64,000 bases of DNA, taken from the NCBI GenBank assembly GCA_037134915.1, contig JBAXLJ010000001.1, positions 229,484 to 293,483 of the forward strand. Reading direction: 5' to 3'. Shown one piece after another: positions 1-64,000 of this stretch (positions within the stretch are counted from its first letter, which is position 1; each line of letters opens with the position of its first letter). The notes under the pieces were generated by a model, which saw nothing but the letters and a program-made list of their open reading frames with translations, was not told where the DNA came from and searched no databases. Source of the DNA: Candidatus Falkowbacteria bacterium. Its GTDB lineage: Bacteria; Patescibacteriota; Patescibacteriia; Patescibacteriales; UBA12465. Both the position numbers and the translations under genes were made by a program.

Positions 1-97
1 TCAGAACTTTAAAAAATAAGATTAAATTTGGTTAATTGCCAAGATAATCTATAAATAGGTTATTTTAGCAATTAATCAAATTGTTTAATTCTTAAAA
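1..97 (+). promoter_or_regulatory. Conserved structured cassette leader, copy L1 (truncated by window start)
   Basis: TCAGAACTTTAAAAAATAAG...; near-identical flanks to 776-883 and 16281-16389. Outer stem 27-39/68-80 (13 bp) and inner stem 44-50/57-63. Confidence 0.7.
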
Positions 98-106
98 TTG
101 TTAAAA

Positions 107-601
107 ATGGAAAGTAATTATTTAGTTTTGCCAATTGGCAAGATAAAAACCAAAAGTTTGGAGCCATGGTTTAAATGGTTAGGAAGACAGGGGTATGACG
201 CCTTTACCTCTTTTCAGGAAATAGTGGAATATTTTGAGCAACTAACTAAACCGTTGGGTCGCTCAGAAATAGTTTGTTATTCAGAGTCGAGTTATATTGA
301 ATCGCCAGATTTTCTGAAAGAAGAAGTACTCTTTTGTGTGAATTTCAATATTTGCAAATTAGATGACATGAACGCACATTTATTTGTGAAGTTTTTCATT
401 AATGGAACTGTTGAGATCATGGAAATTTATTTAGACGATTCAGTTTTACTTGGTCAAGTTCAAAATAATATAAAAAAACTTGATCATGTTATTGAGCAGC
501 ACCAAGAGACAAGCAAATTGTCGTGGAAAGAGTTCGTTAAACTGCACGGAGAAATTATGTCTGGTGTTTACAATGTAGAATTAGAAATGCCATCATTTTA
601 A
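107..601 (+). CDS. Hypothetical protein (cassette gene). ORF-track start 98 is TTG; first ATG is at 107.
   Basis: Intact ORF between leader L1 and repeat R1; no recognisable motif. Confidence 0.5.
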   Translation: MESNYLVLPIGKIKTKSLEPWFKWLGRQGYDAFTSFQEIVEYFEQLTKPLGRSEIVCYSESSYIESPDFLKEEVLFCVNFNICKLDDMNAHLFVKFFINGTVEIMEIYLDDSVLLGQVQNNIKKLDHVIEQHQETSKLSWKEFVKLHGEIMSGVYNVELEMPSF

Positions 602-705
602 TGCGATTTAGGTTAATGGTAATTTTTTAATTCTCTTTTTTCTTTGGACCTTAATTTATATAATTCAATATTATGTAAATTAGGGTCTTTTTTATTTTCT
701 TAAGA

Positions 706-775
706 CCATTCCAATTATGCCCCCCCTCTCCGCAGATTGACAGGAGTATACTAATATAGTATGCTTTTTTGTTGA
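706..775 (+). repeat. tRNA-Ser 3'-end-like cassette-boundary repeat R1
   Basis: ATTCCAATTATGCCCCCCCTCTCCGCAG + ATTGACA-N17-TATGCT / hairpin + TTTTTTGTTGA. Confidence 0.8.
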
Positions 776-883
776 TCAGAACTTTAAAAAATAGGATTAT
801 ATTTGGTTAATTGCCAAGTTCATCTGAAAAAGGTGTATTTAGTAATTAATCAAATTAGTAATAAACCTTAAAAATAAAAAGCC
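776..883 (+). promoter_or_regulatory. Conserved structured cassette leader, copy L2
   Basis: Outer stem 802-814/842-854 and inner stem 821-825/831-835; abuts R1 and ends at ATG 884. Confidence 0.7.
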
Positions 884-1453
884 ATGAGAATTATATCAAA
901 TGCCGAATTGCAGCAATTAGCTATGGTGATTAGTAAAAATGACATATCAGTTAGTCAGGTATTGGAGCTGATTAAAAAAAGAAATAAAGTGATTGACGTA
1001 ACTTCAATCGACATTGAATTAATTGTCGATTATAGCAAAAGTGTCGAGCAAGCTATTTCTGAAGGGAATTATGATATTAAAGAGAGTGATATTAACGCTA
1101 ATAATTTCCCCGTTGATCCGGAATTAATAGGAAAGACCGTAAAAGTAAAATCAAGATTATTTAATTTTGATGAACCACTCATTTCGCAGCGCGTTATCCG
1201 AGAGATGGACCAAGTCGATTACCGCCCCGCTAATTTAATGGAAATTCTTGCTTTTGGTGCAGCCCGTCCCGAGCTTCAAAGAGTAATTACAATTATAGCT
1301 TTTGGGTCACGTTGGGAAGACCATGATGGTTATTACTGTTTACCCGCTTTGCATGTTTGTAATAATAAGCGCTATCTAAATACAGCCCTTTTTGCCGAAA
1401 TGTTTACGTCTAGCTTATTCGCTCTTGGTATTCCCAAAGAATCGCCTAAGTAA
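884..1453 (+). CDS. Hypothetical protein (cassette gene)
   Basis: Intact 189-aa ORF directly after leader L2; no motif recognised. Confidence 0.5.
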   Translation: MRIISNAELQQLAMVISKNDISVSQVLELIKKRNKVIDVTSIDIELIVDYSKSVEQAISEGNYDIKESDINANNFPVDPELIGKTVKVKSRLFNFDEPLISQRVIREMDQVDYRPANLMEILAFGAARPELQRVITIIAFGSRWEDHDGYYCLPALHVCNNKRYLNTALFAEMFTSSLFALGIPKESPK

Positions 1454-1490
1454 TTAATTTTTTTTATTATTTTAATCTTTATATATAAAA

Positions 1491-2030
1491 ATGGAAACAA
1501 ATAGTGAAAAAAAATGGACGGAAAAAGATGGTATTATATATTTTTCTGTTACTTCCAATGGCGCTACTGGCGGCCAATGGACTAATGATTTAAAAATAAA
1601 AGGAGTTAGAGTAACCAATGACGCCAAAGAGATCCTGCATTCTGAAAATTTTAAGCCTACTAATGGTTATGTTTACAATATAGCTGTTATAAAGGGTGGA
1701 ATTTTCAGTGATAATTATCGCTTTATCGAAAGAATTCGCCAAGAAGCTCTACGTCACAAATTTTTTAATTCTGACGCAGAAGTAGCGTGTCTTATTAGAG
1801 AAAAATTTTTAAACGAAGACTTGGAGGCGATGGGGTTGCTTTGGATAATAGTAATGCATGAACCAATAAAAATTTCTTCTGATTATAATTTTCCTTCTTC
1901 TTGTCGCGGCAACCTTCTTTGTTCTTCTCATGGCGACCTTGGTCCATTATTGGAAACAGCCACTGATAAATCATTTATTAAGTGGAACAGTCTTCATGGA
2001 TTTGCTTTCTTGGTTTCGAAAACTTTATAA
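1491..2030 (+). CDS. Hypothetical protein (second gene of the same cassette)
   Basis: 179-aa ORF 37 nt after the previous stop with no repeat between them; followed by hairpin AGGGAG..CTCCCT + T-run and R2. Confidence 0.5.
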   Translation: METNSEKKWTEKDGIIYFSVTSNGATGGQWTNDLKIKGVRVTNDAKEILHSENFKPTNGYVYNIAVIKGGIFSDNYRFIERIRQEALRHKFFNSDAEVACLIREKFLNEDLEAMGLLWIIVMHEPIKISSDYNFPSSCRGNLLCSSHGDLGPLLETATDKSFIKWNSLHGFAFLVSKTL

Positions 2031-2119
2031 AAAAAATGACTCAGGGTTTATGATCTTAAAAATATTCGTGTAAAAGTATAGGGAGCTAGTAATAGTCTCC
2101 CTTTTATTTATATAAAACC

Positions 2120-2182
2120 GTTCCAACTTAAGTCCCGCTCTCCCCGCAGATTTAAATAGCCCAATTTTGTGGCTATTTTTTG
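2120..2182 (+). repeat. tRNA-Ser 3'-end-like cassette-boundary repeat R2
   Basis: GTTCCAACTTAAGTCCCGCTCTCCCCGCAG followed by hairpin ATAGCC..GGCTAT + T-run. Confidence 0.75.
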
Positions 2183-2223
2183 ATGGAGAGTTTATCGCTT
2201 TAGAGTGGCGTGCTATAATTTAA

Positions 2224-2493
2224 AATATCAATACCAATAAGATAAGTGAAATTCCTGATAATTTTTATAGGACCAGTATTAAAGCAATTATTTTCGATAA
2301 CAAACATTGACTATTATTTATTCAGGAGAATAATGGCTTGTGGGAGATGCCTGGAGGTGGTTTGGATTATGGCGAAACGCCGCAGGATTGTTTGGCTAGA
2401 GAAATCAAAGAGGAAATGGGGTCGGAAGCAATATATGTAAGCCGGCAGCCATTATACTTTGCTTCGGCTCTAAATATTGATGGCCGCTTTTAA
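2224..2493 (+). pseudogene. Nudix hydrolase remnant (no start codon, in-frame TGA at 2308-2310, C-terminally short)
   Basis: The frame of 2251 reads EIPDNFYRTSIKAIIFDNKH*LLFIQENNGLWEMPGGGLDYGETPQDCLAREIKEEMG. This holds a full Nudix box GX5EX7REUXEEXG. The ORF-track ORF 2246..2440 is a different frame of the same DNA. Confidence 0.75.
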
Positions 2494-2507
2494 TAATTTA
2501 TAATAAT

Positions 2508-2825
2508 ATGAAAAATTCAACCTTAGTTAAATGGGGCGCCACTCACGCTCTTGGGGTGTTGGCTTACATCTTTCTCTTGGCCACCTTTTTTAGTAAAGCC
2601 AACGATTTTTTTGGCAAAGCTGATCACAGCATAGTTAGTCCTATGGCCGCTTTAATGCTCTTTGTCTTTTCGTCTTTAGTAACTGGTGGACTAGTTTTAG
2701 GAAAACCAATTATGCTCTATCTGGATGGTCAAAAAAAAGAAGGAGTAAAATTATTATTTTTTACCGGCGCCAGTATATTCATTTTTATGCTTCTAACTTT
2801 TACAGTTTTATTATTACTAAAATAA
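2508..2825 (+). CDS. Small integral membrane protein (about 3 TM), hypothetical
   Basis: Hydrophobic segments throughout; hairpin AAGACTTC..GAAGTCTT + T-run follows. Confidence 0.55.
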   Translation: MKNSTLVKWGATHALGVLAYIFLLATFFSKANDFFGKADHSIVSPMAALMLFVFSSLVTGGLVLGKPIMLYLDGQKKEGVKLLFFTGASIFIFMLLTFTVLLLLK

Positions 2826-2897
2826 AAGGCCAGAATCATCTAAAAGACTTCGAAAAAGAAGTCTTTTTTGTTTATGTTAGTTTGGGTGTTGACATAA

Positions 2898-2944
2898 TTG
2901 TTAGAATAATATAACATATAGTATATGTTAATTAATTCTAACAA
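2898..2944. promoter_or_regulatory. 47-bp nested palindrome (candidate operator) overlapping a TTGACA promoter
   Basis: TTGTTAGAAT(2898-2907)/ATTCTAACAA(2935-2944) plus the perfect inner palindrome TAACATATA-G-TATATGTTA (2912-2930). Both are centred on 2921. TTGACA lies at 2889-2894. Confidence 0.6.
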
Positions 2945-3494
2945 ATTTATGACTCTAAAAAATTATCAAAAAATTAAACTCGTTTTTGTTTTTTTTCTGG
3001 CACTTATTTTTAGCCAGACAATCTATTACAAGAATTACCTTATTCCCATCGCGCTTATGATTGTTAGTTCCTTGATTCTGATGTGGCTTCGCCGTCGTGT
3101 TAAGGGGGTGGTGGCTGACGAAAGGGATTATGCAACCGGAGGCAAATCAGCTCTTTTAACTATTCAGGTCTATGCTTGGATAGCCTCAATTTCTATGTTT
3201 ATCCTTTATGCTTTGCGTGATGCAAATCCTAGTTACGAACCGATTGCGATGACGCTCGCTTTTTCAACCTGTATTTTAATGCTTCTATATGCGGTTATTT
3301 TTAGATATTTTGATAATTTTAAATTTTCTGATAAAAAAACCATTTATTCCTTTTTGATTTTTATTCTTTTCTTAGTCTTAGCTGTTTTCTCTATTCGTTT
3401 ATTCTCGGGTGAGGATAATTGGGTGTGTCGAAATGGCGCTTGGCAAAAACATGGGCAACCTTCATTCCCAGCGCCCAGCACTGAATGTAAATAA
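2925..3494 (+). CDS. Multi-pass membrane protein, partner of the downstream XRE regulator (DUF2178-like arrangement). True start may be ATG 2949.
   Basis: 4-5 hydrophobic helices; stop lies 2 nt before the HTH gene. ATG 2925 lies inside the palindrome. Confidence 0.55.
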
Positions 3495-3496
3495 TT

Positions 3497-3688
3497 ATGA
3501 AAAATAACATCCGCGAACTCAGGACCAGTTTAAATTTAACTCAAGAAGAGTTGGCTCAGAAAGCCGGAGTCAGAAGAGAAACTATTGTCTTTCTGGAACA
3601 GGGTAAATATAACCCCTCCTTAAATTTAGCTTACGAAGTTTCTAAAGCCCTCAAGTCTTCAATTGATGAAGTATTTATTTTTGAATAA
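3497..3688 (+). CDS. XRE-family helix-turn-helix transcriptional regulator (63 aa)
   Basis: [39 protein letters not shown] is a classic Cro/CI HTH. Confidence 0.85.
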
Positions 3689-3747
3689 ACTCTCCCTTTA
3701 AAATTTATTAAAATAAAAACGCCCAGTTTTTAAACCGGGCGTGTTTT

Positions 3748-4434
3748 TTATTTTTGGGGAGCGATTAGACCTACGACTGAATGCTTATCCGGATAAATTT
3801 TAAATCCCGGGCGACTAATCCAGAGACCGCCGATAAATTCCGGCGCTTCTTGTGAAGCAGAACAAAAAAATACCAAGCGATAAGTCATCCGCCAATAAGA
3901 CGCTCCAATAGAAGCTAGCGGCATGTGAAATTTCTGTAAATAGGTGGTTTCTTCGTGGATGGACTTGATGATTGAACCTCTGGTGGCAAAGCCTTTATGA
4001 TTGCTGAAGATTCTCCATTCAGGATACCAAATTTTAGTTAAGTTTTTATCATTTTTTATACAAAACGGCTGACTGAAATCAAGTAATGTCTCGTAGTCGT
4101 TGGCACGGACTCTTCGCCATAGGCCAAGCTTTTCTCCAAGAGGGTAATCGATTTTAAAGTTAGAGTCTCTTGACAGTTCAATTTTATTTTTTAACCAGTG
4201 TTTTTCTGCACCCAAGAGTGAGCCAGCTAAATCAAAAATTATTTCCGCCGATTTTAAACCATTACCATAACTAATTAAATTTAACTGTCCATTAGGGGCG
4301 CAGTCAATTTCGGCCAAAAAATTTTGCTTTTTTTCTGGTTGCAGATTGATTAACAATTCCTTAGCCTGATTTTCATAAGACCTGTCCAACTCTAATATTT
4401 CATTAGAGTTTTTAAATAGATTTTTCTTTTCCAT
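3748..4434 (-). CDS. Hypothetical protein
   Basis: Intact 228-aa ORF; no motif recognised. Confidence 0.45.
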   Translation of the reverse strand: MEKKNLFKNSNEILELDRSYENQAKELLINLQPEKKQNFLAEIDCAPNGQLNLISYGNGLKSAEIIFDLAGSLLGAEKHWLKNKIELSRDSNFKIDYPLGEKLGLWRRVRANDYETLLDFSQPFCIKNDKNLTKIWYPEWRIFSNHKGFATRGSIIKSIHEETTYLQKFHMPLASIGASYWRMTYRLVFFCSASQEAPEFIGGLWISRPGFKIYPDKHSVVGLIAPQK

Positions 4435-4729
4435 GACACCTAATTTTTAAAATTAAACATTAAACGCTATTTGATGATAAAGTTGTTAAAAAACAAAAAA
4501 TCGGATAATATTCCGATTTGAATTGATTGATAATTTGCTGGCCGCCTTTTAGCGGGCTTCTTTTTTATCAACAAAACCAAACCGGATATTCATCCAGCAA
4601 TTCATATTATTATTTTGGTTGATTTTGTTCGATAATTTAAACATGGGATTATTTTAGCACATTTTAAGTAAAAGACAAGACCTTTTAATTATTATATCCC
4701 CCAAGAAACTTGTGTTATAATATAAAAAT

Positions 4730-5401
4730 ATGGAAAAAAATGTGAAAATTGAACCAGAATGGGCGGCGGTTTTAAGCGAAGTTTTTAAAACCGAACAGTT
4801 TAAACAGCTGGCTGATTTTGTTCGGGGTGAGTATTTAAGTAATAAAATTTTTCCCAAACCGGAACATGTTTTTACTGCCTTTTGGCTTACCCCATTTTCT
4901 AAAGTTAAGGTGGTTATTTTAGGTCAGGATCCTTATCATGGTGATGGTCAAGCTCACGGTTTATGTTTTTCTGTGCCTAGTGGCCTGCCGGTGCCGCCAT
5001 CTTTAAAAAATATTTATAAAGAAATTGAAAGTGATTTAGGCATAAATAAAGATTTTAAATCGGGTAATTTAGAAGCTTGGGCTAGTCAAGGAGTTTTTCT
5101 TTTAAATGCCATCTTAACAGTTGTTGCCCATAATCCCGCTTCCCATCAGAATAAGGGTTGGGAAAAATTTACCGATGCAGTTATTAAAACCATCTCGGAT
5201 AAAAAGGAGCACGTAGTTTTTATTTTATGGGGCAATTATGCTCGCAGTAAGAAAAATTTAATTGATGGCCATAAGCATTTGATTTTAGAAGCGCCGCACC
5301 CCTCGCCTTTATCGGCTTACTCAGGATTTTTTGGCTGCCGTCATTTTTCTAAAAGCAACGATTATTTAGCGGCTTGCGGCCAGGAAAAAATCGCTTGGTA
5401 G
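4730..5401 (+). CDS. ung: Uracil-DNA glycosylase, family 1
   Basis: GQDPYH water-activating loop and HPSPLS motif; length 223 aa. Confidence 0.93.
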   Translation: MEKNVKIEPEWAAVLSEVFKTEQFKQLADFVRGEYLSNKIFPKPEHVFTAFWLTPFSKVKVVILGQDPYHGDGQAHGLCFSVPSGLPVPPSLKNIYKEIESDLGINKDFKSGNLEAWASQGVFLLNAILTVVAHNPASHQNKGWEKFTDAVIKTISDKKEHVVFILWGNYARSKKNLIDGHKHLILEAPHPSPLSAYSGFFGCRHFSKSNDYLAACGQEKIAW

Positions 5402-5460
5402 AAATGCTTTATCTAAAGTAATTTGTTATACTGAAAGTAATAATAATTTATCTTTTGTTT

Positions 5461-6432
5461 ATGAACAAAAAAATAGAAGTTTCTCTTAGTCCACAAACCA
5501 TCAGAACGATTCTTTTAGTAGCGTTGGGAATTTTTTTTATCTGGAAATTATCGGACATTTTTATTCTACTAATTACCGCCATCATGGTGGCCTCCGCTTT
5601 AGATCCGGCAGTTAAATGGTTAAACAAAAAGCTATCTTTGACTTTATCGGCCGCTTTAGTAGTTATCGGCCTTATTCTGCCTTTAATTTATGTCGTGGGC
5701 GCGGTGATCCCTGATTTTATCAGCCAATTTCCGGCCATCTCTGAAAGAATCACTGGCACTTTAAGTGCTGCTAGTTTCTTACCGCCATTTTTGCGTCAAT
5801 TAGATTTTTCTCAATATTTTCAAAATGGCAGTTCTTATATTTTAGAATCAACTAAAATGATTGGTGATTTCTTTTTTCAAGCCATCACTTTTATTTTTTT
5901 AGTTTTTTATTTACTAATCGACGGCAAAGATTTGCACCGTTTAGTCGCTTTATCAATCTCTAGCGGTAAACGTAAACAAGTAGAAAAAATATCAGCCGAA
6001 CTCGGCCGAATTAGTGGTCAATATATTAGAGGCAACTTACTGATTTCCTTAATTTGTACTTTAGTAACTCTTGCCGGTTTACTACTTTTAAATATTCCTT
6101 ATGCTTTACCTCTGGCTATTTTTGCTGGAGTCTTGGATTTGTTACCGCTTATTGGGAGTACCATCGGCGCTATTCCGGCAGTCATTCTTGGTTTTACAAT
6201 TTCGCCACTGACCGGGTTGCTGACTATTGTTTTGTTTGGCACTTATCAGGCGATTGAAAACGATATCTTGGCGCCTAATATTTATAATAAGGTTTTAAAC
6301 TTATTACCATTCCTAAGTTTTATCGCCGTTATTGTCGGTTCAATTATTTTTGGTGTCGCCGGCGCTTTCTTGGCTTTGCCGATTGCCGCTGGTATCCCGA
6401 CAATTATTAAATACTTTGAAAAAAGTAAATAA
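5461..6432 (+). CDS. AI-2E/PerM (UPF0118) family transporter
   Basis: Topology of about 8 TM; C-terminal LDLLPLIGSTIGAIPA / FLALPIAA pattern typical of the family. ATG at 5461. Confidence 0.75.
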   Translation: MNKKIEVSLSPQTIRTILLVALGIFFIWKLSDIFILLITAIMVASALDPAVKWLNKKLSLTLSAALVVIGLILPLIYVVGAVIPDFISQFPAISERITGTLSAASFLPPFLRQLDFSQYFQNGSSYILESTKMIGDFFFQAITFIFLVFYLLIDGKDLHRLVALSISSGKRKQVEKISAELGRISGQYIRGNLLISLICTLVTLAGLLLLNIPYALPLAIFAGVLDLLPLIGSTIGAIPAVILGFTISPLTGLLTIVLFGTYQAIENDILAPNIYNKVLNLLPFLSFIAVIVGSIIFGVAGAFLALPIAAGIPTIIKYFEKSK

Positions 6433-6442
6433 TTAATTCTCT

Positions 6443-9400
6443 CTATTTATTATTTCCAGTCCTCTTTAATTTATTCCAGCCGTAGTGCCGGCCTTTTATG
6501 ATAGCTAAAATTGATTTATAGGTGATTACATACATAAACTGACGATAGAAAAATCTCTGAATCAGAATTAACCACATTAATTTTTTAGGTTTTTTCTCTA
6601 GGGTAAAAGCCAAGAGGGAGCCGCAGATATCCATGACGGTAAACATAAGATAACCGACGAAGATGGCACCGAAGTCACCACGAATAATTGATAGCAAAAA
6701 GACTAAATCGCCGATAGGGGATAAGACGGGGAAGATGATTTGGAAAAATAGCATATTAGGCAGAGCGACCCAGCCTAAGTTACCTTTAAAGAATAATTTA
6801 CGATTTTTATATAGACATTGATAAGTGCCATAACTCCAACGGAAGCGTTGTTTGGCTAGGCCACTAATAGTTTCCGGGGCTTCCGTTCGGCTTCTGGCTT
6901 CAGGGGCGTAAACAATCACGCCGCCGTTAGCTAGCAGTCTTAAAGTTAAGTCAGCGTCTTCAGTTAAAGTATCGGTGCCGTAACCGCCTACTGCTAAAAC
7001 TTTATCACGTCGCCAAGCGCCGGTCGCACCCGGAACTACACTAATGCAATTAAGTTCATCAAAAGCTCGGCGATCAAAATTTTGGGTGGTAATATATTCC
7101 AAGGCCTGGAAACCGGTGATTAAATTACGCACATTACCCACCTCTACATTACCGCAAACGGCATCAACTTTGGCATCGGCAAAAGGTTTAGTCAGTTCGT
7201 TGATGGTTTCTGGTAAAAGAATGGTATCACCATCAATTGTGATAATTAAATCATATTTTGCTTCCGTAAAACCTAAGTTTAAAGCTGATGATTTACCGCC
7301 ATTAGGTTTTTTAATTAATCTAATGCGCTCATCTTGCTTCATGAATTTTTCAACTTCAGCGCTAGTGTTGTCAGTTGAGCCATCGTCAATGACTAAAATC
7401 TCTAAGTTTTTCTTGGTACTTTTTTGAAGGGCGACTAAAGTGTAGGCAACGGTTTTTTCTTCGTTATAACAAGGAACGATAACGGTGACTGGTTCAGTAA
7501 AATCTTTTTCTTGACGCTTGCGGTAGTGCTTAGCCGATCTAATTACCATCGCACCTAGAAATAAGATCCGCAAGATGGCAATAACAGTTGTTAAAATAAA
7601 TAACCACGAAATAATTATCCAGCCCCAACGCAAACTGAAATTCCAAATAGAAGTTATTTCCACAAAAAATAATTCACCTCCAGAAAGTGGGGGGTTGATT
7701 TGGTCCCGACTTAAACCGGCAGCGGTATCAAAATTTACAAAAGTATAACCTTCAGCTTTTAATTTAGGAATTAGAATTTTTAGAGCAGCCACGGTTTGGG
7801 AGCGGTCTCCGCCGGCATCGTGCATTACAATGACGTGGTTTTGGGAGTCAGATACTTGATCTAAAACGTTACTGATAATTTTATCGACGCCTGGTTTTTG
7901 CCAATCTTCAGAGTCAATATTAGCACCGGCAATTATATAACCAAGCTTATTAACCGAAGAGATGGCTTTTAGCTGCTCGGGGGTACTTGGAGTTGAGTCG
8001 GTGTCGTAAGGCGGTCTAAAAAGAATGGTTCGTTTATTAGTTTCCGATTCAATTACTCTTTGGGTTTGGTTTAACTCTAAATCTAAACGACCGCGGGAGA
8101 TAGTGGAAATGTCGGGATGCAGATACGTGTGATTACCAAACATAAATCCGTCTTTAGCCATTTGACTAACCACATTAGGATTTCTTTGAGCCTGATCACC
8201 GACTAAGAAGAAGGTGGCTGGAATATTATTATCTTTTAAAACTTTGGTAATTTGCGGCGTCCAAATTTCATCAGGGCCATCATCAAAAGTTAAAATTATT
8301 TGTTTGTCAGGAAAAACTTGACCGACAGCGCCTAAATCGTAACCCGCGGGAATCTTATCGTAGAGAGCGTAATCAATACTGCCGTCGGAATCAGTGGTAA
8401 TTTGGAGGTGACCATTGGCTCGATCACGTTCTAATTTAAATAATTCACTTTGATTTTCAAAAGTAATGGAATTTAACTTGGGGGAATCGGTAAAACTTTG
8501 ACCAGTGGCCTGTTTGTTAAATACCTGCCAATAGGATTCATCTTCATTGCCTAAACGCCACAGGGCAACGCCGGCTACCTGACTTTTTTTGGCAATTAAA
8601 ACTTCATTCCAGGCTGTAGTCCCGTTTAAAAACCAAACTTGGTGTTCGTTGTCGCTGTCATCTTTGTAGCTAAAGTACATATTAAAACCGGAATCAGAAT
8701 TCATTTCTGGTTCGGCTCCCGCTTCACTGGCCAAAGACATGACTTCGTTAAATTTTAAAGATTCGGCTGACGTAGTGGTGCCAATAGTCCAGTCATAACC
8801 GTAAGCTCCTAGAGAAATAATTAGTTTACTTTTGGGTACTGAGTTAATGCCTTGATCAACCACATCTTTGAACCAGTCAGTACTGGCAATCGGCCCGGGG
8901 TCACCGCCAGGGTAGTGCTCGTCATAAGCCATGAGCACGACGTAATCAACTATTTGTCCGATATACTCAAAGTCGTAAGCCGGATCGTTAGCGGTCACAT
9001 CAACGGTTACAAGTTTATTATTTTTATGCAGGATTTCGGTTAGAGTTTTAAGAAATTCCAGATAAGCGTCTCTATCTTCAGGTTTTAAATCTTCTAAGTC
9101 GACATTAATGCCGGCCGCCTTTGACTTTATAACTAAGTCAGCTAAGGCTCCGGCTAAGCAAGAGCTAGTTTCGGAGTTGTGCAAAATAATGCTAGTTTCG
9201 GGACCATACCAGCGGCCTAAATAACCATTAGTAAATCGGGGAATAATCGCCGCCTTGCTAGATGAGCTGATAGCCTTGGTAATATTTGAATCTTCTTTTT
9301 CTAAAACGGAACAACTGGCACTATTTAAAAAATACCAATCAGGAAAAACAATATCCGTGTCGCTAGCGTGTCTTTCAAATGATTGCAGACTAGACGGATC

Positions 9401-9730
9401 GTCTTGAATTAAAAAAGCACTTGATAAGAAGTTAGTTGAACTGGCTAGATTTTGATTATTAATAACAGTCAGCGGAGTCGAAGTGGCCAAATTAGTCTTA
9501 GTTACCTTTTTTGTTTTTGGGGCTAATTTTTTTTCCTGAGCAATAATATTAGCTTTAATGTGTGAGGCTCTTTTGATATTATCTTGCCTTTCTTGAACAC
9601 TAGCTAGGGGCGGATTAACCATTAAACTGGCAATCATACCTCCTAAAAGGATGGCTAGGATGAGGGGAATGCCAATGAAGACCCATTTGGCTCTTTTCCA
9701 ACGTTTTTGTGAGAAATCTTCGAATATCAT
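6443..9730 (-). CDS. Triple-fusion exopolysaccharide enzyme: TM - GH18-like domain - NodB polysaccharide deacetylase - TM - family-2 processive glycosyltransferase (PgaC/IcaA/MatB-like)
   Basis: GINVDLEDL (GH18 DxxDxDxE-like); TFDDGP and HTYLHPD (NodB); VIVPCYNEE, DDGSTDNT, DGDT and QRFRWSYG (GT2 Q(R/Q)xRW). Confidence 0.85.
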   Translation of the reverse strand: MIFEDFSQKRWKRAKWVFIGIPLILAILLGGMIASLMVNPPLASVQERQDNIKRASHIKANIIAQEKKLAPKTKKVTKTNLATSTPLTVINNQNLASSTNFLSSAFLIQDDPSSLQSFERHASDTDIVFPDWYFLNSASCSVLEKEDSNITKAISSSSKAAIIPRFTNGYLGRWYGPETSIILHNSETSSCLAGALADLVIKSKAAGINVDLEDLKPEDRDAYLEFLKTLTEILHKNNKLVTVDVTANDPAYDFEYIGQIVDYVVLMAYDEHYPGGDPGPIASTDWFKDVVDQGINSVPKSKLIISLGAYGYDWTIGTTTSAESLKFNEVMSLASEAGAEPEMNSDSGFNMYFSYKDDSDNEHQVWFLNGTTAWNEVLIAKKSQVAGVALWRLGNEDESYWQVFNKQATGQSFTDSPKLNSITFENQSELFKLERDRANGHLQITTDSDGSIDYALYDKIPAGYDLGAVGQVFPDKQIILTFDDGPDEIWTPQITKVLKDNNIPATFFLVGDQAQRNPNVVSQMAKDGFMFGNHTYLHPDISTISRGRLDLELNQTQRVIESETNKRTILFRPPYDTDSTPSTPEQLKAISSVNKLGYIIAGANIDSEDWQKPGVDKIISNVLDQVSDSQNHVIVMHDAGGDRSQTVAALKILIPKLKAEGYTFVNFDTAAGLSRDQINPPLSGGELFFVEITSIWNFSLRWGWIIISWLFILTTVIAILRILFLGAMVIRSAKHYRKRQEKDFTEPVTVIVPCYNEEKTVAYTLVALQKSTKKNLEILVIDDGSTDNTSAEVEKFMKQDERIRLIKKPNGGKSSALNLGFTEAKYDLIITIDGDTILLPETINELTKPFADAKVDAVCGNVEVGNVRNLITGFQALEYITTQNFDRRAFDELNCISVVPGATGAWRRDKVLAVGGYGTDTLTEDADLTLRLLANGGVIVYAPEARSRTEAPETISGLAKQRFRWSYGTYQCLYKNRKLFFKGNLGWVALPNMLFFQIIFPVLSPIGDLVFLLSIIRGDFGAIFVGYLMFTVMDICGSLLAFTLEKKPKKLMWLILIQRFFYRQFMYVITYKSILAIIKGRHYGWNKLKRTGNNK

Positions 9731-9890
9731 AAGAGTTTAATTGATTAAATTAGCTTACATTATTATATATTATATATAGGGGGTAGCTAAAAAGCAATAT
9801 GAAATTAAAAATCTTTTTAAACAAAAAAAGCCTCTTTATTCGCCAAAAGGCGGAGAGACTTTTTATAATACTTAGTATTTTTTGTTATTT

Positions 9891-10415
9891 TTAGGCGTGA
9901 CCTAAAGTTTTTTCGCCTTCCTGCCAGTCTAAAGGGCATAAATCGCCGCTTTGAATAGCTTTTAAGACGCGTAGGGTTTCAGTGACAGAACGTCCAACTG
10001 AACCAGTCGACACGACAATATATTTGATCAGACCTTCGGGGTCAATAATAAATAAACCTCTTTCGGCTGAACCATCGTTTTCATTAAGAACTCCATAAGC
10101 TTTAGCTAAAGCTTGGGTCGTGTCAGCGAGGACGGGATATTTTATTTCCGGCAGATCTTTTTCTAACCAATTCTTGTGTGACCACTCTGAATCGGTGGAA
10201 GCGGCCAAAATTTCACAATTTAAATCTTTAAAATCAGCTTCATGTTTAGCAAATCCTCGGAGCTCCGTCGGGCAGACGAAAGTAAAGTCGCGAGGGTAAA
10301 AAAAGAGCACTAGCCATTTTCCGGAATAATCCGCTAAGCTGAGGTCTTTGAATTCGCCTTGATGATAGGATTTTATTTTAGTAAAATCTGGGGCCTTGGT
10401 ATTAGTGTTTAACAT
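9891..10415 (-). CDS. Peroxiredoxin (AhpC/Prx1 type)
   Basis: FTFVCPTE peroxidatic Cys motif; C-terminal resolving Cys (DLCPLDW). Confidence 0.9.
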   Translation of the reverse strand: MLNTNTKAPDFTKIKSYHQGEFKDLSLADYSGKWLVLFFYPRDFTFVCPTELRGFAKHEADFKDLNCEILAASTDSEWSHKNWLEKDLPEIKYPVLADTTQALAKAYGVLNENDGSAERGLFIIDPEGLIKYIVVSTGSVGRSVTETLRVLKAIQSGDLCPLDWQEGEKTLGHA

Positions 10416-10427
10416 ATCGTTAGGGGT

Positions 10428-10841
10428 TTATAAATAATAGATGATATCAGTTTTTTTAATTTTCTGGCCCATTATTTTAGTGGGTAATTTCAGTTTTTGG
10501 TTTCCTCCTAAATCATAGACTTTGCCTTGTTTCGTATCAACGACATGGCAATGAGTTTCTAACTTAGCGTCATAGCGATTAGGAGCTCCTGCGAGGGGGA
10601 TTTCGATTATCAAACCGAGTTTCTGAAATTGAATCAGATTTTTATAGACAGTAGCCAGGGAAATATTTGTAAATTTGTTTTTCACTTGTTCGTAAATATC
10701 CTGAGCTTGGGGATGACTGCAAGAAGAAGCGACAATTCGGAAGATTTCTAGCTTCTGTGGCGTTAAGGGTAGACCCTGATTACGAACAGCTTGCCGAAAA
10801 TTATCTAAGCGCTGGGTTATTTCTTGCTGACTGATAGTCAT
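10428..10841 (-). CDS. Fur-family transcriptional regulator (PerR-like by context)
   Basis: Winged-helix region ...SLATVYKNL... and a His/Cys cluster ETHCHVVD. Lies 12 nt upstream of the peroxiredoxin on the same strand. Lacks C-terminal CxxC pairs. Confidence 0.7.
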   Translation of the reverse strand: MTISQQEITQRLDNFRQAVRNQGLPLTPQKLEIFRIVASSCSHPQAQDIYEQVKNKFTNISLATVYKNLIQFQKLGLIIEIPLAGAPNRYDAKLETHCHVVDTKQGKVYDLGGNQKLKLPTKIMGQKIKKTDIIYYL

Positions 10842-10988
10842 ATTTATTTAGATGATAATTAATATCAATTAATAACTATTCTCCATTATATAGTAAGCGC
10901 CAAACTTTGTCAAGCCTTTAGTATTAGATATAAAAAAGCTGATAATTAATTATCAGCTTTTTTAAGCCAAGCCTTCATTTAAAACGTC

Positions 10989-11606
10989 TTAAACAGCGGC
11001 TCGGTGGAATTCTCTAATTATTTTAACAACAATTCCTCTAACTTCCACTTCTTTGCGGAAGATTGGAGAAAAGGTCGGATTAGCCGGTTGCAGCCTTATT
11101 TGATCCTTCTCCCGATAGAATCGTTTTAAGGTTGCCTCGTTATCGTCTATTACCGCCACGACGGTGTCGCCGTTGTCAGCATAATTTTGTTTTTTAATGA
11201 TGGCAAAGTCGCCATCAAAAATACCATCACCAATCATTGAGTTACCGTGAACTTTTAGAGCGTAAAGTTCGCCGTCTTGAAAGCGCCGGTCTTTGGCGAT
11301 TTCAATAACTTCATCGGGAATCTCAATGGCTTCAATCGGTTTGCCAGCGGTAATAATTCCCACTAGCGGCACCGCCATCATGTCGGTCATTCTTTTTCCC
11401 ACTAACTCCAAACTCCGAGAAACATTCTTCGCTCTTTTGAGAACGCCTTTGGAGATTAAAGTTTTTAGATGTTCATGAACTGTGGAAACAGCTGATATTT
11501 GAAAATGGTCGCGGATCTCGGGTAGAGATGGGGCATAACCATTCTCGCTAATACAGCTGGCTACATAGTCATAAACCTCTTTTTGTTTTTTGGTTAGTGT
11601 TGGCAT
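10989..11606 (-). CDS. lexA: LexA repressor
   Basis: N-terminal wHTH, Ala-Gly cleavage site (IITAGKP), catalytic Ser (GNSM) and Lys (ATLKRF). Confidence 0.9.
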   Translation of the reverse strand: MPTLTKKQKEVYDYVASCISENGYAPSLPEIRDHFQISAVSTVHEHLKTLISKGVLKRAKNVSRSLELVGKRMTDMMAVPLVGIITAGKPIEAIEIPDEVIEIAKDRRFQDGELYALKVHGNSMIGDGIFDGDFAIIKKQNYADNGDTVVAVIDDNEATLKRFYREKDQIRLQPANPTFSPIFRKEVEVRGIVVKIIREFHRAAV

Positions 11607-11722
11607 AGGGGTTAAATGTTTATTACTTTTATATTATACCGAAACAAAACCGAATGCGCAAGCCCCCTCGCAAAAACTGTTAAATATTGTATAATATAAG
11701 TATAAGTAATTAGTAAAAATAT

Positions 11723-12211
11723 ATGGCTGAAGTCACAATTTTTCATAAAATTATTAGCGGCGAAGTACCTTGTTATAAAGTTTGGGAGGATACTGATCAT
11801 TTAGCCTTTTTGTCGATTTTCCCTAATACCGTTGGCGTCACCGTGGTGATTCCTAAAAATTATGAGCCAAGTTATTTTGCGGACGCACCCGACGCCGCTC
11901 TTAGCGCTTTAATTTTGGCGGCCAAAACCGTCGCCAAACTCTTAGACGAAAAACTACCGGATGTCGGCCGGGTTGCTTTAGTTTTTGAAGGTTTTGGTGT
12001 TAATTATTTGCACGCTAAATTATTCCCGATGCATGGCACGGATAATCCTGATTGGCGGCCGATTAAATCATCGGACCATGAAGAAATTATTTATGATAAA
12101 TATCCTGGATATATTTCCTCTCATGATGCCAAATTAGAAGATAGCGATTACTTATCTAATTTAGCGGCGTATCTGCGCGGCGAAGTTAATGAATATCCAG
12201 TTAGAGCTTAA
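11723..12211 (+). CDS. HIT-family protein with degenerate histidine triad
   Basis: N-terminus FHKIISGEVPCYKVWEDTDHLAFLSIFP is Hint-like; the triad position reads NYLHAKLFP. Confidence 0.7.
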   Translation: MAEVTIFHKIISGEVPCYKVWEDTDHLAFLSIFPNTVGVTVVIPKNYEPSYFADAPDAALSALILAAKTVAKLLDEKLPDVGRVALVFEGFGVNYLHAKLFPMHGTDNPDWRPIKSSDHEEIIYDKYPGYISSHDAKLEDSDYLSNLAAYLRGEVNEYPVRA

Positions 12212-12249
12212 TTTGTTTTTTTTAATTAATCATTAAATTTTAAAAATGT

Positions 12250-12909
12250 ATGTTAAGAGTCTCTGAGAAATATTTGCCCATTGATAAAAGCACGCCTAGG
12301 GACGAAGAGAAATATCTGCCGATTGATAGGAGTCCGCAATTTGATGAACCAGATGATTTAGATAACGAAGAGTTTGTCCACGCTAACGATCCGAAGCGGA
12401 AATTTTTGACCGCCGATAAAGTGCCAAATACTGAAGACGATGAAGAAAATGAGGTTGAAATCAGCACCGAAGATGATGAAGAAAATGAAATAGAACCGAG
12501 TCGGGAAGATGATGAAGAAGATTATTATGATACTGAAAAAGCTTTGCACGAGGTTCGCGGTGATATTAAAAATTACGATTACCAGCATCGTGGTCCAAAA
12601 GATGTTGGTAATCTAGAATCTTTTCATATTGATCATGACACTGAAAGTATAACGGCGGTTGTGGGTGATGGTCCCGTTGTTAAAGAAGGCAAGCTAGATG
12701 ATTCGTTGATAAATGAAGAGGGGCAACAAGATAAACCTTTAAGACGCGGCGTTAATATGCAGTTTATTCCTCAAGCTAGAAAGATGTACGATCAGCGCCA
12801 ATATATTAAGCAAACTGAGAACTTAAAAACTCTGCCCGATAACAAAGTTCAAAGGAGTAACCGGGGTCTGATTAGAAAATTTTTCGATAATTTCGCTGGT
12901 AAAAATTAA
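12250..12909 (+). CDS. Acidic low-complexity hypothetical protein
   Basis: Repeated EKYLPID(K/R)S and EDDEENE(V/I)E motifs; strong terminator follows. Confidence 0.45.
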   Translation: MLRVSEKYLPIDKSTPRDEEKYLPIDRSPQFDEPDDLDNEEFVHANDPKRKFLTADKVPNTEDDEENEVEISTEDDEENEIEPSREDDEEDYYDTEKALHEVRGDIKNYDYQHRGPKDVGNLESFHIDHDTESITAVVGDGPVVKEGKLDDSLINEEGQQDKPLRRGVNMQFIPQARKMYDQRQYIKQTENLKTLPDNKVQRSNRGLIRKFFDNFAGKN

Positions 12910-12921
12910 TTATTTTTCCAT

Positions 12922-12949
12922 AAAAACGAGCGGTAACCGCTCGTTTTTG
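12922..12949 (+). terminator. Intrinsic terminator
   Basis: CGAGCGG-TAA-CCGCTCG followed by TTTTT. Confidence 0.8.
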
Positions 12950-13038
12950 TTTGGTTAAACCTTGACATATTGCATTTAAAAGGGTAAAATTATTCTTATC
13001 GTAAATTAACAATAAACTAAAAAATAGGAGAGGAAGCT

Positions 13039-13512
13039 ATGGAGGGACAAGTGACCGAAGTGAAAAAAAATGTCTTTAAAATTGTAATGAAAACTGAGCT
13101 GATTATCAACTATGACCAGCCAGTAAGTGAGATTGCTTTACCAAAAAAAGTGCGAGATGTTAATCGCGGCCTTTACAAGGTAAAGATTGAAGAAACTGGT
13201 GAAAAACCAGTCGTCGTCGTTCTAATTGATCTTGGACCGGAGGTCTGTCATAAAACCGCTAAAATGGCTATGGAAAAAGCGGGCATTAGTCAGGCCGGGG
13301 TTCACGAAATTGTCCATTTTGCTTCGGTTTTACCGGATTTACCGGAAACTAAATTTTATATTTCCTCACTCAGAGAGGAGTCTAAACACGGTCCGTTGGA
13401 ACTAGTTCCGACGATCTGTGTGTATGGCAAAAATTCGGTAAACATTTCCCTAGGATTAAGGGATGATTTACCACTACTAAAAACATATTTTCTCGGCATC
13501 GAGGATAACTAA
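13039..13512 (+). CDS. Hypothetical protein
   Basis: 157-aa ORF with AGGAGAGG Shine-Dalgarno sequence upstream; no motif recognised. Confidence 0.45.
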   Translation: MEGQVTEVKKNVFKIVMKTELIINYDQPVSEIALPKKVRDVNRGLYKVKIEETGEKPVVVVLIDLGPEVCHKTAKMAMEKAGISQAGVHEIVHFASVLPDLPETKFYISSLREESKHGPLELVPTICVYGKNSVNISLGLRDDLPLLKTYFLGIEDN

Positions 13513-13521
13513 TAAGCGTTA

Positions 13522-13567
13522 CCCCATCTTTCAAGCAATTAAGCTTTGAAAGGTGGGGTTTTGTTTT
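13522..13567 (+). terminator. Intrinsic terminator
   Basis: CCCCATCTTTCAAGC / GCTTTGAAAGGTGGGG stem followed by TTTTGTTTT. Confidence 0.8.
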
Positions 13568-13623
13568 ATAGTGATTAAAAGTGTTGATTAGCTAATAATC
13601 TTATGCTAATCTATATTCGACCA

Positions 13624-13710
13624 GGAGAGGTGCCAGAGCGGTCGAATGGAACAGTCTTGAAAACTGTCGTACCTGAAAGGGTACCGAGGGTTCGAATCCC
13701 TCCCTCTCCG
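13624..13710 (+). tRNA. tRNA-Ser (anticodon UGA), CCA not encoded
   Basis: Acceptor GGAGAGG/CCTCTCC; anticodon stem ACAGT/ACTGT with loop CTTGAAA; long variable arm; T-arm GAGGG-TTCGAAT-CCCTC. Confidence 0.92.
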
Positions 13711-13721
13711 CAATCACATTG

Positions 13722-13746
13722 AACAAGGCTAAAACCTTGTTTTTTG
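13722..13746 (+). terminator. tRNA terminator hairpin
   Basis: ACAAGG-CTAAAA-CCTTGT followed by TTTTT. Confidence 0.75.
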
Positions 13747-13765
13747 GTGCCTTTTTTAAGTTTTT

Positions 13766-13806
13766 CAGTTCGAACCTGGCACAGGGAGTGCGGGACTGTT
13801 TTTGGT
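13766..13806 (+). repeat. Degenerate T-loop-containing repeat R3 (weakest copy)
   Basis: CAGTTCGAACCTGGCACAGGGAGTGCGGGACTG + TTTTT. GTTCGAA is shared with the other copies, but the rest is G-rich rather than C-rich. Confidence 0.4.
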
Positions 13807-13942
13807 AAAATGCTTATTTTTTAGCCATTTTAAGGTAAAATTCTCTGGTTCGAATACAAAAAATTTATTGATTCATATTATTTGTTTTATTTTGTTTGTG
13901 GTAAAATATATAAATCAAATTAATTTAAGTTTATTAAATTTT

Positions 13943-14284
13943 ATGCAAGAAATTACAATAAAAGAAGCACAAACAAGAGTAGATGATTGGATTAAAACAA
14001 TTGGCGTTCGTTATTTTTCAGAGTTAACTAATCTGGGTCAATTGACCGAGGAAGTTGGCGAGGTCGCCCGTATTATAACTCGAACATATGGAGATCAAAG
14101 TTTTAAAAAATCAGATGAAGGCCATAATCTAGGGGATGAATTAGCTGATGTTTTGTTTGTTGTTATCTGTCTTGCTAATCAAACAGGGGTTGATTTAACT
14201 GAAGCTCTGCAAAAAAATCTTGATAAAAAAACGAAACGAGATTCCGATAGGCATCAAAATAATGAAAAATTAAAAAATAACTAA
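13943..14284 (+). CDS. MazG-like nucleoside triphosphate pyrophosphohydrolase (cassette gene). ORF-track start 13802 is unlikely.
   Basis: EEVGEVARII ... GDELADVLFVVICLAN, the paired EExxE/ExxD helices of small all-alpha MazG/YpjD proteins. Confidence 0.72.
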   Translation: MQEITIKEAQTRVDDWIKTIGVRYFSELTNLGQLTEEVGEVARIITRTYGDQSFKKSDEGHNLGDELADVLFVVICLANQTGVDLTEALQKNLDKKTKRDSDRHQNNEKLKNN

Positions 14285-14328
14285 TACAGTGTAAAAATAG
14301 TGTTTAATTGGTATTTTCGCAAATTCCA

Positions 14329-14394
14329 GTTCGAACAAAGTCCCTCACTCCCCGCAGACAGGAAAAAGCAGCTTTAATTAGCTGTTTTTTTGTT
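14329..14394 (+). repeat. tRNA-Ser 3'-end-like cassette-boundary repeat R4
   Basis: GTTCGAACAAAGTCCCTCACTCCCCGCAG followed by hairpin AGCAGC..GCTGT + TTTTTTTGTT. Confidence 0.8.
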
Positions 14395-14414
14395 ATGTAT
14401 AAGCTTAAATATTG

Positions 14415-14445
14415 AGTTCCAAAGTGGTTCGAATTGACTTAGAGT
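14415..14445 (+). repeat. Extra tandem T-loop-like fragments (R4b)
   Basis: GTTCCAAAGTGGTTCGAATTGAC. GGTTCGAAT is identical to the tRNA T-loop region. Confidence 0.45.
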
Positions 14446-14591
14446 AGTAGGAATGGATATCGTTAAAAAGGTATTATTAAATTTAATATTAGGGAAAATT
14501 ATTTAGTTCTAACTTAAAACCTTGTTTATAAAAATATGCTAAATTCGGAGAAGTTTTAATACTTTGTAGCGGTATGATATAATATGTATAT

Positions 14592-15272
14592 ATGAAAAAA
14601 ATTATTATATTAGGTGCTAGTGATGGGCTCGGTAAGGCAATCGCTAGTTTATGCCTAAAAGAAAAAATAGAAGTGATTAATGTAAGTAGGACAGCTTGCG
14701 ACTTACCAGGCGTTGTTAATCTTACTTGCGATTTATCTATAGAAGAAGATATCAATAATACGAGTAATTTAATAAAAGAAAAGTATAATAATTTTGATGC
14801 TATTATCAATTGTGTTGCTATTGTAGCTATGGAGAAAATTAATGAAATTACATATTCTAAATTTGAAAGAGCATTTAAAATTAATACTATCGCTCCATTG
14901 TATTTATTATCTCTACTATTTGATAACATTGTAAAAAATGAAGCCGATATATTAAATATTGGCACGACAGCAGATTTAAAAGCTGGATTCAATGATCAAT
15001 TAGCATATACCTCAACTAAATATGGCCTAAGAGGCGGATCGTATAATATTGGATTAGAATTAGCAAAAACAAAAAGTAGAATGATATATGTTCACTGCGG
15101 TGGTATGAATACCAAAATGCACGAAAAGGATTATGGATTGAAAATAGATAATCCAGAAGAATGGATGAACCCACTCGATGTAGCTGATATAATTTTGTAT
15201 TTACTCAAATTGCCAAAACAAATAGAAATAACAGAAATTACTATTAGTCGTAAAAAAAGAAGATTGGGATAA
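14592..15272 (+). CDS. Short-chain dehydrogenase/reductase (SDR) family oxidoreductase (cassette gene)
   Basis: N-terminal ILGASDGLGKAIA (TGxxxGxG-type) and catalytic YTSTK (YxxxK). Confidence 0.8.
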   Translation: MKKIIILGASDGLGKAIASLCLKEKIEVINVSRTACDLPGVVNLTCDLSIEEDINNTSNLIKEKYNNFDAIINCVAIVAMEKINEITYSKFERAFKINTIAPLYLLSLLFDNIVKNEADILNIGTTADLKAGFNDQLAYTSTKYGLRGGSYNIGLELAKTKSRMIYVHCGGMNTKMHEKDYGLKIDNPEEWMNPLDVADIILYLLKLPKQIEITEITISRKKRRLG

Positions 15273-15388
15273 AATTTAGTTTTATAGCTTTATTATAAAA
15301 ACGTTTCAACTATCTGTCTTGCCTTCAAGCATTTTTAATAAAAACCAAACTACATATTTAGCTAATCATACAAATAATTTATCAAATT

Positions 15389-15456
15389 AGTTCGAATAGC
15401 GTCCCTAACACCCCGCCAATTGACAAAAGTATACCAAGATGGTATGCTTTTTTGTT
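15389..15456 (+). repeat. tRNA-Ser 3'-end-like cassette-boundary repeat R5
   Basis: GTTCGAATAGCGTCCCTAACACCCCGCC; TTGACA(15420-15425)-N17-TATGCT; hairpin AGTATACCA/TGGTATGCT; TTTTTTGTT. Confidence 0.85.
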
Positions 15457-15505
15457 ATTTTAATAATTAGTATAAAAACTATTTAATCCTTAAAATAAAC
15501 TAATA

Positions 15506-15760
15506 ATGAGTAAATTAAAAAAATGTCAGGATTGTGGCGCAGCTCCAGGTCAACCCCATAAAGATGGTTGCGATATCGAACGTTGTAGTGTTTGTGGAAA
15601 ACAACATATACAGTGTGGATGCGAGGGGCACGATAAAGCTTTTGCTAGATGGACTGGTTTTTGGCCTGGTTCTATTGAATCGGAAAATCTAGGCATAGAT
15701 TTAAACGAGTTTTACAGACAGGGTTTTCACAAAATATTTTTTGTAAAACCGGAAGTTTGA
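15506..15760 (+). CDS. Cys-rich small protein, probable zinc-binding (cassette gene)
   Basis: CQDCG..C..CSVCG..CGC pattern in 84 aa. Confidence 0.5.
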   Translation: MSKLKKCQDCGAAPGQPHKDGCDIERCSVCGKQHIQCGCEGHDKAFARWTGFWPGSIESENLGIDLNEFYRQGFHKIFFVKPEV

Positions 15761-15821
15761 AAAAACTATTAATTAGGGGGGGGGTGTTCAGTAATGAACA
15801 CCTTTTTTATTTGTTAAAACC

Positions 15822-15887
15822 GTTCTAACTACGTCCCACTCTTTCCGCACATTGACAAAAGTATACTAATGTGGTATACTTCTTGTT
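15822..15887 (+). repeat. tRNA-Ser 3'-end-like cassette-boundary repeat R6
   Basis: GTTCTAACTACGTCCCACTCTTTCCGCAC; ATTGACA-N17-TATACT; ..CTTGTT. Confidence 0.85.
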
Positions 15888-15927
15888 AAGAAAGATATTT
15901 AACATTAACATAAAAAAACCATAAGTC

Positions 15928-16131
15928 ATGATTCAAACAGTTCTTCTTTCGTTTTTGTATGGTGCGGTTGTATTTGGGGCCACTGCTTTATTCCTAGGAA
16001 AGAAAAAAGCTAGTAAATTACCTGGTGGTGCTATTTTAGCAGCCTTTATTTTAGCTCCATGGTGGGCTGCTTTAATTGGCGCTTTAGTAGGGCACTTTGG
16101 CGCTGCTTATTTAGTTAATAAATTTCTTTAA
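15928..16131 (+). CDS. Small 2-TM membrane protein (cassette gene)
   Basis: 67 aa with two Gly/Ala-rich hydrophobic helices. Confidence 0.45.
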   Translation: MIQTVLLSFLYGAVVFGATALFLGKKKASKLPGGAILAAFILAPWWAALIGALVGHFGAAYLVNKFL

Positions 16132-16209
16132 TTGAACCTTGGTTCATAAAAGGAGGTCTTAAAAATAGATCTCCTTTTTTCTTTTTAATTAACACTTTTA
16201 TATATCACT

Positions 16210-16280
16210 GTTCCAGTTACACCCCCCTCCCTCTCCGCTTATTGACAAAAGTATGCCAAGATGGTATGCTTTTTTGTTGA
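16210..16280 (+). repeat. tRNA-Ser 3'-end-like cassette-boundary repeat R7 (best match to the tRNA)
   Basis: GTTCCAGTTACACCCCCCTCCCTCTCCGCT (tRNA: ATCCCTCCCTCTCCGCA); ATTGACA-N17-TATGCT; TTTTTTGTTGA. Confidence 0.88.
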
Positions 16281-16389
16281 TCAGAACTTTAAAAAATAAG
16301 GTTAAATTTGGTTAATTGCCGAGTTCGTCTCAAATTTAGGCGGGTTTAGTAATTAATCAAATTAGTAATAACTTCAAAAATAAAATGTC
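16281..16389 (+). promoter_or_regulatory. Conserved structured cassette leader, copy L3
   Basis: Outer stem 16307-16319/16349-16361 and inner stem 16326-16330/16338-16342; ends at ATG 16390. Confidence 0.7.
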
Positions 16390-16821
16390 ATGAAAAAAAT
16401 GCTTGTTTTATTATTCTGTTTATTGATTTCTTTCGGTATTAAGGCTCAGACACCAGCCAAAGGGGAAATTCAAAAAATTTACAAAAAAGTTGTCACAAAA
16501 ATTTCATCTGAAGGCCGGGATACCGTAGAATTCAGGGTATTTCGTGTGGACACTTTTTCTGTAACCAATTTAGTTTACGAAAAAAAGCATGATTGTCCAT
16601 GTAGCAACAAGCAATGTCACGGCTCAAGGCTTACCCTATCTGCTAATTTTGGGAAAACAAAGATTTTTATTTTTCCTAATGGTGATTGTTTCTCTGAAAC
16701 AAATCATTCCAGTCCTGGTGTTGAAATTGTAGAAGTTAACCTAAAAGAAGAAAAAAAGTACGAGGCCAAATTTAAAAATGAGGCCAAAGTAGTTTTGTTA
16801 AACTATCTAAAATATTATTGA
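16390..16821 (+). CDS. Secreted hypothetical protein (cassette gene)
   Basis: N-terminal signal peptide MKKMLVLLFCLLISFGIKA|Q; no other motif. Confidence 0.5.
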   Translation: MKKMLVLLFCLLISFGIKAQTPAKGEIQKIYKKVVTKISSEGRDTVEFRVFRVDTFSVTNLVYEKKHDCPCSNKQCHGSRLTLSANFGKTKIFIFPNGDCFSETNHSSPGVEIVEVNLKEEKKYEAKFKNEAKVVLLNYLKYY

Positions 16822-16894
16822 TAGCCAAAATTTTGCAAGGAAGTCTAGCAATAGTCTTCCTTTTTTCTTTTTAAAGATCATTTTTATTACTAAC

Positions 16895-16965
16895 TGTTTT
16901 CCCAATATAGCGCCGATCTCCACGCCGATTGACAAAATTATACTAATATGTTATATTTTTTGTTG
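16895..16965 (+). repeat. tRNA-Ser 3'-end-like cassette-boundary repeat R8
   Basis: GTTTTCCCAATATAGCGCCGATCTCCACGCCG; ATTGACA-N17-TATATT; TTTTTGTT. Confidence 0.75.
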
Positions 16966-17029
16966 TCAAGAATATATTCTAGATTTTGCACTAAAATAAT
17001 AAAATTATTAATAAATTTAGTTTTAATAT

Positions 17030-17758
17030 ATGTTACCCCTAAGTAGGCAAAAAATTATTACAGAAGCTACAAATATTTTAGCTGATATTTTTAAGAAATA
17101 TCATGACCGTGGTATTGAAGCAATATATTTATGGGGGTCAGTTTTGTCTTCTAAGGATTTTAATCAAATATCTAGCGACATCGATTCCATTGCCATTGTA
17201 AAGGATAGTCTCGATTTTGCGGTAGAAAAAGAGTTAAATGACTATATTAAAATACAAAATAAAGGAATTGATCTGAAAATAAGATTTCTTTATATTAGTG
17301 AATTAAATGGCGGTCCGTCAAAAGGATTCACCACAAAGTATATTAATTATAAAATATTGTTATTTGATTTAAAATTTTGGCACCATGTTGTTGGTCAAAA
17401 GTATAGTGAAAAAGATTTCTCTTTAAAAAAAATAACAAATAATGAAGTTGCTATATTAAAACTTAAGGAAATTAGTAAATTGCACTTGCCGGCAAGGACT
17501 TATCCGTATACTGATTATAAATATTTTCTTAAAGCTTTGGCTAGATTTTGTTATTTCATCCAGGGGGCTAGTTGTACTTTCTCATATAACGATACTCTAA
17601 ATAGTGCCGATAAGGAATGTCAGTTTATTATGAAAAAAATAATAAAAATAAAAGAAAATGATTGGGATTTAAAAATGTTCACAAAAGAATTGCCTATATT
17701 TATAAACTTCTTAAACAAGAAAGAATTTGAACTCACATGTCGTAACGATGTTTTATGA
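17030..17758 (+). CDS. Minimal nucleotidyltransferase-fold protein (ANT/MNT-like) (cassette gene)
   Basis: hG[GS]x9-13DhD signature: LWGSVLSSKDFNQISSDIDSIAIV. Size of 242 aa is similar to aminoglycoside adenylyltransferases; substrate unknown. Confidence 0.55.
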   Translation: MLPLSRQKIITEATNILADIFKKYHDRGIEAIYLWGSVLSSKDFNQISSDIDSIAIVKDSLDFAVEKELNDYIKIQNKGIDLKIRFLYISELNGGPSKGFTTKYINYKILLFDLKFWHHVVGQKYSEKDFSLKKITNNEVAILKLKEISKLHLPARTYPYTDYKYFLKALARFCYFIQGASCTFSYNDTLNSADKECQFIMKKIIKIKENDWDLKMFTKELPIFINFLNKKEFELTCRNDVL

Positions 17759-17881
17759 AACACGTTATTTGTAACCATTAATTATATTTACCGCTTGTTT
17801 CATATTAAGATGATAAAATATCTGATGTTTCGTTTTTAAGATAAACGTGTCTCAACGCCATTTAGATAATTAAAATTTTTA

Positions 17882-17944
17882 TTTCAAATACATCCCGCCC
17901 TCCCCGAATTAAGACAAAAATAAGGTTAAGCCTTATTTTTTTTA
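17882..17944 (+). repeat. tRNA-Ser 3'-end-like cassette-boundary repeat R9 (last, degenerate)
   Basis: TTTCAAATACATCCCGCCCTCCCCG followed by hairpin ATAAGG..CCTTAT + T8. Confidence 0.65.
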
Positions 17945-18016
17945 TCAAATTGATAAAAAACAGAAGTTATTATATTATGATAAGCCACTCTTATTAATAA
18001 AATTATACTTAATTAT

Positions 18017-18559
18017 ATGATTATAGTTCCCATTGAAATATCTTCTAGACATGTTCACTTAAGCCAAGAAGATTTAGATGTCTTGTTTGATTTAGATTAT
18101 AAGTTAGCGCCGCTAAAAAATATTTCACAAACTGGCCAATATGCGGCGCAAGAAACAGTGACGCTTAAAAACGGTAATAGTGAAATAAAGAATGTGAGAA
18201 TTATCGGCCCCGTTCGCCAGTCTACAGTTGTGGAATTAGCGGCTTCTGATTCTAGAAAATTGGGCCTTAAATTAGCGGTTAATAATTCAGTCACGATTAT
18301 TGGCCCTAATAATTCTCTTACTAGAGACTGTGCTGTTATCCCGCAAAGGCATATCCACGCTTCTAACGAGGATGCTAAAAAATATAAACTCCATGACAAG
18401 CAAATTGTTTCAGTTGAATGTGGACAAAAAAGAAAGGTTATTTTTGCCAACGTTATTGTTCGTGTCGACCAAGACTTTGTTTGGAACTTTCACGTCGACA
18501 TCGACGAGGCTAATGCCGCTGGTTTAGCAGAGAACGAGTTTGGCACAGTCATCGTTTAA
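18017..18559 (+). CDS. pduL: PduL-type phosphate acyltransferase (phosphotransacylase)
   Basis: Duplicated SxRHVHLS / RHIHAS motifs and C-terminal HVDIDEANAAG, as in PduL. Confidence 0.85.
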   Translation: MIIVPIEISSRHVHLSQEDLDVLFDLDYKLAPLKNISQTGQYAAQETVTLKNGNSEIKNVRIIGPVRQSTVVELAASDSRKLGLKLAVNNSVTIIGPNNSLTRDCAVIPQRHIHASNEDAKKYKLHDKQIVSVECGQKRKVIFANVIVRVDQDFVWNFHVDIDEANAAGLAENEFGTVIV

Positions 18560-18602
18560 TCTAAGTATCTCGCTTCAAAATGATATGTTATAATTTAAGT
18601 AT

Positions 18603-19184
18603 ATGAAAAAAATCTCTATTTATATCGCCGGTAGCGTTAAAAAAGATGCTGGTGACGGTAATGCTATTTTTGCCTCTGACGATATTAAAAGCGAACTCAC
18701 TAAAGATATCGACAACTTTGAGGTGGTAATTTTTGATCCCAATGAGAGTAAGATTTTTGGTAACGGAAAAAGCAATCGATTCGGTCAGGATTGTTTGCAA
18801 GTAACTTCCAGTAACTTTTTGGTTATTGATTTGAGGGAAAAAAGAGGTTTAGGTGTCGGCGCGGAAATGATGCTCGCTAAAGAAAAGGGAATTCCGGTAA
18901 TTTCAGTCTGTCCAACCGGTAGTCATTATAAAAGAAGCATGGTTTTTCACAGTGGTGTTGAAAATCCGAATTGGGTCCACCCTTTTGTGGAGTCACTAAG
19001 TGACGCTGTGGTAGAAGATTTTGGTCAGGCGGGGCAGTGGATCAAAGCATTTATTCAAAACCCTATTAAAATAAAATCCAGCTCCATTGTTGAGGAGTCA
19101 GTTAAAGATTATTTGGATAACTTTCTAGATAATGATTTGGATTTTAAGAAAAAATATTTAGATTCACTAGTGGATAAAATATAA
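18603..19184 (+). CDS. Hypothetical; nucleoside 2-deoxyribosyltransferase-like Rossmann pattern
   Basis: KISIYIAGS near the N-terminus and D..RGLGVGAEMMLAKEKGIPVI resemble the NDT-like superfamily; weak. Confidence 0.35.
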   Translation: MKKISIYIAGSVKKDAGDGNAIFASDDIKSELTKDIDNFEVVIFDPNESKIFGNGKSNRFGQDCLQVTSSNFLVIDLREKRGLGVGAEMMLAKEKGIPVISVCPTGSHYKRSMVFHSGVENPNWVHPFVESLSDAVVEDFGQAGQWIKAFIQNPIKIKSSSIVEESVKDYLDNFLDNDLDFKKKYLDSLVDKI

Positions 19185-19188
19185 AAAT

Positions 19189-19548
19189 ATGACAAAGCAA
19201 TTTTACAAAGATGCTTTTGGTTGGGGTTTTATTCTTTGGTTAATTGGTTATCTGCTTGGTATATTATTGTTTTTTGTGGCGCCACCTTCGGCGATTGGGT
19301 GGATTATTATGCCAATTGGTTTGGTTATTACTCTTTGGGTGCTGCTTAAAAAAATAAAACCGGAATCATTTAAAAATTATATTGCACTGGCGTTTATTTG
19401 GGCGCTAACGGCTATTATTTGTGATTATTTATTCTTGGTTTTAGTATTTAAACCCAGTGGTGGTTATTATAAGCTGGATGTCTATATCTATTATTTTTTA
19501 ACTTTTATCTTGCCGTTTATTATTGGTTTTAAAAAGAAAAATATATGA
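19189..19548 (+). CDS. Integral membrane protein, hypothetical
   Basis: Four hydrophobic helices in 119 aa. Confidence 0.5.
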   Translation: MTKQFYKDAFGWGFILWLIGYLLGILLFFVAPPSAIGWIIMPIGLVITLWVLLKKIKPESFKNYIALAFIWALTAIICDYLFLVLVFKPSGGYYKLDVYIYYFLTFILPFIIGFKKKNI

Positions 19549-20081
19549 TAATCAAAAATATAGTCCAAATTGGCAATCCTATTTTAAGTCGTAAGTCGGA
19601 GCTAGTTAAGGATATAAAATCTAAAGAAACTAAAAAAGTAATCAAAAATTTAACTGACTCGGTTCGCTATCACGGACTAATCGGCATGGCCGCTTCACAG
19701 ATTGGTGAAAAATTAAGAATCTTTGTGACCGAGGTTAGAAGTACTAAATATCGAGAGCTTAAGACCGATAAGCTAAGAGTTTATATTAATCCCAAAATTA
19801 TTTGGTCGTCAAAAAGAAAAGTAATAATCTACGAAGGTTGTGGTAGCGTGGCTTATGCCAAATTATTCGCTCCGGTTAGCCGACCGGAAAAAATAATGAT
19901 TGAGGCTTTAGACGAAAATGGTCAGACATTTACACTTAAAGCTGATGGCATGCTAAGCCGCGTCATTTTGCATGAATATGATCATTTAGATGGCATTGAA
20001 TTTACGGAAAAAATCACTGATATGCGCAAGATTATGAGTTCAGAGGAGTATCAAAAGTGGAATTTGTCTAAAAAGAGCTAA
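19545..20081 (+). CDS. def: Peptide deformylase
   Basis: GMAASQIG, EGCGS and HEYDHLDG motifs. Confidence 0.92.
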   Translation: MIIKNIVQIGNPILSRKSELVKDIKSKETKKVIKNLTDSVRYHGLIGMAASQIGEKLRIFVTEVRSTKYRELKTDKLRVYINPKIIWSSKRKVIIYEGCGSVAYAKLFAPVSRPEKIMIEALDENGQTFTLKADGMLSRVILHEYDHLDGIEFTEKITDMRKIMSSEEYQKWNLSKKS

Positions 20082-20159
20082 TTATTGACTAAAATATTTA
20101 TATATATTAGGCTTTAGATACAGTTAACTTAAGTTCCTAAACAACAAAAAAATAAAACC

Positions 20160-20660
20160 ATGAAAAAGATCGTCGCTTTATCGTTGCTTCTGTTTGGGTT
20201 TTTTATGTTTGGGTTTGCTCAGTCAGAATCTATTAAAACCCATTTCTCCAGTAAGAGTTTTTATCAGAAAAATCACACTGCCTACTACGATATGTGGGCT
20301 TGGGGCTCTGGTCTTAAAAAAGACGGCACAAAATTTATGTGGATTGCTTCTACTAATACTAATGCCACCTTTCAGATTACCTGCACGGAGCTTTTAACGA
20401 AAAACGAAATAGCCGCTATTTCTAACCAGAAAGATTTTTTAAAAAGGAATTATGAGGCTCGTAATGTGACTCGGGATAAAAAAAGCTACATTACAGCTAG
20501 TAATGATTGGTCATTTATTCAGAATAAAGAAACAGCCAATTTTATAGGTCAGCCTTATAATGAATTTAAGCCCAATAAAAAAGGAATTGTCGGGTATTAC
20601 ATTAAGATAATTTTAAACACCGGCGCTTTTAAAAGTATTGAAGTTCAGGGGTATTTATAA
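20160..20660 (+). CDS. Secreted hypothetical protein
   Basis: Signal peptide MKKIVALSLLLFGFFMFGFA|Q. Confidence 0.5.
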   Translation: MKKIVALSLLLFGFFMFGFAQSESIKTHFSSKSFYQKNHTAYYDMWAWGSGLKKDGTKFMWIASTNTNATFQITCTELLTKNEIAAISNQKDFLKRNYEARNVTRDKKSYITASNDWSFIQNKETANFIGQPYNEFKPNKKGIVGYYIKIILNTGAFKSIEVQGYL

Positions 20661-20670
20661 AAAATTTGGG

Positions 20671-20703
20671 GCCCGTTACTGTAATAGTAACGGGTCTTTT
20701 TTT
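20671..20703 (+). terminator. Intrinsic terminator
   Basis: CCCGTTACT-GTAAT-AGTAACGGG followed by a T-run. Confidence 0.8.
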
Positions 20704-20782
20704 GTACCCACTTGACTTACAAATAGATACAAGATAATATCTAGATACCCCTAGGGGGTATATTAAAGTAATAGCACTATTT

Positions 20783-22063
20783 ATGAACATAAGCTATTTA
20801 AAATCGACTGATGAATTTGAGGAATTAAAGAAAACTAATTCTTTTTTGGTTTTGGATTTTTATTCTCAGGATTGTCCGCCTTGTGAAAGATTAGCGCCGC
20901 TCTATGAAAAAATGGCCCAGTCTTTTCCTGAGGTTAAATTTGTAAAAATATTTCGCCAAGAACATCGGGTTTTAGCCGAGTCACTGGGCGTTAGCGGCTC
21001 GCCGACCCTTTTATTTTTTAAAGATAATCTTTTATTAGAAGCTCGTCTTTCTGGCTATATTGAAGAAGCAGAGTTTACCGCGGTTCTAGAAAAGATGACG
21101 GGGACAAAAGGATTTGGCAGCAATCAGGCGGAGTTTACGACCGATTTTTATGATTTGTGTATTATTGGTAACGGTCCGGCCGGACTCACAGCCGCTGTTT
21201 ATGGCACTCGCTATAAAATAAATCAAATACTAGTTGGTGATTTACCGGGCGGGCTCATGACTTCATCACATAAGATTTGTAATTTTCCTTCCGAGCTAGA
21301 AATCTCTGGATCGGATTTGACCAAGAAAATGTTTGATCAAGTAACGGCCCTTGAAGTGCCGCAAAAATTTGCCCGAGTTGATTCGATTAAGAAAACTGGC
21401 GACTTATATAATTTAATTTTATCTGATGGTGAAATTATTAAAGCCAAAACTATTTTACTCGCCACCGGCACTAAGCATCGCCATTTGAATTTAGAAAACG
21501 AAAAAGCTTTAACCGGTCGCGGCGTTTCTTATTGCGCCACGTGCGATGCGATGTTTTTTGCTGATAAAGTTGTGGCGGTTATCGGGGGTAGTGATAGCGC
21601 TAATACAGCCGCTTTGCATTTAGCACAGATCGCTAAACATGTTTATCAAATTTATCGCGGCGATAAATTACGCGGTGAAGTGGTCTGGATCGATCAGATT
21701 AAAGATAATTCTAAAATTGAAGTTATTTATGGTGCGCAAGTTACAGAAATAATTGGCGACAAGAAAGTTACTGGTTTGAAGTTAAGTCAGCAGGGTGGCG
21801 GTGAAAAAGAAATCGAAGTCGATGGTGTTTTTGTGGAAATCGGTTCTGAGCCAGAGACCACTTTAATTGAGGAGTTATCTCTGGAAACGGCCGCCGGCAA
21901 TTTTATAATTACTAAAGCGGATCAGTCTACTAGCCAAGCCGGTGTCTGGGCCGCTGGCGATATCACCACTAACTCTAATTATTTTCAGCAAATAATTACG
22001 GCTTGCTCCGAAGGGGCGATTGCCATTGACGGCATCTTTAAATATTTGCAGGCTAAAAAATAA
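20783..22063 (+). CDS. Thioredoxin - thioredoxin-reductase fusion protein (N-terminal Trx fold, C-terminal low-Mr TrxR)
   Basis: DCPPC (Trx active site); IIGNGPAG (FAD); CATCD (redox disulfide); GGSDSA. The canonical HRRDxxRA is replaced by IYRGDKLRG. Confidence 0.88.
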   Translation: MNISYLKSTDEFEELKKTNSFLVLDFYSQDCPPCERLAPLYEKMAQSFPEVKFVKIFRQEHRVLAESLGVSGSPTLLFFKDNLLLEARLSGYIEEAEFTAVLEKMTGTKGFGSNQAEFTTDFYDLCIIGNGPAGLTAAVYGTRYKINQILVGDLPGGLMTSSHKICNFPSELEISGSDLTKKMFDQVTALEVPQKFARVDSIKKTGDLYNLILSDGEIIKAKTILLATGTKHRHLNLENEKALTGRGVSYCATCDAMFFADKVVAVIGGSDSANTAALHLAQIAKHVYQIYRGDKLRGEVVWIDQIKDNSKIEVIYGAQVTEIIGDKKVTGLKLSQQGGGEKEIEVDGVFVEIGSEPETTLIEELSLETAAGNFIITKADQSTSQAGVWAAGDITTNSNYFQQIITACSEGAIAIDGIFKYLQAKK

Positions 22064-22130
22064 TTTTTGGCTAGTAGCTATTAATTAATTTGAAGCTGTC
22101 AGTTAGGAGTGATTCTGGGGCTTTAATATA

Positions 22131-22159
22131 TTGACATTTATAAAAATATGTGATATATT
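22131..22159 (+). promoter_or_regulatory. Sigma-70-type promoter of the NAD cluster
   Basis: TTGACA (22131-22136), 17 nt spacer, TATATT (22154-22159). Confidence 0.6.
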
Positions 22160-22161
22160 TT

Positions 22162-22198
22162 ATAGTTAGTCTCATTTTTGGGATTAACTATTTTTTTA
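22162..22198 (+). promoter_or_regulatory. Inverted repeat / hairpin + T7 immediately after the promoter (operator or attenuator candidate)
   Basis: ATAGTTAGTCTC-ATTTTT-GGGATTAACTAT followed by TTTTTTT. Confidence 0.4.
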
Positions 22199-22251
22199 AG
22201 CTTTAACTAGCTAAAATATTAATGTTCTTTGTAAATTTAATAAATTTTATC

Positions 22252-22932
22252 ATGAAAAAGGAAAAAGCTAAGAAAACTGTTGTTTTGGGTGGCCGGACTG
22301 TTTATTGTTATGAAACGGCCTCGCTTGATGTCGATCCGCAATGTGGTTTTTCAGAACTGTGTCCGCAAGAATTACCGGTTCCCGGAGCCTTGGAAATTGT
22401 TCCAGAGCTTAACCGTCAATCGGAGATTGCTGGCATAAGGATTGCCTCTAAAGATGCTCATCCTTATGACGCTCCTTGGGTGGCCACGGAAAAGAAACCG
22501 CAGTTAACCAAAATTTCGGGGTTTAAGGATTTGGATCTTCACTGGAATCGCCATTGTGTTCCCGGAACTAATGGGTTTGAATTTTTGCCCGGACTAGACT
22601 CAGAGGCTTACGCCTTTGTAGCTTACAAGGGAATCGAACCTAACAAGCACCCCTATGGCGCCTGCTATCATGATTTGGCCAATACCGAATCAACTGGGCT
22701 AATTGAATTTTTGATTATGAATCATATCAAAAATGTCATTGTCGGTGGTTTAGCAACCAGTTTCTGTGTTAAAAACACCGTGGTTCAATTATGCACTTCC
22801 GGATATTTTCAGGTCTTTGTAAACCTGGCCGCTTGCCGGGATATTACCGGTGTTAATACTGATGAGGCTATAACTGAAATGGAATCAGCCGGTGCGATTA
22901 TTGTTCAAAACTTAAAAGGAGGTAAAAAATGA
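22252..22932 (+). CDS. pncA: Isochorismatase-family nicotinamidase
   Basis: D (LDVDPQCGF), K (ASKDAHP) and C (ATSFCVKNT) triad pattern. Overlaps pncB by 4 nt. Confidence 0.72.
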   Translation: MKKEKAKKTVVLGGRTVYCYETASLDVDPQCGFSELCPQELPVPGALEIVPELNRQSEIAGIRIASKDAHPYDAPWVATEKKPQLTKISGFKDLDLHWNRHCVPGTNGFEFLPGLDSEAYAFVAYKGIEPNKHPYGACYHDLANTESTGLIEFLIMNHIKNVIVGGLATSFCVKNTVVQLCTSGYFQVFVNLAACRDITGVNTDEAITEMESAGAIIVQNLKGGKK

Positions 22933-24176
22933 TGAAAATTCAGGATGAACCAATTATCCAGTCACTGCTGGATATTGATTTCTACAAATTCACGATGGGA
23001 CAGCTGATTTTTAAGAAGCATAAAGATGTTCCGGTGCGTTTTAAATTAACTAACCGCACCAGCTCTGTGTCTTTGTCAAAAATGATTCCCCTTGAGCAAC
23101 TTAAAGAGCAACTGGATCACGTTCGGACGCTGCGCTTTAACAATAGTGAACTTCATTATTTACGCGGCACCAATGAATACCAGGAGCGAATGTTTCAGGA
23201 AGATTATTTACAGTTCTTAAAAAACATGCAAGTTCCACAGTATCAGTTGGAGTATGAGGGCGACGATTTAATTTTGGAAATCCTCGGTTCATGGTCAGAA
23301 GCGACTTATTGGGAGACAATCTGCCTGTCAATTATCAACGAACTCTACTATCGCAATTTGATGCTACAAAAAAGCCGATTGGCGCAGGATGCAATTTTTG
23401 CTACCGGTGTCAAAAATCTTTTGGATAAAGTCAGGCTACTTCGCAAATGTCCGGGGCTAACTTTTACTGATTTTGGAACGCGGCGGCGCTTTAGTCGGTC
23501 GTGGCAAAAGTATGTTGTCGAAATCATGATGGATGAACTACCGCATCAGCTTAAGGGAACCTCAAACACCAAATTGGCGATGGATCTGGGACTCATGCCT
23601 ACTGGTACCGCGGCCCACGAAATGGATATGGGCTATAGCGGAATCTATCATAGTAGCGATGAAGAAATTTATGGCTCTCATAAAAGATTTTTGCATGATT
23701 GGCGCGAGATGTATGGTTGGGGCTTATCAATTGATTTAACTGATACTTATGGCAGCGACTTCTTTTTTAAAGAATTTACTCATGAGGAAGCGGTCTTTGA
23801 TAAAGGTTTGCGCCAAGATTCTGGTGATCCCATGGAATTCGGTTTAAAGGCCTTAGAATTTTACATCAAAGAAGGTATCAATCCGAAAGAAAAAATGCTG
23901 ATTTTCAGTGATGGTTTGTGGGCTCAGAAGATGATTGATATTTACCGCTACTTTCACAAAGATATCATGACGACCTTTGGCTGGGGCACGGACTTAACTA
24001 ACGATTTGTGTTTAAAACCCTTGTATTTAGTAATTAAGCTCGTCGAGGCCAACGGCTATGGTACCGTTAAATTATCGGACAATCTGAGTAAAGCTATTGG
24101 CCGGTCAGAAGATGTCGAAAGATTCAAAAAGATTTTTGGTTATAAAAATAATTTTTCTGAAACCTGTAAATACTAA
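22929..24176 (+). CDS. pncB: Nicotinate phosphoribosyltransferase
   Basis: LLDIDFYKFTMGQ N-terminus and PTGTAAHEM motif. Confidence 0.88.
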   Translation: MMKIQDEPIIQSLLDIDFYKFTMGQLIFKKHKDVPVRFKLTNRTSSVSLSKMIPLEQLKEQLDHVRTLRFNNSELHYLRGTNEYQERMFQEDYLQFLKNMQVPQYQLEYEGDDLILEILGSWSEATYWETICLSIINELYYRNLMLQKSRLAQDAIFATGVKNLLDKVRLLRKCPGLTFTDFGTRRRFSRSWQKYVVEIMMDELPHQLKGTSNTKLAMDLGLMPTGTAAHEMDMGYSGIYHSSDEEIYGSHKRFLHDWREMYGWGLSIDLTDTYGSDFFFKEFTHEEAVFDKGLRQDSGDPMEFGLKALEFYIKEGINPKEKMLIFSDGLWAQKMIDIYRYFHKDIMTTFGWGTDLTNDLCLKPLYLVIKLVEANGYGTVKLSDNLSKAIGRSEDVERFKKIFGYKNNFSETCKY

Positions 24177-24181
24177 AGAAG

Positions 24182-25051
24182 ATGATTACGAAACAACTAT
24201 TTTTATTCGGACGCGATGGCGAAATCAAACATCTAATTGAGCCACCTTTTAGGAGGCCCGTAATTGAACTGGATGCAGATTTGTTTGAAGAAGAGGCTCT
24301 GGTTATTAATCCAGATTTGTCCCCCTTTGAACAGTTAAAAAATTATCTGCAGCCGATTTATCAGGCTTGGGGACGTTTCGGCTATTTGGGGGATATTATT
24401 GCCTTTAAAGTAATTTGTTTAGGAGGCGTTGATTACTGCTCCTTAAGTTATATCGGCCGCTTATCTGTTATTAAAGCTAATTTAGCGGTTGATTTGATGA
24501 TGATTGTTCGAGTTAAAACGGGCAATTACTTTATTGGCATTAAACGCAAAAATAATCCTGGCCAAGGAAAACTGGCTTTTCCTGGAGGATTTATTGATGT
24601 TAACGGTTATCATCTGGATACGCCGCTACAAACTATTATTCACGAAGCAGAAGAGGAAATTGGTTTAACAATTAAAGTGGTTAATCAAGCCAATCTGGAT
24701 AAATATGAACCCGCTAAAACGCTGGTGAAAATTGATTTTGATGGCGAGGCGTTAGACGGAGAATTAATTCCCTTGGGCATTATTCCTACTGGTGAAGATG
24801 AGTGTCTACCAACCACTGGCTTAAAAAGAGTTTACCATTCGACTGCTTTTGCTCTTTTGCTGGATGCTTCCAGTACAGACTTGGATGAAGCCGGCATTAA
24901 TAATTGGCTGATAGCGGGCGACGATGCTTCAGATTTGGTAGTGATTTGTCTCAATGATAAACCAAAACTGGAATTTGGCATCAGTCATCATCAAAAAATG
25001 TATGATGACCTGATAAAAACTCTCACTGAGTCCGAGCACCATTTTCTGTAG
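24182..25051 (+). CDS. Divergent Nudix-domain protein with an unassigned ~100-aa N-terminal domain
   Basis: GKLAFPGGFIDVNG...TIIHEAEEEIGL, a Nudix-box-like region with an insertion and H in place of R. Confidence 0.6.
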   Translation: MITKQLFLFGRDGEIKHLIEPPFRRPVIELDADLFEEEALVINPDLSPFEQLKNYLQPIYQAWGRFGYLGDIIAFKVICLGGVDYCSLSYIGRLSVIKANLAVDLMMIVRVKTGNYFIGIKRKNNPGQGKLAFPGGFIDVNGYHLDTPLQTIIHEAEEEIGLTIKVVNQANLDKYEPAKTLVKIDFDGEALDGELIPLGIIPTGEDECLPTTGLKRVYHSTAFALLLDASSTDLDEAGINNWLIAGDDASDLVVICLNDKPKLEFGISHHQKMYDDLIKTLTESEHHFL

Positions 25052-25184
25052 ATAAAATTTATTAAAAACCTGGGCAATGACTGATACAAATTAGTCATTG
25101 CCCCTTTTCTAGAAATCCTTATTTTTATTGATAAGGATTTCTAAAGAAGGTTTTGTAGCTTAACAACTTAAAAATAAATAGGAA

Positions 25185-26138
25185 ATGAAAAAGAGAAAAA
25201 AAGTTTTGTTTGCTTGTCCGAGTCATGAAATTCTGGCGAAGGATCTCTCGATTATGAATCCAGAAATTATTCTTGGCCGGATTGATTGGGGTAAATTTGA
25301 TGACGGCTTCCCGAATTTAAAGGTTTTAAATGTTTTGGAGCTAAATGATGCGGATGTTATTTTTTTAGCGGATTTTTACAACGCTGAAGAAATTTTTAGG
25401 CAATTAGCCGTGCTTTACTCGCTGGCAGCGCACAGTATTAATTCGCTCAAAGTGTTTCTACCTTTTTTCTCAACCGGTACTATGGATCGTATTATGGAGG
25501 AAGGTCAAGTAGTAACGGCTAAAACTTTAGCCCGGATGCTCTCGATTATTCCGCCGGCGGCTCATCCCGCTCAGATTATCATTTTTGATATTCACGCCTT
25601 ACAGGAACAATTTTATTTTTCTGATCAGGTGCGGGTGCGTCACATTAGTGCGATTAGTCTGTTGTTGCATCAACTTAGACTGGAAGGCAAAACCAAAGAT
25701 TCTTTTGCGGTCGCTTTTCCCGATGAAGGCGCTTATAAAAGATTTGGTCAATATTTTAAAGAGTATGATCAAATCGTTTGTGAAAAAAGGCGTCAAATTG
25801 GCGGCGGTCGTTTCATTACCATTAAAGAAGGCACGGTTAAAGGCAAGGAAATTTTAATTGTTGATGACATTATTCTTTCCGGCAACACTTTGTTAGAATG
25901 CGCCAAATTATTAGTTAAAGAGGGGGCTACGTTTATCAGCACCTATGCAACTCATGGCGTTTTCCCCAAAAAGAACTGGAACAGTTTTTTTGATTCAGGT
26001 ATTGATTTATATTTATCTGATTCTTGTCCGAAAACGGTTAATGATATTACGACTCACGTGGCTTATAGCCCGGCACCAGGAACTTTTAAATTAATTTCTC
26101 TGGCCCCGATAATTATGAAAGAAATAAACAGTATTTAG
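25185..26138 (+). CDS. prs: Ribose-phosphate pyrophosphokinase family protein (divergent)
   Basis: Two PRT-type halves. PRPP/ribose-5-P loop ILIVDDIILSGNTL. The canonical PYxxYARQDR is replaced by PFFSTGTMDR. Confidence 0.72.
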   Translation: MKKRKKVLFACPSHEILAKDLSIMNPEIILGRIDWGKFDDGFPNLKVLNVLELNDADVIFLADFYNAEEIFRQLAVLYSLAAHSINSLKVFLPFFSTGTMDRIMEEGQVVTAKTLARMLSIIPPAAHPAQIIIFDIHALQEQFYFSDQVRVRHISAISLLLHQLRLEGKTKDSFAVAFPDEGAYKRFGQYFKEYDQIVCEKRRQIGGGRFITIKEGTVKGKEILIVDDIILSGNTLLECAKLLVKEGATFISTYATHGVFPKKNWNSFFDSGIDLYLSDSCPKTVNDITTHVAYSPAPGTFKLISLAPIIMKEINSI

Positions 26139-26165
26139 TTTTAGTAGAACCAAAAAGAAAAGAAA

Positions 26166-28016
26166 ATGAAAAATTTGAAAGGACTGAAAGTGTCACTGGA
26201 TCAAATGCCTGTTATTCCGGGTCGCCCGGATCTTAATACGGAATATATCTTAAGAAGCATCGACCGGGCGGCTAAAAATAAAATTGATATTTTAGTCTTT
26301 CCGGAATTATGCGTTTCTGGATATTTGATTGGGGATCTGTTTGAGGATGATAGTTTCGTACGCGAGGTCGATCGCTGCAATGATTTAATTATTGAAGCGG
26401 TCCCAGAAAATTTAATTGTAATTTTTGGTACTTTGGCTTTTAGCAGTCATCATAAAAATGAAGATGACCGAATACGCAAATCTAATTGTGCGGTCGTGGC
26501 CGGCAATGGTTTGGCACAGTATTTTATTATTAAGACTCTACAGCCAAATTATTCAATTTTCGATGACGATCGCCATTTCTATAGCAATCGTAAACTAGCC
26601 GAGTCTTCTGGGTTTGATGCCTCTGATTATTTAAAACCGGTTAGAATTAAAACCCAAATTGGTTCGTTTTCAATCGGAGTAATTCTATGCGAGGATATGT
26701 GGCACGAAAACTATCCTCATAATCCAACTGAAGTTTTAGTAAATCGGGGGGCGGAATTAATTTTCAACTTATCCGCTTCACCTTGGAGCTGGCATAAAAA
26801 TCGTAAACGCCACCAAATCGTTCGAGACTTGCTTAAGAAGTCATCAGTGCCCTTTATTTATGTTAATAATACAGGCATGCAGAACAATGGCAAGAATATT
26901 ATTGTCTTCGATGGCAGTTCAACGGTTTATGATAGTTTTGGTGAAATTATGTTTGCGGTGCCGCCATATCACGAAGGCGCTTATGATTTTACTTTCGCCA
27001 GGCCGGCCGGTGATTTGGTTTTACCAAATGATTTACCACTTCTTAGCTTGGCTGAGCAGATTAGACGTGACGCCGACGAACTTTATGTCGGCTGGGAATA
27101 TGGTGTTAGGCAGGCTTTTAATCTGTTACCACCTTCAGCTCGTAAAGCGGTTATTGGTTTAAGTGGCGGAATTGATTCCGCCGTTGATGCTGTTCTGATG
27201 GCTAAAATTTTGGGGCCGGAAAATGTTTACGCAATTAATATGCCGTCGCAATACAATAGTGAGGTGACTAAAAATTTAGCCAAACAGTTGGCGGATAACT
27301 TAGGTATTCATTATGAGGTGCGGCCGATTAATAAAATTGTCGGTGCCATCTGTGAAGCGACTGGTACGGAAGTTGACAGCTTAAGTTATGAAAATGTTCA
27401 AGCCAGGGCGCGCCAGGAAATTTTAGCGGCCCGGAGTCAGGATTTGGGGGCTGTTTTTATCTGCAATTCGAATAAGATTGAAATGGCTTTCGGTTATGGC
27501 ACTTTGTATGGAGACATTGCTGGCTTTATCGCTCCTCTAGGCGACTTGTTAAAATATGAAGTCTATCAAATGGCTGATTATCTTAATCGGGTCGTCTACC
27601 AAAAGGAAGTGATTCCTCGAGAATGCTTTAAATTAGCGCCCTCGGCTGAGCTTAAAGACAAGCAAAAAGACCCGTTTCATTACGGGAATTTGGAGCGTCG
27701 CGGTTATCATGATGAACTGGTGCGAGCTTTTATTGAGTTCCGTCTTAATCCAGATTGGGTCTTGGAAAAATACTTAAACCAAACTTTGGAAAAAGAATTT
27801 GGGTTGGAACCAGGAACTTTGAAAAAACTCTTTAAGACGGCTGCTGATTTTACGGCTGACTTGGAGTTAAATTACCGCCGTTTTATGAATTCTTATTTTA
27901 AAAGAATTCAGTGCCCGCCGATTAATAAGTTATCGCGCCGAGCCTTCGGTTATGACTTGCGCGAATCAATGTTAACCCCGCTCTTTACCAAGCGTTATGT
28001 AGATTTAAAAAAATAA
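26166..28016 (+). CDS. nadE: Glutamine-dependent NAD+ synthetase (nitrilase domain + NAD synthetase domain)
   Basis: CN-hydrolase E/K/C (FPELCVSGY ... ILCEDMW) and PP-loop GLSGGIDSA. Confidence 0.9.
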   Translation: MKNLKGLKVSLDQMPVIPGRPDLNTEYILRSIDRAAKNKIDILVFPELCVSGYLIGDLFEDDSFVREVDRCNDLIIEAVPENLIVIFGTLAFSSHHKNEDDRIRKSNCAVVAGNGLAQYFIIKTLQPNYSIFDDDRHFYSNRKLAESSGFDASDYLKPVRIKTQIGSFSIGVILCEDMWHENYPHNPTEVLVNRGAELIFNLSASPWSWHKNRKRHQIVRDLLKKSSVPFIYVNNTGMQNNGKNIIVFDGSSTVYDSFGEIMFAVPPYHEGAYDFTFARPAGDLVLPNDLPLLSLAEQIRRDADELYVGWEYGVRQAFNLLPPSARKAVIGLSGGIDSAVDAVLMAKILGPENVYAINMPSQYNSEVTKNLAKQLADNLGIHYEVRPINKIVGAICEATGTEVDSLSYENVQARARQEILAARSQDLGAVFICNSNKIEMAFGYGTLYGDIAGFIAPLGDLLKYEVYQMADYLNRVVYQKEVIPRECFKLAPSAELKDKQKDPFHYGNLERRGYHDELVRAFIEFRLNPDWVLEKYLNQTLEKEFGLEPGTLKKLFKTAADFTADLELNYRRFMNSYFKRIQCPPINKLSRRAFGYDLRESMLTPLFTKRYVDLKK

Positions 28017-28032
28017 CTGGTGAAAAACCAGG

Positions 28033-28066
28033 GACCCGGTAAGCAAATTTATCGGGTCTTTTTTTG
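28033..28066 (+). terminator. Intrinsic terminator
   Basis: GACCCG...CGGGTC followed by TTTTTTT. Confidence 0.7.
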
Positions 28067-28079
28067 TTTAAAATTAATC

Positions 28080-28125
28080 TTGACAATCTCTGATTTTTAA
28101 AATATAATTAGATATATATCTAATT
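28080..28125 (+). promoter_or_regulatory. Consensus promoter with overlapping perfect 20-bp palindrome (candidate ArsR/SdpR operator)
   Basis: TTGACA (28080-28085), 17 nt spacer, TATAAT (28103-28108). AATTAGATATATATCTAATT (28106-28125) equals its own reverse complement. Confidence 0.75.
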
Positions 28126-28143
28126 ATCGAATTATAAAAATCT

Positions 28144-28413
28144 ATGTCCATTAGTCAGACTTTAGCCGCTTTAGCTGACCCTAATCGCCAAAAAATTTTG
28201 GCGGCTCTTCAAAAGTCAGAATTGCCAGTTAGCGCCATTGCTAAAAATTTAAATATTACTTTAGCCACTCTGTCGCATCATTTGGATATTTTGCGCCGCG
28301 CCGGTTTAGTTAGTTCACGCCGTGAAGGCCGTCAGATTTTTTACGAACTTAATTTAAGCGTGGCCGACGAAATGATTGCCGCCCTTACTAAAATGTTTAA
28401 GAAAAGTAAATAA
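28144..28413 (+). CDS. ArsR/SmtB-family transcriptional repressor (SdpR-like by context)
   Basis: ALADPNRQKILAAL ... SHHLDILRRAGLV wHTH pattern. Confidence 0.85.
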   Translation: MSISQTLAALADPNRQKILAALQKSELPVSAIAKNLNITLATLSHHLDILRRAGLVSSRREGRQIFYELNLSVADEMIAALTKMFKKSK

Positions 28414-28428
28414 TTTTTTAAAAAATTT

Positions 28429-29097
28429 ATGAAAAATCCTATCCAGTATTCTTTAAAGACCGAAATTTGGCCTTTAATTATTTTGCTCACCACGGTTATC
28501 TTAAGTCTTTGGTCTTATCCGCAGCTGCCAGCTCAAGTGGTAACCCATTGGAATTTTTATGGCCAACCCAATGGTTGGAGTAGTCGGGAATTTCAGGCGA
28601 TTTTCTTTCCGGCGCTACTTATGGCTATTTATGCTTTGTTTAGCTTGATGCCTAAATTTGATCCCCGCGGCGAGCGTTATTTAGAATTTGCTAGTGTTTA
28701 TCTGCTGATGCGCAATGCGATTTTGTTAGTTTTGGCGGTTGTTTTTGGTGCCGCCACTTTGGCTAATTTAGGTTATGCCATTAATATTGGCACGACGGTA
28801 GCGGGTGTTATTGGACTATTGATGATTATTCTTGGCAATAATTTTGGGAAGTTAAAACGTAATTTTTTTGTCGGTATCCGTACTCCTTGGACGCTGTCAT
28901 CGGACAATGTTTGGAATAAAACTCATCGTTTAGGCGGTCGCTTATTTATTATCTGGGGTTTTTTACTAATTTTAGCCCCCTGGTTAGAGGCCACTTTCGC
29001 CCTAGTTATTCTTTTAGGCGGCCTAGTTGTTATAATTTCCTGGCTTACTATCTATTCCTATCTTTTGTTTCGTCAGGAAAAGGCCACTAAAAAATAA
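28429..29097 (+). CDS. SdpI/YhfL-family membrane protein (DUF1648 + SdpI)
   Basis: THWNFYGQPNGW and GIRTPWTLSSDNVWNKTHR motifs; 6 TM. Confidence 0.8.
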   Translation: MKNPIQYSLKTEIWPLIILLTTVILSLWSYPQLPAQVVTHWNFYGQPNGWSSREFQAIFFPALLMAIYALFSLMPKFDPRGERYLEFASVYLLMRNAILLVLAVVFGAATLANLGYAINIGTTVAGVIGLLMIILGNNFGKLKRNFFVGIRTPWTLSSDNVWNKTHRLGGRLFIIWGFLLILAPWLEATFALVILLGGLVVIISWLTIYSYLLFRQEKATKK

Positions 29098-29187
29098 GCG
29101 CTGGTAATATTGACATATATCTAGTTTTTTGATATAAAGAAATGATTAATATGAACATTAATAACTTAAATATTGGAGGGAATATTT

Positions 29188-29616
29188 ATGAAGTCAGAAG
29201 ATGCGAAGTTGTTAGAGGTCTTAAAATCATTTTTTAATTTTGTTGATTTGGATGCCGATCCGCTGCTACCTAAGGGTTGCACAGTTAAGGAACACGTTAA
29301 GGGCGGTTTAAAAGAAATCGAAGAAGTGGCTCTTTATTTTCCGGAGGAAACTAAAACTGTAAAACAGGTTTTGGAGGAAAATAGGCAGGAGTTTTTGGCT
29401 AACGCCAATTTTCTAGATCACTTAGTGGCTCATAAAAGTACTATTTACAAAGAGTGGGAAGAGTATAAACTCATTTTCGGGGCAACTGTTTACCAAAATA
29501 TTAAGGGCGAATTATTTGTGCGCTATTTGTTTTGGGATAATGTGTCCTGGGAGTGGAGCTTTATGGCTCTATCTTCAATTTTTTGTAAGAGATGTGCTTT
29601 AGTTCTGTTAAACTAA
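29188..29616 (+). CDS. Hypothetical protein
   Basis: ATG 29188 lies 8 nt after GGAGGG. TTGACA-N17-TATAAA promoter upstream; terminator follows. Confidence 0.4.
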   Translation: MKSEDAKLLEVLKSFFNFVDLDADPLLPKGCTVKEHVKGGLKEIEEVALYFPEETKTVKQVLEENRQEFLANANFLDHLVAHKSTIYKEWEEYKLIFGATVYQNIKGELFVRYLFWDNVSWEWSFMALSSIFCKRCALVLLN

Positions 29617-29723
29617 TCTTAAACCCCGAATTGTCTAAAAGGCAATCCGGGGCTTTTTTTTGAGTCTTGACTTTTAGGTCTTAGAGTAATATTCTAATTT
29701 TGTTGAACCAAAAAATAAATAGT

Positions 29724-30059
29724 ATGACGCAGAAGGAGGGGTTATATCACCTGCTAGTAAGTAGGGTGATAGAGTTATCAAGCCAAAAAGGGCTTAAATT
29801 TATTTTGGGTAAGCCGGTCTTAAAAGACGGTAAAATGTTGATTGATATTACCGGCAAGGTGAAGACAAGCTTTGTTGTTAGTAACGAGGGTGAAGAGTTC
29901 TTTCTTTGGGAAAAAGGTGCGAAAATAGCCTTTTTAAAGGAGGATCTGGTGGACCACATGCTAATTGAGGCTAACAATGGACCAAAACTTGGCGAACTAA
30001 TGCCCAAAGATTGGGCCAAAAGACATTTTAGCCATTTAGAGGTCCCAATAATTACCTAA
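29724..30059 (+). CDS. Hypothetical protein (ORF-track TTG start at 29700)
   Basis: TTGACT-N17-TATTCT promoter at 29667-29695; no motif recognised. Confidence 0.4.
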   Translation: MTQKEGLYHLLVSRVIELSSQKGLKFILGKPVLKDGKMLIDITGKVKTSFVVSNEGEEFFLWEKGAKIAFLKEDLVDHMLIEANNGPKLGELMPKDWAKRHFSHLEVPIIT

Positions 30060-30162
30060 AATGGTCAAAAGATTAAAAAAAGTCATCTGTAACGGGTGGC
30101 TTTTTCTCTTTTTTATGGCTATAATGAGCTTGATAGGCGCTTAAATATTTAAATAATTTTTT

Positions 30163-30825
30163 ATGGAACAGAATCCTTATCTGAATATGATTCCTCGATC
30201 AGGGGTAGATAATAAACCTAAAGATCCTAGTATTTTTCTTAAATCCCTTGACCGCGAAGATGTTCGTGAAGATATTTATCAAGCTAGTCATAATCTGGCT
30301 GATTATTTGCAAACAGAAAAGATTCCTAGTGTTATGTTCTTAGATAATAGTGCGCGGCAAGCTTACGTTGGTCTCAAAGAAGTTTGGAAAAAAGAACAGC
30401 GGGAATCGCCGGAACCCCATATTTATTTTATTAATCCGAAAGCGATTCTCGATGAATCGGATTTTCCGGATTTAGAAAAAGAATTTTTTAAGAAATATAA
30501 AAATATTAATTTAGCCGAACCGATTCTTTTGTACGATGTTTGTATTCATAGCGGCGCCACTATTTTAAAAATAAAAGATTTTTTTAAGTATTTAGGTTTT
30601 ACCGATGTCCGTTTAGCTATTACTTCAGTCGATGAAAATTTTTCGGACGAAAAAAAAGATGAACTAGATTTAGTTTGTTTACCTAATCGTGCTAGTTTAG
30701 GCTGCAATCCTTTTAGTCGACCAAACTATGTTAAAAACAGTAATCATTTAGTCTCGGACGTCAGCCCGGCTGGACGCGTCTTAGGTGCTAGTGAACATCA
30801 AAAAATAAAAGAGGTATTTAAATAA
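30163..30825 (+). CDS. Hypothetical; phosphoribosyltransferase-like loop
   Basis: ILLYDVCIHSGATI resembles the PRT PRPP-binding loop; weak. Confidence 0.35.
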   Translation: MEQNPYLNMIPRSGVDNKPKDPSIFLKSLDREDVREDIYQASHNLADYLQTEKIPSVMFLDNSARQAYVGLKEVWKKEQRESPEPHIYFINPKAILDESDFPDLEKEFFKKYKNINLAEPILLYDVCIHSGATILKIKDFFKYLGFTDVRLAITSVDENFSDEKKDELDLVCLPNRASLGCNPFSRPNYVKNSNHLVSDVSPAGRVLGASEHQKIKEVFK

Positions 30826-30843
30826 AAAATAATCATTAATTAG

Positions 30844-31809
30844 ATGTTTTATCCTTTAGAATTGGTCGCTAGCTGGTTAACTTATTCGGTTTTACGCATC
30901 AGTCCTCAAACACTGCTCGCTAGTTCGGTTAATTTTTTTGTGGCCGATGTCTTAAAAATATTTATTTTGCTGCTGGTGATAATTTTTGTCATTTCCTTTA
31001 TCCGCACTTATCTGCCGCCTCAAAAAGTGCGCGCGTTTCTGGCTAAAAAAAATAAATTAGTTGGCCACTTGCTAGCTTCTTTATTGGGTATTGTGACGCC
31101 TTTTTGTTCTTGCTCGGCCGTACCACTATTCTTAGGTTTAGTGGAAGCGGGGGTACCCTTAGGAGTCACCTTTTCTTTTTTAATTGCTTCGCCAATGATC
31201 AATGAAGTGGCTGTAGTTTTGCTTTTTGGTTTATTCGGTTGGAAAATTGCCGGCCTTTATATTTTGAGCGGACTGATAATCGCCATAGTTTCCGGTTTGA
31301 TTATCGGCCGTCTAAAAATTGAAAATTTAGTGGCGGATTTTGTCTGGCAACATAAAATCCAGGAGGCGTCTGGGGCTGAAGTAAAAATGACCTGGCAAGC
31401 ACGCATCAAGTATTCTTTAAATTACACCCTAGATATAATTAACCGAGTTTGGTTTTTTATTATCATCGGCGTTGGTTTAGGGGCCTGGATTCATGGTTAT
31501 GTGCCAGCTGATTTTTTAGTACGCTATGCCGGAGCGGGTAATTGGTATGCCGTGCCACTTGCAACTTTAATTGGCATTCCTCTATATTCTAACGCCGCGG
31601 GAATTGTGCCTCTAATTCAAGCTCTAACTGAAAAAGGCTTAGCGCTGGGTACGACTTTGGCTTTTATGATGGCGGTCACCGCGCTGTCTCTGCCGGAATT
31701 TTTAATTTTAAAAAAAGTCATGAAGACCAAATTAATTATAATCTTTGCATCTATTGTTGGTTCCGGAATAATTTTAACCGGATATTTATTTAATCTAATT
31801 TTAAAATAA
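30844..31809 (+). CDS. UPF0718/DUF318-family permease
   Basis: TPFCSCSAVPLF motif and about 8 TM. Confidence 0.72.
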   Translation: MFYPLELVASWLTYSVLRISPQTLLASSVNFFVADVLKIFILLLVIIFVISFIRTYLPPQKVRAFLAKKNKLVGHLLASLLGIVTPFCSCSAVPLFLGLVEAGVPLGVTFSFLIASPMINEVAVVLLFGLFGWKIAGLYILSGLIIAIVSGLIIGRLKIENLVADFVWQHKIQEASGAEVKMTWQARIKYSLNYTLDIINRVWFFIIIGVGLGAWIHGYVPADFLVRYAGAGNWYAVPLATLIGIPLYSNAAGIVPLIQALTEKGLALGTTLAFMMAVTALSLPEFLILKKVMKTKLIIIFASIVGSGIILTGYLFNLILK

Positions 31810-32382
31810 ATGAAAATAATTTCGGCTAAATTTATAAAAACGGTTGTCGGCGAGGACAGAATCTTAGAAGATGGTGTGCCTCAAATTGCTTTTATCGGTC
31901 GCTCTAACGTGGGTAAATCCAGTACGATTAATGCCTTGGTTAAGCAAAAAGGACTGGCGATTGTTAGTGCTTTACCGGGCCGCACTCAAGGCGTTAACGT
32001 CTTTCTGATTAATGAAAAATTCTATCTAGTGGACTTACCGGGCTATGGTTTTGCTAAACTATCTAAAACCGATCGAGCTTGGCTGCATGAACTGATTAAT
32101 TGGTATTTATTTAATCAGAAATTTGTTCAGAAAAAAATCGTTTTAATTATTGATGCTAATGTTGGCCCGACCAAAGATGATTTAGAGCTCTTACGTGAGT
32201 TAGAGGCGCAGAATAAAAATATCTTAGTGATTGCTAATAAAATTGATAAGATAAAAAAAATAGACTACTTTAGAAAGTGCCAAAAAATTAAAGATTTAAT
32301 CGGTTATCACGAAATTATTTTCTATTCATCTAAGACTGGAACTGGAGTGCCGGAAATAATTGATCAAATCATAGTAGAATAA
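31810..32382 (+). CDS. engB: Ribosome-biogenesis GTPase YsxC/EngB
   Basis: GRSNVGKSS (G1), DLPGYG (G3), NKID (G4). Confidence 0.9.
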   Translation: MKIISAKFIKTVVGEDRILEDGVPQIAFIGRSNVGKSSTINALVKQKGLAIVSALPGRTQGVNVFLINEKFYLVDLPGYGFAKLSKTDRAWLHELINWYLFNQKFVQKKIVLIIDANVGPTKDDLELLRELEAQNKNILVIANKIDKIKKIDYFRKCQKIKDLIGYHEIIFYSSKTGTGVPEIIDQIIVE

Positions 32383-32392
32383 ATTTAAATGT

Positions 32393-33730
32393 ATGAAGAT
32401 TATTAAACCCACAATCTTAGTTATCGTTGGTATTTCTGGTGATTTAGCTAAACGTAAATTACTACCAGCTATTTCACAAATGTCTATTGCTGGAGTTTTG
32501 CCGACTGATTTTAAAATTTTAGGAATTACACGGCAAACTGATATAGACATTCCTGGCTTATTTGCCTTTGCTGAAGATTCAAAATATCTTGAAGCTAATC
32601 TGGACTTATTTTCCATGGATCTATTGCTTTTAGAGGATTATGAAAAATTAGCTTTAAAACTTCAAGAAACGGAAAAAAACTTTTCTGCTCCGGCTCAATA
32701 TTTATTTTATCTCTCAATTCCGCCGCAAGTGTCGCGGCCAATTATTGAATCTATTGGTAAATCTAGCCTGGCTAAAAAAGCGGATCTTAAGTTGTTGCTG
32801 GAAAAACCTTTTGGCGTTGATCTAGATAGTGCCACGGAACTCGCCAGCCATATCGATAAGTATTTTAAGGCTGATCAAGTTTATCGCATTGATCACTACT
32901 TAGCCAAGGAAACAGTGCAAAATCTTTTGGTTTTTCGTGCTGACAACTCACTGTTTAAACAAACCTGGAATCAGAAATTTATTTCGCGGATCGAGATTAT
33001 TGCTAGTGAGTCGCTGGGGATTGAGGGTCGGGCGGATTTTTATGAACAAACCGGGGCGCTACGTGATTTAGTGCAAAGCCATTTATTGCAGCTAGCCGCT
33101 TTAACTTTAATGGATTCCTGCTCGGATAATTGCTTAGGTGACGTCCCGGCTTGTCGGCTTAAAGCTCTAAAAAATCTTTATTTACCGACTGATAAGCCGC
33201 TGACAGATTATGTAAAGCGCGGCCAATATGTCGGTTACCAAGATGAAGTTAAAAATTCCGGTAGTGCGGTCGAAACTTTTGTTTCAGTTACTTTAAGCTC
33301 CAAAGATCCAAATTGGGCCGGGGTACCGATTGTTCTTAGCACCGGTAAGGCTCTGGCTGAAAAATTTACTGGTATTAAAATTTCTTATAAAAAAGACAAA
33401 GATAATGAAGCCAATGAATTAATTCTGAAATTACAGCCGGATGAAGGCGTTGAGCTGGGATTGTGGACCAAGAGTCCTGGTTATGAATATGAAGTGATTA
33501 AAAAATCTTTACGGTTTAACTTTGCGGAGCATTATCTTAAACTGCCCGAGGCCTATGAACAGGTTTTGTTTAACGCGATTAATTCTGATCATAGTTTATT
33601 TACTTCCAGTGCGGAAGTTTTGGAAACCTGGAGAATCTTAAATGTAATTCAAACTGCCTGGGAGATGTCCGCTGATGATTTGATTTATTATCAGTCGGGT
33701 AGTGATATTTCTCAGGTCCTTAATTTATAA
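32393..33730 (+). CDS. zwf: Glucose-6-phosphate 1-dehydrogenase
   Basis: GISGDLAKRKLLPA and RIDHYLAKE active-site motif. Confidence 0.9.
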   Translation: MKIIKPTILVIVGISGDLAKRKLLPAISQMSIAGVLPTDFKILGITRQTDIDIPGLFAFAEDSKYLEANLDLFSMDLLLLEDYEKLALKLQETEKNFSAPAQYLFYLSIPPQVSRPIIESIGKSSLAKKADLKLLLEKPFGVDLDSATELASHIDKYFKADQVYRIDHYLAKETVQNLLVFRADNSLFKQTWNQKFISRIEIIASESLGIEGRADFYEQTGALRDLVQSHLLQLAALTLMDSCSDNCLGDVPACRLKALKNLYLPTDKPLTDYVKRGQYVGYQDEVKNSGSAVETFVSVTLSSKDPNWAGVPIVLSTGKALAEKFTGIKISYKKDKDNEANELILKLQPDEGVELGLWTKSPGYEYEVIKKSLRFNFAEHYLKLPEAYEQVLFNAINSDHSLFTSSAEVLETWRILNVIQTAWEMSADDLIYYQSGSDISQVLNL

Positions 33731-33734
33731 GGTT

Positions 33735-34352
33735 ATGTTAAAAATATATCTAGCAAGACACGGTCAAGATGAAGATAATCGGGCCGGAATTTTAAATGGT
33801 CATCGCAATCAGCCTCTGACTGAACTGGGACGCGCTCAGGCTCAAGAACTGGCAGCTTACGTTGTAAGCCATGATTTAAAATTTACTAAAATTTATAGCT
33901 CGCCGCTTCAGCGGGCTTATGAAACGGCTCGCTGCGTTTCTCAAGCCTTAGATTTACCTGATCCGGAACTTATTCCGGAATTAATCGAAAGAGATTTTGG
34001 TGTTATGACTGGACAGCCAATTTCTGATATTGCTAAAATGTGTGCCCCAGATATTATCCAAGCAGACGTTATTACTTATTTTTTAAATCCGGAAGGGGCG
34101 GAGACTTTTCCTGATTTAATTATTCGAGCTAAAAAATTGTTGACTGAAATTCAGGCTCGGTACACGGATGGTGATATTTTGCTGGTCGGCCACGGTGATT
34201 TTGGTAAAATGGTTTACGCCGCTTATTATAATTTAGATTGGCGCGAAGTCTTACTGAGCTTTCATTTTGGTAATTCAGAATTAGTGCTGCTAGCCCCTGA
34301 TATTAACCCTAAAGAGGCAGAAATTTTTAAAGCGCCACAACACAACCACTAA
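33735..34352 (+). CDS. Histidine phosphatase (phosphoglycerate-mutase-like) family protein
   Basis: LARHGQ (RHG motif) and a later GHGD. ATG 33735 follows the zwf stop. Confidence 0.85.
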   Translation: MLKIYLARHGQDEDNRAGILNGHRNQPLTELGRAQAQELAAYVVSHDLKFTKIYSSPLQRAYETARCVSQALDLPDPELIPELIERDFGVMTGQPISDIAKMCAPDIIQADVITYFLNPEGAETFPDLIIRAKKLLTEIQARYTDGDILLVGHGDFGKMVYAAYYNLDWREVLLSFHFGNSELVLLAPDINPKEAEIFKAPQHNH

Positions 34353-34461
34353 TAATTATCTAATATTAAATAATAAACACCGTATAGACAAAAAATATTC
34401 TAAGAACTAGAATACTTTTATGTTGTTTAATAATTAAATTTTTTTTAAGGAGGGGAAAAAA

Positions 34462-35124
34462 ATGGAAGGACATCAGTTAAATTTTTGTAAGAATTTTTCG
34501 ACGCAAGTTATCGGGCGTGTTAATGTTCCTAATTTGAAATCTGGGGACAAAGTACAAATTTATCCTTTTTCAATAAAGGGTGAAGAGATAAGTGTCAGAA
34601 AAATAAAAAAAGGCCAGCCGGTGGGTCAGTTTATCACCGTCAATCTAATGTATCTTTGCCTGGAAGAAAATCAGAAGCAAGAAATTGCCTTTGTAAAAGA
34701 TCTTGAAAAAAATCCTTGCCAAGATTTTTCTTTGGTGAGAGTTAATGAATCACTTTGCGCTGGTTTACTAAGCGTCAATCCTGGCGACCAAGTAAAAATC
34801 TGGTTTTATACTCTTGAGGCTTCGGTTGGCATTAAAAAGAAGAAAGGTTTATATACTTTCTATTTTCACTTTCCGATTACCGTGGCGATTGAAAAGCTGG
34901 GGGCAGGGGAAATTTTAATGGTTGATTTAAACGACCTCATTCTGGGGGTCAAACAAAAGGAAAAAATCAAAGAAATTCTGAGTCAGGGCATTAAATCCCT
35001 GATGAAGAGTTTGCGGTTCACTAAAAAAGAGACGGAATTTGTGGATCATCGCTTGCCCAAAATTTTGGAGCACGCTTTTATGTCCGAAGAAGCCGTCTTA
35101 GCTTTTTCAGAAAACTACAATTAA
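34462..35124 (+). CDS. Hypothetical protein
   Basis: AGGAGGGG Shine-Dalgarno sequence upstream; no motif recognised. Confidence 0.4.
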   Translation: MEGHQLNFCKNFSTQVIGRVNVPNLKSGDKVQIYPFSIKGEEISVRKIKKGQPVGQFITVNLMYLCLEENQKQEIAFVKDLEKNPCQDFSLVRVNESLCAGLLSVNPGDQVKIWFYTLEASVGIKKKKGLYTFYFHFPITVAIEKLGAGEILMVDLNDLILGVKQKEKIKEILSQGIKSLMKSLRFTKKETEFVDHRLPKILEHAFMSEEAVLAFSENYN

Positions 35125-35133
35125 AAATTTGTG

Positions 35134-35165
35134 GAGGTTTGCCAGCTGGCAAACCTCTTTTTTTA
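35134..35165 (+). terminator. Intrinsic terminator
   Basis: GAGGTTTGCC-AGCT-GGCAAACCTC followed by T7. A second, bidirectional hairpin lies at 35174-35198. Confidence 0.85.
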
Positions 35166-35224
35166 TAAAAAAATAAGTCCGGATTCCGTCGGACTTATTT
35201 TTATAATATTTTAATTTTAAATAT

Positions 35225-35755
35225 TTATTCCAAGCAGCAATTAACTACTTTTTTAACTAAACCGCCGAGCTTACCGGCGAAACCTTGTTTTTCGGTGTCT
35301 TTATTATCTAAGGCGTTGTCATCAATCTTTTTAATCTCACCCACGCCAATGAGCTTCATATTTAAGCCCCAAAATAGGGAATATAAATCGTAAGATTTTT
35401 GGAACATGTCTTTTGCTTCTTCTTTGTTGTTTCGCCCTTGGGCTTTGGTGCCAACTTCCATTAAACGGTAGGAAGCGGCTAGTAAATGTTTGGAGATGCA
35501 CCAGACTTCGCCTTCGTAGTCTTTAATTATTTTTTTAAGCAGCTCTTTGCGCATTTCCCGAACCTCGTTTAATAAGTCATAATATTCCGGTTTACCGGTT
35601 TTAGCGCCAGTAAAGAAAAAATGTTCTTCAATTGAGACTAGATTCATGATGGCAATTGAAAGATCTTGGTCGCTGGATAAATCCAGTTTATTATCTTTTT
35701 TAAGATCATCAAACTTCTTAATCATTTCATCGAGTCCCATTAATTTTTCAGTCAT
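35225..35755 (-). CDS. Hypothetical protein
   Basis: 176-aa helical-looking ORF ending ..NCCLE. Confidence 0.4.
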   Translation of the reverse strand: MTEKLMGLDEMIKKFDDLKKDNKLDLSSDQDLSIAIMNLVSIEEHFFFTGAKTGKPEYYDLLNEVREMRKELLKKIIKDYEGEVWCISKHLLAASYRLMEVGTKAQGRNNKEEAKDMFQKSYDLYSLFWGLNMKLIGVGEIKKIDDNALDNKDTEKQGFAGKLGGLVKKVVNCCLE

Positions 35756-35759
35756 ATTT

Positions 35760-36272
35760 TTAGCGAGTGAGTAAATAAAAGATTAGACTAAAGAAAGCTA
35801 AAGCCACAAAAGGCATTACCACTTTTTGAAACGGGAAATAAGCGTGGCCGTTATTATTCTTCTTAAGCCATAAATAAAATTCACTTGTGGCTAAGAAGAC
35901 TAAGCTGCCTAAAGTAATACCTAGAATTATTTTATCAATGCCCCACATCTTATTTAGTGGGTGGCCGATAAAATTTTGAGTGGTTAGTGGCCAAGCGACC
36001 ATGGCGTAGTAAGCGAGGATAATTAGAGTATTCCACCAGATAACAGTTTTTTCTTTTTTGATGTGAGGCTTAGCCCAGTTAATAGTCCACATAATCATCG
36101 AAACGGTTAGTCCACCAATCCATAGTCCGGTAATGGTATCATCGATTCCTAGATAACGAGACAATCCGAGGCCGGCGCCAACTGCAATAATGCAGACCGG
36201 ACAAACGGCCTGAGCGGGCCAAGCCATTAAAGTAGCGGTTAAAGCTAGAGTAGGGACAATTATTTTTTTCAT
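35760..36272 (-). CDS. Integral membrane protein with N-terminal CPVC motif
   Basis: Signal/TM then AVCPVCIIAVG; about 5 TM. Adjacent to the Trx-like protein. Confidence 0.45.
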   Translation of the reverse strand: MKKIIVPTLALTATLMAWPAQAVCPVCIIAVGAGLGLSRYLGIDDTITGLWIGGLTVSMIMWTINWAKPHIKKEKTVIWWNTLIILAYYAMVAWPLTTQNFIGHPLNKMWGIDKIILGITLGSLVFLATSEFYLWLKKNNNGHAYFPFQKVVMPFVALAFFSLIFYLLTR

Positions 36273-36273
36273 T

Positions 36274-36621
36274 TTATTTTTTGTTTGAAAAATAATTTAT
36301 AATATCTTGGTCGCCGATTAAACAATTTTTACCGTCAAAGAAAAAGGGAACACTTAAATTATCGGTCGGTAGTCCGCAGCTGGCTGCTTTTTTTGCTAGC
36401 AGTTGAGCGTTACCAGGATTAGTCGAAACCTCTAATTGGCGGAAGACTAGATAATTTTTCACATTATTATCGCTAATATATTGTTCCACAATTTTGCAGT
36501 GAGGACAAGTGTCGCTATAAAATAAAATTTGGGTGGGCTGCTTTTTAATAAAAGCATAAGTTAAACCAGCAATCATTAAGATGGCGATGGCTATTATAGA
36601 AATTTTAGCCGCTTTGTTCAT
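36274..36621 (-). CDS. Membrane-anchored thioredoxin/glutaredoxin-like protein
   Basis: N-terminal TM anchor then a CPHC active site in a Trx-fold-sized domain. Confidence 0.6.
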   Translation of the reverse strand: MNKAAKISIIAIAILMIAGLTYAFIKKQPTQILFYSDTCPHCKIVEQYISDNNVKNYLVFRQLEVSTNPGNAQLLAKKAASCGLPTDNLSVPFFFDGKNCLIGDQDIINYFSNKK

Positions 36622-36709
36622 AGTGTTTTGAAGCTTAGGTAAGTAACATAAGCTATAATATCATAAAAAGGCCGCATCGGAAATAGTTATTAGATGCGGC
36701 CTTTTAAGG

Positions 36710-38470
36710 TTATAAGTAATTTTTAATAGTCTCTTGGATTTCTTTAAAGAAATCGGGTTTGCTTATTTCCCGGGCATCTCTAGAGCCGCGATCGCGGACC
36801 GATAAAACTGGGGCCCCCACTTCTTTGTCGCCAATAACCAGCATATAAGGCACTTTTTCGTTAACGGCTTTGCGGATTTTGTTACCGACGGTTTCGTTAT
36901 CTTCGTCAATTTCGACGCGAATTCCGGCCGCTTTAAATTCAGCGGCTAAAGTCTGGCAGTAGGGTAAATGGTTTTCGGAAACAGACACCAATTTTACTTG
37001 AACCGGGGAAAGCCAAACGGGAAAGGCCCCGGCGTAGTGCTCGATAATCACGCCCAAGAATCTTTCCATTGAACCAAGCAGGGCTCGATGAATCGCAATT
37101 GGAGTTTTACCTTGGCCGTCGCTATCAGTATATTTAAGATCGAAGCGCTGCGGTAATTGATAATCTAACTGAATCGTGGCTAGCTGCCATTGGCGGCCAA
37201 TGGCGTCTTTAACTTTGACATCAATTTTTGGTCCATAAAAAGCGCCGTCACCTTCATTTACTTTGTAAGATAGCTCGGCTGATTCTAAGGCTCGTTTCAA
37301 ATTAGCTTCGGCTTCATCCCAGGTCGCTTTTTCACCAAGAAAATGTTCCGGTCGAGTCGATAAATGGATTTCATCAATCTCCAAGTTAAAGATTTTATAA
37401 ATCTTTTTTATCTTAGAGAGTAATGCCGAGATTTCACTAAAAATCTGATCAGGGCTGATAAAAATATGAGTATCATCTTGAGATAATGATCTAACGCGAG
37501 TAAGGCCGTGTAGTGTGCCTGATTTTTCATTACGATACAGAGTAGTTACTTCAGCAATTCTCAGCGGCAGATCTCGATATGACCGGATGCTATTTTTAAA
37601 GACTAACATATGAGCCGGGCAGTTCATGGGTTTAAGTCCCATATCGATGTTATCTTCGTTGTGATGCAGGCAGAACATATCCTCTTGATAATGATCCCAG
37701 TGTCCTGACATTTTCCAAAGATCAGCGTTAAGTAGCTGCGGGGTTCTTACTTCTTGGTAGCCTTCGCCATATGAATGGGCACGCACAAATTTGGTCAGCT
37801 CCTGTAAAATAATCATTCCTTTAGGTAAAAAGAAAGGCATGCCAGGGGCAAATTCATGATTCATGAAGATATCCAATTCTTTGCCTAATTTTCGGTGATC
37901 TCTTTTTTCAGCTTCGGCCATCATATTTAAATAAGCGTCTAATTCCTCTTTGGTGTCATAAGCTAAACCGTAGATACGGGTTAACATTTTATTTTTCTCA
38001 TCACCGCGCCAATAAGCGCCCGCTAGCTTGTCTAATTTAAAACTCCCGGGTTTTATTTTGCTGGTATTTTCCACGTGCGGTCCGCGGCACAAATCAGTGA
38101 AAGCACCAACATTATAAAAACTAACCACGGTTTCACCCTTAGTTTTTAAATCAGCAATCAGTTCGGCTTTATAGGTGTCGTGATTTTTTTGGGCTTCTTC
38201 TAAAGCCTCATCGATATTCTTTTCACTTCGTTCAAATTTTAAATTTTGTTTTACTAAGTGGGCCATGCGTTTTTCAAAATCCCGCAGGACACTTTCGGTA
38301 ATTTTTTCTTCACCAAAATCAACGTCGTAGTAGAAACCATTAGCAATTGACGGTCCAATGGCTAATTTGGCTTCCGGGTATTTTTCGGTAATAGCGGTGG
38401 CTAGCAGGTGGGCCAAAGAATGGCGTTTTACTTCTAGGCCGTTTAGTTCGTGTTCGTGTTCGTGTGACAT
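36710..38470 (-). CDS. thrS: Threonyl-tRNA synthetase (lacks the N-terminal TGS domain)
   Basis: SAD motif RHSLAHLLA; class II core (FRNE.. LHGLTRVR); C-terminal anticodon-binding domain. Confidence 0.93.
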   Translation of the reverse strand: MSHEHEHELNGLEVKRHSLAHLLATAITEKYPEAKLAIGPSIANGFYYDVDFGEEKITESVLRDFEKRMAHLVKQNLKFERSEKNIDEALEEAQKNHDTYKAELIADLKTKGETVVSFYNVGAFTDLCRGPHVENTSKIKPGSFKLDKLAGAYWRGDEKNKMLTRIYGLAYDTKEELDAYLNMMAEAEKRDHRKLGKELDIFMNHEFAPGMPFFLPKGMIILQELTKFVRAHSYGEGYQEVRTPQLLNADLWKMSGHWDHYQEDMFCLHHNEDNIDMGLKPMNCPAHMLVFKNSIRSYRDLPLRIAEVTTLYRNEKSGTLHGLTRVRSLSQDDTHIFISPDQIFSEISALLSKIKKIYKIFNLEIDEIHLSTRPEHFLGEKATWDEAEANLKRALESAELSYKVNEGDGAFYGPKIDVKVKDAIGRQWQLATIQLDYQLPQRFDLKYTDSDGQGKTPIAIHRALLGSMERFLGVIIEHYAGAFPVWLSPVQVKLVSVSENHLPYCQTLAAEFKAAGIRVEIDEDNETVGNKIRKAVNEKVPYMLVIGDKEVGAPVLSVRDRGSRDAREISKPDFFKEIQETIKNYL

Positions 38471-38722
38471 ATTTTTAGAGTTAACCGTATAAATTATTTA
38501 TTTAAGTGTTACCAGGGGAAAATTAAAAACCCGCCTCGGTAACAGCACAAACACTAATTTATGCAGTGACCGGGACGGGATTTATTATCTCGCGGTTCCA
38601 CCCGATTTTTTTCTGGCGCCTTAAGACGTGAGAAAACTCTTTTGTAGATTGTTTTGACTCTTAGGAGTTTTTTAAACTCTAGCTTTTTAGCTAATTAGCT
38701 TGGTGGGCTAATCAATTGAGTT
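38471..38722 (-). promoter_or_regulatory. T-box riboswitch leader of thrS
   Basis: The minus strand reads AAUCGGGUGGAACCGCGAG (plus 38591-38603 core), then ...CGUCCCGG completing the canonical antiterminator (GGG/CCC, GCG/CGU). An overlapping terminator CCCGUCCCGG...CCGAGGCGGG + U5 lies at 38525-38580. Promoter TTGAAT-N16-TATACT at 38756-38729. Candidate ACC specifier at 38704-38702. Confidence 0.82.
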
Positions 38723-38757
38723 GCTCTTAGTATAACAGAATTAATAGATAATTCAAG

Positions 38758-39414
38758 CTAGCCTTTAGCTAGGGCTAGTTTGACAACTTGACCGGCGCCC
38801 GCCACTTTTAGTACTTTAGCCGCCTCATTTATAGTCGCGCCGCTAGTTATAATATCATCGACTAGAATAATATCGTGGCCCGTTAAATCGAATCCGTGCC
38901 ACGAGAAAACACCAGTTTGATTAAGCGGTCGCGCTTCTTCCTTAAGGTCGGCTTGGATGGCGCTCTTTTTATTTTTAGCTAGAGCTAAACTTAGCGGCCA
39001 GCCGTAATAATTACTAATTTCTTGAGCTAGTAATTCGCTCTGGTTGAAGCCGCGCCATTTTTTTCGGGCTTTATGTAAAGGGATGGGGACTACTAAAATA
39101 TTTTGCCAGTTCTTACCGCTTAAATTATTAAGCAAAATTTTCTTATCGAGCGCTTTTTTTAAAAAAATAAAAAGAGGTAAGCTGAGTTCTTGGTTAAAAT
39201 TAAATTTAAAAGCTTTAATTAGATTATTTAAAAGAGGATCTTTATATTCACCAGCAATTACTAAATTTTTGGTATTTAGCAATGCTCGCGGCACTTCGCC
39301 TTGATAATCTGAGAGCGACTCAAAGCATTCTTTACATAGCCAGATATTGGGGGCGCCGCAGCCGTAACATTGTTTTGGAAAAAAACAATCAAGCAAGAAA
39401 TTTTTTAAAGACAT
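38758..39414 (-). CDS. comFC: ComF-family competence protein (ComFC, PRT-like)
   Basis: N-terminal CxxC..CxxC zinc finger and C-terminal ILVDDIITSGATI. Confidence 0.85.
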   Translation of the reverse strand: MSLKNFLLDCFFPKQCYGCGAPNIWLCKECFESLSDYQGEVPRALLNTKNLVIAGEYKDPLLNNLIKAFKFNFNQELSLPLFIFLKKALDKKILLNNLSGKNWQNILVVPIPLHKARKKWRGFNQSELLAQEISNYYGWPLSLALAKNKKSAIQADLKEEARPLNQTGVFSWHGFDLTGHDIILVDDIITSGATINEAAKVLKVAGAGQVVKLALAKG

Positions 39415-39472
39415 AAAAAAACGCCACTCGCTTAGAACCGAGGGGTGTTTTTAAGCGCGTCTAAATTAAATT

Positions 39473-40744
39473 TTATTTAAGTTTGACTTTGTAAAGTAGG
39501 CCGGTATTTTTGTCGGAAAAAACTAATTGATTTTGAGCGCTGTTGACCATCAGATTACTGACATTAAAATTACCATTCGGCACCGCTACTAGTTGTTTTA
39601 CTCCGGTTTCTAAGTTTATTTTATAAAGTTCGTCATTACTTTTATCGGCAATTTCTCGAACCAGTCCGGCGCCTGATGGTAAATCAACTGGTACGGCACA
39701 ATAAATTTCGGTGTTGGAGGCGAAGGTGCATTTATCTGCCCAAGTATTTATTTCCAAGCTGTGACGGTTTTCATTAATGGTGTTACCCTGAGCGTCAACG
39801 ATCCAGAGTTTCGGTTTCATATCGCTGTTAGCGTTATAGACACTATAGAGCAGGCGGTCGCCAGTGGTTGACCAGGTGTAATTTAGGCCGCGTCCTTCAA
39901 CGATGGTAGATTTAAAATTTTCACCATTTAAGCCAACAAAGAAAACTTCTTGCCGATCAAAATCCAAACCCTTGCTGTAAGTGGCGACGATTTGATTATT
40001 AGGTGACCAGGAAGCTTGCACGGTTTCATTAGTGCCAATAGGGGTAACATTTACCGCTCTTGATCCATCTTCAGAGGAAACGGTTAAGAAGCGATTACTG
40101 GGATCAAGTCCAATGCTTTTAGCCACAACCTGATCGCTTTGTGGCGAGAAAGAAAAATTTTCCCAATATTTTGGGTAAGTAACTTGTTTTTTGGTGTCAA
40201 AATTATAGAGAATTTTTGAACCGTCAGGATATTCTAGAATCGCTTTATTTTTACTTGGAGCCCAAACAATATTGCTGACATCATGAAAAACTCGATCACT
40301 CATTTTAGTTACTTGTCCGCTGGTATCAATTTTGTAAAAATAACCATCATCTTTGTTGTAATATTGAACGCCGCCGGCAGCAGATAAAGTTGAACCGATA
40401 CCCGGAGAAGTAGTTAGTGTTTCCACTTTAGTTAAGCCGCCTAAAGCTAGATTAGAAGGGGCATTATTATCTGGTTGATTGCTCACTAAAGGATTATTTG
40501 GGTTACTGGTGCTATTATCGGCGTTACCCGGAATTGTTCCGGGGGCAGTGCTGGTAACTATTTGGCTACCGCCGTTGTCTGAAGAAGGCAATCCGCCGCG
40601 ATTCGGGGTGCTCGTGGATATTTCTGGAGAAATCGCCAAATTAGTTTGGAAAAAAGTCTTATAGAGAATCCAGCCCAGGAAAATTGTAATGGCTATAAAA
40701 CCAAAAACCAAAAAAAGTTTTTTATATTTTATAAATAGATTCAT
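39473..40744 (-). CDS. Membrane-anchored beta-propeller (PD40/TolB-like) protein
   Basis: N-terminal TM, Ser/Pro/Asn-rich linker, then repeated ..SPxxxxxVA/..DG..LLYS.. blades. Confidence 0.5.
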   Translation of the reverse strand: MNLFIKYKKLFLVFGFIAITIFLGWILYKTFFQTNLAISPEISTSTPNRGGLPSSDNGGSQIVTSTAPGTIPGNADNSTSNPNNPLVSNQPDNNAPSNLALGGLTKVETLTTSPGIGSTLSAAGGVQYYNKDDGYFYKIDTSGQVTKMSDRVFHDVSNIVWAPSKNKAILEYPDGSKILYNFDTKKQVTYPKYWENFSFSPQSDQVVAKSIGLDPSNRFLTVSSEDGSRAVNVTPIGTNETVQASWSPNNQIVATYSKGLDFDRQEVFFVGLNGENFKSTIVEGRGLNYTWSTTGDRLLYSVYNANSDMKPKLWIVDAQGNTINENRHSLEINTWADKCTFASNTEIYCAVPVDLPSGAGLVREIADKSNDELYKINLETGVKQLVAVPNGNFNVSNLMVNSAQNQLVFSDKNTGLLYKVKLK

Positions 40745-40890
40745 AGGGGGATTTTTATTTTGCCGATTATTTTTATAAGCCGTTTAACTCTTTGCTTTTG
40801 TCTGTAATTATTATATAATATAAACTGATACATATCAAACTAATAAGTCTGCATTTGTCAGTTTTATTTATGGACTTAATTTAAAAATTT

Positions 40891-41940
40891 ATGGGTTTGT
40901 TTTCGAAATCAGACAACTCTTTTTTAGGTGTAGATATCGGTGATTCGTCTTTAAAGATGGTTGAACTTAAAAAAAAGGGCAAAAAAATATATTTGACTAA
41001 TTATGCATTTTCCGAAAACGTTAATGATGTTAAATTCACTAAGATCGATGATAGCGCTTATTTAGCCAAAGCTATTAATAAGGTTCGCGATGAGGCTAAG
41101 ATAAAAGCTAAACGGGTAACTGCCTCACTGCCAACCTTTGCCGTCTTTTCTTCAATTATTACTTTAACTGGAGTCGACAAAAGTAATTTAACTAGCGCTG
41201 TTTTAGAAGAAGCCAAGAAAGTTATTCCGCTGCCACTAGAAGAGATGAAGATTGATTTTAGGGTGATTCCGGAACCAGCGGCGAGTAAAAATGTTGTTAA
41301 ATCTAACGTCAGAGTTTTTTTAACTTGTTCACCTCGAAAAATTGTCCGTAAATATATCGAGGTTTTTAATCAGGCTAATTTAGAATTATCGTATCTTGAA
41401 ACCGAAACTTTTTCTCTAGTCAGGTCTTTAATTGGCAATGATAAATCAACCATCATGATGGTAGAAATCGGGGCTAATAGTACCGATATCTCAGTGGTTC
41501 GCGAAAGTATTCCCGTTTTAAATCGGAGTCTGGAAATTTGCGGGACTACGATTACGACCGCTTTAGCGGAAAAGTTGGGGATTAGTTTTGCTCAAGCCGA
41601 ACAATTTAAGATTGATTTATCCTTATCAGAAAAAGTAGCCACGGAAATTCCTGCGATTATTATCAAAACTATCACCCCGATTATTGGTGAAATTAAGTAT
41701 ATGCTAGATTTTTATAACATGGCTAATCAGGGGCAGGTGGAAAAAATTATTTTGTCTGGCGGCTCCTCGCTGCTTTTTAGTTTGTCTAAATATTTAAGCG
41801 ATAAACTAAATTTGCAAGTGATTGTTGGGGATCCGTTTAACCGGATTTTGTACCCTGAAGAGCTTAAGCCGATAATCAGGGAAGTCGGACCAAGACTGGC
41901 GGTGGCCGCTGGTCTTGCTCTACGGGATATTGAAAATTAA
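40891..41940 (+). CDS. pilM: Type IV pilus assembly protein PilM (actin-like ATPase)
   Basis: LGVDIGDSSLKMVEL N-terminus, 349 aa, followed by PilN/O-like genes. Confidence 0.88.
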   Translation: MGLFSKSDNSFLGVDIGDSSLKMVELKKKGKKIYLTNYAFSENVNDVKFTKIDDSAYLAKAINKVRDEAKIKAKRVTASLPTFAVFSSIITLTGVDKSNLTSAVLEEAKKVIPLPLEEMKIDFRVIPEPAASKNVVKSNVRVFLTCSPRKIVRKYIEVFNQANLELSYLETETFSLVRSLIGNDKSTIMMVEIGANSTDISVVRESIPVLNRSLEICGTTITTALAEKLGISFAQAEQFKIDLSLSEKVATEIPAIIIKTITPIIGEIKYMLDFYNMANQGQVEKIILSGGSSLLFSLSKYLSDKLNLQVIVGDPFNRILYPEELKPIIREVGPRLAVAAGLALRDIEN

Positions 41941-41948
41941 TTTTAAAA

Positions 41949-42602
41949 ATGAAACTTTTTAATCAAAAAATAAATACGGGGGCGACTTATCAAAAGGATA
42001 ACTTGATTAATCCTAAAATTTTGGAAGTCAATTTGATTAAAGATGAGATGGGGGTTGAATTTAATGTTAGTAAACATTTATTATCCTTATTTTTAACGTT
42101 GTTAGTGGCCTCTTTGCTGGTGGCGGAAATTTATTACGGACTGGATTGGTGGCAAAAACAAGAAGAGCAAAAAACTTTAGTGATTAATGCGGAATATGAA
42201 GATGTTAGCCGCCAAGTTAAAAATATTAATCTTAATGCTAAAGATTTTACTGCTTTTAGAGATAAATTAGCGCTGACTAAAAACATGGCCGATAGCCATA
42301 TTTATTGGACCGATTTTTTTAATTGGCTAGAACAGAACACCCTTAATTCAGTTGCTTATGGCGGATTCGCTGGCGATACTAGCGGTAAGTATTCTTTAAA
42401 CGCTACGGCTAAAACTTTTAGTGATATCAGTTGGCAGGTTAAAGCTTTTCGCGATAATAAGTTTGTTGATTACGTGCGTGTTGATTCTGGTTCGGCTGCC
42501 GGCCGCGATGATAAGAGTATAACTAAGGCCACGAGCACAGATGTTAATTTTTCTTTAGATTTGAAAGTTAAGCCGGATATATTTTATCGTCAAGCTCAGT
42601 AA
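41949..42602 (+). CDS. PilN-like bitopic pilus alignment protein
   Basis: Single TM after a short cytoplasmic N-terminus; position after pilM. Confidence 0.5.
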   Translation: MKLFNQKINTGATYQKDNLINPKILEVNLIKDEMGVEFNVSKHLLSLFLTLLVASLLVAEIYYGLDWWQKQEEQKTLVINAEYEDVSRQVKNINLNAKDFTAFRDKLALTKNMADSHIYWTDFFNWLEQNTLNSVAYGGFAGDTSGKYSLNATAKTFSDISWQVKAFRDNKFVDYVRVDSGSAAGRDDKSITKATSTDVNFSLDLKVKPDIFYRQAQ

Positions 42603-42604
42603 TT

Positions 42605-43225
42605 ATGATTTATAATAATTTAGCCAAGAAAAACAGCCTTAATACTTTTTTAAACAAATATTTTAATTTGTTTGTGGTTGTTTTTGTGTCTTTTTTATTA
42701 TTCATTGCCTATTTATTAATTCTGCAACCTAAAGTTAGCAGCACTGCGGCGGCGATTTCGGAAAACATCAGCTCTCATCAAAAATTATTGCAAGCGGAAA
42801 AAATTAAATTGGCCAACCTAAAAGAGGCTATTAGTAATTATGACAATATTGATACCGTTGATTTAGATCGCATCAACCACATCTTGCCTAATGACTATGA
42901 TAAAGAATTGCTTTATGGAGAAATTGAAGAACTTATTACTAAAAATGGTTTTACACCGTTATCAATTACCTTGGCTAAGGAAGGTGAGACCAGTGCCGGA
43001 GCAGCTAATGCGTCCGCTGGCGACGATAAGGGTGAGGCTAAAGATAGTAGCAAAATTGGTGTGATTAATATTTCATTAAACATTGCTTCGGTTGATTATG
43101 CTGGTCTAAAAAATCTTTTAACTATTCTGGAGAGCAATTTAAGACTGCTAGATGTTAAAAAACTTAGTTTAGACGGTGGGCATTCGGGTAGCTTGGAAAT
43201 TTCTACTTATTACTACAAAAAATGA
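42605..43225 (+). CDS. PilO-like bitopic pilus alignment protein
   Basis: Single TM plus coiled-coil segment; position in the operon. Confidence 0.5.
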   Translation: MIYNNLAKKNSLNTFLNKYFNLFVVVFVSFLLFIAYLLILQPKVSSTAAAISENISSHQKLLQAEKIKLANLKEAISNYDNIDTVDLDRINHILPNDYDKELLYGEIEELITKNGFTPLSITLAKEGETSAGAANASAGDDKGEAKDSSKIGVINISLNIASVDYAGLKNLLTILESNLRLLDVKKLSLDGGHSGSLEISTYYYKK

Positions 43226-43620
43226 GACAAAGTAAGTCGACAATCTTATATTTATTTATTCTGCTAATGCTTCTAGCCGGTTTAAGTTTGTTTATTTTTA
43301 AAGATAATTTGGCTGGGCGTTTTTTAAACCCAGGTGATAGTAATAATGTTTTGCCGGTCAAGCCGACGGCGGGTTCTTTTAACTTAAATATTTTACGCGA
43401 TAGTCGGGTTAAAGAGCTTAAAAATTATGTGGGGGTTTTTAGCTATGAGGATTTAAATAAAAGTCAGGATGCTTTAGAAGCGGCTCTTAAAGCTCAACAA
43501 GAAGTAATTATCAGTAACCCCAGCGAAGCTTCGAGCTCGGCTGTTTATAGCCCTAGTAATTTTGTTAGAGTTAGGGTGGGGAATCCCAACCCGTTTATTG
43601 TTAATAAAGTAGTTAAGTAA
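43222..43620 (+). CDS. Membrane-anchored hypothetical protein in the pilus operon
   Basis: ATGA overlap with the previous gene; one N-terminal TM. Confidence 0.35.
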   Translation: MRQSKSTILYLFILLMLLAGLSLFIFKDNLAGRFLNPGDSNNVLPVKPTAGSFNLNILRDSRVKELKNYVGVFSYEDLNKSQDALEAALKAQQEVIISNPSEASSSAVYSPSNFVRVRVGNPNPFIVNKVVK

Positions 43621-43623
43621 TCT

Positions 43624-45384
43624 ATGGAAAAAAATGAAAAACTGCTTCAAACCTTGATTGATAAGGGTTTAATATCGGCTGAACAATTAGATGATTTGAA
43701 AAAACGTGGTGATGACGCCAAGGGTGACTTAGCTTCTTTAATTATACACGCCGGCTTAGTTGATGAAGAAGAGCTGGCTAAAGTAAGAGCGGAGCTGGCC
43801 GGGTTACCTTATTATAATATTCAAGACGAGGAACTGGCTGAAGGCGTTTTAAATTTTTTATCAGAAGAGATTGCCAGGACTTATAAGATAATTTGTTTTA
43901 GCCGAGAAGAGAAGGCCGTAAATATTGGTTTAGTGGAACCAGATTTAAGAGCTATGGAAGCGGTCAACTTTTTGGCGGCTGAAGATCATTTGCGTCCGGT
44001 CTTCTATTTAATTTCTGAGAGCAGCTGGCAAAAAGGGATTAAACAATATCAAAAAATTGAAGAAGAAATTTCCAGTGCTCTGGAGGTTAAAGCGAAAGAA
44101 GAAGGCGAAGAGTTAGTTCAAGTTAAAACCGATTCAGATGAAGGCGTCAATGATGAAGATATAAACAGCGCGCCGGTTTCTAAAATTGTGTCCGTTATTA
44201 TCCGTCACGCGGTTGAAGCCAGGGCCTCAGATATTCATATTGAGCCTTTTGCTAAAGAGAGTCGAGTTAGATATCGTATTGACGGTATTTTGCATACTTC
44301 ACTGACTTTACCTAAAAGTATTCACGCGGCGATTATCGCTCGTATTAAAGTGCTAGCTAAACTTAAATTAGATGAGACTCGGGTGCCTCAAGATGGTCGT
44401 ATCCGTTTAATTATTAACGGTCGCGAGATCGATTTTCGTGTCTCCACTTTGCCACTGGCTTCAATGGAAAAAGTGGTAATGAGAATCTTGGACAGTAATC
44501 GCGGGACGCCAACGCTGGAGTCTTTAGGTTTTAACGCTAACACTTCGGCTTGTATTCGGCGCGGTATGAAAAAAACTAGTGGTATCTTGCTGGTTACCGG
44601 TCCGACTGGGTCAGGAAAAACTACCACGCTTTATTCGGTTCTGACGGTTTTAAATCAAGAGAATGTTAACATCTCCACTCTGGAAGATCCGGTTGAATAT
44701 GAAATTAAAGGGGTTAATCAGGCCCAAATCAGACCTAATGTCGGTTTTACTTTTGCGACTGGTTTGCGTTCATTGCTGCGTCAAGATCCTAATATTATCA
44801 TGGTGGGAGAAATTCGTGATGAGGAAACGGCTGAACTGGCTATTAACGCCGCTTTAACCGGTCACTTAGTGTTGTCTACCTTGCATACTAATGATGCCTT
44901 AGGCACCATCTTCCGTTTGCTTGATATGAAGGTGGAATTTTTCTTACTAGCCTCAACTTTAAAAACTGTGGTCGCTCAGCGTTTAGCCCGGCAGCTCTGT
45001 AATAATTGCAAACAGCCAATGGAATTATCAGCGGAAGAATTGGTGGAAATTACTCGGGAGCTCAGACTGATTCCTGAGGCAATTTTAAAGATGGAAGTGG
45101 CCAATTTTACTACTGTAGATGATTTTTTGAAAAATATGGTTTTTTATAAAGCCGTGGGCTGTTCGCATTGCGAAAGCACCGGTTATCTAAGCCGAACTTC
45201 AGTTTCTGAGGCAATCGAAATTAATGATGCTTTACGAGAGAGTATTAATAATGGGAGCAAAGATTTAACTTTAGAAGCCATTAAGAAAAGCCAAGATTTT
45301 ATTTCAATTAAACAAGACGGTTTCTTAAAAGCCGCTAAAGGAGTAACTACAGTTGAAGAAATTTTAAGAGTTATTGAAAGTTAA
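43624..45384 (+). CDS. pilB: Type IV pilus assembly ATPase PilB (GspE family)
   Basis: Walker A GPTGSGKTT, Asp/His boxes, tetracysteine CNNC..CSHC. Confidence 0.93.
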   Translation: MEKNEKLLQTLIDKGLISAEQLDDLKKRGDDAKGDLASLIIHAGLVDEEELAKVRAELAGLPYYNIQDEELAEGVLNFLSEEIARTYKIICFSREEKAVNIGLVEPDLRAMEAVNFLAAEDHLRPVFYLISESSWQKGIKQYQKIEEEISSALEVKAKEEGEELVQVKTDSDEGVNDEDINSAPVSKIVSVIIRHAVEARASDIHIEPFAKESRVRYRIDGILHTSLTLPKSIHAAIIARIKVLAKLKLDETRVPQDGRIRLIINGREIDFRVSTLPLASMEKVVMRILDSNRGTPTLESLGFNANTSACIRRGMKKTSGILLVTGPTGSGKTTTLYSVLTVLNQENVNISTLEDPVEYEIKGVNQAQIRPNVGFTFATGLRSLLRQDPNIIMVGEIRDEETAELAINAALTGHLVLSTLHTNDALGTIFRLLDMKVEFFLLASTLKTVVAQRLARQLCNNCKQPMELSAEELVEITRELRLIPEAILKMEVANFTTVDDFLKNMVFYKAVGCSHCESTGYLSRTSVSEAIEINDALRESINNGSKDLTLEAIKKSQDFISIKQDGFLKAAKGVTTVEEILRVIES

Positions 45385-45397
45385 TTTAAATTTATTT

Positions 45398-46603
45398 ATG
45401 CCAATTTTTCGCTATAAAGCTCACACCAAAAAAGGTAAGGTTAAATCCGGAATTGATATCGGCTTAAATGAAGCTGATTTAGTCGCTCGTTTTCGGCGCA
45501 AAGAGCTGGAAATTTTTTCTTTGGTGCCTGCTGAAGATGATTTAGAAACCAAAATAAAATTATTTGTCGAGCGTTCTAACACTAAAGATTTAGTAATTTT
45601 TTCGCGCCAATTCTCAGTGATGATTTCGGCTAATGTGCCGGTAGTGGAGTCCCTTCTTATTTTAATTGAGCAAACCGAAAATTTTTCACTCAAGAACATG
45701 ATTGCCGATATTGCATTTGAAGTCGATGCTGGTTCGCTGCTCTCCGATTCTTTTGAAAAAAGACCAGAGGTCTTTTCTAATTTTTTCGTCAACATTATTC
45801 GGTCTGGGGAAACTTCTGGTAAATTAGATGAAGTGCTTAATTATTTAGCCGATGAAATGGAGAAAAGTTATGATATGGCCTCGAAGGTTAAGGGGGCGAT
45901 GATTTATCCAATTTTTATCTTAGTCGGACTAATTGGCGTGGCGATTGTTTTGATGGTTTATGTAATTCCTAATTTGACTTCGGTGCTGACAGAGTCGGGC
46001 GCCGAATTACCCTTTGCCACTCGCGTGGTTATTGGCACTTCTAATTTTTTAACTAAATATTTATTATTGTTATTTTTGGCCTGTGTTGGTTTAGCTTTCT
46101 TGGCCCGTTTATATCTTAAGACTTATAACGGTCAGCGTAATTTAGATATTGTTAAGTTGCGGATGCCAATTTTTGGCACACTCTTTAAATATATTTATCT
46201 GATGCGTTTTACCCGTTCGCTCTCTACCTTACTTAAAGGTGGCGTGACTATTACTAAGAGTTTAGAGATTGTGGCTGATGTGGTCAGTAACGTTATTTAT
46301 AAGGAAATTATTTTAGCTACTTTAGAATCGATCAATGATGGTAATCCATTATCTACGGTTATGGAAAACGAACCAACAATTCCGAAAATGGTGCCACAAA
46401 TGTTAGCGGTTGGTGAACGTACCGGTAAGATTGATGTGGTTCTGGATAAAATTACCGAATTTTATAGTCGGGAAGCGGATAAAATGCTGGCTAATTTAAG
46501 TACCTTGATGGAGCCAGTGATTATGACCGTAATGGGTATCGGCGTCGGAATTATGGTGGCGGCGGTTATTATGCCGATGTATAACATGGCTAGCCAGTTC
46601 TAA
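45398..46603 (+). CDS. pilC: Type IV pilus platform protein PilC (GspF family), intact copy
   Basis: Two GspF-type repeats with 3 TM. ATG 45398 follows the pilB stop; ORF-track TTG 45374 is unlikely. Confidence 0.9.
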   Translation: MPIFRYKAHTKKGKVKSGIDIGLNEADLVARFRRKELEIFSLVPAEDDLETKIKLFVERSNTKDLVIFSRQFSVMISANVPVVESLLILIEQTENFSLKNMIADIAFEVDAGSLLSDSFEKRPEVFSNFFVNIIRSGETSGKLDEVLNYLADEMEKSYDMASKVKGAMIYPIFILVGLIGVAIVLMVYVIPNLTSVLTESGAELPFATRVVIGTSNFLTKYLLLLFLACVGLAFLARLYLKTYNGQRNLDIVKLRMPIFGTLFKYIYLMRFTRSLSTLLKGGVTITKSLEIVADVVSNVIYKEIILATLESINDGNPLSTVMENEPTIPKMVPQMLAVGERTGKIDVVLDKITEFYSREADKMLANLSTLMEPVIMTVMGIGVGIMVAAVIMPMYNMASQF

Positions 46604-46685
46604 CTCTTGTAGTGTTTATTGATTATGATATAATATTAAGGTATTATAATTTATATACTAAAATAAATAGTTTAAAAAAAATTTT

Positions 46686-47099
46686 ATGAAGAAGAAAGGT
46701 TTTACCTTGATTGAATTACTCGTCGTTGTGGCCATTATCGGATTGCTGGCGACCCTATCAATCGTGGCTTTAAATAACGCTCGTGCCCGGGCTCGTGATG
46801 CTAAGCGGGTGGCCGATGTTAAACAAGTTCAAACCGCTCTAGAGCTTTATTATAACGATCAAGGTTCTTACCCAACCTCAATTCCAACCTCCGGAGTAAT
46901 GATTGCTAGCGGAACAACAGTTTACATGAATCAGATTCCTGTTGCCCCAACTCCATTTGATGGTGGTTGCACCGCCGCTAACAACTCTTATGTTTATGCC
47001 GGCACCTCTCAGACTTACACTTTAACTTACTGTTTAGGTAACGCCACTGGTGGCATTGTCGCCGGTTACGGCACCGCCACTCCAGCGGGTATCAGATAA
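46686..47099 (+). CDS. Type IV pilin paralog 1
   Basis: Prepilin leader MKKKG|FTLIELLVVVAIIG; C-terminal TATPAGI. Confidence 0.9.
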   Translation: MKKKGFTLIELLVVVAIIGLLATLSIVALNNARARARDAKRVADVKQVQTALELYYNDQGSYPTSIPTSGVMIASGTTVYMNQIPVAPTPFDGGCTAANNSYVYAGTSQTYTLTYCLGNATGGIVAGYGTATPAGIR

Positions 47100-47120
47100 A
47101 TATCTAGCTTTATTATAAGA

Positions 47121-47157
47121 ATCAAGTATTTCTAAAAAAGATACTTGATTTTTTTAT
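47121..47157 (+). terminator. Intrinsic terminator after pilin 1
   Basis: ATCAAGTAT...ATACTTGAT followed by T7. Confidence 0.8.
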
Positions 47158-47231
47158 TTTGGTGATATTTATTTGCTATAGATTATAAAAAGTTGTATAC
47201 TTTTAGCGTAATATTTTTTTAGTAAAACAGT

Positions 47232-47657
47232 ATGCACAAGAAAGGTTTCACCTTGATCGAGTTGTTAGTGGTCGTGGCTATTATCGGGCTTCTAGCTACA
47301 CTGTCTATGGTAGCGTTAAATAATGCCCGAGCTCGATCGCGTGACGCTAAAAGAGTGGCTGATGTCAAACAAATGCAAACTGCTCTCGAACTTTATTTTA
47401 ATGATCAGGGAACTTATCCTTCAGCGGTGCCTACTTCCGGAACGACCATTGCTAGCGGCACGGTTGTTTATATGAATAAGGTGCCTGTGCCGCCGCTGCC
47501 CGTTGATGGCACTTCTTGCCCCGCGAATCCGACGGCCTATACTTACGGTCAAACTGATTCGGGCAGATCTTACACTATCGCTTATTGTTTAGGAAATACC
47601 ACCGGCGGAATTGCGGGTAACGTGGTGTCGACGGCTACCCCAGCTGGCATAAAATAA
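47232..47657 (+). CDS. Type IV pilin paralog 2
   Basis: MHKKG|FTLIELLVVVAIIG; C-terminal TATPAGI. Confidence 0.9.
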   Translation: MHKKGFTLIELLVVVAIIGLLATLSMVALNNARARSRDAKRVADVKQMQTALELYFNDQGTYPSAVPTSGTTIASGTVVYMNKVPVPPLPVDGTSCPANPTAYTYGQTDSGRSYTIAYCLGNTTGGIAGNVVSTATPAGIK

Positions 47658-47714
47658 TTTATTTAAAAACTTTAAAACATTTAAAATATTTGTTTTAATC
47701 TAATTTATCTCAAT

Positions 47715-48146
47715 ATGAACAAGAAAAAAGGTTTTACCTTAATTGAATTGCTGGTGGTAGTCGCTATCATCGGCTTGCTAGCCACTTTATCAATTGTGGC
47801 CTTAAATAATGCTCGTGCTCGGGCTCGTGACGCTAAAAGAATCGCTGATATCAAGCAGATTCAAACCGCTTTAGAGCTTTATTACAATGATTGGGCAACT
47901 TACCCTGGCTCTATAAGCTCAGGAAGTGCAATTGCTAGCGGTACTGTCTATATGAATCAGGTACCAAACGCTCCAACTCCATTTGATAACAGTGGAACAG
48001 CTAATTGTACTGCCGCTAACAATCTTTATACTTATGCGGTTACTGGCGGAGCTTCACAAACTTACACTTTGACTTACTGTCTCGGTAATGCCACTGGTGG
48101 CGTTGCGGCTGGTTTAGGAACAGCGACTCCGGCCGGTATTAAATAA
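47715..48146 (+). CDS. Type IV pilin paralog 3
   Basis: MNKKKG|FTLIELLVVVAIIG; C-terminal TATPAGI. Confidence 0.9.
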   Translation: MNKKKGFTLIELLVVVAIIGLLATLSIVALNNARARARDAKRIADIKQIQTALELYYNDWATYPGSISSGSAIASGTVYMNQVPNAPTPFDNSGTANCTAANNLYTYAVTGGASQTYTLTYCLGNATGGVAAGLGTATPAGIK

Positions 48147-48165
48147 AAAATTGTTTAGTTTAAAA

Positions 48166-48195
48166 ATCAAGCGCCTAAAAACGCTTGATTTTTTG
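48166..48195 (+). terminator. Intrinsic terminator after pilin 3
   Basis: ATCAAGCG-CCTAAAAA-CGCTTGAT followed by T-run. It lies inside the ORF-track N-terminal extension of the next gene. Confidence 0.8.
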
Positions 48196-48255
48196 TTGCC
48201 ACTAAGAGAAAAAAGTTGTATAGTTTTATTTATAATTACTTTTTATTTAAAAAAT

Positions 48256-48678
48256 ATGAGAAAAAAAGGTTTTACCTTGATTGAATTACTAGTCGTGGTG
48301 GCCATTATCGGCTTACTGGCGACCCTATCGATCGTGGCCCTAAACAATGCCCGAGCTCGATCGCGCGACGCTAAACGAGTAGCCGATGTGAAGCAGATGC
48401 AAACGGCTTTGGAGCTTTATTTTAATGATAACGCCTCTTATCCAAGTAGCGTGACCCCCGGTGGCGTCATTAGTGTCACCAGCACAGTTTATATGAATCG
48501 GGTTCCAGTGCCACCACTGCCAGCTGATGGCGGCGCGCTTTGTCCGGCTAACCCGACGGCTTATACTTACGGTCAAACTGATTCCGGCCGTTCTTACACG
48601 ATTTCTTATTGTTTAGGTTTCACCACCGGAACGATTTTGCCTGGCGTCGGCACGGCGACACCAGCTGGTATTGATTAG
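48256..48678 (+). CDS. Type IV pilin paralog 4 (true start ATG 48256)
   Basis: MRKKG|FTLIELLVVVAIIG; C-terminal TATPAGI. Confidence 0.88.
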   Translation: MRKKGFTLIELLVVVAIIGLLATLSIVALNNARARSRDAKRVADVKQMQTALELYFNDNASYPSSVTPGGVISVTSTVYMNRVPVPPLPADGGALCPANPTAYTYGQTDSGRSYTISYCLGFTTGTILPGVGTATPAGID

Positions 48679-48764
48679 AATTTTCAAATTTTTGGCCTTA
48701 ATCCCGACTCGTAATCCTGCGAGCCGGGATTTTCTTTTGCCAGAAAAATCGGTATAATGAAAGT

Positions 48765-49733
48765 ATGAAAATTTTGCCTTTACTGAATACAAAAGTTGTT
48801 CAGGATTTTTTAGTCAAAGCCGCACCTAATTCGGGGGCGGAGTTTTTGGCGTCTCTTGAGTGGGCGGAAATTTTAAAAACTGAAGGGGCCAAAGTCGAAA
48901 CTCTAGGCGTTTATAATGACAATCAAGAACTAGTGGCCGTTTTTAATTTAATTTACCAGCGTCTATCCGTGGTTTATTCGCCACGCGGTCCGGTTTTTAA
49001 TCGGGGTTTATCCCAAGGCGAGCAAGTGGAAATCCTACAATTTTTAATCACTTATTTAAGAAATAAAAAGATAATTTTTTGGCGGGTTGAGCCTCGGGAA
49101 ATTTTACCCCCAGGTTTAAGCTTTAAAAAAGTTAAAAATTTACAGCCTCAAAAAACTTTAATGCTGAATTTAGAAGTTAGTGAGACGGAGTTGTTAAATA
49201 GTTTTCATCCAAAAACACGCTACAACATTAAATTAGCTGACAAGAAAGGCGTGGTTATTCGTGAGGGGGTAAATGCTACCGATTTTGAAGACTTTTGGTC
49301 TTTGATGGGTGAGACGGGTCGTCGCGATGCTTTTAAAATCCATAACAAAAATCATTATTTAAAACTGGCGACCGCTAAACCGGAATTTATTAAATTACTT
49401 TTGGCCCAAGTTAATCATCAGACGGTAGCCGCTGGTTTGTTTGCTTTCTATGGTAATAAAGTAACTTATTTACACGGCGCCTCTTCATATCAAAATCGGC
49501 AATTAATGGCGCCCTATCTTCTGCAGTGGACTTTAATTAAAATGGCGCGGGCGAGTCATTATAAGTACTATGATTTCTACGGCGTGGACGGACTTAAATG
49601 GCCGGGAGTGACTCGTTTTAAATTAGGCTTTTCTGGTTTTTCGGTTTCCTATGCGGGCACCTACGATTTAATTTTAAATCCAATAAAATATTATTTATAT
49701 AACCTGCTTAAAAAAGTTAAACGTTTTTTATGA
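48765..49733 (+). CDS. FemAB-family peptidoglycan interpeptide-bridge aminoacyltransferase
   Basis: ~320 aa with the family pattern KTRYNIKLADKKGV and ...YLHGASS... Confidence 0.78.
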   Translation: MKILPLLNTKVVQDFLVKAAPNSGAEFLASLEWAEILKTEGAKVETLGVYNDNQELVAVFNLIYQRLSVVYSPRGPVFNRGLSQGEQVEILQFLITYLRNKKIIFWRVEPREILPPGLSFKKVKNLQPQKTLMLNLEVSETELLNSFHPKTRYNIKLADKKGVVIREGVNATDFEDFWSLMGETGRRDAFKIHNKNHYLKLATAKPEFIKLLLAQVNHQTVAAGLFAFYGNKVTYLHGASSYQNRQLMAPYLLQWTLIKMARASHYKYYDFYGVDGLKWPGVTRFKLGFSGFSVSYAGTYDLILNPIKYYLYNLLKKVKRFL

Positions 49734-50191
49734 TTGAAATTACCAACACCACCAAACTTAAAATAAATAAAAAACAGCTGACTAATTTGAGTGAAGCCTT
49801 TTTGCAGACTTTTAAAAAAAGCCGCGTGGATGTTTCAATCGCTATTGTCGGCGACTTACAGATTAAAAGGCTTAATGATAAATATCGCGGACACAACACC
49901 ACAACAGACGTCTTGTCTTTTGCGGGAGCGGAGTGGGAAGGGAATCTGCTTGGCGAACTGATTATTAATCCCCGAGAAATAAAGCGCTTACATAAATATC
50001 GCGAGATTTTGGAATTTGTTGGATTAAAATATCCGCCAGTTAAGCTTAAATCAGCGGAGACTTATTTATTTTATTTTATTTTGATTCACGGACTCTTGCA
50101 TCTAATCGGTTATAACGATGAAACTGAAGAAGATCGTTTGCAAATGCTGCAAATCGGTCGCGATTTTTTGGACAAACATGGTATAATTTAA
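49730..50191 (+). CDS. ybeY: rRNA maturation endoribonuclease YbeY
   Basis: HGLLHLIGYNDE metal-binding motif (HGxLHLxGYD-type); 153 aa. Confidence 0.86.
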   Translation: MIEITNTTKLKINKKQLTNLSEAFLQTFKKSRVDVSIAIVGDLQIKRLNDKYRGHNTTTDVLSFAGAEWEGNLLGELIINPREIKRLHKYREILEFVGLKYPPVKLKSAETYLFYFILIHGLLHLIGYNDETEEDRLQMLQIGRDFLDKHGII

Positions 50192-50193
50192 TT

Positions 50194-51522
50194 ATGGTTA
50201 AATCTTTTTTAAAAATAATAATCCTATTTTCCTTAGTGGCTACGGTTTTTTTATTACAACCAGTAAAGCCCGCTCAGGCCTCAACCGCGGATAATATCCG
50301 AGGCTTAGCTTATAATAGTTTATATGGTTATATTAGTTTTAATTGCTTGGATGATGATTTTTCTGGTCGTTTTCCGTTCACTTTTCCCTTTACTTTTAAC
50401 ATCATTGCGTGCGCCAATAATAATCACGGCGTTAATTTAAGTGCTGACAATAATTTCTCCGGCGACGCTTGGAATACTTTTTTAGGACTAATTACTTTTA
50501 CTAGCACTTCGACGCCGCCTGACGGCGGTGCTTTTAGAGCCAACTGTGAAAATAGTGTGGCCACTAGCACAGCTTGCTATCGGGAACTTGACCGTAAAAT
50601 TTATGGTTATATGCGGGTAGTTTCAACTGGCGATTGGATTAACTTAAATGATTCTTCGATAACGCCGACAGCGGGGATTACTAATTATAACGATCCGGCG
50701 CCGGGTATTTTTTCTGGTTATGCCAGTTCGAGTTTTGGCGCTATTAGTTTTAACTGCACTAATGATGGTTCTTGTGCTACCAATAATTACAGCGTGGAAA
50801 TCGGCCCCACAGAAATTAGGCAGATGACCGCTCCGAATTGGGATAGCGTTTCAGCTTGTGCTAATGGGGCCGCTCACGCCTTTCTAAAGTGGAGTCGGCG
50901 CAGTGGTACGCAAACGGCTTATCAGTTGATTGTGAGTACGGCTAATAGCACCAGCAGTGGCGTGGTGGTTGATACTGGTAAAGTTAGTAACAGTGCGACG
51001 CAATACTCTTTTACGCCGCCAACAACTGATACGGCTTATTATTGGTTTTTAAGATTGTGGGACATCACCGATACCGTTACTCCTTGGCGGCAATTTAACA
51101 CCAGTGGTACCAAAGATTGGATCACCGATAATTATAACCGTAATTTACAGCGAGGTAATTCGGCCACTTTTACTAGTTATAAACACGAATTTCCACTGCC
51201 GCAGTTCACTTGGAATCCCATCGAAATTGTGGTGGCCACTACTAGTAATAGTTTTATCAGTAACTCTTCCTATTACACCGACGCCAATGTTATGCAAACT
51301 TGTAGTAGCGGTTCAGTCTGTTCTTATCTTTGGTCGGTGAGCGACGCAGGGGCGGTCGTTAGTAACCCAACCTCACCATCAACTTCCATTATGTTTACTC
51401 GAGCGACTAATACGGTGGTGACTTTATCTTCAACGGATGATGATATTTATACTTGTTCCACCTCGACGATGTTAAATGTTAATTTCTTACTACCAACTTG
51501 GAAAGAGGTTAAAGCTCAATAA
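50194..51522 (+). CDS. Secreted hypothetical protein with FN3-like module, inside the pilus locus
   Basis: Signal peptide ..VKPAQA|S. The segment LKWSRRSGTQTAYQLIVS...YYWFLRLWD resembles an FN3-like beta-sandwich. Confidence 0.5.
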   Translation: MVKSFLKIIILFSLVATVFLLQPVKPAQASTADNIRGLAYNSLYGYISFNCLDDDFSGRFPFTFPFTFNIIACANNNHGVNLSADNNFSGDAWNTFLGLITFTSTSTPPDGGAFRANCENSVATSTACYRELDRKIYGYMRVVSTGDWINLNDSSITPTAGITNYNDPAPGIFSGYASSSFGAISFNCTNDGSCATNNYSVEIGPTEIRQMTAPNWDSVSACANGAAHAFLKWSRRSGTQTAYQLIVSTANSTSSGVVVDTGKVSNSATQYSFTPPTTDTAYYWFLRLWDITDTVTPWRQFNTSGTKDWITDNYNRNLQRGNSATFTSYKHEFPLPQFTWNPIEIVVATTSNSFISNSSYYTDANVMQTCSSGSVCSYLWSVSDAGAVVSNPTSPSTSIMFTRATNTVVTLSSTDDDIYTCSTSTMLNVNFLLPTWKEVKAQ

Positions 51523-51528
51523 TTTTTT

Positions 51529-52077
51529 ATGAAAAAATCCGGCTTTACGTTAATTGAACTCATTGTTTCGGTCACTATTATTGCTTTAGTAACGGGAATT
51601 TTTTTGGCAAATTATAGCTCGGCTAATCGCCGTTCGGATTTAACCATGACAGCACAGAAAATGGTGACTGATATTCGAACGGCTCAAAATTATGCCTTAG
51701 GCTTAACTCGCTACGGTACTAGTGGTTCGACTAATGTTCCTTTTGGTGGCTGGGGGCTTCACTTCGATTTGCAAAATTATGGCGTTAATAAGTATGTAAT
51801 TTTTGCTGATGATGATGGTGATAAAATTTATGATAGTGGCGAGGATCTGGTTTCTAAGGGGGCGCAAGTGACAACTTTACCTAACAACATTAGTATTAGT
51901 TCACTGTCAACGGGGAATAAGGCGGATATAACTTTTTTGCCACCCGATCCAGTTACTACCATTACCGGTTCATCAGCGACCAGTTCGCAGCTAAATATTA
52001 TTCTCAAAGATAACAAAACTAACGCAATTAAAACGGTGCGCGTTAATTTTTTGGGTTTAGTTGAAGTCATTGATTAG
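51529..52077 (+). CDS. Minor pilin / pseudopilin (GspH/FimT-like)
   Basis: MKKSG|FTLIELIVSVTIIA prepilin N-terminus. Confidence 0.8.
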   Translation: MKKSGFTLIELIVSVTIIALVTGIFLANYSSANRRSDLTMTAQKMVTDIRTAQNYALGLTRYGTSGSTNVPFGGWGLHFDLQNYGVNKYVIFADDDGDKIYDSGEDLVSKGAQVTTLPNNISISSLSTGNKADITFLPPDPVTTITGSSATSSQLNIILKDNKTNAIKTVRVNFLGLVEVID

Positions 52078-52078
52078 T

Positions 52079-52597
52079 ATGAAATTATTTAAGAAACTAC
52101 AAACTAAAGCCGGCTTTTCGCTAATTGAAATTTTAGCCGTTTTGTTTGTAGTGTCTACTTCGCTTTTAGGTATTTTGTCGCTCATTAATCAAAATATTCA
52201 AGTTCAAAGCATCAACCGTAATAATTTAATTGCTTCCAGTCTGGCTCAGGAAGGAGTCGAACTGATTCGGCAAACCAGGGACTCCAATTGGCGGGCCGGA
52301 GTGGCATATGGCACTAATTTAGGGACCGGTTCTTATCGCATTGATTATCGTCAAGACGCGCCGACGCCGGTTAGCACGCTGTCGGAAGCGCAAATTTATT
52401 TGAAAAATGGTTTTTATGTAAATAATAGTGGCGGTGAAACCGGCCTGACACCGACTATTTTTTACCGACAAGTTTTTTTAAATAAACCCAGTGGTTATTT
52501 AGGGGCGCCACTGCAAGTCAGGGTGCTGATTTCTTGGACAGACCGTAAGCATCCGTATAATTATGAACTAAGAACTTTACTTTTTGATTGGCGCTAA
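52079..52597 (+). CDS. Minor pilin / pseudopilin (PilV/GspI-like)
   Basis: ..TKAG|FSLIEILAVLFVV prepilin N-terminus. ATG 52079 follows the upstream stop. Confidence 0.75.
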   Translation: MKLFKKLQTKAGFSLIEILAVLFVVSTSLLGILSLINQNIQVQSINRNNLIASSLAQEGVELIRQTRDSNWRAGVAYGTNLGTGSYRIDYRQDAPTPVSTLSEAQIYLKNGFYVNNSGGETGLTPTIFYRQVFLNKPSGYLGAPLQVRVLISWTDRKHPYNYELRTLLFDWR

Positions 52598-52602
52598 AAA
52601 AT

Positions 52603-53154
52603 ATGAATGGATTGAAAAATAAAACTGGTTTTTCTTTGATTGAGGTGCTAGTGGCCACTTCGCTGTTTGTGATAATTGTCACCGCCTCTTTGGGTGTTTT
52701 TAAAATGGTGATTGACAGTCAAAGAAGTGCGATTGCCACCCAGAATGTGGAGGAGAGTTTGAAATATTTTTTAGAGGTTACTGGCAAGGAAATTAGAATG
52801 GCCAAACGTAATAACGGTTTGTGCAGCGGTCCTAGCAGTACCGATATTTATTATTCCGTTGATAATACTTTAACTTTTCGCAATTATCATGATCAGTGTG
52901 TGACTTATTCTTTGAGTTCTTTTCAGGGAATCAGCCGTTTTACAATTACCAGGGATGGTTTAACTGATTTTATTACCCCAGCCAAAATTAATTTGGATGA
53001 ACTAAATTTTGTGTTACGCCCTGAGGGTGGAACCAATAATAATCAGCCCACGGTGACGATGGAACTAGTGGCACACGCCTTAGGTTTGTACAGCGCTAAA
53101 TCAGAAATCAGGATTCAAACGACTTTAACTTCCAGATATTATTTATTAAATTAA
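52603..53154 (+). CDS. Minor pilin / pseudopilin (PilW/GspJ-like)
   Basis: ..NKTG|FSLIEVLVATSLFV prepilin N-terminus. Confidence 0.72.
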   Translation: MNGLKNKTGFSLIEVLVATSLFVIIVTASLGVFKMVIDSQRSAIATQNVEESLKYFLEVTGKEIRMAKRNNGLCSGPSSTDIYYSVDNTLTFRNYHDQCVTYSLSSFQGISRFTITRDGLTDFITPAKINLDELNFVLRPEGGTNNNQPTVTMELVAHALGLYSAKSEIRIQTTLTSRYYLLN

Positions 53155-53157
53155 TTT

Positions 53158-53571
53158 ATGATCTCCAAGAAAAATAATAAAAATATTTTACAAAGGGGCA
53201 GCGCTTTACTGCTAACTTTATTTTTAGTGTCCGGGATTATGATTGTCGCTTTTGCTGGTTCTTATATTATTGTCTCTGGACTCAGATCAGGCGGTCTGCA
53301 ATATGATTCTTCACGGGCTTATTATACCGCCGAAAGCGGGGCCGAGTACTCTTTAATGCGAGTTCGGAAAATGGCCGATTTTGATATTAGAGATTTCTCA
53401 ATTCAGGATTTGTTAGATATTATTTTAGGATTTTTAGGCGGATCATCGAAAGCAATGCCTGATTCTTATCCGTCCTCGTTTAAGATTGATTATAAATCTT
53501 GGACGCCGATCGTTTTAACTTCCACTGGGACTTATGGCACGACTCAGCGAGGGGTGGAGATAAGTTTTTAA
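53158..53571 (+). CDS. PilX/GspK-like pilus-associated protein
   Basis: N-terminal hydrophobic helix RGSALLLTLFLVSGIMIVA; last gene of the minor-pilin set. Confidence 0.4.
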   Translation: MISKKNNKNILQRGSALLLTLFLVSGIMIVAFAGSYIIVSGLRSGGLQYDSSRAYYTAESGAEYSLMRVRKMADFDIRDFSIQDLLDIILGFLGGSSKAMPDSYPSSFKIDYKSWTPIVLTSTGTYGTTQRGVEISF

Positions 53572-53862
53572 TTTAAGAGTCTCTGGTGATATTTTGTGAG
53601 CTCGCTTCTCACTTTTTCTTCCATTTTTTGTCGAGTGATGGCGCCGGCACTATTTAAAATTTTTCTTTTTCTTGATTCTAATTCTTGAAAATAACTTTTT
53701 TCAGTTTACCTCTTTGTTGCCCTCTTTTTGAACTATCCAGTAATCCTGGATAGTTTGATTTTCGTTAAGTTCAGACTCATTATACACATTTTGTAAATGT
53801 AAACTAATGGTTCTGATATCTTTTTTTAAAAGACTATCCAGAGGATAGTCTTTTAGAACTAA

Positions 53863-54468
53863 TTAGATTATTGAAAACTTTTTAAGTCCGTCTTTGATTT
53901 CTTTTTCAGGGGTTATGTTCCCTGGGAGATAAACGACTTCTTCGCTATAATCGATATCTTTGAAATAGGCTAAAGCCTCTCTAAAGGCCCTGACATTGAA
54001 TTCTTCGCCGAATATTTGTTTTGCTTTGGCGGCTATTTTTTTAACGGAGTAGTGTTTAGAAATTATAAAATATAAATCAACATAATCTTTCCATTTATTG
54101 CGACGGCTTAAGGCATAAGCTTTCATCGCCGCTAAGGTTAGTAAATCTGGCATTTTTATCAACTCGGACGATACTTTTATTTTAAAAGGGTATTCTAAAA
54201 AGGTAAATTGCACTCCTTTAATGTAAAAAGTAAATTGTCCAGCTTCATCAAGAGCAACCTTGCTTATTTTTTCGCCCGCTTCGTTAATTATTTTTTTTAT
54301 CTTAGCGTTGCTAAATTTTTTAGAAGTAAATAAATCAAAATCAATCGATTCACGATGTCCTAAATAAAGAGCGATAGCTGTACCGCCGACCAAGAAGAAA
54401 TCTTTAGAAAATTTATTGACCAGCGGAAGAAGTCTGGTTTGTTCGGCACTTAAAATTTCTTTATGCAT
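53863..54468 (-). CDS. Nucleotidyltransferase AbiEii/AbiGii-family toxin (start at internal ATG 54468)
   Basis: FFLVGGTAIALYLGHRESIDFDLF signature. The start overlaps the upstream gene stop in ATGCATAA. Confidence 0.78.
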   Translation of the reverse strand: MHKEILSAEQTRLLPLVNKFSKDFFLVGGTAIALYLGHRESIDFDLFTSKKFSNAKIKKIINEAGEKISKVALDEAGQFTFYIKGVQFTFLEYPFKIKVSSELIKMPDLLTLAAMKAYALSRRNKWKDYVDLYFIISKHYSVKKIAAKAKQIFGEEFNVRAFREALAYFKDIDYSEEVVYLPGNITPEKEIKDGLKKFSII

Positions 54469-54727
54469 ACTGTTTAAAATAGAGAGTAAAATAATTTTTA
54501 GTTTTATCGCGGTAATTGTTTCTTTTTTGTTTAATTTGCTTTTTGAAAATAAGCGCTGTCTTTTGTGTTCCCAAGATTTTGAGTAAAAGCAAAACGTCAT
54601 CCCAATCGCCGTAATTAAGAGTCGCTTCAACAATAGCCTCGTCGGATAAACGCTGATAGTTTTTAACCCACCAAATTAAATGGGGGCGTTTTTTGATAAA
54701 ATTTATGATTTTTTGTCGTTCTAGCAT
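54461..54727 (-). CDS. Small protein translationally coupled to the AbiEii toxin (putative antitoxin)
   Basis: 88 aa; 8-nt overlap with the toxin start. Family not recognised. Confidence 0.45.
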   Translation of the reverse strand: MLERQKIINFIKKRPHLIWWVKNYQRLSDEAIVEATLNYGDWDDVLLLLKILGTQKTALIFKKQIKQKRNNYRDKTKNYFTLYFKQYA

Positions 54728-54963
54728 AGCTTTATTTTAACATATTTAGTCGGTATTTTCAAGGTGGTCGGTATTTATTTTTTCAGTAATAAAATTAATT
54801 ATTAGATGGCTATAAATAATTGTTGGCGAGTAAAATTTAAATAATTTACTAACTACTTCAAGACCTTTTAAAATAAGGCTGAAAATCACTTCTAAAACCT
54901 TTGCGCGACCGCCTAAAAATTGGTATAATTTACTTAGTTGTAAGAGGCGGATTAGAAGAGCCT

Positions 54964-57900
54964 ATGCTTAAAGAAAACAACAAGAAAAAAACAATCAGAC
55001 GCCTGACTAAGGTCTGTCTTTTTGTTTTACTCTTAGCTGGTTCTTTTTTGTTTGGGGCTAATTCTCGGGCCGCTAATAATGACTATAATAAAATCGCCAC
55101 TAGCACCCTAACGGCGGTGGAGTGGAATAATTTAATTAATGATTTTGTAAATACTTGGAAGTCGGATTCAATGGTTGGTCCTTTGGGAATTGGAACAACT
55201 AATCCTTTGTATTCTTTGGATGTCAACGGCACTGGTTCTTTTAACCAACCTTTAATTGTGGGGACGCCAACGGCCTCTAATCACGCGGCGACTAAAAATT
55301 ATGTCGACTCGATTATTGGTGGCGGCTCTGGTTCAACGGTTGGTTATTGGACGATGAACGGTATAAATATAAATAATTCTAATGCGGGTAATGTGGGGAT
55401 TGGAACAGCTTCGCCAGCTAGTAAACTTGATGTCGTGGGCAATGCGGCTATTTCCGGAACACTGACGGTGCCAACAATTAATGGATTAAGTATCTCTAAT
55501 TTCTACGGACCTAATAACGCTATTACTTGGAATGTGACAGCGCCGGCTTCTTATACTAACAATAATGTGGTCGCTCCGGATTTTACCACCACGGCGGCGA
55601 CTCTTAATTTTACAGCTGGTAATGGTAGTCACTGGGATTTATACAATGCTATGTCTGGCTTGACTCCGGGCGCTTCTTACACGGTGTCGCTTTATGTGAA
55701 ATTAGGAACTTCAACTAACTTTTCTTTAGTCGTAAACAACGCGGCAGCTTGGAATACGATTGGCGGTCGAGTATTTACGGCAGCTGATGGTTTAAGCACT
55801 TCAGCTTGGAAACAAATTTCTTATACTTTTACAGAGCCAGTTGGAAAAACGACTGCCAATATCCATATCGGAGCTAATCAAGAAACGGCTTTAACGGGAA
55901 CACCGCAGGTAGTTGGCTCGGTTTATGTTTGGGGATTTCAAGTAGTGCAAAATAACGCTGGAACCTTGGCTCTACAGCCAACAGTTGGAAACGTGGGAAT
56001 TGGTGTCTCGGCGCCAGGAAGCAAATTATCAATCAGGGGGGCTTCCGGAAGTAATGCTCTGGAAATCCAAAGAGCCAGTGATGGTGCTTCAATGATCACT
56101 GTTGATGATTGGGGGCAATTAAATGCTAGTCATGGTTTTATGATCAGTGCTGGTGGTGGTTATAGTGGTAATTCTGTTTTAGATGTTAGGTCATCATCGG
56201 CCGGTCATATTCCGTTTTCGGTTTTAGGTTATAGCGGTCAGACTGGTAATTTAGTAAACATCACTAGCAATGGCGGCACTCAAGGTAATTTATTTAATAT
56301 TCAGGCTAATGGAAATGTCGGGATTGGGACGACTAATCCTTTGGCTCCATTAGCAATTGTAACCCCGAGTAGCGGTAATTATGAGGCTATTAGAATAAAC
56401 AGGGATGCTACTGGGGCGACATATTGGAGTTTAGGATCTGTATATAATAATACAAATCCAGATTTGATTTTTAAAGTTAATGGAGGCGAAAAAATTAGAT
56501 TTGATGTAAATGGCAACGTCGGTATTGGAACAACGAGCCCACTTTTCAAATTAGATGTAAACGGTACCGGTTCCTTTAATCAACCAGTTGTTGTTGGTAC
56601 GCCAACTATCGCTAGTCACGCGGCGACTAAAAATTATGTTGACTCGGCTATCGGCGGTGGCTCTGGTTCAACGGTTGGTTATTGGGCAATGAATGGAACT
56701 AATATTAATAATTCTAATGCTGGAAACGTTGGAGTCGGGACTACGACTCCTGGTTTTAAGTTAGATGTTAATGGTAATGCCAGATTTACTGATATCTACA
56801 ACTCGGGAACAGTTTTAAAAAAATCTCCATATGAATATTACGGCAGTGTTTATTTAAGTAACACTCTTGATAGTACTAATAATACGGCCTATGTTAATAT
56901 TGGAACTTTTCAAGATGGCTTTACTCATATAAACGTAGAAGTTGAGCTTGTTCCTTGGTTATTTAGCACTGGTAATATAGGTAGCTATCAAAAGTCTTAT
57001 ACGATTAGAATGACGGCTGCTAGTCCTGGGATAGTAAATGTCTATGATTCACGGGTTATTAAAGATGTTGGTCAGACTGGAGACAGATATCAGATTGGGA
57101 CACCCGAAGCTGATGCCAATAATTTACTAAGAATTCCTATTAAATATATTGGTGCTGGCGGTGGCAATCAAATTCAAGCTTTTGTTCGTGTTACTGGCAC
57201 TATGTCGGGAAATATTGACGATGTCAGTCTTTCGGCTGTCGCCGCCACTCCAGTTTCGGCCGGAACACAGGAGTATATGAGTTTCAGAAATAGGTTGGGG
57301 ATTGGAATTACAAATCCTTTAGGAACTCTTCATGTTTCAAACGCTTCTTCTACTAATGCGTTGGTTGTATCTTCTGGAGGACAAATAGGTGTAGGAATCG
57401 CTACGCCACAATCAATAGGAACTAATTATGGAACTATAGATGTGCGAGGCCCTAGTGGTGGTGGCTTTTTCTTTGGTCCGTCTGCTGGCCCATCCGGTTT
57501 ATTTTATTCTAACGGTTCTCAATTATACATGGGTTCGTATACAAACATACCACTTAATCTTCAAACAAATAATTTAGTAAGAGCCACAATAGATGGTGGT
57601 GGCAATGTTGGTATCGGTACTACCTCCCCATTGTATAAACTAGACGTTAATGGCACCGGCTCCTTCAACCAACCAGTGATTGTAGGCACACCAACCATCG
57701 CTAGCCACGCGGCCACTAAAAATTATGTTGATTCAGCTTTAAGTGGTGGTTCTGGTTCCACTGTTGGTTATTGGGTGATGAATGGAACTAATATTAATAA
57801 TTCTAATGCAGGAAATGTGGGCATTGGAACAACAAATCCTGGAGGGGTGCTGCAAGTTACTGGCACAGAAAATAGTCGAGTGATATTAAGTCAATCTACT

Positions 57901-59283
57901 TTTGATTATGCTAAAAAAAGTCCAAAATTATCATTTTTCGCATACGGAGATAATGGCTTGATTACAGGTCCTTCAATTCAAAAAACAAGCACTGGTTCTT
58001 ATGGGGCTGGTAATTTAGGATTTATTCAACATCCTACGGGTGATTACACAACAGAAGTTGAGGTCATGACTATAACCCCAACCGGTAACGTCGGGATTGG
58101 GACGACCTTGCCGAATGGAAAGTTAGATATTAGAGATGCTAATAATGCCGCAATATACCTTTCATCAAGTGCGGCTGATGCCACTTCAGCTACCTCAAAG
58201 ATATATAGTGGTTATGGTGGCTCTGGCGGATGGGCGAATACATATTTAAGATTTGCTACTTCGCCTGCATCTGGCACTTTTAATGATTCGATGACAATTT
58301 TGGGAAACGGTAATATTGGGGTTGGAACGACTAATCCATTACAATTATTAGATGTGCGCTCGGCTAATGCTACCGCTCCTATTATAGCCGCTGGGTCAAC
58401 GCTTTCTTCTTATTCTGCTAATTCAGTAGTATCGACAATTTCTTTGGGGTCATATTATACAACTGGTTTGCAATTCTATTCAGCTGGGCAAATTTCTGGT
58501 AAATTAGATGAAGTGCTTAATTATTTAGCCGATGAAATGGAGAAAAGTTATGATATGGCCTCGAAGGTTAAGGGGGCGATGATTTATCCAATTTTTATCT
58601 TAGTCGGACTAATTGGCGTGGCGATTGTTTTGATGGTTTATGTAATTCCTAATTTGACTTCGGTGCTGACAGAGTCGGGCGCCGAATTACCCTTTGCCAC
58701 TCGCGTGGTTATTGGCACTTCTAATTTTTTAACTAAATATTTATTATTGTTATTTTTGGCCTGTGTTGGTTTAGCTTTCTTGGCCCGTTTATATCTTAAG
58801 ACTTATAACGGTCAGCGTAATTTAGATATTGTTAAGTTGCGGATGCCAATTTTTGGCACACTCTTTAAATATATTTATCTGATGCGTTTTACCCGTTCGC
58901 TCTCTACCTTACTTAAAGGTGGCGTGACTATTACTAAGAGTTTAGAGATTGTGGCTGATGTGGTCAGTAACGTTATTTATAAGGAAATTATTTTAGCTAC
59001 TTTAGAATCGATCAATGATGGTAATCCATTATCTACGGTTATGGAAAACGAACCAACAATTCCGAAAATGGTGCCACAAATGTTAGCGGTTGGTGAACGT
59101 ACCGGTAAGATTGATGTGGTTCTGGATAAAATTACCGAATTTTATAGTCGGGAAGCGGATAAAATGCTGGCTAATTTAAGTACCTTGATGGAGCCAGTGA
59201 TTATGACCGTAATGGGTATCGGCGTCGGAATTATGGTGGCGGCGGTTATTATGCCGATGTATAACATGGCTAGCCAGTTCTAA
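54964..59283 (+). CDS. Chimeric ORF: ~1,177-aa tail-fibre-like repeat surface protein fused in frame at nt 58494 to PilC residues ~140-401
   Basis: Signal/TM MLKENNKKKTIRRLTKVCLFVLLLAGS. Three copies of GIGTT.P..KLDVNGTGSFNQP..VGTPT..SHAATKNYVDS..GGGSGSTVGYW.MNG.NINNSNAGNVG. The C-terminal 262 aa are identical to the pilC product. Confidence 0.7.
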   Translation: MLKENNKKKTIRRLTKVCLFVLLLAGSFLFGANSRAANNDYNKIATSTLTAVEWNNLINDFVNTWKSDSMVGPLGIGTTNPLYSLDVNGTGSFNQPLIVGTPTASNHAATKNYVDSIIGGGSGSTVGYWTMNGININNSNAGNVGIGTASPASKLDVVGNAAISGTLTVPTINGLSISNFYGPNNAITWNVTAPASYTNNNVVAPDFTTTAATLNFTAGNGSHWDLYNAMSGLTPGASYTVSLYVKLGTSTNFSLVVNNAAAWNTIGGRVFTAADGLSTSAWKQISYTFTEPVGKTTANIHIGANQETALTGTPQVVGSVYVWGFQVVQNNAGTLALQPTVGNVGIGVSAPGSKLSIRGASGSNALEIQRASDGASMITVDDWGQLNASHGFMISAGGGYSGNSVLDVRSSSAGHIPFSVLGYSGQTGNLVNITSNGGTQGNLFNIQANGNVGIGTTNPLAPLAIVTPSSGNYEAIRINRDATGATYWSLGSVYNNTNPDLIFKVNGGEKIRFDVNGNVGIGTTSPLFKLDVNGTGSFNQPVVVGTPTIASHAATKNYVDSAIGGGSGSTVGYWAMNGTNINNSNAGNVGVGTTTPGFKLDVNGNARFTDIYNSGTVLKKSPYEYYGSVYLSNTLDSTNNTAYVNIGTFQDGFTHINVEVELVPWLFSTGNIGSYQKSYTIRMTAASPGIVNVYDSRVIKDVGQTGDRYQIGTPEADANNLLRIPIKYIGAGGGNQIQAFVRVTGTMSGNIDDVSLSAVAATPVSAGTQEYMSFRNRLGIGITNPLGTLHVSNASSTNALVVSSGGQIGVGIATPQSIGTNYGTIDVRGPSGGGFFFGPSAGPSGLFYSNGSQLYMGSYTNIPLNLQTNNLVRATIDGGGNVGIGTTSPLYKLDVNGTGSFNQPVIVGTPTIASHAATKNYVDSALSGGSGSTVGYWVMNGTNINNSNAGNVGIGTTNPGGVLQVTGTENSRVILSQSTFDYAKKSPKLSFFAYGDNGLITGPSIQKTSTGSYGAGNLGFIQHPTGDYTTEVEVMTITPTGNVGIGTTLPNGKLDIRDANNAAIYLSSSAADATSATSKIYSGYGGSGGWANTYLRFATSPASGTFNDSMTILGNGNIGVGTTNPLQLLDVRSANATAPIIAAGSTLSSYSANSVVSTISLGSYYTTGLQFYSAGQISGKLDEVLNYLADEMEKSYDMASKVKGAMIYPIFILVGLIGVAIVLMVYVIPNLTSVLTESGAELPFATRVVIGTSNFLTKYLLLLFLACVGLAFLARLYLKTYNGQRNLDIVKLRMPIFGTLFKYIYLMRFTRSLSTLLKGGVTITKSLEIVADVVSNVIYKEIILATLESINDGNPLSTVMENEPTIPKMVPQMLAVGERTGKIDVVLDKITEFYSREADKMLANLSTLMEPVIMTVMGIGVGIMVAAVIMPMYNMASQF
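55184..55410 (+). repeat. Internal coding repeat A of the large surface protein
   Basis: ~75-aa module; see repeats B and C. Confidence 0.8.
56518..56750 (+). repeat. Internal coding repeat B
   Basis: Same module; DNA diverged mostly at synonymous positions. Confidence 0.8.
57607..57840 (+). repeat. Internal coding repeat C
   Basis: Same module. Confidence 0.8.
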
Positions 59284-59365
59284 CTCTTGTAGTGTTTATT
59301 GATTATGATATAATATTAAGGTATTATAATTTATATACTAAAATAAATAGTTTAAAAAAAATTTT

Positions 59366-59779
59366 ATGAAGAAGAAAGGTTTTACCTTGATTGAATTACT
59401 CGTCGTTGTGGCCATTATCGGATTGCTGGCGACCCTATCAATCGTGGCTTTAAATAACGCTCGTGCCCGGGCTCGTGATGCTAAGCGGGTGGCCGATGTT
59501 AAACAAGTTCAAACCGCTCTAGAGCTTTATTATAACGATCAAGGTTCTTACCCAACCTCAATTCCAACCTCCGGAGTAATGATTGCTAGCGGAACAACAG
59601 TTTACATGAATCAGATTCCTGTTGCCCCAACTCCATTTGATGGTGGTTGCACCGCCGCTAACAACTCTTATGTTTATGCCGGCACCTCTCAGACTTACAC
59701 TTTAACTTACTGTTTAGGTAACGCCACTGGTGGCATTGTCGCCGGTTACGGCACCGCCACTCCAGCGGGTATCAGATAA
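59366..59779 (+). CDS. Type IV pilin paralog 1, duplicate copy
   Basis: Protein identical to 46686..47099. Confidence 0.9.
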   Translation: MKKKGFTLIELLVVVAIIGLLATLSIVALNNARARARDAKRVADVKQVQTALELYYNDQGSYPTSIPTSGVMIASGTTVYMNQIPVAPTPFDGGCTAANNSYVYAGTSQTYTLTYCLGNATGGIVAGYGTATPAGIR

Positions 59780-59911
59780 ATATCTAGCTTTATTATAAGA
59801 ATCAAGTATTTCTAAAAAAGATACTTGATTTTTTTATTTTGGTGATATTTATTTGCTATAGATTATAAAAAGTTGTATACTTTTAGCGTAATATTTTTTT
59901 AGTAAAACAGT

Positions 59912-60337
59912 ATGCACAAGAAAGGTTTCACCTTGATCGAGTTGTTAGTGGTCGTGGCTATTATCGGGCTTCTAGCTACACTGTCTATGGTAGCGTTAAA
60001 TAATGCCCGAGCTCGATCGCGTGACGCTAAAAGAGTGGCTGATGTCAAACAAATGCAAACTGCTCTCGAACTTTATTTTAATGATCAGGGAACTTATCCT
60101 TCAGCGGTGCCTACTTCCGGAACGACCATTGCTAGCGGCACGGTTGTTTATATGAATAAGGTGCCTGTGCCGCCGCTGCCCGTTGATGGCACTTCTTGCC
60201 CCGCGAATCCGACGGCCTATACTTACGGTCAAACTGATTCGGGCAGATCTTACACTATCGCTTATTGTTTAGGAAATACCACCGGCGGAATTGCGGGTAA
60301 CGTGGTGTCGACGGCTACCCCAGCTGGCATAAAATAA
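59912..60337 (+). CDS. Type IV pilin paralog 2, duplicate copy
   Basis: Protein identical to 47232..47657. Confidence 0.9.
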   Translation: MHKKGFTLIELLVVVAIIGLLATLSMVALNNARARSRDAKRVADVKQMQTALELYFNDQGTYPSAVPTSGTTIASGTVVYMNKVPVPPLPVDGTSCPANPTAYTYGQTDSGRSYTIAYCLGNTTGGIAGNVVSTATPAGIK

Positions 60338-60394
60338 TTTATTTAAAAACTTTAAAACATTTAAAATATTTGTTTTAATCTAATTTATCTCAAT

Positions 60395-60826
60395 ATGAAC
60401 AAGAAAAAAGGTTTTACCTTAATTGAATTGCTGGTGGTAGTCGCTATCATCGGCTTGCTAGCCACTTTATCAATTGTGGCCTTAAATAATGCTCGTGCTC
60501 GGGCTCGTGACGCTAAAAGAATCGCTGATATCAAGCAGATTCAAACCGCTTTAGAGCTTTATTACAATGATTGGGCAACTTACCCTGGCTCTATAAGCTC
60601 AGGAAGTGCAATTGCTAGCGGTACTGTCTATATGAATCAGGTACCAAACGCTCCAACTCCATTTGATAACAGTGGAACAGCTAATTGTACTGCCGCTAAC
60701 AATCTTTATACTTATGCGGTTACTGGCGGAGCTTCACAAACTTACACTTTGACTTACTGTCTCGGTAATGCCACTGGTGGCGTTGCGGCTGGTTTAGGAA
60801 CAGCGACTCCGGCCGGTATTAAATAA
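60395..60826 (+). CDS. Type IV pilin paralog 3, duplicate copy
   Basis: Protein identical to 47715..48146. Confidence 0.9.
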   Translation: MNKKKGFTLIELLVVVAIIGLLATLSIVALNNARARARDAKRIADIKQIQTALELYYNDWATYPGSISSGSAIASGTVYMNQVPNAPTPFDNSGTANCTAANNLYTYAVTGGASQTYTLTYCLGNATGGVAAGLGTATPAGIK

Positions 60827-60935
60827 AAAATTGTTTAGTTTAAAAATCAAGCGCCTAAAAACGCTTGATTTTTTGTTGCCACTAAGAGAAAAAAGTTGTA
60901 TAGTTTTATTTATAATTACTTTTTATTTAAAAAAT

Positions 60936-61358
60936 ATGAGAAAAAAAGGTTTTACCTTGATTGAATTACTAGTCGTGGTGGCCATTATCGGCTTACTGGC
61001 GACCCTATCGATCGTGGCCCTAAACAATGCCCGAGCTCGATCGCGCGACGCTAAACGAGTAGCCGATGTGAAGCAGATGCAAACGGCTTTGGAGCTTTAT
61101 TTTAATGATAACGCCTCTTATCCAAGTAGCGTGACCCCCGGTGGCGTCATTAGTGTCACCAGCACAGTTTATATGAATCGGGTTCCAGTGCCACCACTGC
61201 CAGCTGATGGCGGCGCGCTTTGTCCGGCTAACCCGACGGCTTATACTTACGGTCAAACTGATTCCGGCCGTTCTTACACGATTTCTTATTGTTTAGGTTT
61301 CACCACCGGAACGATTTTGCCTGGCGTCGGCACGGCGACACCAGCTGGTATTGATTAG
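60936..61358 (+). CDS. Type IV pilin paralog 4, duplicate copy
   Basis: Protein identical to 48256..48678. Confidence 0.88.
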   Translation: MRKKGFTLIELLVVVAIIGLLATLSIVALNNARARSRDAKRVADVKQMQTALELYFNDNASYPSSVTPGGVISVTSTVYMNRVPVPPLPADGGALCPANPTAYTYGQTDSGRSYTISYCLGFTTGTILPGVGTATPAGID

Positions 61359-61444
61359 AATTTTCAAATTTTTGGCCTTAATCCCGACTCGTAATCCTGC
61401 GAGCCGGGATTTTCTTTTGCCAGAAAAATCGGTATAATGAAAGT

Positions 61445-62413
61445 ATGAAAATTTTGCCTTTACTGAATACAAAAGTTGTTCAGGATTTTTTAGTCAAAGC
61501 CGCACCTAATTCGGGGGCGGAGTTTTTGGCGTCTCTTGAGTGGGCGGAAATTTTAAAAACTGAAGGGGCCAAAGTCGAAACTCTAGGCGTTTATAATGAC
61601 AATCAAGAACTAGTGGCCGTTTTTAATTTAATTTACCAGCGTCTATCCGTGGTTTATTCGCCACGCGGTCCGGTTTTTAATCGGGGTTTATCCCAAGGCG
61701 AGCAAGTGGAAATCCTACAATTTTTAATCACTTATTTAAGAAATAAAAAGATAATTTTTTGGCGGGTTGAGCCTCGGGAAATTTTACCCCCAGGTTTAAG
61801 CTTTAAAAAAGTTAAAAATTTACAGCCTCAAAAAACTTTAATGCTGAATTTAGAAGTTAGTGAGACGGAGTTGTTAAATAGTTTTCATCCAAAAACACGC
61901 TACAACATTAAATTAGCTGACAAGAAAGGCGTGGTTATTCGTGAGGGGGTAAATGCTACCGATTTTGAAGACTTTTGGTCTTTGATGGGTGAGACGGGTC
62001 GTCGCGATGCTTTTAAAATCCATAACAAAAATCATTATTTAAAACTGGCGACCGCTAAACCGGAATTTATTAAATTACTTTTGGCCCAAGTTAATCATCA
62101 GACGGTAGCCGCTGGTTTGTTTGCTTTCTATGGTAATAAAGTAACTTATTTACACGGCGCCTCTTCATATCAAAATCGGCAATTAATGGCGCCCTATCTT
62201 CTGCAGTGGACTTTAATTAAAATGGCGCGGGCGAGTCATTATAAGTACTATGATTTCTACGGCGTGGACGGACTTAAATGGCCGGGAGTGACTCGTTTTA
62301 AATTAGGCTTTTCTGGTTTTTCGGTTTCCTATGCGGGCACCTACGATTTAATTTTAAATCCAATAAAATATTATTTATATAACCTGCTTAAAAAAGTTAA
62401 ACGTTTTTTATGA
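61445..62413 (+). CDS. FemAB-family aminoacyltransferase, duplicate copy
   Basis: Protein identical to 48765..49733. Confidence 0.78.
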   Translation: MKILPLLNTKVVQDFLVKAAPNSGAEFLASLEWAEILKTEGAKVETLGVYNDNQELVAVFNLIYQRLSVVYSPRGPVFNRGLSQGEQVEILQFLITYLRNKKIIFWRVEPREILPPGLSFKKVKNLQPQKTLMLNLEVSETELLNSFHPKTRYNIKLADKKGVVIREGVNATDFEDFWSLMGETGRRDAFKIHNKNHYLKLATAKPEFIKLLLAQVNHQTVAAGLFAFYGNKVTYLHGASSYQNRQLMAPYLLQWTLIKMARASHYKYYDFYGVDGLKWPGVTRFKLGFSGFSVSYAGTYDLILNPIKYYLYNLLKKVKRFL

Positions 62414-62871
62414 TTGAAATTACCAACACCACCAAACTTAAAATAAATAAAAAACAGCTGACTAATTTGAGTGAAGCCTTTTTGCAGACTTTTAAAAAAA
62501 GCCGCGTGGATGTTTCAATCGCTATTGTCGGCGACTTACAGATTAAAAGGCTTAATGATAAATATCGCGGACACAACACCACAACAGACGTCTTGTCTTT
62601 TGCGGGAGCGGAGTGGGAAGGGAATCTGCTTGGCGAACTGATTATTAATCCCCGAGAAATAAAGCGCTTACATAAATATCGCGAGATTTTGGAATTTGTT
62701 GGATTAAAATATCCGCCAGTTAAGCTTAAATCAGCGGAGACTTATTTATTTTATTTTATTTTGATTCACGGACTCTTGCATCTAATCGGTTATAACGATG
62801 AAACTGAAGAAGATCGTTTGCAAATGCTGCAAATCGGTCGCGATTTTTTGGACAAACATGGTATAATTTAA
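62410..62871 (+). CDS. ybeY: YbeY endoribonuclease, duplicate copy
   Basis: Protein identical to 49730..50191. Confidence 0.86.
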   Translation: MIEITNTTKLKINKKQLTNLSEAFLQTFKKSRVDVSIAIVGDLQIKRLNDKYRGHNTTTDVLSFAGAEWEGNLLGELIINPREIKRLHKYREILEFVGLKYPPVKLKSAETYLFYFILIHGLLHLIGYNDETEEDRLQMLQIGRDFLDKHGII

Positions 62872-62873
62872 TT

Positions 62874-64000
62874 ATGGTTAAATCTTTTTTAAAAATAATA
62901 ATCCTATTTTCCTTAGTGGCTACGGTTTTTTTATTACAACCAGTAAAGCCCGCTCAGGCCTCAACCGCGGATAATATCCGAGGCTTAGCTTATAATAGTT
63001 TATATGGTTATATTAGTTTTAATTGCTTGGATGATGATTTTTCTGGTCGTTTTCCGTTCACTTTTCCCTTTACTTTTAACATCATTGCGTGCGCCAATAA
63101 TAATCACGGCGTTAATTTAAGTGCTGACAATAATTTCTCCGGCGACGCTTGGAATACTTTTTTAGGACTAATTACTTTTACTAGCACTTCGACGCCGCCT
63201 GACGGCGGTGCTTTTAGAGCCAACTGTGAAAATAGTGTGGCCACTAGCACAGCTTGCTATCGGGAACTTGACCGTAAAATTTATGGTTATATGCGGGTAG
63301 TTTCAACTGGCGATTGGATTAACTTAAATGATTCTTCGATAACGCCGACAGCGGGGATTACTAATTATAACGATCCGGCGCCGGGTATTTTTTCTGGTTA
63401 TGCCAGTTCGAGTTTTGGCGCTATTAGTTTTAACTGCACTAATGATGGTTCTTGTGCTACCAATAATTACAGCGTGGAAATCGGCCCCACAGAAATTAGG
63501 CAGATGACCGCTCCGAATTGGGATAGCGTTTCAGCTTGTGCTAATGGGGCCGCTCACGCCTTTCTAAAGTGGAGTCGGCGCAGTGGTACGCAAACGGCTT
63601 ATCAGTTGATTGTGAGTACGGCTAATAGCACCAGCAGTGGCGTGGTGGTTGATACTGGTAAAGTTAGTAACAGTGCGACGCAATACTCTTTTACGCCGCC
63701 AACAACTGATACGGCTTATTATTGGTTTTTAAGATTGTGGGACATCACCGATACCGTTACTCCTTGGCGGCAATTTAACACCAGTGGTACCAAAGATTGG
63801 ATCACCGATAATTATAACCGTAATTTACAGCGAGGTAATTCGGCCACTTTTACTAGTTATAAACACGAATTTCCACTGCCGCAGTTCACTTGGAATCCCA
63901 TCGAAATTGTGGTGGCCACTACTAGTAATAGTTTTATCAGTAACTCTTCCTATTACACCGACGCCAATGTTATGCAAACTTGTAGTAGCGGTTCAGTCTG
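62874..64000 (+). CDS. Secreted FN3-like protein, duplicate copy (3' end cut by the window)
   Basis: DNA identical to 50194-51320 where checked. Confidence 0.5.
   Translation, partial: MVKSFLKIIILFSLVATVFLLQPVKPAQASTADNIRGLAYNSLYGYISFNCLDDDFSGRFPFTFPFTFNIIACANNNHGVNLSADNNFSGDAWNTFLGLITFTSTSTPPDGGAFRANCENSVATSTACYRELDRKIYGYMRVVSTGDWINLNDSSITPTAGITNYNDPAPGIFSGYASSSFGAISFNCTNDGSCATNNYSVEIGPTEIRQMTAPNWDSVSACANGAAHAFLKWSRRSGTQTAYQLIVSTANSTSSGVVVDTGKVSNSATQYSFTPPTTDTAYYWFLRLWDITDTVTPWRQFNTSGTKDWITDNYNRNLQRGNSATFTSYKHEFPLPQFTWNPIEIVVATTSNSFISNSSYYTDANVMQTCSSGSV

What the first reader, a model, noticed from the sequence alone, without database searches (positions are those of the whole stretch)
45814..64000. 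Direct repeat of at least 5.5 kb with a 12,680-bp offset, duplicating half of the pilus locus; no differences found where compared
Seen: 58494-64000 matches 45814-51320 in all seven ORF translations, in a constant coordinate shift of 12,680 and in the spot-checked intergenic stretches. I did not compare every base. The match runs to the window end, so the true length is unknown. If it is a tandem duplication of the unit 45814-58493, the second copy would end near 71173, outside this window. It duplicates the 3' two-thirds of pilC, four pilin paralogs, femAB, ybeY and the secreted FN3-like gene. A long repeat with no visible divergence would be unusual in a small, streamlined genome. It is either a very recent segmental duplication (pilin dosage or a variation substrate) or an assembly artefact.
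Basis: seen in the sequence. Interest (0 to 1): 0.72.

Follow-up and report, generated by a model that had tools for sequence, protein, structure and literature searches.

The report
Recent tandem duplication in pilus locus
A 12,680-base block of 14 genes (pilus subunits and neighbours) is present twice, head to tail and without any difference, in this Candidatus Falkowbacteria genome bin; the joint looks like an ordinary, very young microhomology-mediated duplication, but only the original reads can show that it is real and how common it is.

Summary
The repeat is real in the sequence. Window 45814-51320 and 58494-64000 are identical at 5507 of 5507 bases, with a sharp left edge.

The window comes from a 314,016-bp contig of an NCBI Candidatus Falkowbacteria MAG (locus tags WCK59_). 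In that record every gene of the unit 45814-58493 has two protein accessions exactly 14 apart. An intact 2981-aa copy of the surface gene follows the second copy.

The joint at 58493/58494 fuses the first 1176 codons of the surface gene in frame to the last 262 codons of pilC. It lies in a patch of short similarity between the two parent genes: 8 of 10 bases on the left, and a shared Ser-Gly on the right (at most 7 exact bases). That rules out a k-mer misjoin and makes blind contig concatenation unlikely (roughly 1e-5).

Unit size and joint match classic RecA-independent tandem duplications in E. coli. Two related genomes carry the locus once.

The most likely reading is a genuine, very recent and possibly polymorphic duplication (about 0.65). 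An artefact is not excluded without reads. Nothing supports a programmed pilin-variation role. This is an ordinary kind of event and of modest interest.

The parts
45814..58493 (+). Copy 1 of the duplicated unit (12,680 bp, 14 genes counting the chimera)
   Evidence: Offset and exact identity with 58494-64000. Paired protein accessions 14 apart for every gene of the unit.
58494..64000 (+). Visible part of copy 2. The predicted end is 71173, outside the window.
   Evidence: 5507/5507 identical to 45814-51320. The remainder is inferred from identical second protein entries MEI6835496-502 and the intact surface gene MEI6835503.
58483..58500 (+). Novel joint. The surface-gene tail GCTGGGCAAAT is joined to the pilC sequence TTCTGGT. 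The parental pilC site is 45803-45820 (TCTGGGGAAAC|TTCTGGT).
   Evidence: Sequences printed. 8/10 matches left of the joint, P about 1e-3. The native surface protein continues I-S-G like the chimera, so at most 7 bases of exact microhomology are possible on the right (inferred).
45398..46603 (+). Intact pilC (T2SSF, 401 aa, MEI6835475), a single entry in the record. The duplication starts at the third base of its codon 139.
   Evidence: Pfam T2SSF E=4.5e-59. Exact look-up gives one accession only. Codon position.
54964..59283 (+). Chimeric in-frame ORF (1439 aa, MEI6835489). It joins surface protein residues 1-1176, including the N-terminal hydrophobic signal or anchor, to PilC residues 140-401 with three hydrophobic segments.
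   Evidence: ORF list. Pfam T2SSF at residues 1330-1452 of the longest ORF. 100% hit P0001. Hydropathy.
46686..48678 (+). Four tandem pilin paralogs, each preceded by a promoter-like site. The second copy lies at 59366-61358.
   Evidence: N_methyl hits. Repeat families D1, D4 and D5. Promoter-like sites at 46619, 47173, 47628 and 48196.
48765..50191 (+). femAB-family gene and ybeY. The second copy lies at 61445-62871.
   Evidence: Pfam FemAB E=2.9e-46 and YbeY E=7.3e-22. ybeY accessions MEI6835481/495.
50194..51522 (+). Secreted Ig-like protein (442 aa). The second copy starts at 62874 and is cut by the window end.
   Evidence: Pfam Ig_Rha78A_N E=1e-8. Accessions MEI6835482/496.
51529..53571 (+). 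Four minor-pilin-like genes (GspH/FimT-like, two N_methyl proteins, one with no family hit). The second copies lie outside the window.
   Evidence: Pfam. Accessions MEI6835483-486 / 497-500.
53863..54727 (-). AbiEii-family nucleotidyltransferase toxin gene plus an overlapping 88-aa upstream ORF. They are part of the unit.
   Evidence: Pfam AbiEii E=7.6e-16. Accessions MEI6835487/501 and 488/502.

Best explanation
This is a genuine, evolutionarily very young tandem duplication of a 12,680-bp chromosomal segment in the sampled Candidatus Falkowbacteria population. It most likely arose by RecA-independent illegitimate recombination or template switching between two short, imperfectly similar sequences: pilC TCTGGGGAAAC-TTCTGGT and surface gene GCTGGGCAAAT-TTCTGGT, 12.68 kb apart. 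As in any tandem duplication, both parental genes stay intact at the outer edges: pilC upstream, and the 2981-aa surface gene downstream of copy 2. Only the novel joint creates something new, an in-frame fusion of the surface protein's first 1176 residues to the last 262 residues of PilC. The duplication doubles the copy number of four pilin genes, femAB, ybeY, an Ig-like secreted protein, four minor pilins and an AbiEii pair. Shown here: the structure, the identity, the joint sequence and the single-copy state in relatives. Inferred: the in vivo origin, the mechanism, and that the duplication may be polymorphic and unstable rather than fixed. The chimera is probably a by-product, because an exported N-terminal part is fused to a membrane protein with cytoplasmic domains.
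For: The 5507 bases that can be compared are all identical, with a sharp left edge. The record has a full tandem structure: paired accessions 14 apart for every unit gene, one entry for intact pilC, and an intact surface gene MEI6835503 after copy 2 that shares residues 1-1176 with the chimera. The joint lies in local similarity: 8/10 bases on the left (P about 1e-3 from 200,000 random position pairs), and a shared Ser-Gly on the right of the parental proteins (S x G frequency 0.014), jointly about 1e-5. The exact shared stretch can be at most 7 bases, far below any assembler k-mer or overlap threshold, so sequenced molecules must have carried the joint. There is no N run, no IS, no transposase and no long flanking repeat. 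The unit size and joint type match experimentally characterised E. coli amplifications: direct repeats, 4-15 bp junction identity sometimes flanked by further short identities separated by mismatches, and units of about 11-20 kb (PMC1428787). Two relatives have the same gene order once, one of them on a 275,892-bp contig with an intact 3896-aa surface gene.
Against: No reads, coverage or long reads could be examined. The DNA beyond 64000 could not be fetched, so the right-hand microhomology rests on protein sequence, and identity of the rest of copy 2 rests on identical proteins. Zero divergence is also what an assembler produces if it writes one graph edge twice when traversing a loop. No independent assembly (Logan, ENA, JGI) was found that carries the joint, although that search also missed the known chimera, so it has little power. 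The duplication lies within about 25 kb of the contig end, in a region of repetitive giant genes where assemblies are fragile.
Confidence: 0.65

Rival explanations
1. Purely computational artefact. No DNA molecule carries the joint, and the second copy was created by the assembler, a scaffolder, a contig-merging step or manual curation, for example by concatenating two contigs that overlap by 12.68 kb.
For: The copies are perfectly identical. The source is a MAG. The region lies near a contig end among repetitive giant genes, and a relative's short-read contig breaks inside the same surface gene. No independent contig with the joint was found.
Against: A de Bruijn misjoin needs an exact shared k-mer of 21 or more bases, and here at most 7 bases can be shared. 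Blind concatenation would not place the joint in a patch with 8/10 matching bases plus matching Ser-Gly codons (about 1e-5). There is no N spacer. Overlap-based mergers would have collapsed a 12.68-kb perfect overlap, not doubled it.
Confidence: 0.15
2. The joint exists in the reads but only in a minority of cells, or in vitro as a template-switch chimera. A graph assembler then traversed the resulting loop once, so the deposited two-copy consensus overstates what most genomes carry.
For: Tandem duplications are typically transient and polymorphic (established knowledge; instability through homologous recombination is discussed in PMC1428787). The two copies would be identical by construction if written from one graph edge (inference). 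Microhomology joints also occur in polymerase template-switch chimeras (own knowledge).
Against: Random in vitro chimeras are individually rare and seldom survive assembler coverage filters. There is no direct information on the assembler or on coverage. The minority-variant version still implies a real in vivo duplication and so overlaps with the best explanation.
Confidence: 0.15
3. Selected or programmed amplification: the duplication is maintained because extra pilin dosage, a reservoir for pilin variation, or the surface-PilC fusion protein is advantageous to this episymbiont-type bacterium.
For: The unit carries four major-pilin paralogs with promoter-like sites of their own, plus minor pilins. 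The fusion is in frame. Pilin copy number differs among relatives, four here and three in both relatives.
Against: The unit's borders cut two genes at arbitrary internal sites. It also carries unrelated genes (femAB, ybeY, AbiEii). The copies are identical and complete, so they provide no sequence variation. An in-frame joint has a prior of 1/3. No relative has the duplication. No recombination signals or silent cassettes were seen.
Confidence: 0.05

Closest known systems
Microhomology-mediated (RecA-independent) tandem duplication and amplification, as characterised at lac in Escherichia coli (Slack et al. 2006, PMC1428787)
   Same: Head-to-tail direct repeat with a single novel joint. The joint lies in a few bases of identity flanked by further short identities interrupted by mismatches. 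The unit is about 10-20 kb. Both outer parental sequences are intact. No mobile element is involved.
   Different: Only two copies are recorded here and no selection is known. The organism is an uncultured Patescibacteria member known only from a metagenome bin. The formation mechanism and the frequency in the population are inferred, not measured.
Tandem duplications formed by homologous recombination between long repeats (rrn operons, IS elements, REP) in Salmonella and E. coli
   Same: The product has the same topology (A-B-B-C) and the same expected instability.
   Different: No long repeat or IS flanks the unit. The identity ends exactly at the joint, and the parental sites share at most 7 exact bases.
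Assembler loop or concatenation artefacts in metagenome assemblies
   Same: The copies are perfectly identical and arranged head to tail in an assembled contig of a MAG.
   Different: Such artefacts either need a shared k-mer at the join or give joins at arbitrary places. Here the shared stretch is too short for a k-mer, and the join is not arbitrary.
Pilin antigenic-variation loci (Neisseria pilE/pilS type)
   Same: Several pilin paralogs lie side by side near the pilus assembly genes.
   Different: The duplicated copies are complete, promoter-bearing and identical. They are not truncated silent cassettes with divergent variable regions. The duplicated block also includes many non-pilin genes.

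Membership tests
Microhomology-mediated tandem duplication | Two copies in direct, head-to-tail orientation with nothing between them | tested here: met
   Copy 2 starts at 58494, immediately after the last base of copy 1, and the offset equals the unit length of 12,680. The gene order repeats with accessions 14 apart.
Microhomology-mediated tandem duplication | One novel joint, with both parental sequences still intact at the outer borders | tested here: met
   Intact pilC lies at 45398-46603. The intact 2981-aa surface protein MEI6835503 follows copy 2. This second point is known at protein level only, because that DNA lies outside the window.
Microhomology-mediated tandem duplication | A few bases of identity between the two parental sites at the crossover | tested here: inconclusive
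   Left of the joint, 8/10 bases match (P about 1e-3). Right of it, both parental proteins read Ser-Gly, so 1-7 exact bases are possible. The native DNA could not be obtained.
Microhomology-mediated tandem duplication | Doubled read depth over the unit and reads spanning the joint | not testable with these tools
   No reads are available. No independent contig with the joint was found.
Homologous-recombination (long-repeat or IS-mediated) duplication | Long direct repeats or IS copies at both ends of the unit | tested here: not met
   No repeat family flanks 45814 and 58493, and there are no inverted repeats. No transposase or integrase domains occur in or beside the unit.
De Bruijn graph misjoin | An exact shared k-mer (typically 21 bases or more) at the false join | tested here: not met
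   Bases 45813 and 58493 differ. On the right, the parental proteins diverge after Ser-Gly (K versus V, which differ at the first codon base), so at most 7 bases are shared.
Contig concatenation or untrimmed overlap | A join at unrelated positions, often with an N spacer | tested here: not met
   The window has no N. The join falls in local similarity, with a joint probability of about 1e-5.
Terminal redundancy of a circular or viral contig | The repeat sits at the two ends of a contig or element | tested here: not met
   The repeats are 12.68 kb apart inside a 314,016-bp chromosomal contig. Genes continue on both sides, and the locus is syntenic with relatives' chromosomes.
Type IV pilus / T2SS-like locus (the content of the unit) | PilB ATPase, PilC platform protein, PilM, and prepilins with an N-methylation motif | tested here: met
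   Pfam hits: T2SSE 3e-126, T2SSF 4.5e-59, PilM_2 2e-44, and N_methyl in seven genes, one of them (52061-52597) below Pfam's cut-off.
Pilin antigenic-variation cassette system | Promoterless or truncated silent copies that differ from the expressed gene in variable regions | tested here: not met
   The duplicated pilin genes are full length and 100% identical to the first set, and they keep promoter-like sites.

The most novel reading that the evidence does not exclude
The duplication is held at high frequency by selection in a Patescibacteria population. That would make it a natural example of adaptive amplification of pilus and surface genes in an episymbiont with a reduced genome. The in-frame surface-protein::PilC fusion would be expressed as a membrane-anchored protein with a new function.
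Probability: 0.06. Interest if true: 0.5.

Novelty: new member of a known kind. Interest (0 to 1): 0.25.

Why it matters
If real, this is a clean natural example of a newborn tandem duplication caught before any divergence in an uncultured bacterium with a reduced genome. It shows that the microhomology-driven process known from E. coli also operates in Patescibacteria, and that it can create an in-frame gene fusion.

In practice it matters mostly as a caution. GenBank names the chimera MEI6835489.1 a 'type II secretion system F family protein', and 13 genes are counted twice. This inflates gene counts and could mislead pilus-gene inventories and redundancy-based contamination estimates for this bin.

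Tried and rejected
- **Exact protein look-ups of encoding contigs.** I queried the chimera, the intact surface protein, ybeY, the first pilin, the GspH-like pilin and AbiEii. None is on record, so the DNA beyond 64000 could not be read.
- **Exact 50-mer from 63941-63990.** It has no match in genome contigs or metagenome contigs.
- **Native junction peptide of the intact surface protein.** In genome contigs the best relative is 52% identical and is not an ortholog. In metagenome contigs there is nothing. The third sequence needed to measure the right-hand microhomology is therefore missing.
- **Protein search with a peptide centred on the joint, to find an independent assembly carrying it.** It returned only full-length PilC homologs and did not even list the known chimera, so it is uninformative.
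- **Two minor-pilin look-ups.** They returned a 1.8-kb ENA contig that is 99.94% identical to 52056-53855. The same population occurs in another assembly, but this says nothing about the joint. A second contig of 10-20 kb was counted but not shown.
- **Logan sources.** Intact pilC is listed under NCBI only, while the other unit genes are listed under NCBI and Logan. I considered whether this means an assembly-graph branch inside pilC. It is suggestive but cannot be tested here, so I did not use it as evidence.
- **Rejected readings.** IS- or long-repeat-mediated duplication, terminal redundancy of a circular element, and a pilE/pilS-type variation system (see the membership tests).
- **Pfam on the intact surface protein and on small ORFs near the promoter-like repeats.** No informative hits.
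Full report
**Observation**

A base-by-base comparison shows that window 45814-51320 and 58494-64000 are identical at all 5507 positions, at a constant offset of 12,680. The window contains no N.

The identity ends sharply on the left: base 45813 differs from base 58493. Further left the two flanks match at background level, except for 8 matches in the last 10 bases. The identity continues to the window end.

The repeat finder places every internal pilin repeat family at the same offset. It finds no other repeat flanking the unit and no inverted repeats.

**Content**

Upstream lie pilM (40891-41940), three small genes and pilB (43624-45384). The rest of the locus is:

| Feature | Coordinates |
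|---|---|
| pilC (T2SSF; real start probably 45398) | 45398-46603 |
| four N-methyl pilins | 46686-48678 |
| FemAB-family gene | 48765-49733 |
| ybeY | 49730-50191 |
| secreted Ig-like protein | 50194-51522 |
| four minor-pilin-like genes | 51529-53571 |
| AbiEii toxin gene plus an 88-aa ORF (minus strand) | 53863-54727 |
| large repetitive surface gene | starts at 54901/54964 |

It reads in frame through 58493/58494 into the pilC frame and ends at the pilC stop, 59283.

**Source, and what lies beyond the window**

A protein search with the surface-gene part returned a 100% identical protein, P0001 (MEI6835489.1, 1439 aa). It is named 'type II secretion system F family protein' and comes from a Candidatus Falkowbacteria MAG, on a contig of 314,016 bp.

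Its 90% cluster holds a second protein from the same contig, P0121 (MEI6835503.1, WCK59_01600, 2981 aa). The two are identical for 1176 residues, up to '...FYSAGQISG'. P0001 then continues as PilC ('KLDEVLNY...') and P0121 continues as surface protein ('VNENNVDS...').

Exact look-ups of ten unit proteins show that each gene of the unit has two accessions exactly 14 apart:

| Gene | Accessions (MEI68354..) |
|---|---|
| first pilin | 76 / 90 |
| ybeY | 81 / 95 |
| Ig-like protein | 82 / 96 |
| four minor pilins | 83-86 / 97-500 |
| AbiEii | 87 / 501 |
| 88-aa ORF | 88 / 502 |
| intact pilC | 75 only |

The deposited contig is therefore A-B-B-C with B = 45814-58493. Copy 2 should end at 71173, and the intact surface gene should occupy about 67644-76589.

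Two genes after the intact surface gene, WCK59_01610 is 'partial'. The contig therefore ends soon after, inside another giant paralog.

**Anatomy of the joint**

- pilC reads ...CGG TCT GGG GAA AC|T TCT GGT AAA TTA...
- The chimera reads ...TCA GCT GGG CAA AT|T TCT GGT AAA TTA....

Left of the joint, 8 of 10 bases match (CTGGG.AAA.). Among 200,000 random position pairs in the window, that happens with a frequency of about 1e-3.

Right of the joint, the native surface protein also reads Ile-Ser-Gly before it diverges (V versus K). The two parental sequences can therefore share at most the 7 bases T TCT GGT.

The chance of a Ser-Gly match, from the protein's own composition, is about 0.014. Jointly, the joint sits in a patch of local similarity expected by chance about once in 1e5.

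I could not obtain the native DNA to count the exact shared bases.

**What this excludes**

- *K-mer misjoin.* This needs an exact shared word of 21 or more bases, and at most 7 are possible.
- *Blind concatenation of overlapping contigs, or an untrimmed overlap.* Neither would land in a similarity patch, and there is no N spacer.
- *IS-mediated or long-repeat-mediated recombination.* There is no flanking repeat and no transposase.
- *Terminal redundancy of a circular element.* The unit lies inside a 314-kb chromosomal contig whose gene order is shared with relatives.

The remaining explanations require DNA molecules that carry the joint.

**Comparison with known events**

In E. coli, lac amplifications are direct repeats with a single novel joint. 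The joint has 4-15 bp of identity, in some cases with further 3-base identities separated by 1-2 mismatches. Units include 10.9 and 20.3 kb, with a mode of about 16 kb (PMC1428787). The present joint and its 12.68-kb unit fit that description closely.

Tandem duplications leave both parental genes intact and create one fusion at the joint, which is what is seen here. An in-frame joint has a prior of 1/3 and needs no special explanation.

Hydropathy shows an N-terminal signal or anchor in the surface part, and the three C-terminal hydrophobic segments of PilC in the fusion. An exported domain fused to a platform protein with cytoplasmic domains is more likely a by-product than a working protein. 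This is inference.

**Relatives**

- A 30-kb ENA contig (L001; pilC 95% identical in protein, DNA about 83%) has the same order once: thrS ... pilM-pilB-pilC, pilins, femAB, ybeY, Ig-like gene, minor pilins, surface gene. It breaks inside the surface gene.
- A 275,892-bp contig (L087; pilC 88%) also has the locus once, followed by an intact 3896-aa surface gene.

The duplication is therefore specific to this bin.

**Remaining doubt**

No reads could be examined. Perfect identity of the copies is expected for a newborn duplication. It is also what results if an assembler writes one graph edge twice when a junction edge closes a loop. Copy number and population frequency are therefore unknown.

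A search for an independent assembly carrying the joint found none, but it also failed to list the known chimera, so it has little power. A 1.8-kb ENA contig that is 99.94% identical to 52056-53855 shows only that the same population was assembled elsewhere.

**Verdict**

My weights for the explanations are:

| Reading | Weight |
|---|---|
| Genuine, very recent microhomology-mediated tandem duplication, possibly polymorphic | about 0.65 |
| Purely computational artefact | about 0.15 |
| Real or in vitro minority joint inflated by loop traversal | about 0.15 |
| Selected or programmed amplification | about 0.05 |

The first and third readings overlap, because a minority variant is still a real duplication.

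Nothing supports a pilin-variation system. The copies are complete and identical, and the unit's borders cut two genes at arbitrary internal points.

This is a new instance of a well-known kind of event. Interest is modest. The main practical consequences are a misleadingly named chimera and 13 doubly counted genes in the GenBank record.

Noticed in passing
window 53863-54727 (minus strand); L001 16350-17282; L087 17370-18871: The slot between the minor pilins and the giant surface gene holds a different cassette in each genome: AbiEii toxin plus an 88-aa ORF here, a RhuM-family gene in L001, and an AAA ATPase/DUF4143 gene plus a 119-aa ORF in L087. It looks like a small hotspot for defence or toxin-antitoxin genes.
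   Followed up: partly
window 46686-48678: There are four tandem pilin paralogs here (72-77% identical over their first 211 bases), but three in both relatives. An older pilin gene gain or loss has therefore occurred at the same locus, independent of the 12.68-kb duplication.
   Followed up: partly
window 694-769, 15377-15452, 15809-15884, 16199-16274, 16886-16961; also 1-65, 776-840, 16281-16345: There are five copies of a ~76-base intergenic module that contains a near-consensus promoter (TTGACAAAAGTATAC...GGTATGCT). Some are followed by a conserved 65-110-base segment. They lie upstream of small ORFs that have no Pfam hit, apart from a weak Polbeta nucleotidyltransferase match.
   Followed up: partly
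window 55176-55418, 56511-56753, 57600-57842: The giant surface gene has internal 243-base repeats (74-80% identical) that encode a recurring motif (NVGIGTT.P.YKLDVNGTGSFNQP.IVGTPT..HAATKNYVDSA). The full protein (2981 aa) has no Pfam hit. Some remote homologs carry PF13884 (tail fibre / endosialidase chaperone). Two more giant paralogs exist in the same bin, one at the contig end.
   Followed up: partly
window 54964-59283: GenBank names the chimeric ORF (MEI6835489.1) 'type II secretion system F family protein'. Only its last 262 residues are PilC, and the first 1176 are surface protein.
   Followed up: yes
window 6443-9730 (minus strand): A 1095-aa ORF in the upstream part of the window was not examined.
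   Followed up: no

Follow-up and report, generated by a model that had tools for sequence, protein, structure and literature searches.

Amplification of the E. coli lac region provides the closest described parallel to the rearrangement reported here; its junctions fall at identities of 4–15 bp, often flanked by further short identities, and the amplicons are 7–32 kb in length (PMC1428787). Junctions of spontaneous duplications have been found in Salmonella cultures (PMC3411829). For the protein encoded at the junction the relevant described system is that of the GspF/PilC platform proteins of type IV filament machines, in which a Tyr-Pro motif in TMS1 and a Glu-Pro motif in TMS3 are described as conserved (PMC10790770).

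The locus described here lies on a 314,016 bp contig of a deposited metagenome-assembled genome (MAG) of Candidatus Falkowbacteria (Patescibacteria/CPR), and all coordinates refer to the window, which is the whole 64,000-nucleotide stretch of DNA that was analyzed. Near its right end a large gene encoding a tail-fibre-like protein is fused to the 3′ part of pilC, and we regard the fused open reading frame as very probably the novel-junction product, and a by-product, of a head-to-tail tandem duplication of 12,680 bp that took place very recently.

Organization of the duplicated region

Comparison of the window with itself shows that positions 45814–51320 and 58494–64000 are exactly identical over 5,507 nt, with 0 mismatches and an offset of 12,680; the repeat runs to the end of the window, and 5,507 nt is hence its visible part. 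There are two adjacent direct copies of a unit, R, arranged head to tail, with the offset of 12,680 corresponding to the unit length (Table 1). The unit bears genes of the type IV pilus: copy 1 includes the 3′ two-thirds of pilC, four major-pilin paralogues, genes for FemAB, YbeY and a 442-aa secreted Ig-domain protein, four minor-pilin-like genes, AbiEii accompanied by an ORF of 88 aa, and 3.6 kb from the 5′ end of the large gene. The pilin cluster that is doubled by R already bears older tandem pilin duplications.

The second copy extends beyond the window, and we infer that it is complete from the spacing of protein accessions and from the intact state of the native large gene (P0121, 2,981 aa): the step from MEI6835489 (the chimera) to MEI6835503 (the native large gene) is +14, matching the 14 genes of one unit. 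Both parental genes are intact in the array, and because an intact P0121 and an intact pilC are present on the same contig the arrangement is a complete tandem duplication, X-R-R-Y, rather than an architecture inherited from an ancestor. Identity between the copies is 100%, and the duplication is therefore very young.

Table 1. Coordinates of features of the duplicated region and its junction
Feature	Coordinates	Strand	Description or basis
pilB, directly before pilC	43624–45384		T2SSE 3e-126
Native intact pilC (parent 1)	45398–46603	+	401 aa from ATG 45398; ORF opens at TTG 45374
Partner microhomology in native pilC, CTGGGGAAACTTCTGGT	45804–45820	+	Sequence comparison
Duplicated unit R, copy 1	45814–58493	+	12,680 nt; exact identity at offset 12,680
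Extended -10-like box TGGTATAAT upstream of large gene	54921–54929	+	Read from sequence
Chimeric junction ORF	54964–59283	+	1,439 aa; MEI6835489.1, 'type II secretion system F family protein'
N-terminal signal peptide/signal anchor MLKENNKKKTIRRLTK-VCLFVLLLAGSFLFGA-NSRA	54964–55071	+	Hydropathy; putative cleavage site
Junction microhomology CTGGGCAAATTTCTGG(T)	58484–58500	+	14/16 (15/17) identity to 45804–45820
Duplicated unit R, copy 2	58494–64000	+	First 5,507 nt inside window, remainder beyond; 100% identical to 45814–51320
Unambiguously pilC-derived part of chimera	58501–59283	+	Last Cyto1 helix, TMS1, TMS2, Cyto2, TMS3
TMS1	58591–58647	+	Hydropathy
TMS2	~58705–58761	+	Hydropathy
TMS3	59176–59232	+	Hydropathy

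The junction

A single novel junction joins the large gene (58493) to pilC (45814) at TTCTGG(T). At this point the chimera reads ..YSAGQISG|KLDEVLNYLADEM.. and native PilC reads ..IIRSGETSG|KLDEV..; the junction peptide is ..YSAGQISGKLDEV.., also given as ..YSAGQISGKLDEVLNY... The original prediction placed an in-frame passage from the large gene into pilC at 58494, and this holds with the crossover refined to 58494–58500: the native large protein also reads ..QISG, then VNENN, so that the codons T-TCT-GG(T) at 58494–58499/58500 are common to both parents and the crossover can be placed only within this interval. A recount also reproduces the reported match at 8 of 10 positions immediately upstream of the first common base, between 45804–45813 (CTGGGGAAAC) and 58484–58493 (CTGGGCAAAT).

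Taken together, the parents have the sequence CTGGG-AAA-TTCTGG(T) in common, with 14 of 16 bases shared, or 15 of 17 if the native Gly codon is GGT. Only 6–7 of the common bases are contiguous, a number deduced from the protein as the stretch of the native large gene that spans the breakpoint is beyond the window. Of 5 million site pairs taken at random from the window, a fraction of 1.0e-6 reached a match of 14/16 or better, and the last six bases were identical in 5.3e-4. A microhomology-type breakpoint, as had been proposed, is thus well borne out by the 14/16 similarity of the parents. An in-frame join is expected by chance one time in three and carries no significance alone.

The parental genes

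Native PilC contains two PF00482 domains (4.5e-59), aligns to Myxococcus xanthus PilC (3jc8) over residues 5–399, and covers the NCBIfam PilC and GspF models end to end; its hydropathy and charge fit the N-in/C-out arrangement expected of PilC.

The un-fused large gene, for which a search had been suggested, is found on the same contig, 14 proteins downstream of the chimera. Its 2,981-aa product has no PilC domain and ends in ..ILDANGNISIGI, and a Pfam search gave no match at E<=0.01 and no S74 domain, a possible C-terminus according to the original prediction. It does match PHROG 9942 (2.4e-85) and PHROG 18345 (3.5e-68), and the N-terminal 1,179 residues contain the reiterated motif GNVGIGTT.P..KLDV.G..-..ATKNYVDS; the chimera scores 43.9 bits with NCBIfam GTA_spike_fiber, above the cut-off of 36. 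The large protein has 1,151 homologues at E<=1e-10, hundreds of them 1,400–2,000 aa long, and many carry Peptidase_S74 (PF13884). A PilC-like C-terminus in native relatives would have pointed to an ancestral architecture; among the 120 homologues listed, PF00482 (T2SSF) is present in the chimera and in none of the other 119, nor is it present in P0121. We note that a 606-aa fragment of the large gene from the Logan contigs (see below) is absent from the homologue search results, and such fragments are evidently not in that database.

The fused reading frame and its product

The chimeric ORF can start at 54901 (TTG) or 54964 (ATG) and stops at 59283, with its length counted from the ATG. Residues 1–1179 are identical to the native large protein (1179/1179), after which the two diverge (VNENN.. 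in P0121 and KLDEV.. in the chimera), and residues 1180–1439 are identical to PilC residues 142–401. ORF analysis, domain searches and hydropathy together agree in outline with the product as originally described, and give a 1,439-aa protein with an N-terminal signal or anchor, ~1,150 aa of tail-fibre-like repeats and a C-terminal GspF/PilC module. The hydrophobic segment near the N-terminus spans residues 11–29 and is preceded by seven K/R residues. Upstream there is an AAGAGG ~16 nt before the ATG of the large gene and a -10-like box, the latter a consensus resemblance only that a promoter scanner requiring a -35 hexamer did not list. As both lie inside the duplicated unit the chimera keeps the putative expression signals of the large gene, and it is probably transcribed.

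PilC is broken behind residue 141, within the Cyto1 bundle, whose crystal domain maps to PilC residues 61–167, and the chimera is without the PilC N-domain and without five of the six Cyto1 helices. It accordingly does not contain two complete T2SSF (PF00482) repeats, the Cyto1 repeat being broken and the Cyto2 repeat whole, and it passes the PF00482 threshold owing to Cyto2. The GspF model TIGR02120 matches only at model positions 135–399 of 401, with 217.9 bits against a cut-off of 424, and the chimera is also under the PilC equivalog cut-off (210.2 versus 700). The conserved Tyr-Pro (TMS1, ..AMIYPIFIL..) and Glu-Pro (TMS3, ..LMEPVIM..) are present, simply inherited from pilC. Hydropathy and charge indicate that the chimera has an extra N-terminal signal or anchor, and export of its N-terminal part would therefore invert the PilC helices (PMC10790770), an argument based on hydropathy and the known GspF/PilC topology.

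The junction in an independent assembly

Logan contigs are assembled at k=31 from distinct 31-mers with Minia3 graph cleaning, and k-mers seen only once are discarded (PMC12424806). The Logan contigs of SRR12676973 are 100% identical to the window, and one of them ends at 45843 while the next, SRR12676973_7955, begins exactly at 45814, giving a 30-nt (k-1) overlap. In an in-silico k=31 graph of the window, branch nodes between 33624 and 58530 occur only at 45814–45843 (copy 58494–58523) and in an intragenic repeat (56689–56720 / 57778–57809), and without the junction the 45814 branch vanishes. Logan contig ends are observed at both predicted breaks, including the control break at 56718. For the break at 45814/45843 to arise, that 30-mer must have two different left-hand neighbours in the reads, and the presence of the junction in the reads is thus supported at the graph level, by an independent assembly and not by direct read inspection. 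Physical support for the junction, the lack of which was to count against the original prediction, is therefore available in this form; what the graph shows is only that the k-mers of the junction were seen two or more times and were not removed by cleaning, and if SRR12676973 is the same library as the MAG source, the assembly is independent and the sample is not. Moreover, the contiguous stretch of 6–7 bases common to the parents is too short for a de Bruijn assembler to have made the join by itself. Comparing Logan k=31 contig ends with the branch points predicted from a deposited sequence provides a cheap test for suspicious junctions where reads are unreachable.

Exact look-ups of the chimera, P0121, the 442-aa protein, FemAB and the first pilin in an assembly index gave none on record; a Logan contig carries the 442-aa protein, FemAB and first pilin genes, so the index is incomplete and absence from it is uninformative. 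Exact 35-mers upstream of the junction have no match in GTDB representative genomes or JGI metagenomes, and a literature search on SRR12676973 found no paper. A protein-guided scan of genome contigs recovered distant relatives only (L003 with 41% and L004 with 33% identity), and there is thus no near-identical genome among them to show the unduplicated state or the native breakpoint DNA.

Origin of the fusion and alternative explanations

The duplication probably formed in an illegitimate, microhomology-guided event, such as a template switch or an unequal sister-strand exchange, in which the large gene at ..GGGCAAAT-TTCTGG would have been joined to pilC at ..GGGGAAAC-TTCTGG-TAAA to give X-R-R-Y. 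Both parents are whole, copy 1 having the intact pilC and copy 2 the large gene of 2,981 aa, and novelty is confined to the junction, where an in-frame ORF combines the putative promoter, signal peptide and first 1,179 residues of the large gene with the last 260 residues of PilC.

Tandem duplications are unstable and heterogeneous within populations, and Minia-type cleaning removes low-coverage connecting edges. It is possible, if somewhat unlikely, that the junction is real and polymorphic, with the duplication present in a subpopulation or at variable copy number and the assembler having walked the graph loop once; this is a variant of the tandem-duplication reading, and is favored by the complete identity of the copies, as expected of a very young event, and by the ability of a short-read assembler to write X-R-J-R-Y from a loop though only part of the population has the junction. 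Survival of the branch after cleaning would suggest that the junction is not rare. A pure assembly or library artefact, in which no DNA molecule has the large gene joined to pilC and the join reflects mis-assembly or chimeric reads, is very unlikely. The source is a metagenome-assembled genome, the duplication is ~20 kb from a contig end that lies within another repetitive giant gene (P0005, 'partial'), and perfect copy identity is what an assembler prints whether or not the copies are truly identical; however, a second assembler with a different k breaks exactly at 45814/45843, the 6–7 contiguous common bases are too short for a k-mer overlap to mislead an assembler, biological recombination is consistent with the 14/16 homology (reached by chance at 1e-6) and with the two intact parents, and random chimeric reads would be singletons, whose k-mers Logan drops. 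The junction k-mers could also derive from a circular, excised 12.68-kb copy of R beside an unduplicated chromosome, as this would yield the same B-to-A junction and the same graph, but we consider it extremely unlikely: the ends of R fall inside two genes, no integrase, replication gene or terminal repeats were found in R, and such a circle would be unable to replicate, its main source being pop-out from a duplication already in place. The proposal that tail-fibre repeats and a PilC C-terminal half constitute an ancestral domain architecture has negligible probability and was rejected, as the chimera's PilC part together with the following 4.7 kb matches the native pilC locus at every nucleotide, the native large gene on the same contig is free of PilC, and PF00482 occurs only in the chimera among the 120 proteins listed.

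The original prediction offered either a by-product of the duplication or an adhesin tethered to pilus-platform helices; the former is favored, and the latter is opposed by topology and the loss of most of Cyto1 (PMC10790770). With the N-terminal part exported, TMS1–3 would be inserted inverted and Cyto2 would be placed on the wrong side of the membrane, and with three membrane helices upside down behind an exported ~1,150-aa domain a working adhesin-platform tether seems unlikely. That the chimera is a functional new protein, in which PilC helices would anchor a fibre or adhesin in the membrane or couple it to the pilus platform and the fusion itself would be retained by selection, is very unlikely indeed. 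It is in frame, keeps the promoter-like box, ribosome-binding site and signal peptide of the large gene, and retains the Tyr-Pro (TMS1), the Glu-Pro (TMS3) and the complete second T2SSF repeat, and single-Cyto-domain platform proteins are known in Tad systems (TadB/TadC; PMC10790770). Yet an in-frame outcome has a 1-in-3 chance, the copies are undiverged, which leaves no time for the fusion to have been selected, and the architecture is seen in no other listed homologue; in addition, Cyto2 with its 17 K/R residues would be put outside, contrary to the native topology and the positive-inside rule, five-sixths of Cyto1, which forms an alternating Cyto1/Cyto2 ring contacting the ATPase, is deleted, and the fibre is cut in mid-protein, at residue 1179 of 2981. 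Given the missing PilC N-domain, the loss of five of six Cyto1 helices and the inverted insertion predicted for TMS1–3, the chimera most likely has no function, or does slight harm, as a by-product of the duplication.

Among the effects of the duplication, selection could plausibly act only on the two-fold dosage of the pilin, minor-pilin, FemAB and YbeY genes, and not on the fusion. It is doubtful that the locus represents a selected dosage amplification of the pilin/minor-pilin/FemAB block in a natural population of a CPR episymbiont, caught before divergence, with the junction protein made and conferring a phenotype; if this were true, the phenotype could come from a fibre that is truncated and anchored in the membrane, or from a PilC fragment that alters pilus assembly in a dominant-negative way. 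Under the preferred reading, a by-product of a very recent tandem duplication, the fusion is probably an ordinary side product and not a new functional protein, and the practical value of the observation is mainly in annotation. The GenBank name of the chimera rests on its last 260 of 1,439 residues, and MEI6835489.1 merits a flag as a duplication-junction chimera; it is not evidence for a new PilC architecture or a pilus-anchored adhesin. It does provide a clean natural case of microhomology-mediated tandem duplication in a reduced CPR genome.

Comparison with known systems

The duplication resembles the amplifications of the E. coli lac region (Slack et al. 2006, PMC1428787) in several respects. 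The repeats are head to tail, and the amplicon is of the order of 10 kb in both, with 7–32 kb for lac and 12.68 kb here; a short identity is flanked by others, with mismatches between them, here TTCTGG(T) following AAA and CTGGG; and both parents are kept, with a single new junction that can fuse two genes. Unlike the lac amplifications, it is found in an uncultivated CPR bacterium known from a metagenome, there is no laboratory selection, and only two copies are written in the assembly.

The last 260 residues of the chimera are PilC itself and are thus those of a GspF/PilC platform protein (PF00482 twice; 3jc8/2whn; PulF, PMC10790770), with TMS1 and its Tyr-Pro, TMS2, a complete Cyto2/T2SSF repeat, and TMS3 with its Glu-Pro. 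Unlike these proteins, the chimera has neither the N-domain nor helices 1–5 of the six-helix Cyto1 bundle, a signal peptide and ~1,150 putatively exported residues stand in front of its PilC part, and its gene is not adjacent to pilB. The remainder is related to the tail-fibre surface proteins of Patescibacteria and other uncultivated bacteria, as seen from the reiterated motif, the PHROG tail-fibre matches and GTA_spike_fiber. Such proteins often have a C-terminal Peptidase_S74 chaperone (PF13884), whereas native P0121 has neither S74 nor any Pfam match, and the chimera departs further in that its fibre is cut at 40% of the native length and it ends in membrane helices.

A fusion ORF at the join of an exact repeat

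Comparison of the window sequence with itself reveals a direct repeat of 5,507 nt with no mismatches at an offset of 12,680 nt, the second copy being cut by the window end at 64000 (see table). At the start of that copy the large ORF passes in frame into pilC, its product reading ..YSAGQISG-KLDEVLNYLADEM.. across the join, and the ten bases to the left of the first shared base match at eight positions between the two contexts (CTGGGGAAAC versus CTGGGCAAAT). The original prediction of an in-frame switch into pilC, with this flank match and a product of 1,439 aa, is right in all particulars on re-reading the sequence. The N-terminal part of the large ORF contains three copies of a 243-nt repeat, and the opposite strand beneath the junction has no ORF of at least 80 aa.

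Features of the window, in window positions
Feature	Position	Strand	Remarks
Multi-domain protein	6443-9730	-	1,094 aa
Intergenic cassette	1-65, 694-840, 15377-15516, 15809-15884, 16199-16345, 16886-16961		65-110 nt; 60-86% identity
Small ORFs after cassettes	98-601, 884-1453, 15506-15760, 15928-16131, 16390-16821	+	No Pfam match
ORF	17030-17758		Weak Polbeta nucleotidyltransferase match
Native pilC	45398-46603	+	Protein at break ..IIRSGETSG-KLDEV..
Direct repeat	45814-51320, 58494-64000		Exact
Duplicated unit R, copy 1	45814-58493		14 genes: four pilins, FemAB, YbeY, 442-aa protein, four minor-pilin-like genes, AbiEii, 88-aa ORF, large gene
Four tandem major-pilin paralogues	46686-48678, again 59366-61358		137-143 aa; N_methyl/T2SSG motifs; spacing ~480-550 nt
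AbiEii-type toxin gene with 88-aa upstream ORF	53863-54727	-	Toxin gene: PF08843, 7.6e-16
Promoter-like extended -10 box	54921-54929		TGGTATAAT
Chimeric large ORF	54901 (TTG) or 54964 (ATG) to stop at 59283	+	1,439 aa from ATG

When the non-PilC part of the chimera was used as a protein query, the chimera itself was among the matches: it is deposited on a contig of 314,016 bp as MEI6835489.1, 'MAG: type II secretion system F family protein [Candidatus Falkowbacteria bacterium]'. This name stems from the last 260 of its 1,439 residues; it is misleading and could propagate. The one other member of its 90% cluster, MEI6835503.1 (WCK59_01600, 2,981 aa), is encoded on the same contig, is identical to the chimera over residues 1-1179, and after the break reads ..QISG-VNENNVDSAYGALSF.. 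and continues for 1,800 further residues of the same repeat type; it is the un-fused large gene that the prediction had called for as a check. The gap of 14 between the two accessions equals the gene count of one 12.68-kb unit, and with the intact large gene on the same contig this indicates that the deposited contig reads X-R-R-Y, where X and Y are the flanks of R; copy 1 has the whole pilC, copy 2 the whole large gene, and the chimera lies at the R-R join. An ancestral fused architecture is refuted, as PF00482 occurs in the chimera only among the 120 homologues listed for the large protein, and the native large gene is un-fused on the same contig.

A second giant fibre-protein paralogue, MEI6835505.1 (P0005, WCK59_01610, 1,930 aa, partial), lies two genes past the native large gene, beyond the window, and matches a quarter of the query at 41% identity. 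The contig ends within it. Repetitive giant genes are thus clustered at this locus, which makes it a likely place for assemblies to break and for rearrangements.

The junction in an independent assembly

Logan assemblies use k=31 graphs in which each 31-mer is unique, once-seen k-mers are discarded, and the graph is cleaned by Minia3 (PMC12424806). For run SRR12676973, contig SRR12676973_13247 (29,573 bp) is identical to window positions 33624-45843 and ends at 45843, and contig SRR12676973_7955 (10,905 bp) starts at 45814, is identical to the window over the 10,790 nt compared, and from its size ends at 56718; the two overlap by exactly 30 nt, or k-1. To predict contig breaks, we computed a k=31 graph from the window sequence, with and without the junction. 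Between 33624 and 58530 branch nodes occur only at 45814-45843 and at an intragenic repeat (56689-56720/57778-57809). The 30-mer at 45814-45843 has either C or T as its left neighbour and occurs a second time in copy 2, at 58494-58523; the 45814 branch is gone when the window is cut ahead of the junction. Both predicted breaks match the observed contig ends, that at 56718 being an internal control that contigs end at branches. The reads of SRR12676973 therefore contain a second left-hand context for this 30-mer, and because contiguous identity between the parents is only 6-7 bases the join could not be invented by an assembler from k-mer overlap. The junction thus has indirect, graph-level support from these reads; the graph break says nothing on copy number or population frequency. 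The run may be the library from which the MAG itself was built, in which case the comparison adds another assembly but not another sample. A literature search for the run found no mention of it. GTDB genomes and JGI metagenomes were scanned by exact match and with a protein guide, and no near-identical genome turned up.

The chimeric protein

At its N-terminus the chimera has a basic n-region, then a hydrophobic stretch at residues 11-29 and ~1,150 residues of fibre repeats. It matches the GTA_spike_fiber domain, and the native large protein matches PHROG tail-fibre families (2.4e-85 and 3.5e-68), so that 'tail-fibre-like' is a fair label; the native protein has no Pfam match and no S74 domain. 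Because the promoter-like box of the large gene and its AAGAGG both lie within the duplicated unit, transcription of the chimera is plausible from these motifs.

Native PilC is a full-length platform protein whose residues 5-399 align with PilC of M. xanthus, and its Cyto1 six-helix bundle corresponds to residues 61-167. PilC is broken after residue 141, so that the chimera retains only the last helix of Cyto1, TMS1, TMS2, Cyto2, and TMS3; it matches the GspF model at positions 135-399 of 401 (217.9 bits, cut-off 424). It does not have the two complete repeats by which a GspF/PilC platform protein is recognized, and is therefore not a member of the family in a functional sense. GspF/PilC proteins have a three-TMS topology and form an alternating Cyto1/Cyto2 ring touching the ATPase (PMC10790770). 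The hydropathy and charge pattern of native PilC agrees with this, with K/R counts of 1 in the TMS1-TMS2 loop, 17 in the Cyto2 loop and 0 in the tail giving N-in/C-out as expected. If the N-terminal part of the chimera is exported, the three TM helices after it would place Cyto2 outside; the alternative is that the huge N-terminal part is kept inside. In neither case is the PilC module predicted to sit as in the native protein, and most of its Cyto1 is missing. The product would most likely be misinserted and turned over, or at most interfere with PilC assembly.

Neighbouring loci

The four pilin paralogues, the fourth of which opens earlier, at TTG, are older tandem duplications at the locus (72-77% nucleotide identity), made eight genes by the 12.68-kb event. 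The AbiEii-type nucleotidyltransferase gene overlaps an 88-aa upstream ORF; both are encoded on the opposite strand, flanked by the minor-pilin genes on one side and the large fibre gene on the other, inside the duplicated unit. The 1,094-aa protein joins GH18 (chitinase-like), polysaccharide deacetylase, and family-2 glycosyltransferase/chitin-synthase-like domains; that domains for breakdown, modification, and synthesis should be united in one polypeptide is unusual. The intergenic cassette has the core ..CCGC..ATTGACAAAAGTATAC.AA.ATGGTATGCTTTTT, with TTGACA, a 17-nt spacer and an extended -10-like TGGTATGCT, then a conserved leader. Every copy lies upstream of a small ORF, and judged by sequence these look like a small-gene family with one common promoter and leader.

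Origin of the junction

At the breakpoint Ile-Ser-Gly is found in the native large protein too, so both parents contain T-TCT-GG(T) (58494-58499/58500), and the crossover can be located only to this interval. The parents agree at 14/16 positions, or 15/17 if the native Gly codon is GGT, with 6-7 bases of native large-gene DNA deduced from protein. Among 5 million random site pairs drawn from the window, a fraction of 1.0e-6 has 14/16 or better, and a fraction of 5.3e-4 has six identical terminal bases, which bears out the predicted microhomology. An in-frame junction is a one-in-three event.

We think it very probable that this is a real and very recent microhomology-mediated tandem duplication, with the junction ORF as a by-product. 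Duplication of the 12.68-kb unit would have produced the R-R join, and the novel junction the fusion ORF, with both parents kept whole; selective value, if any, would come from doubling the dosage of the pilin block. Within this same reading, there is some chance, well short of even, that the duplication is real but polymorphic and non-fixed. A pure artefact is very unlikely, being contradicted by both the graph evidence and the microhomology. The original prediction had offered a by-product or an adhesin tethered to pilus-platform helices; the former is favoured, and the latter is disfavoured by topology and truncation. That the chimera is a functional adhesin-platform protein is hardly credible, given also that both its PilC part and its fibre are truncated, that the copies show zero divergence, and that no relative among the 120 listed homologues has such a layout. 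An excised circle of R as the source of the junction has no supporting features and is very unlikely.

For the tandem duplication with a fusion ORF at its novel junction, mechanism and outcome are already known from textbooks; the present instance is undescribed, and misnamed in GenBank. At bacterial amplification junctions the identities span 4-15 bp and are often accompanied by more short identities across mismatches, and the amplicons measure 7-32 kb (PMC1428787); this junction is of the same form in its short identity, its mismatch-separated further identities, and its amplicon size.
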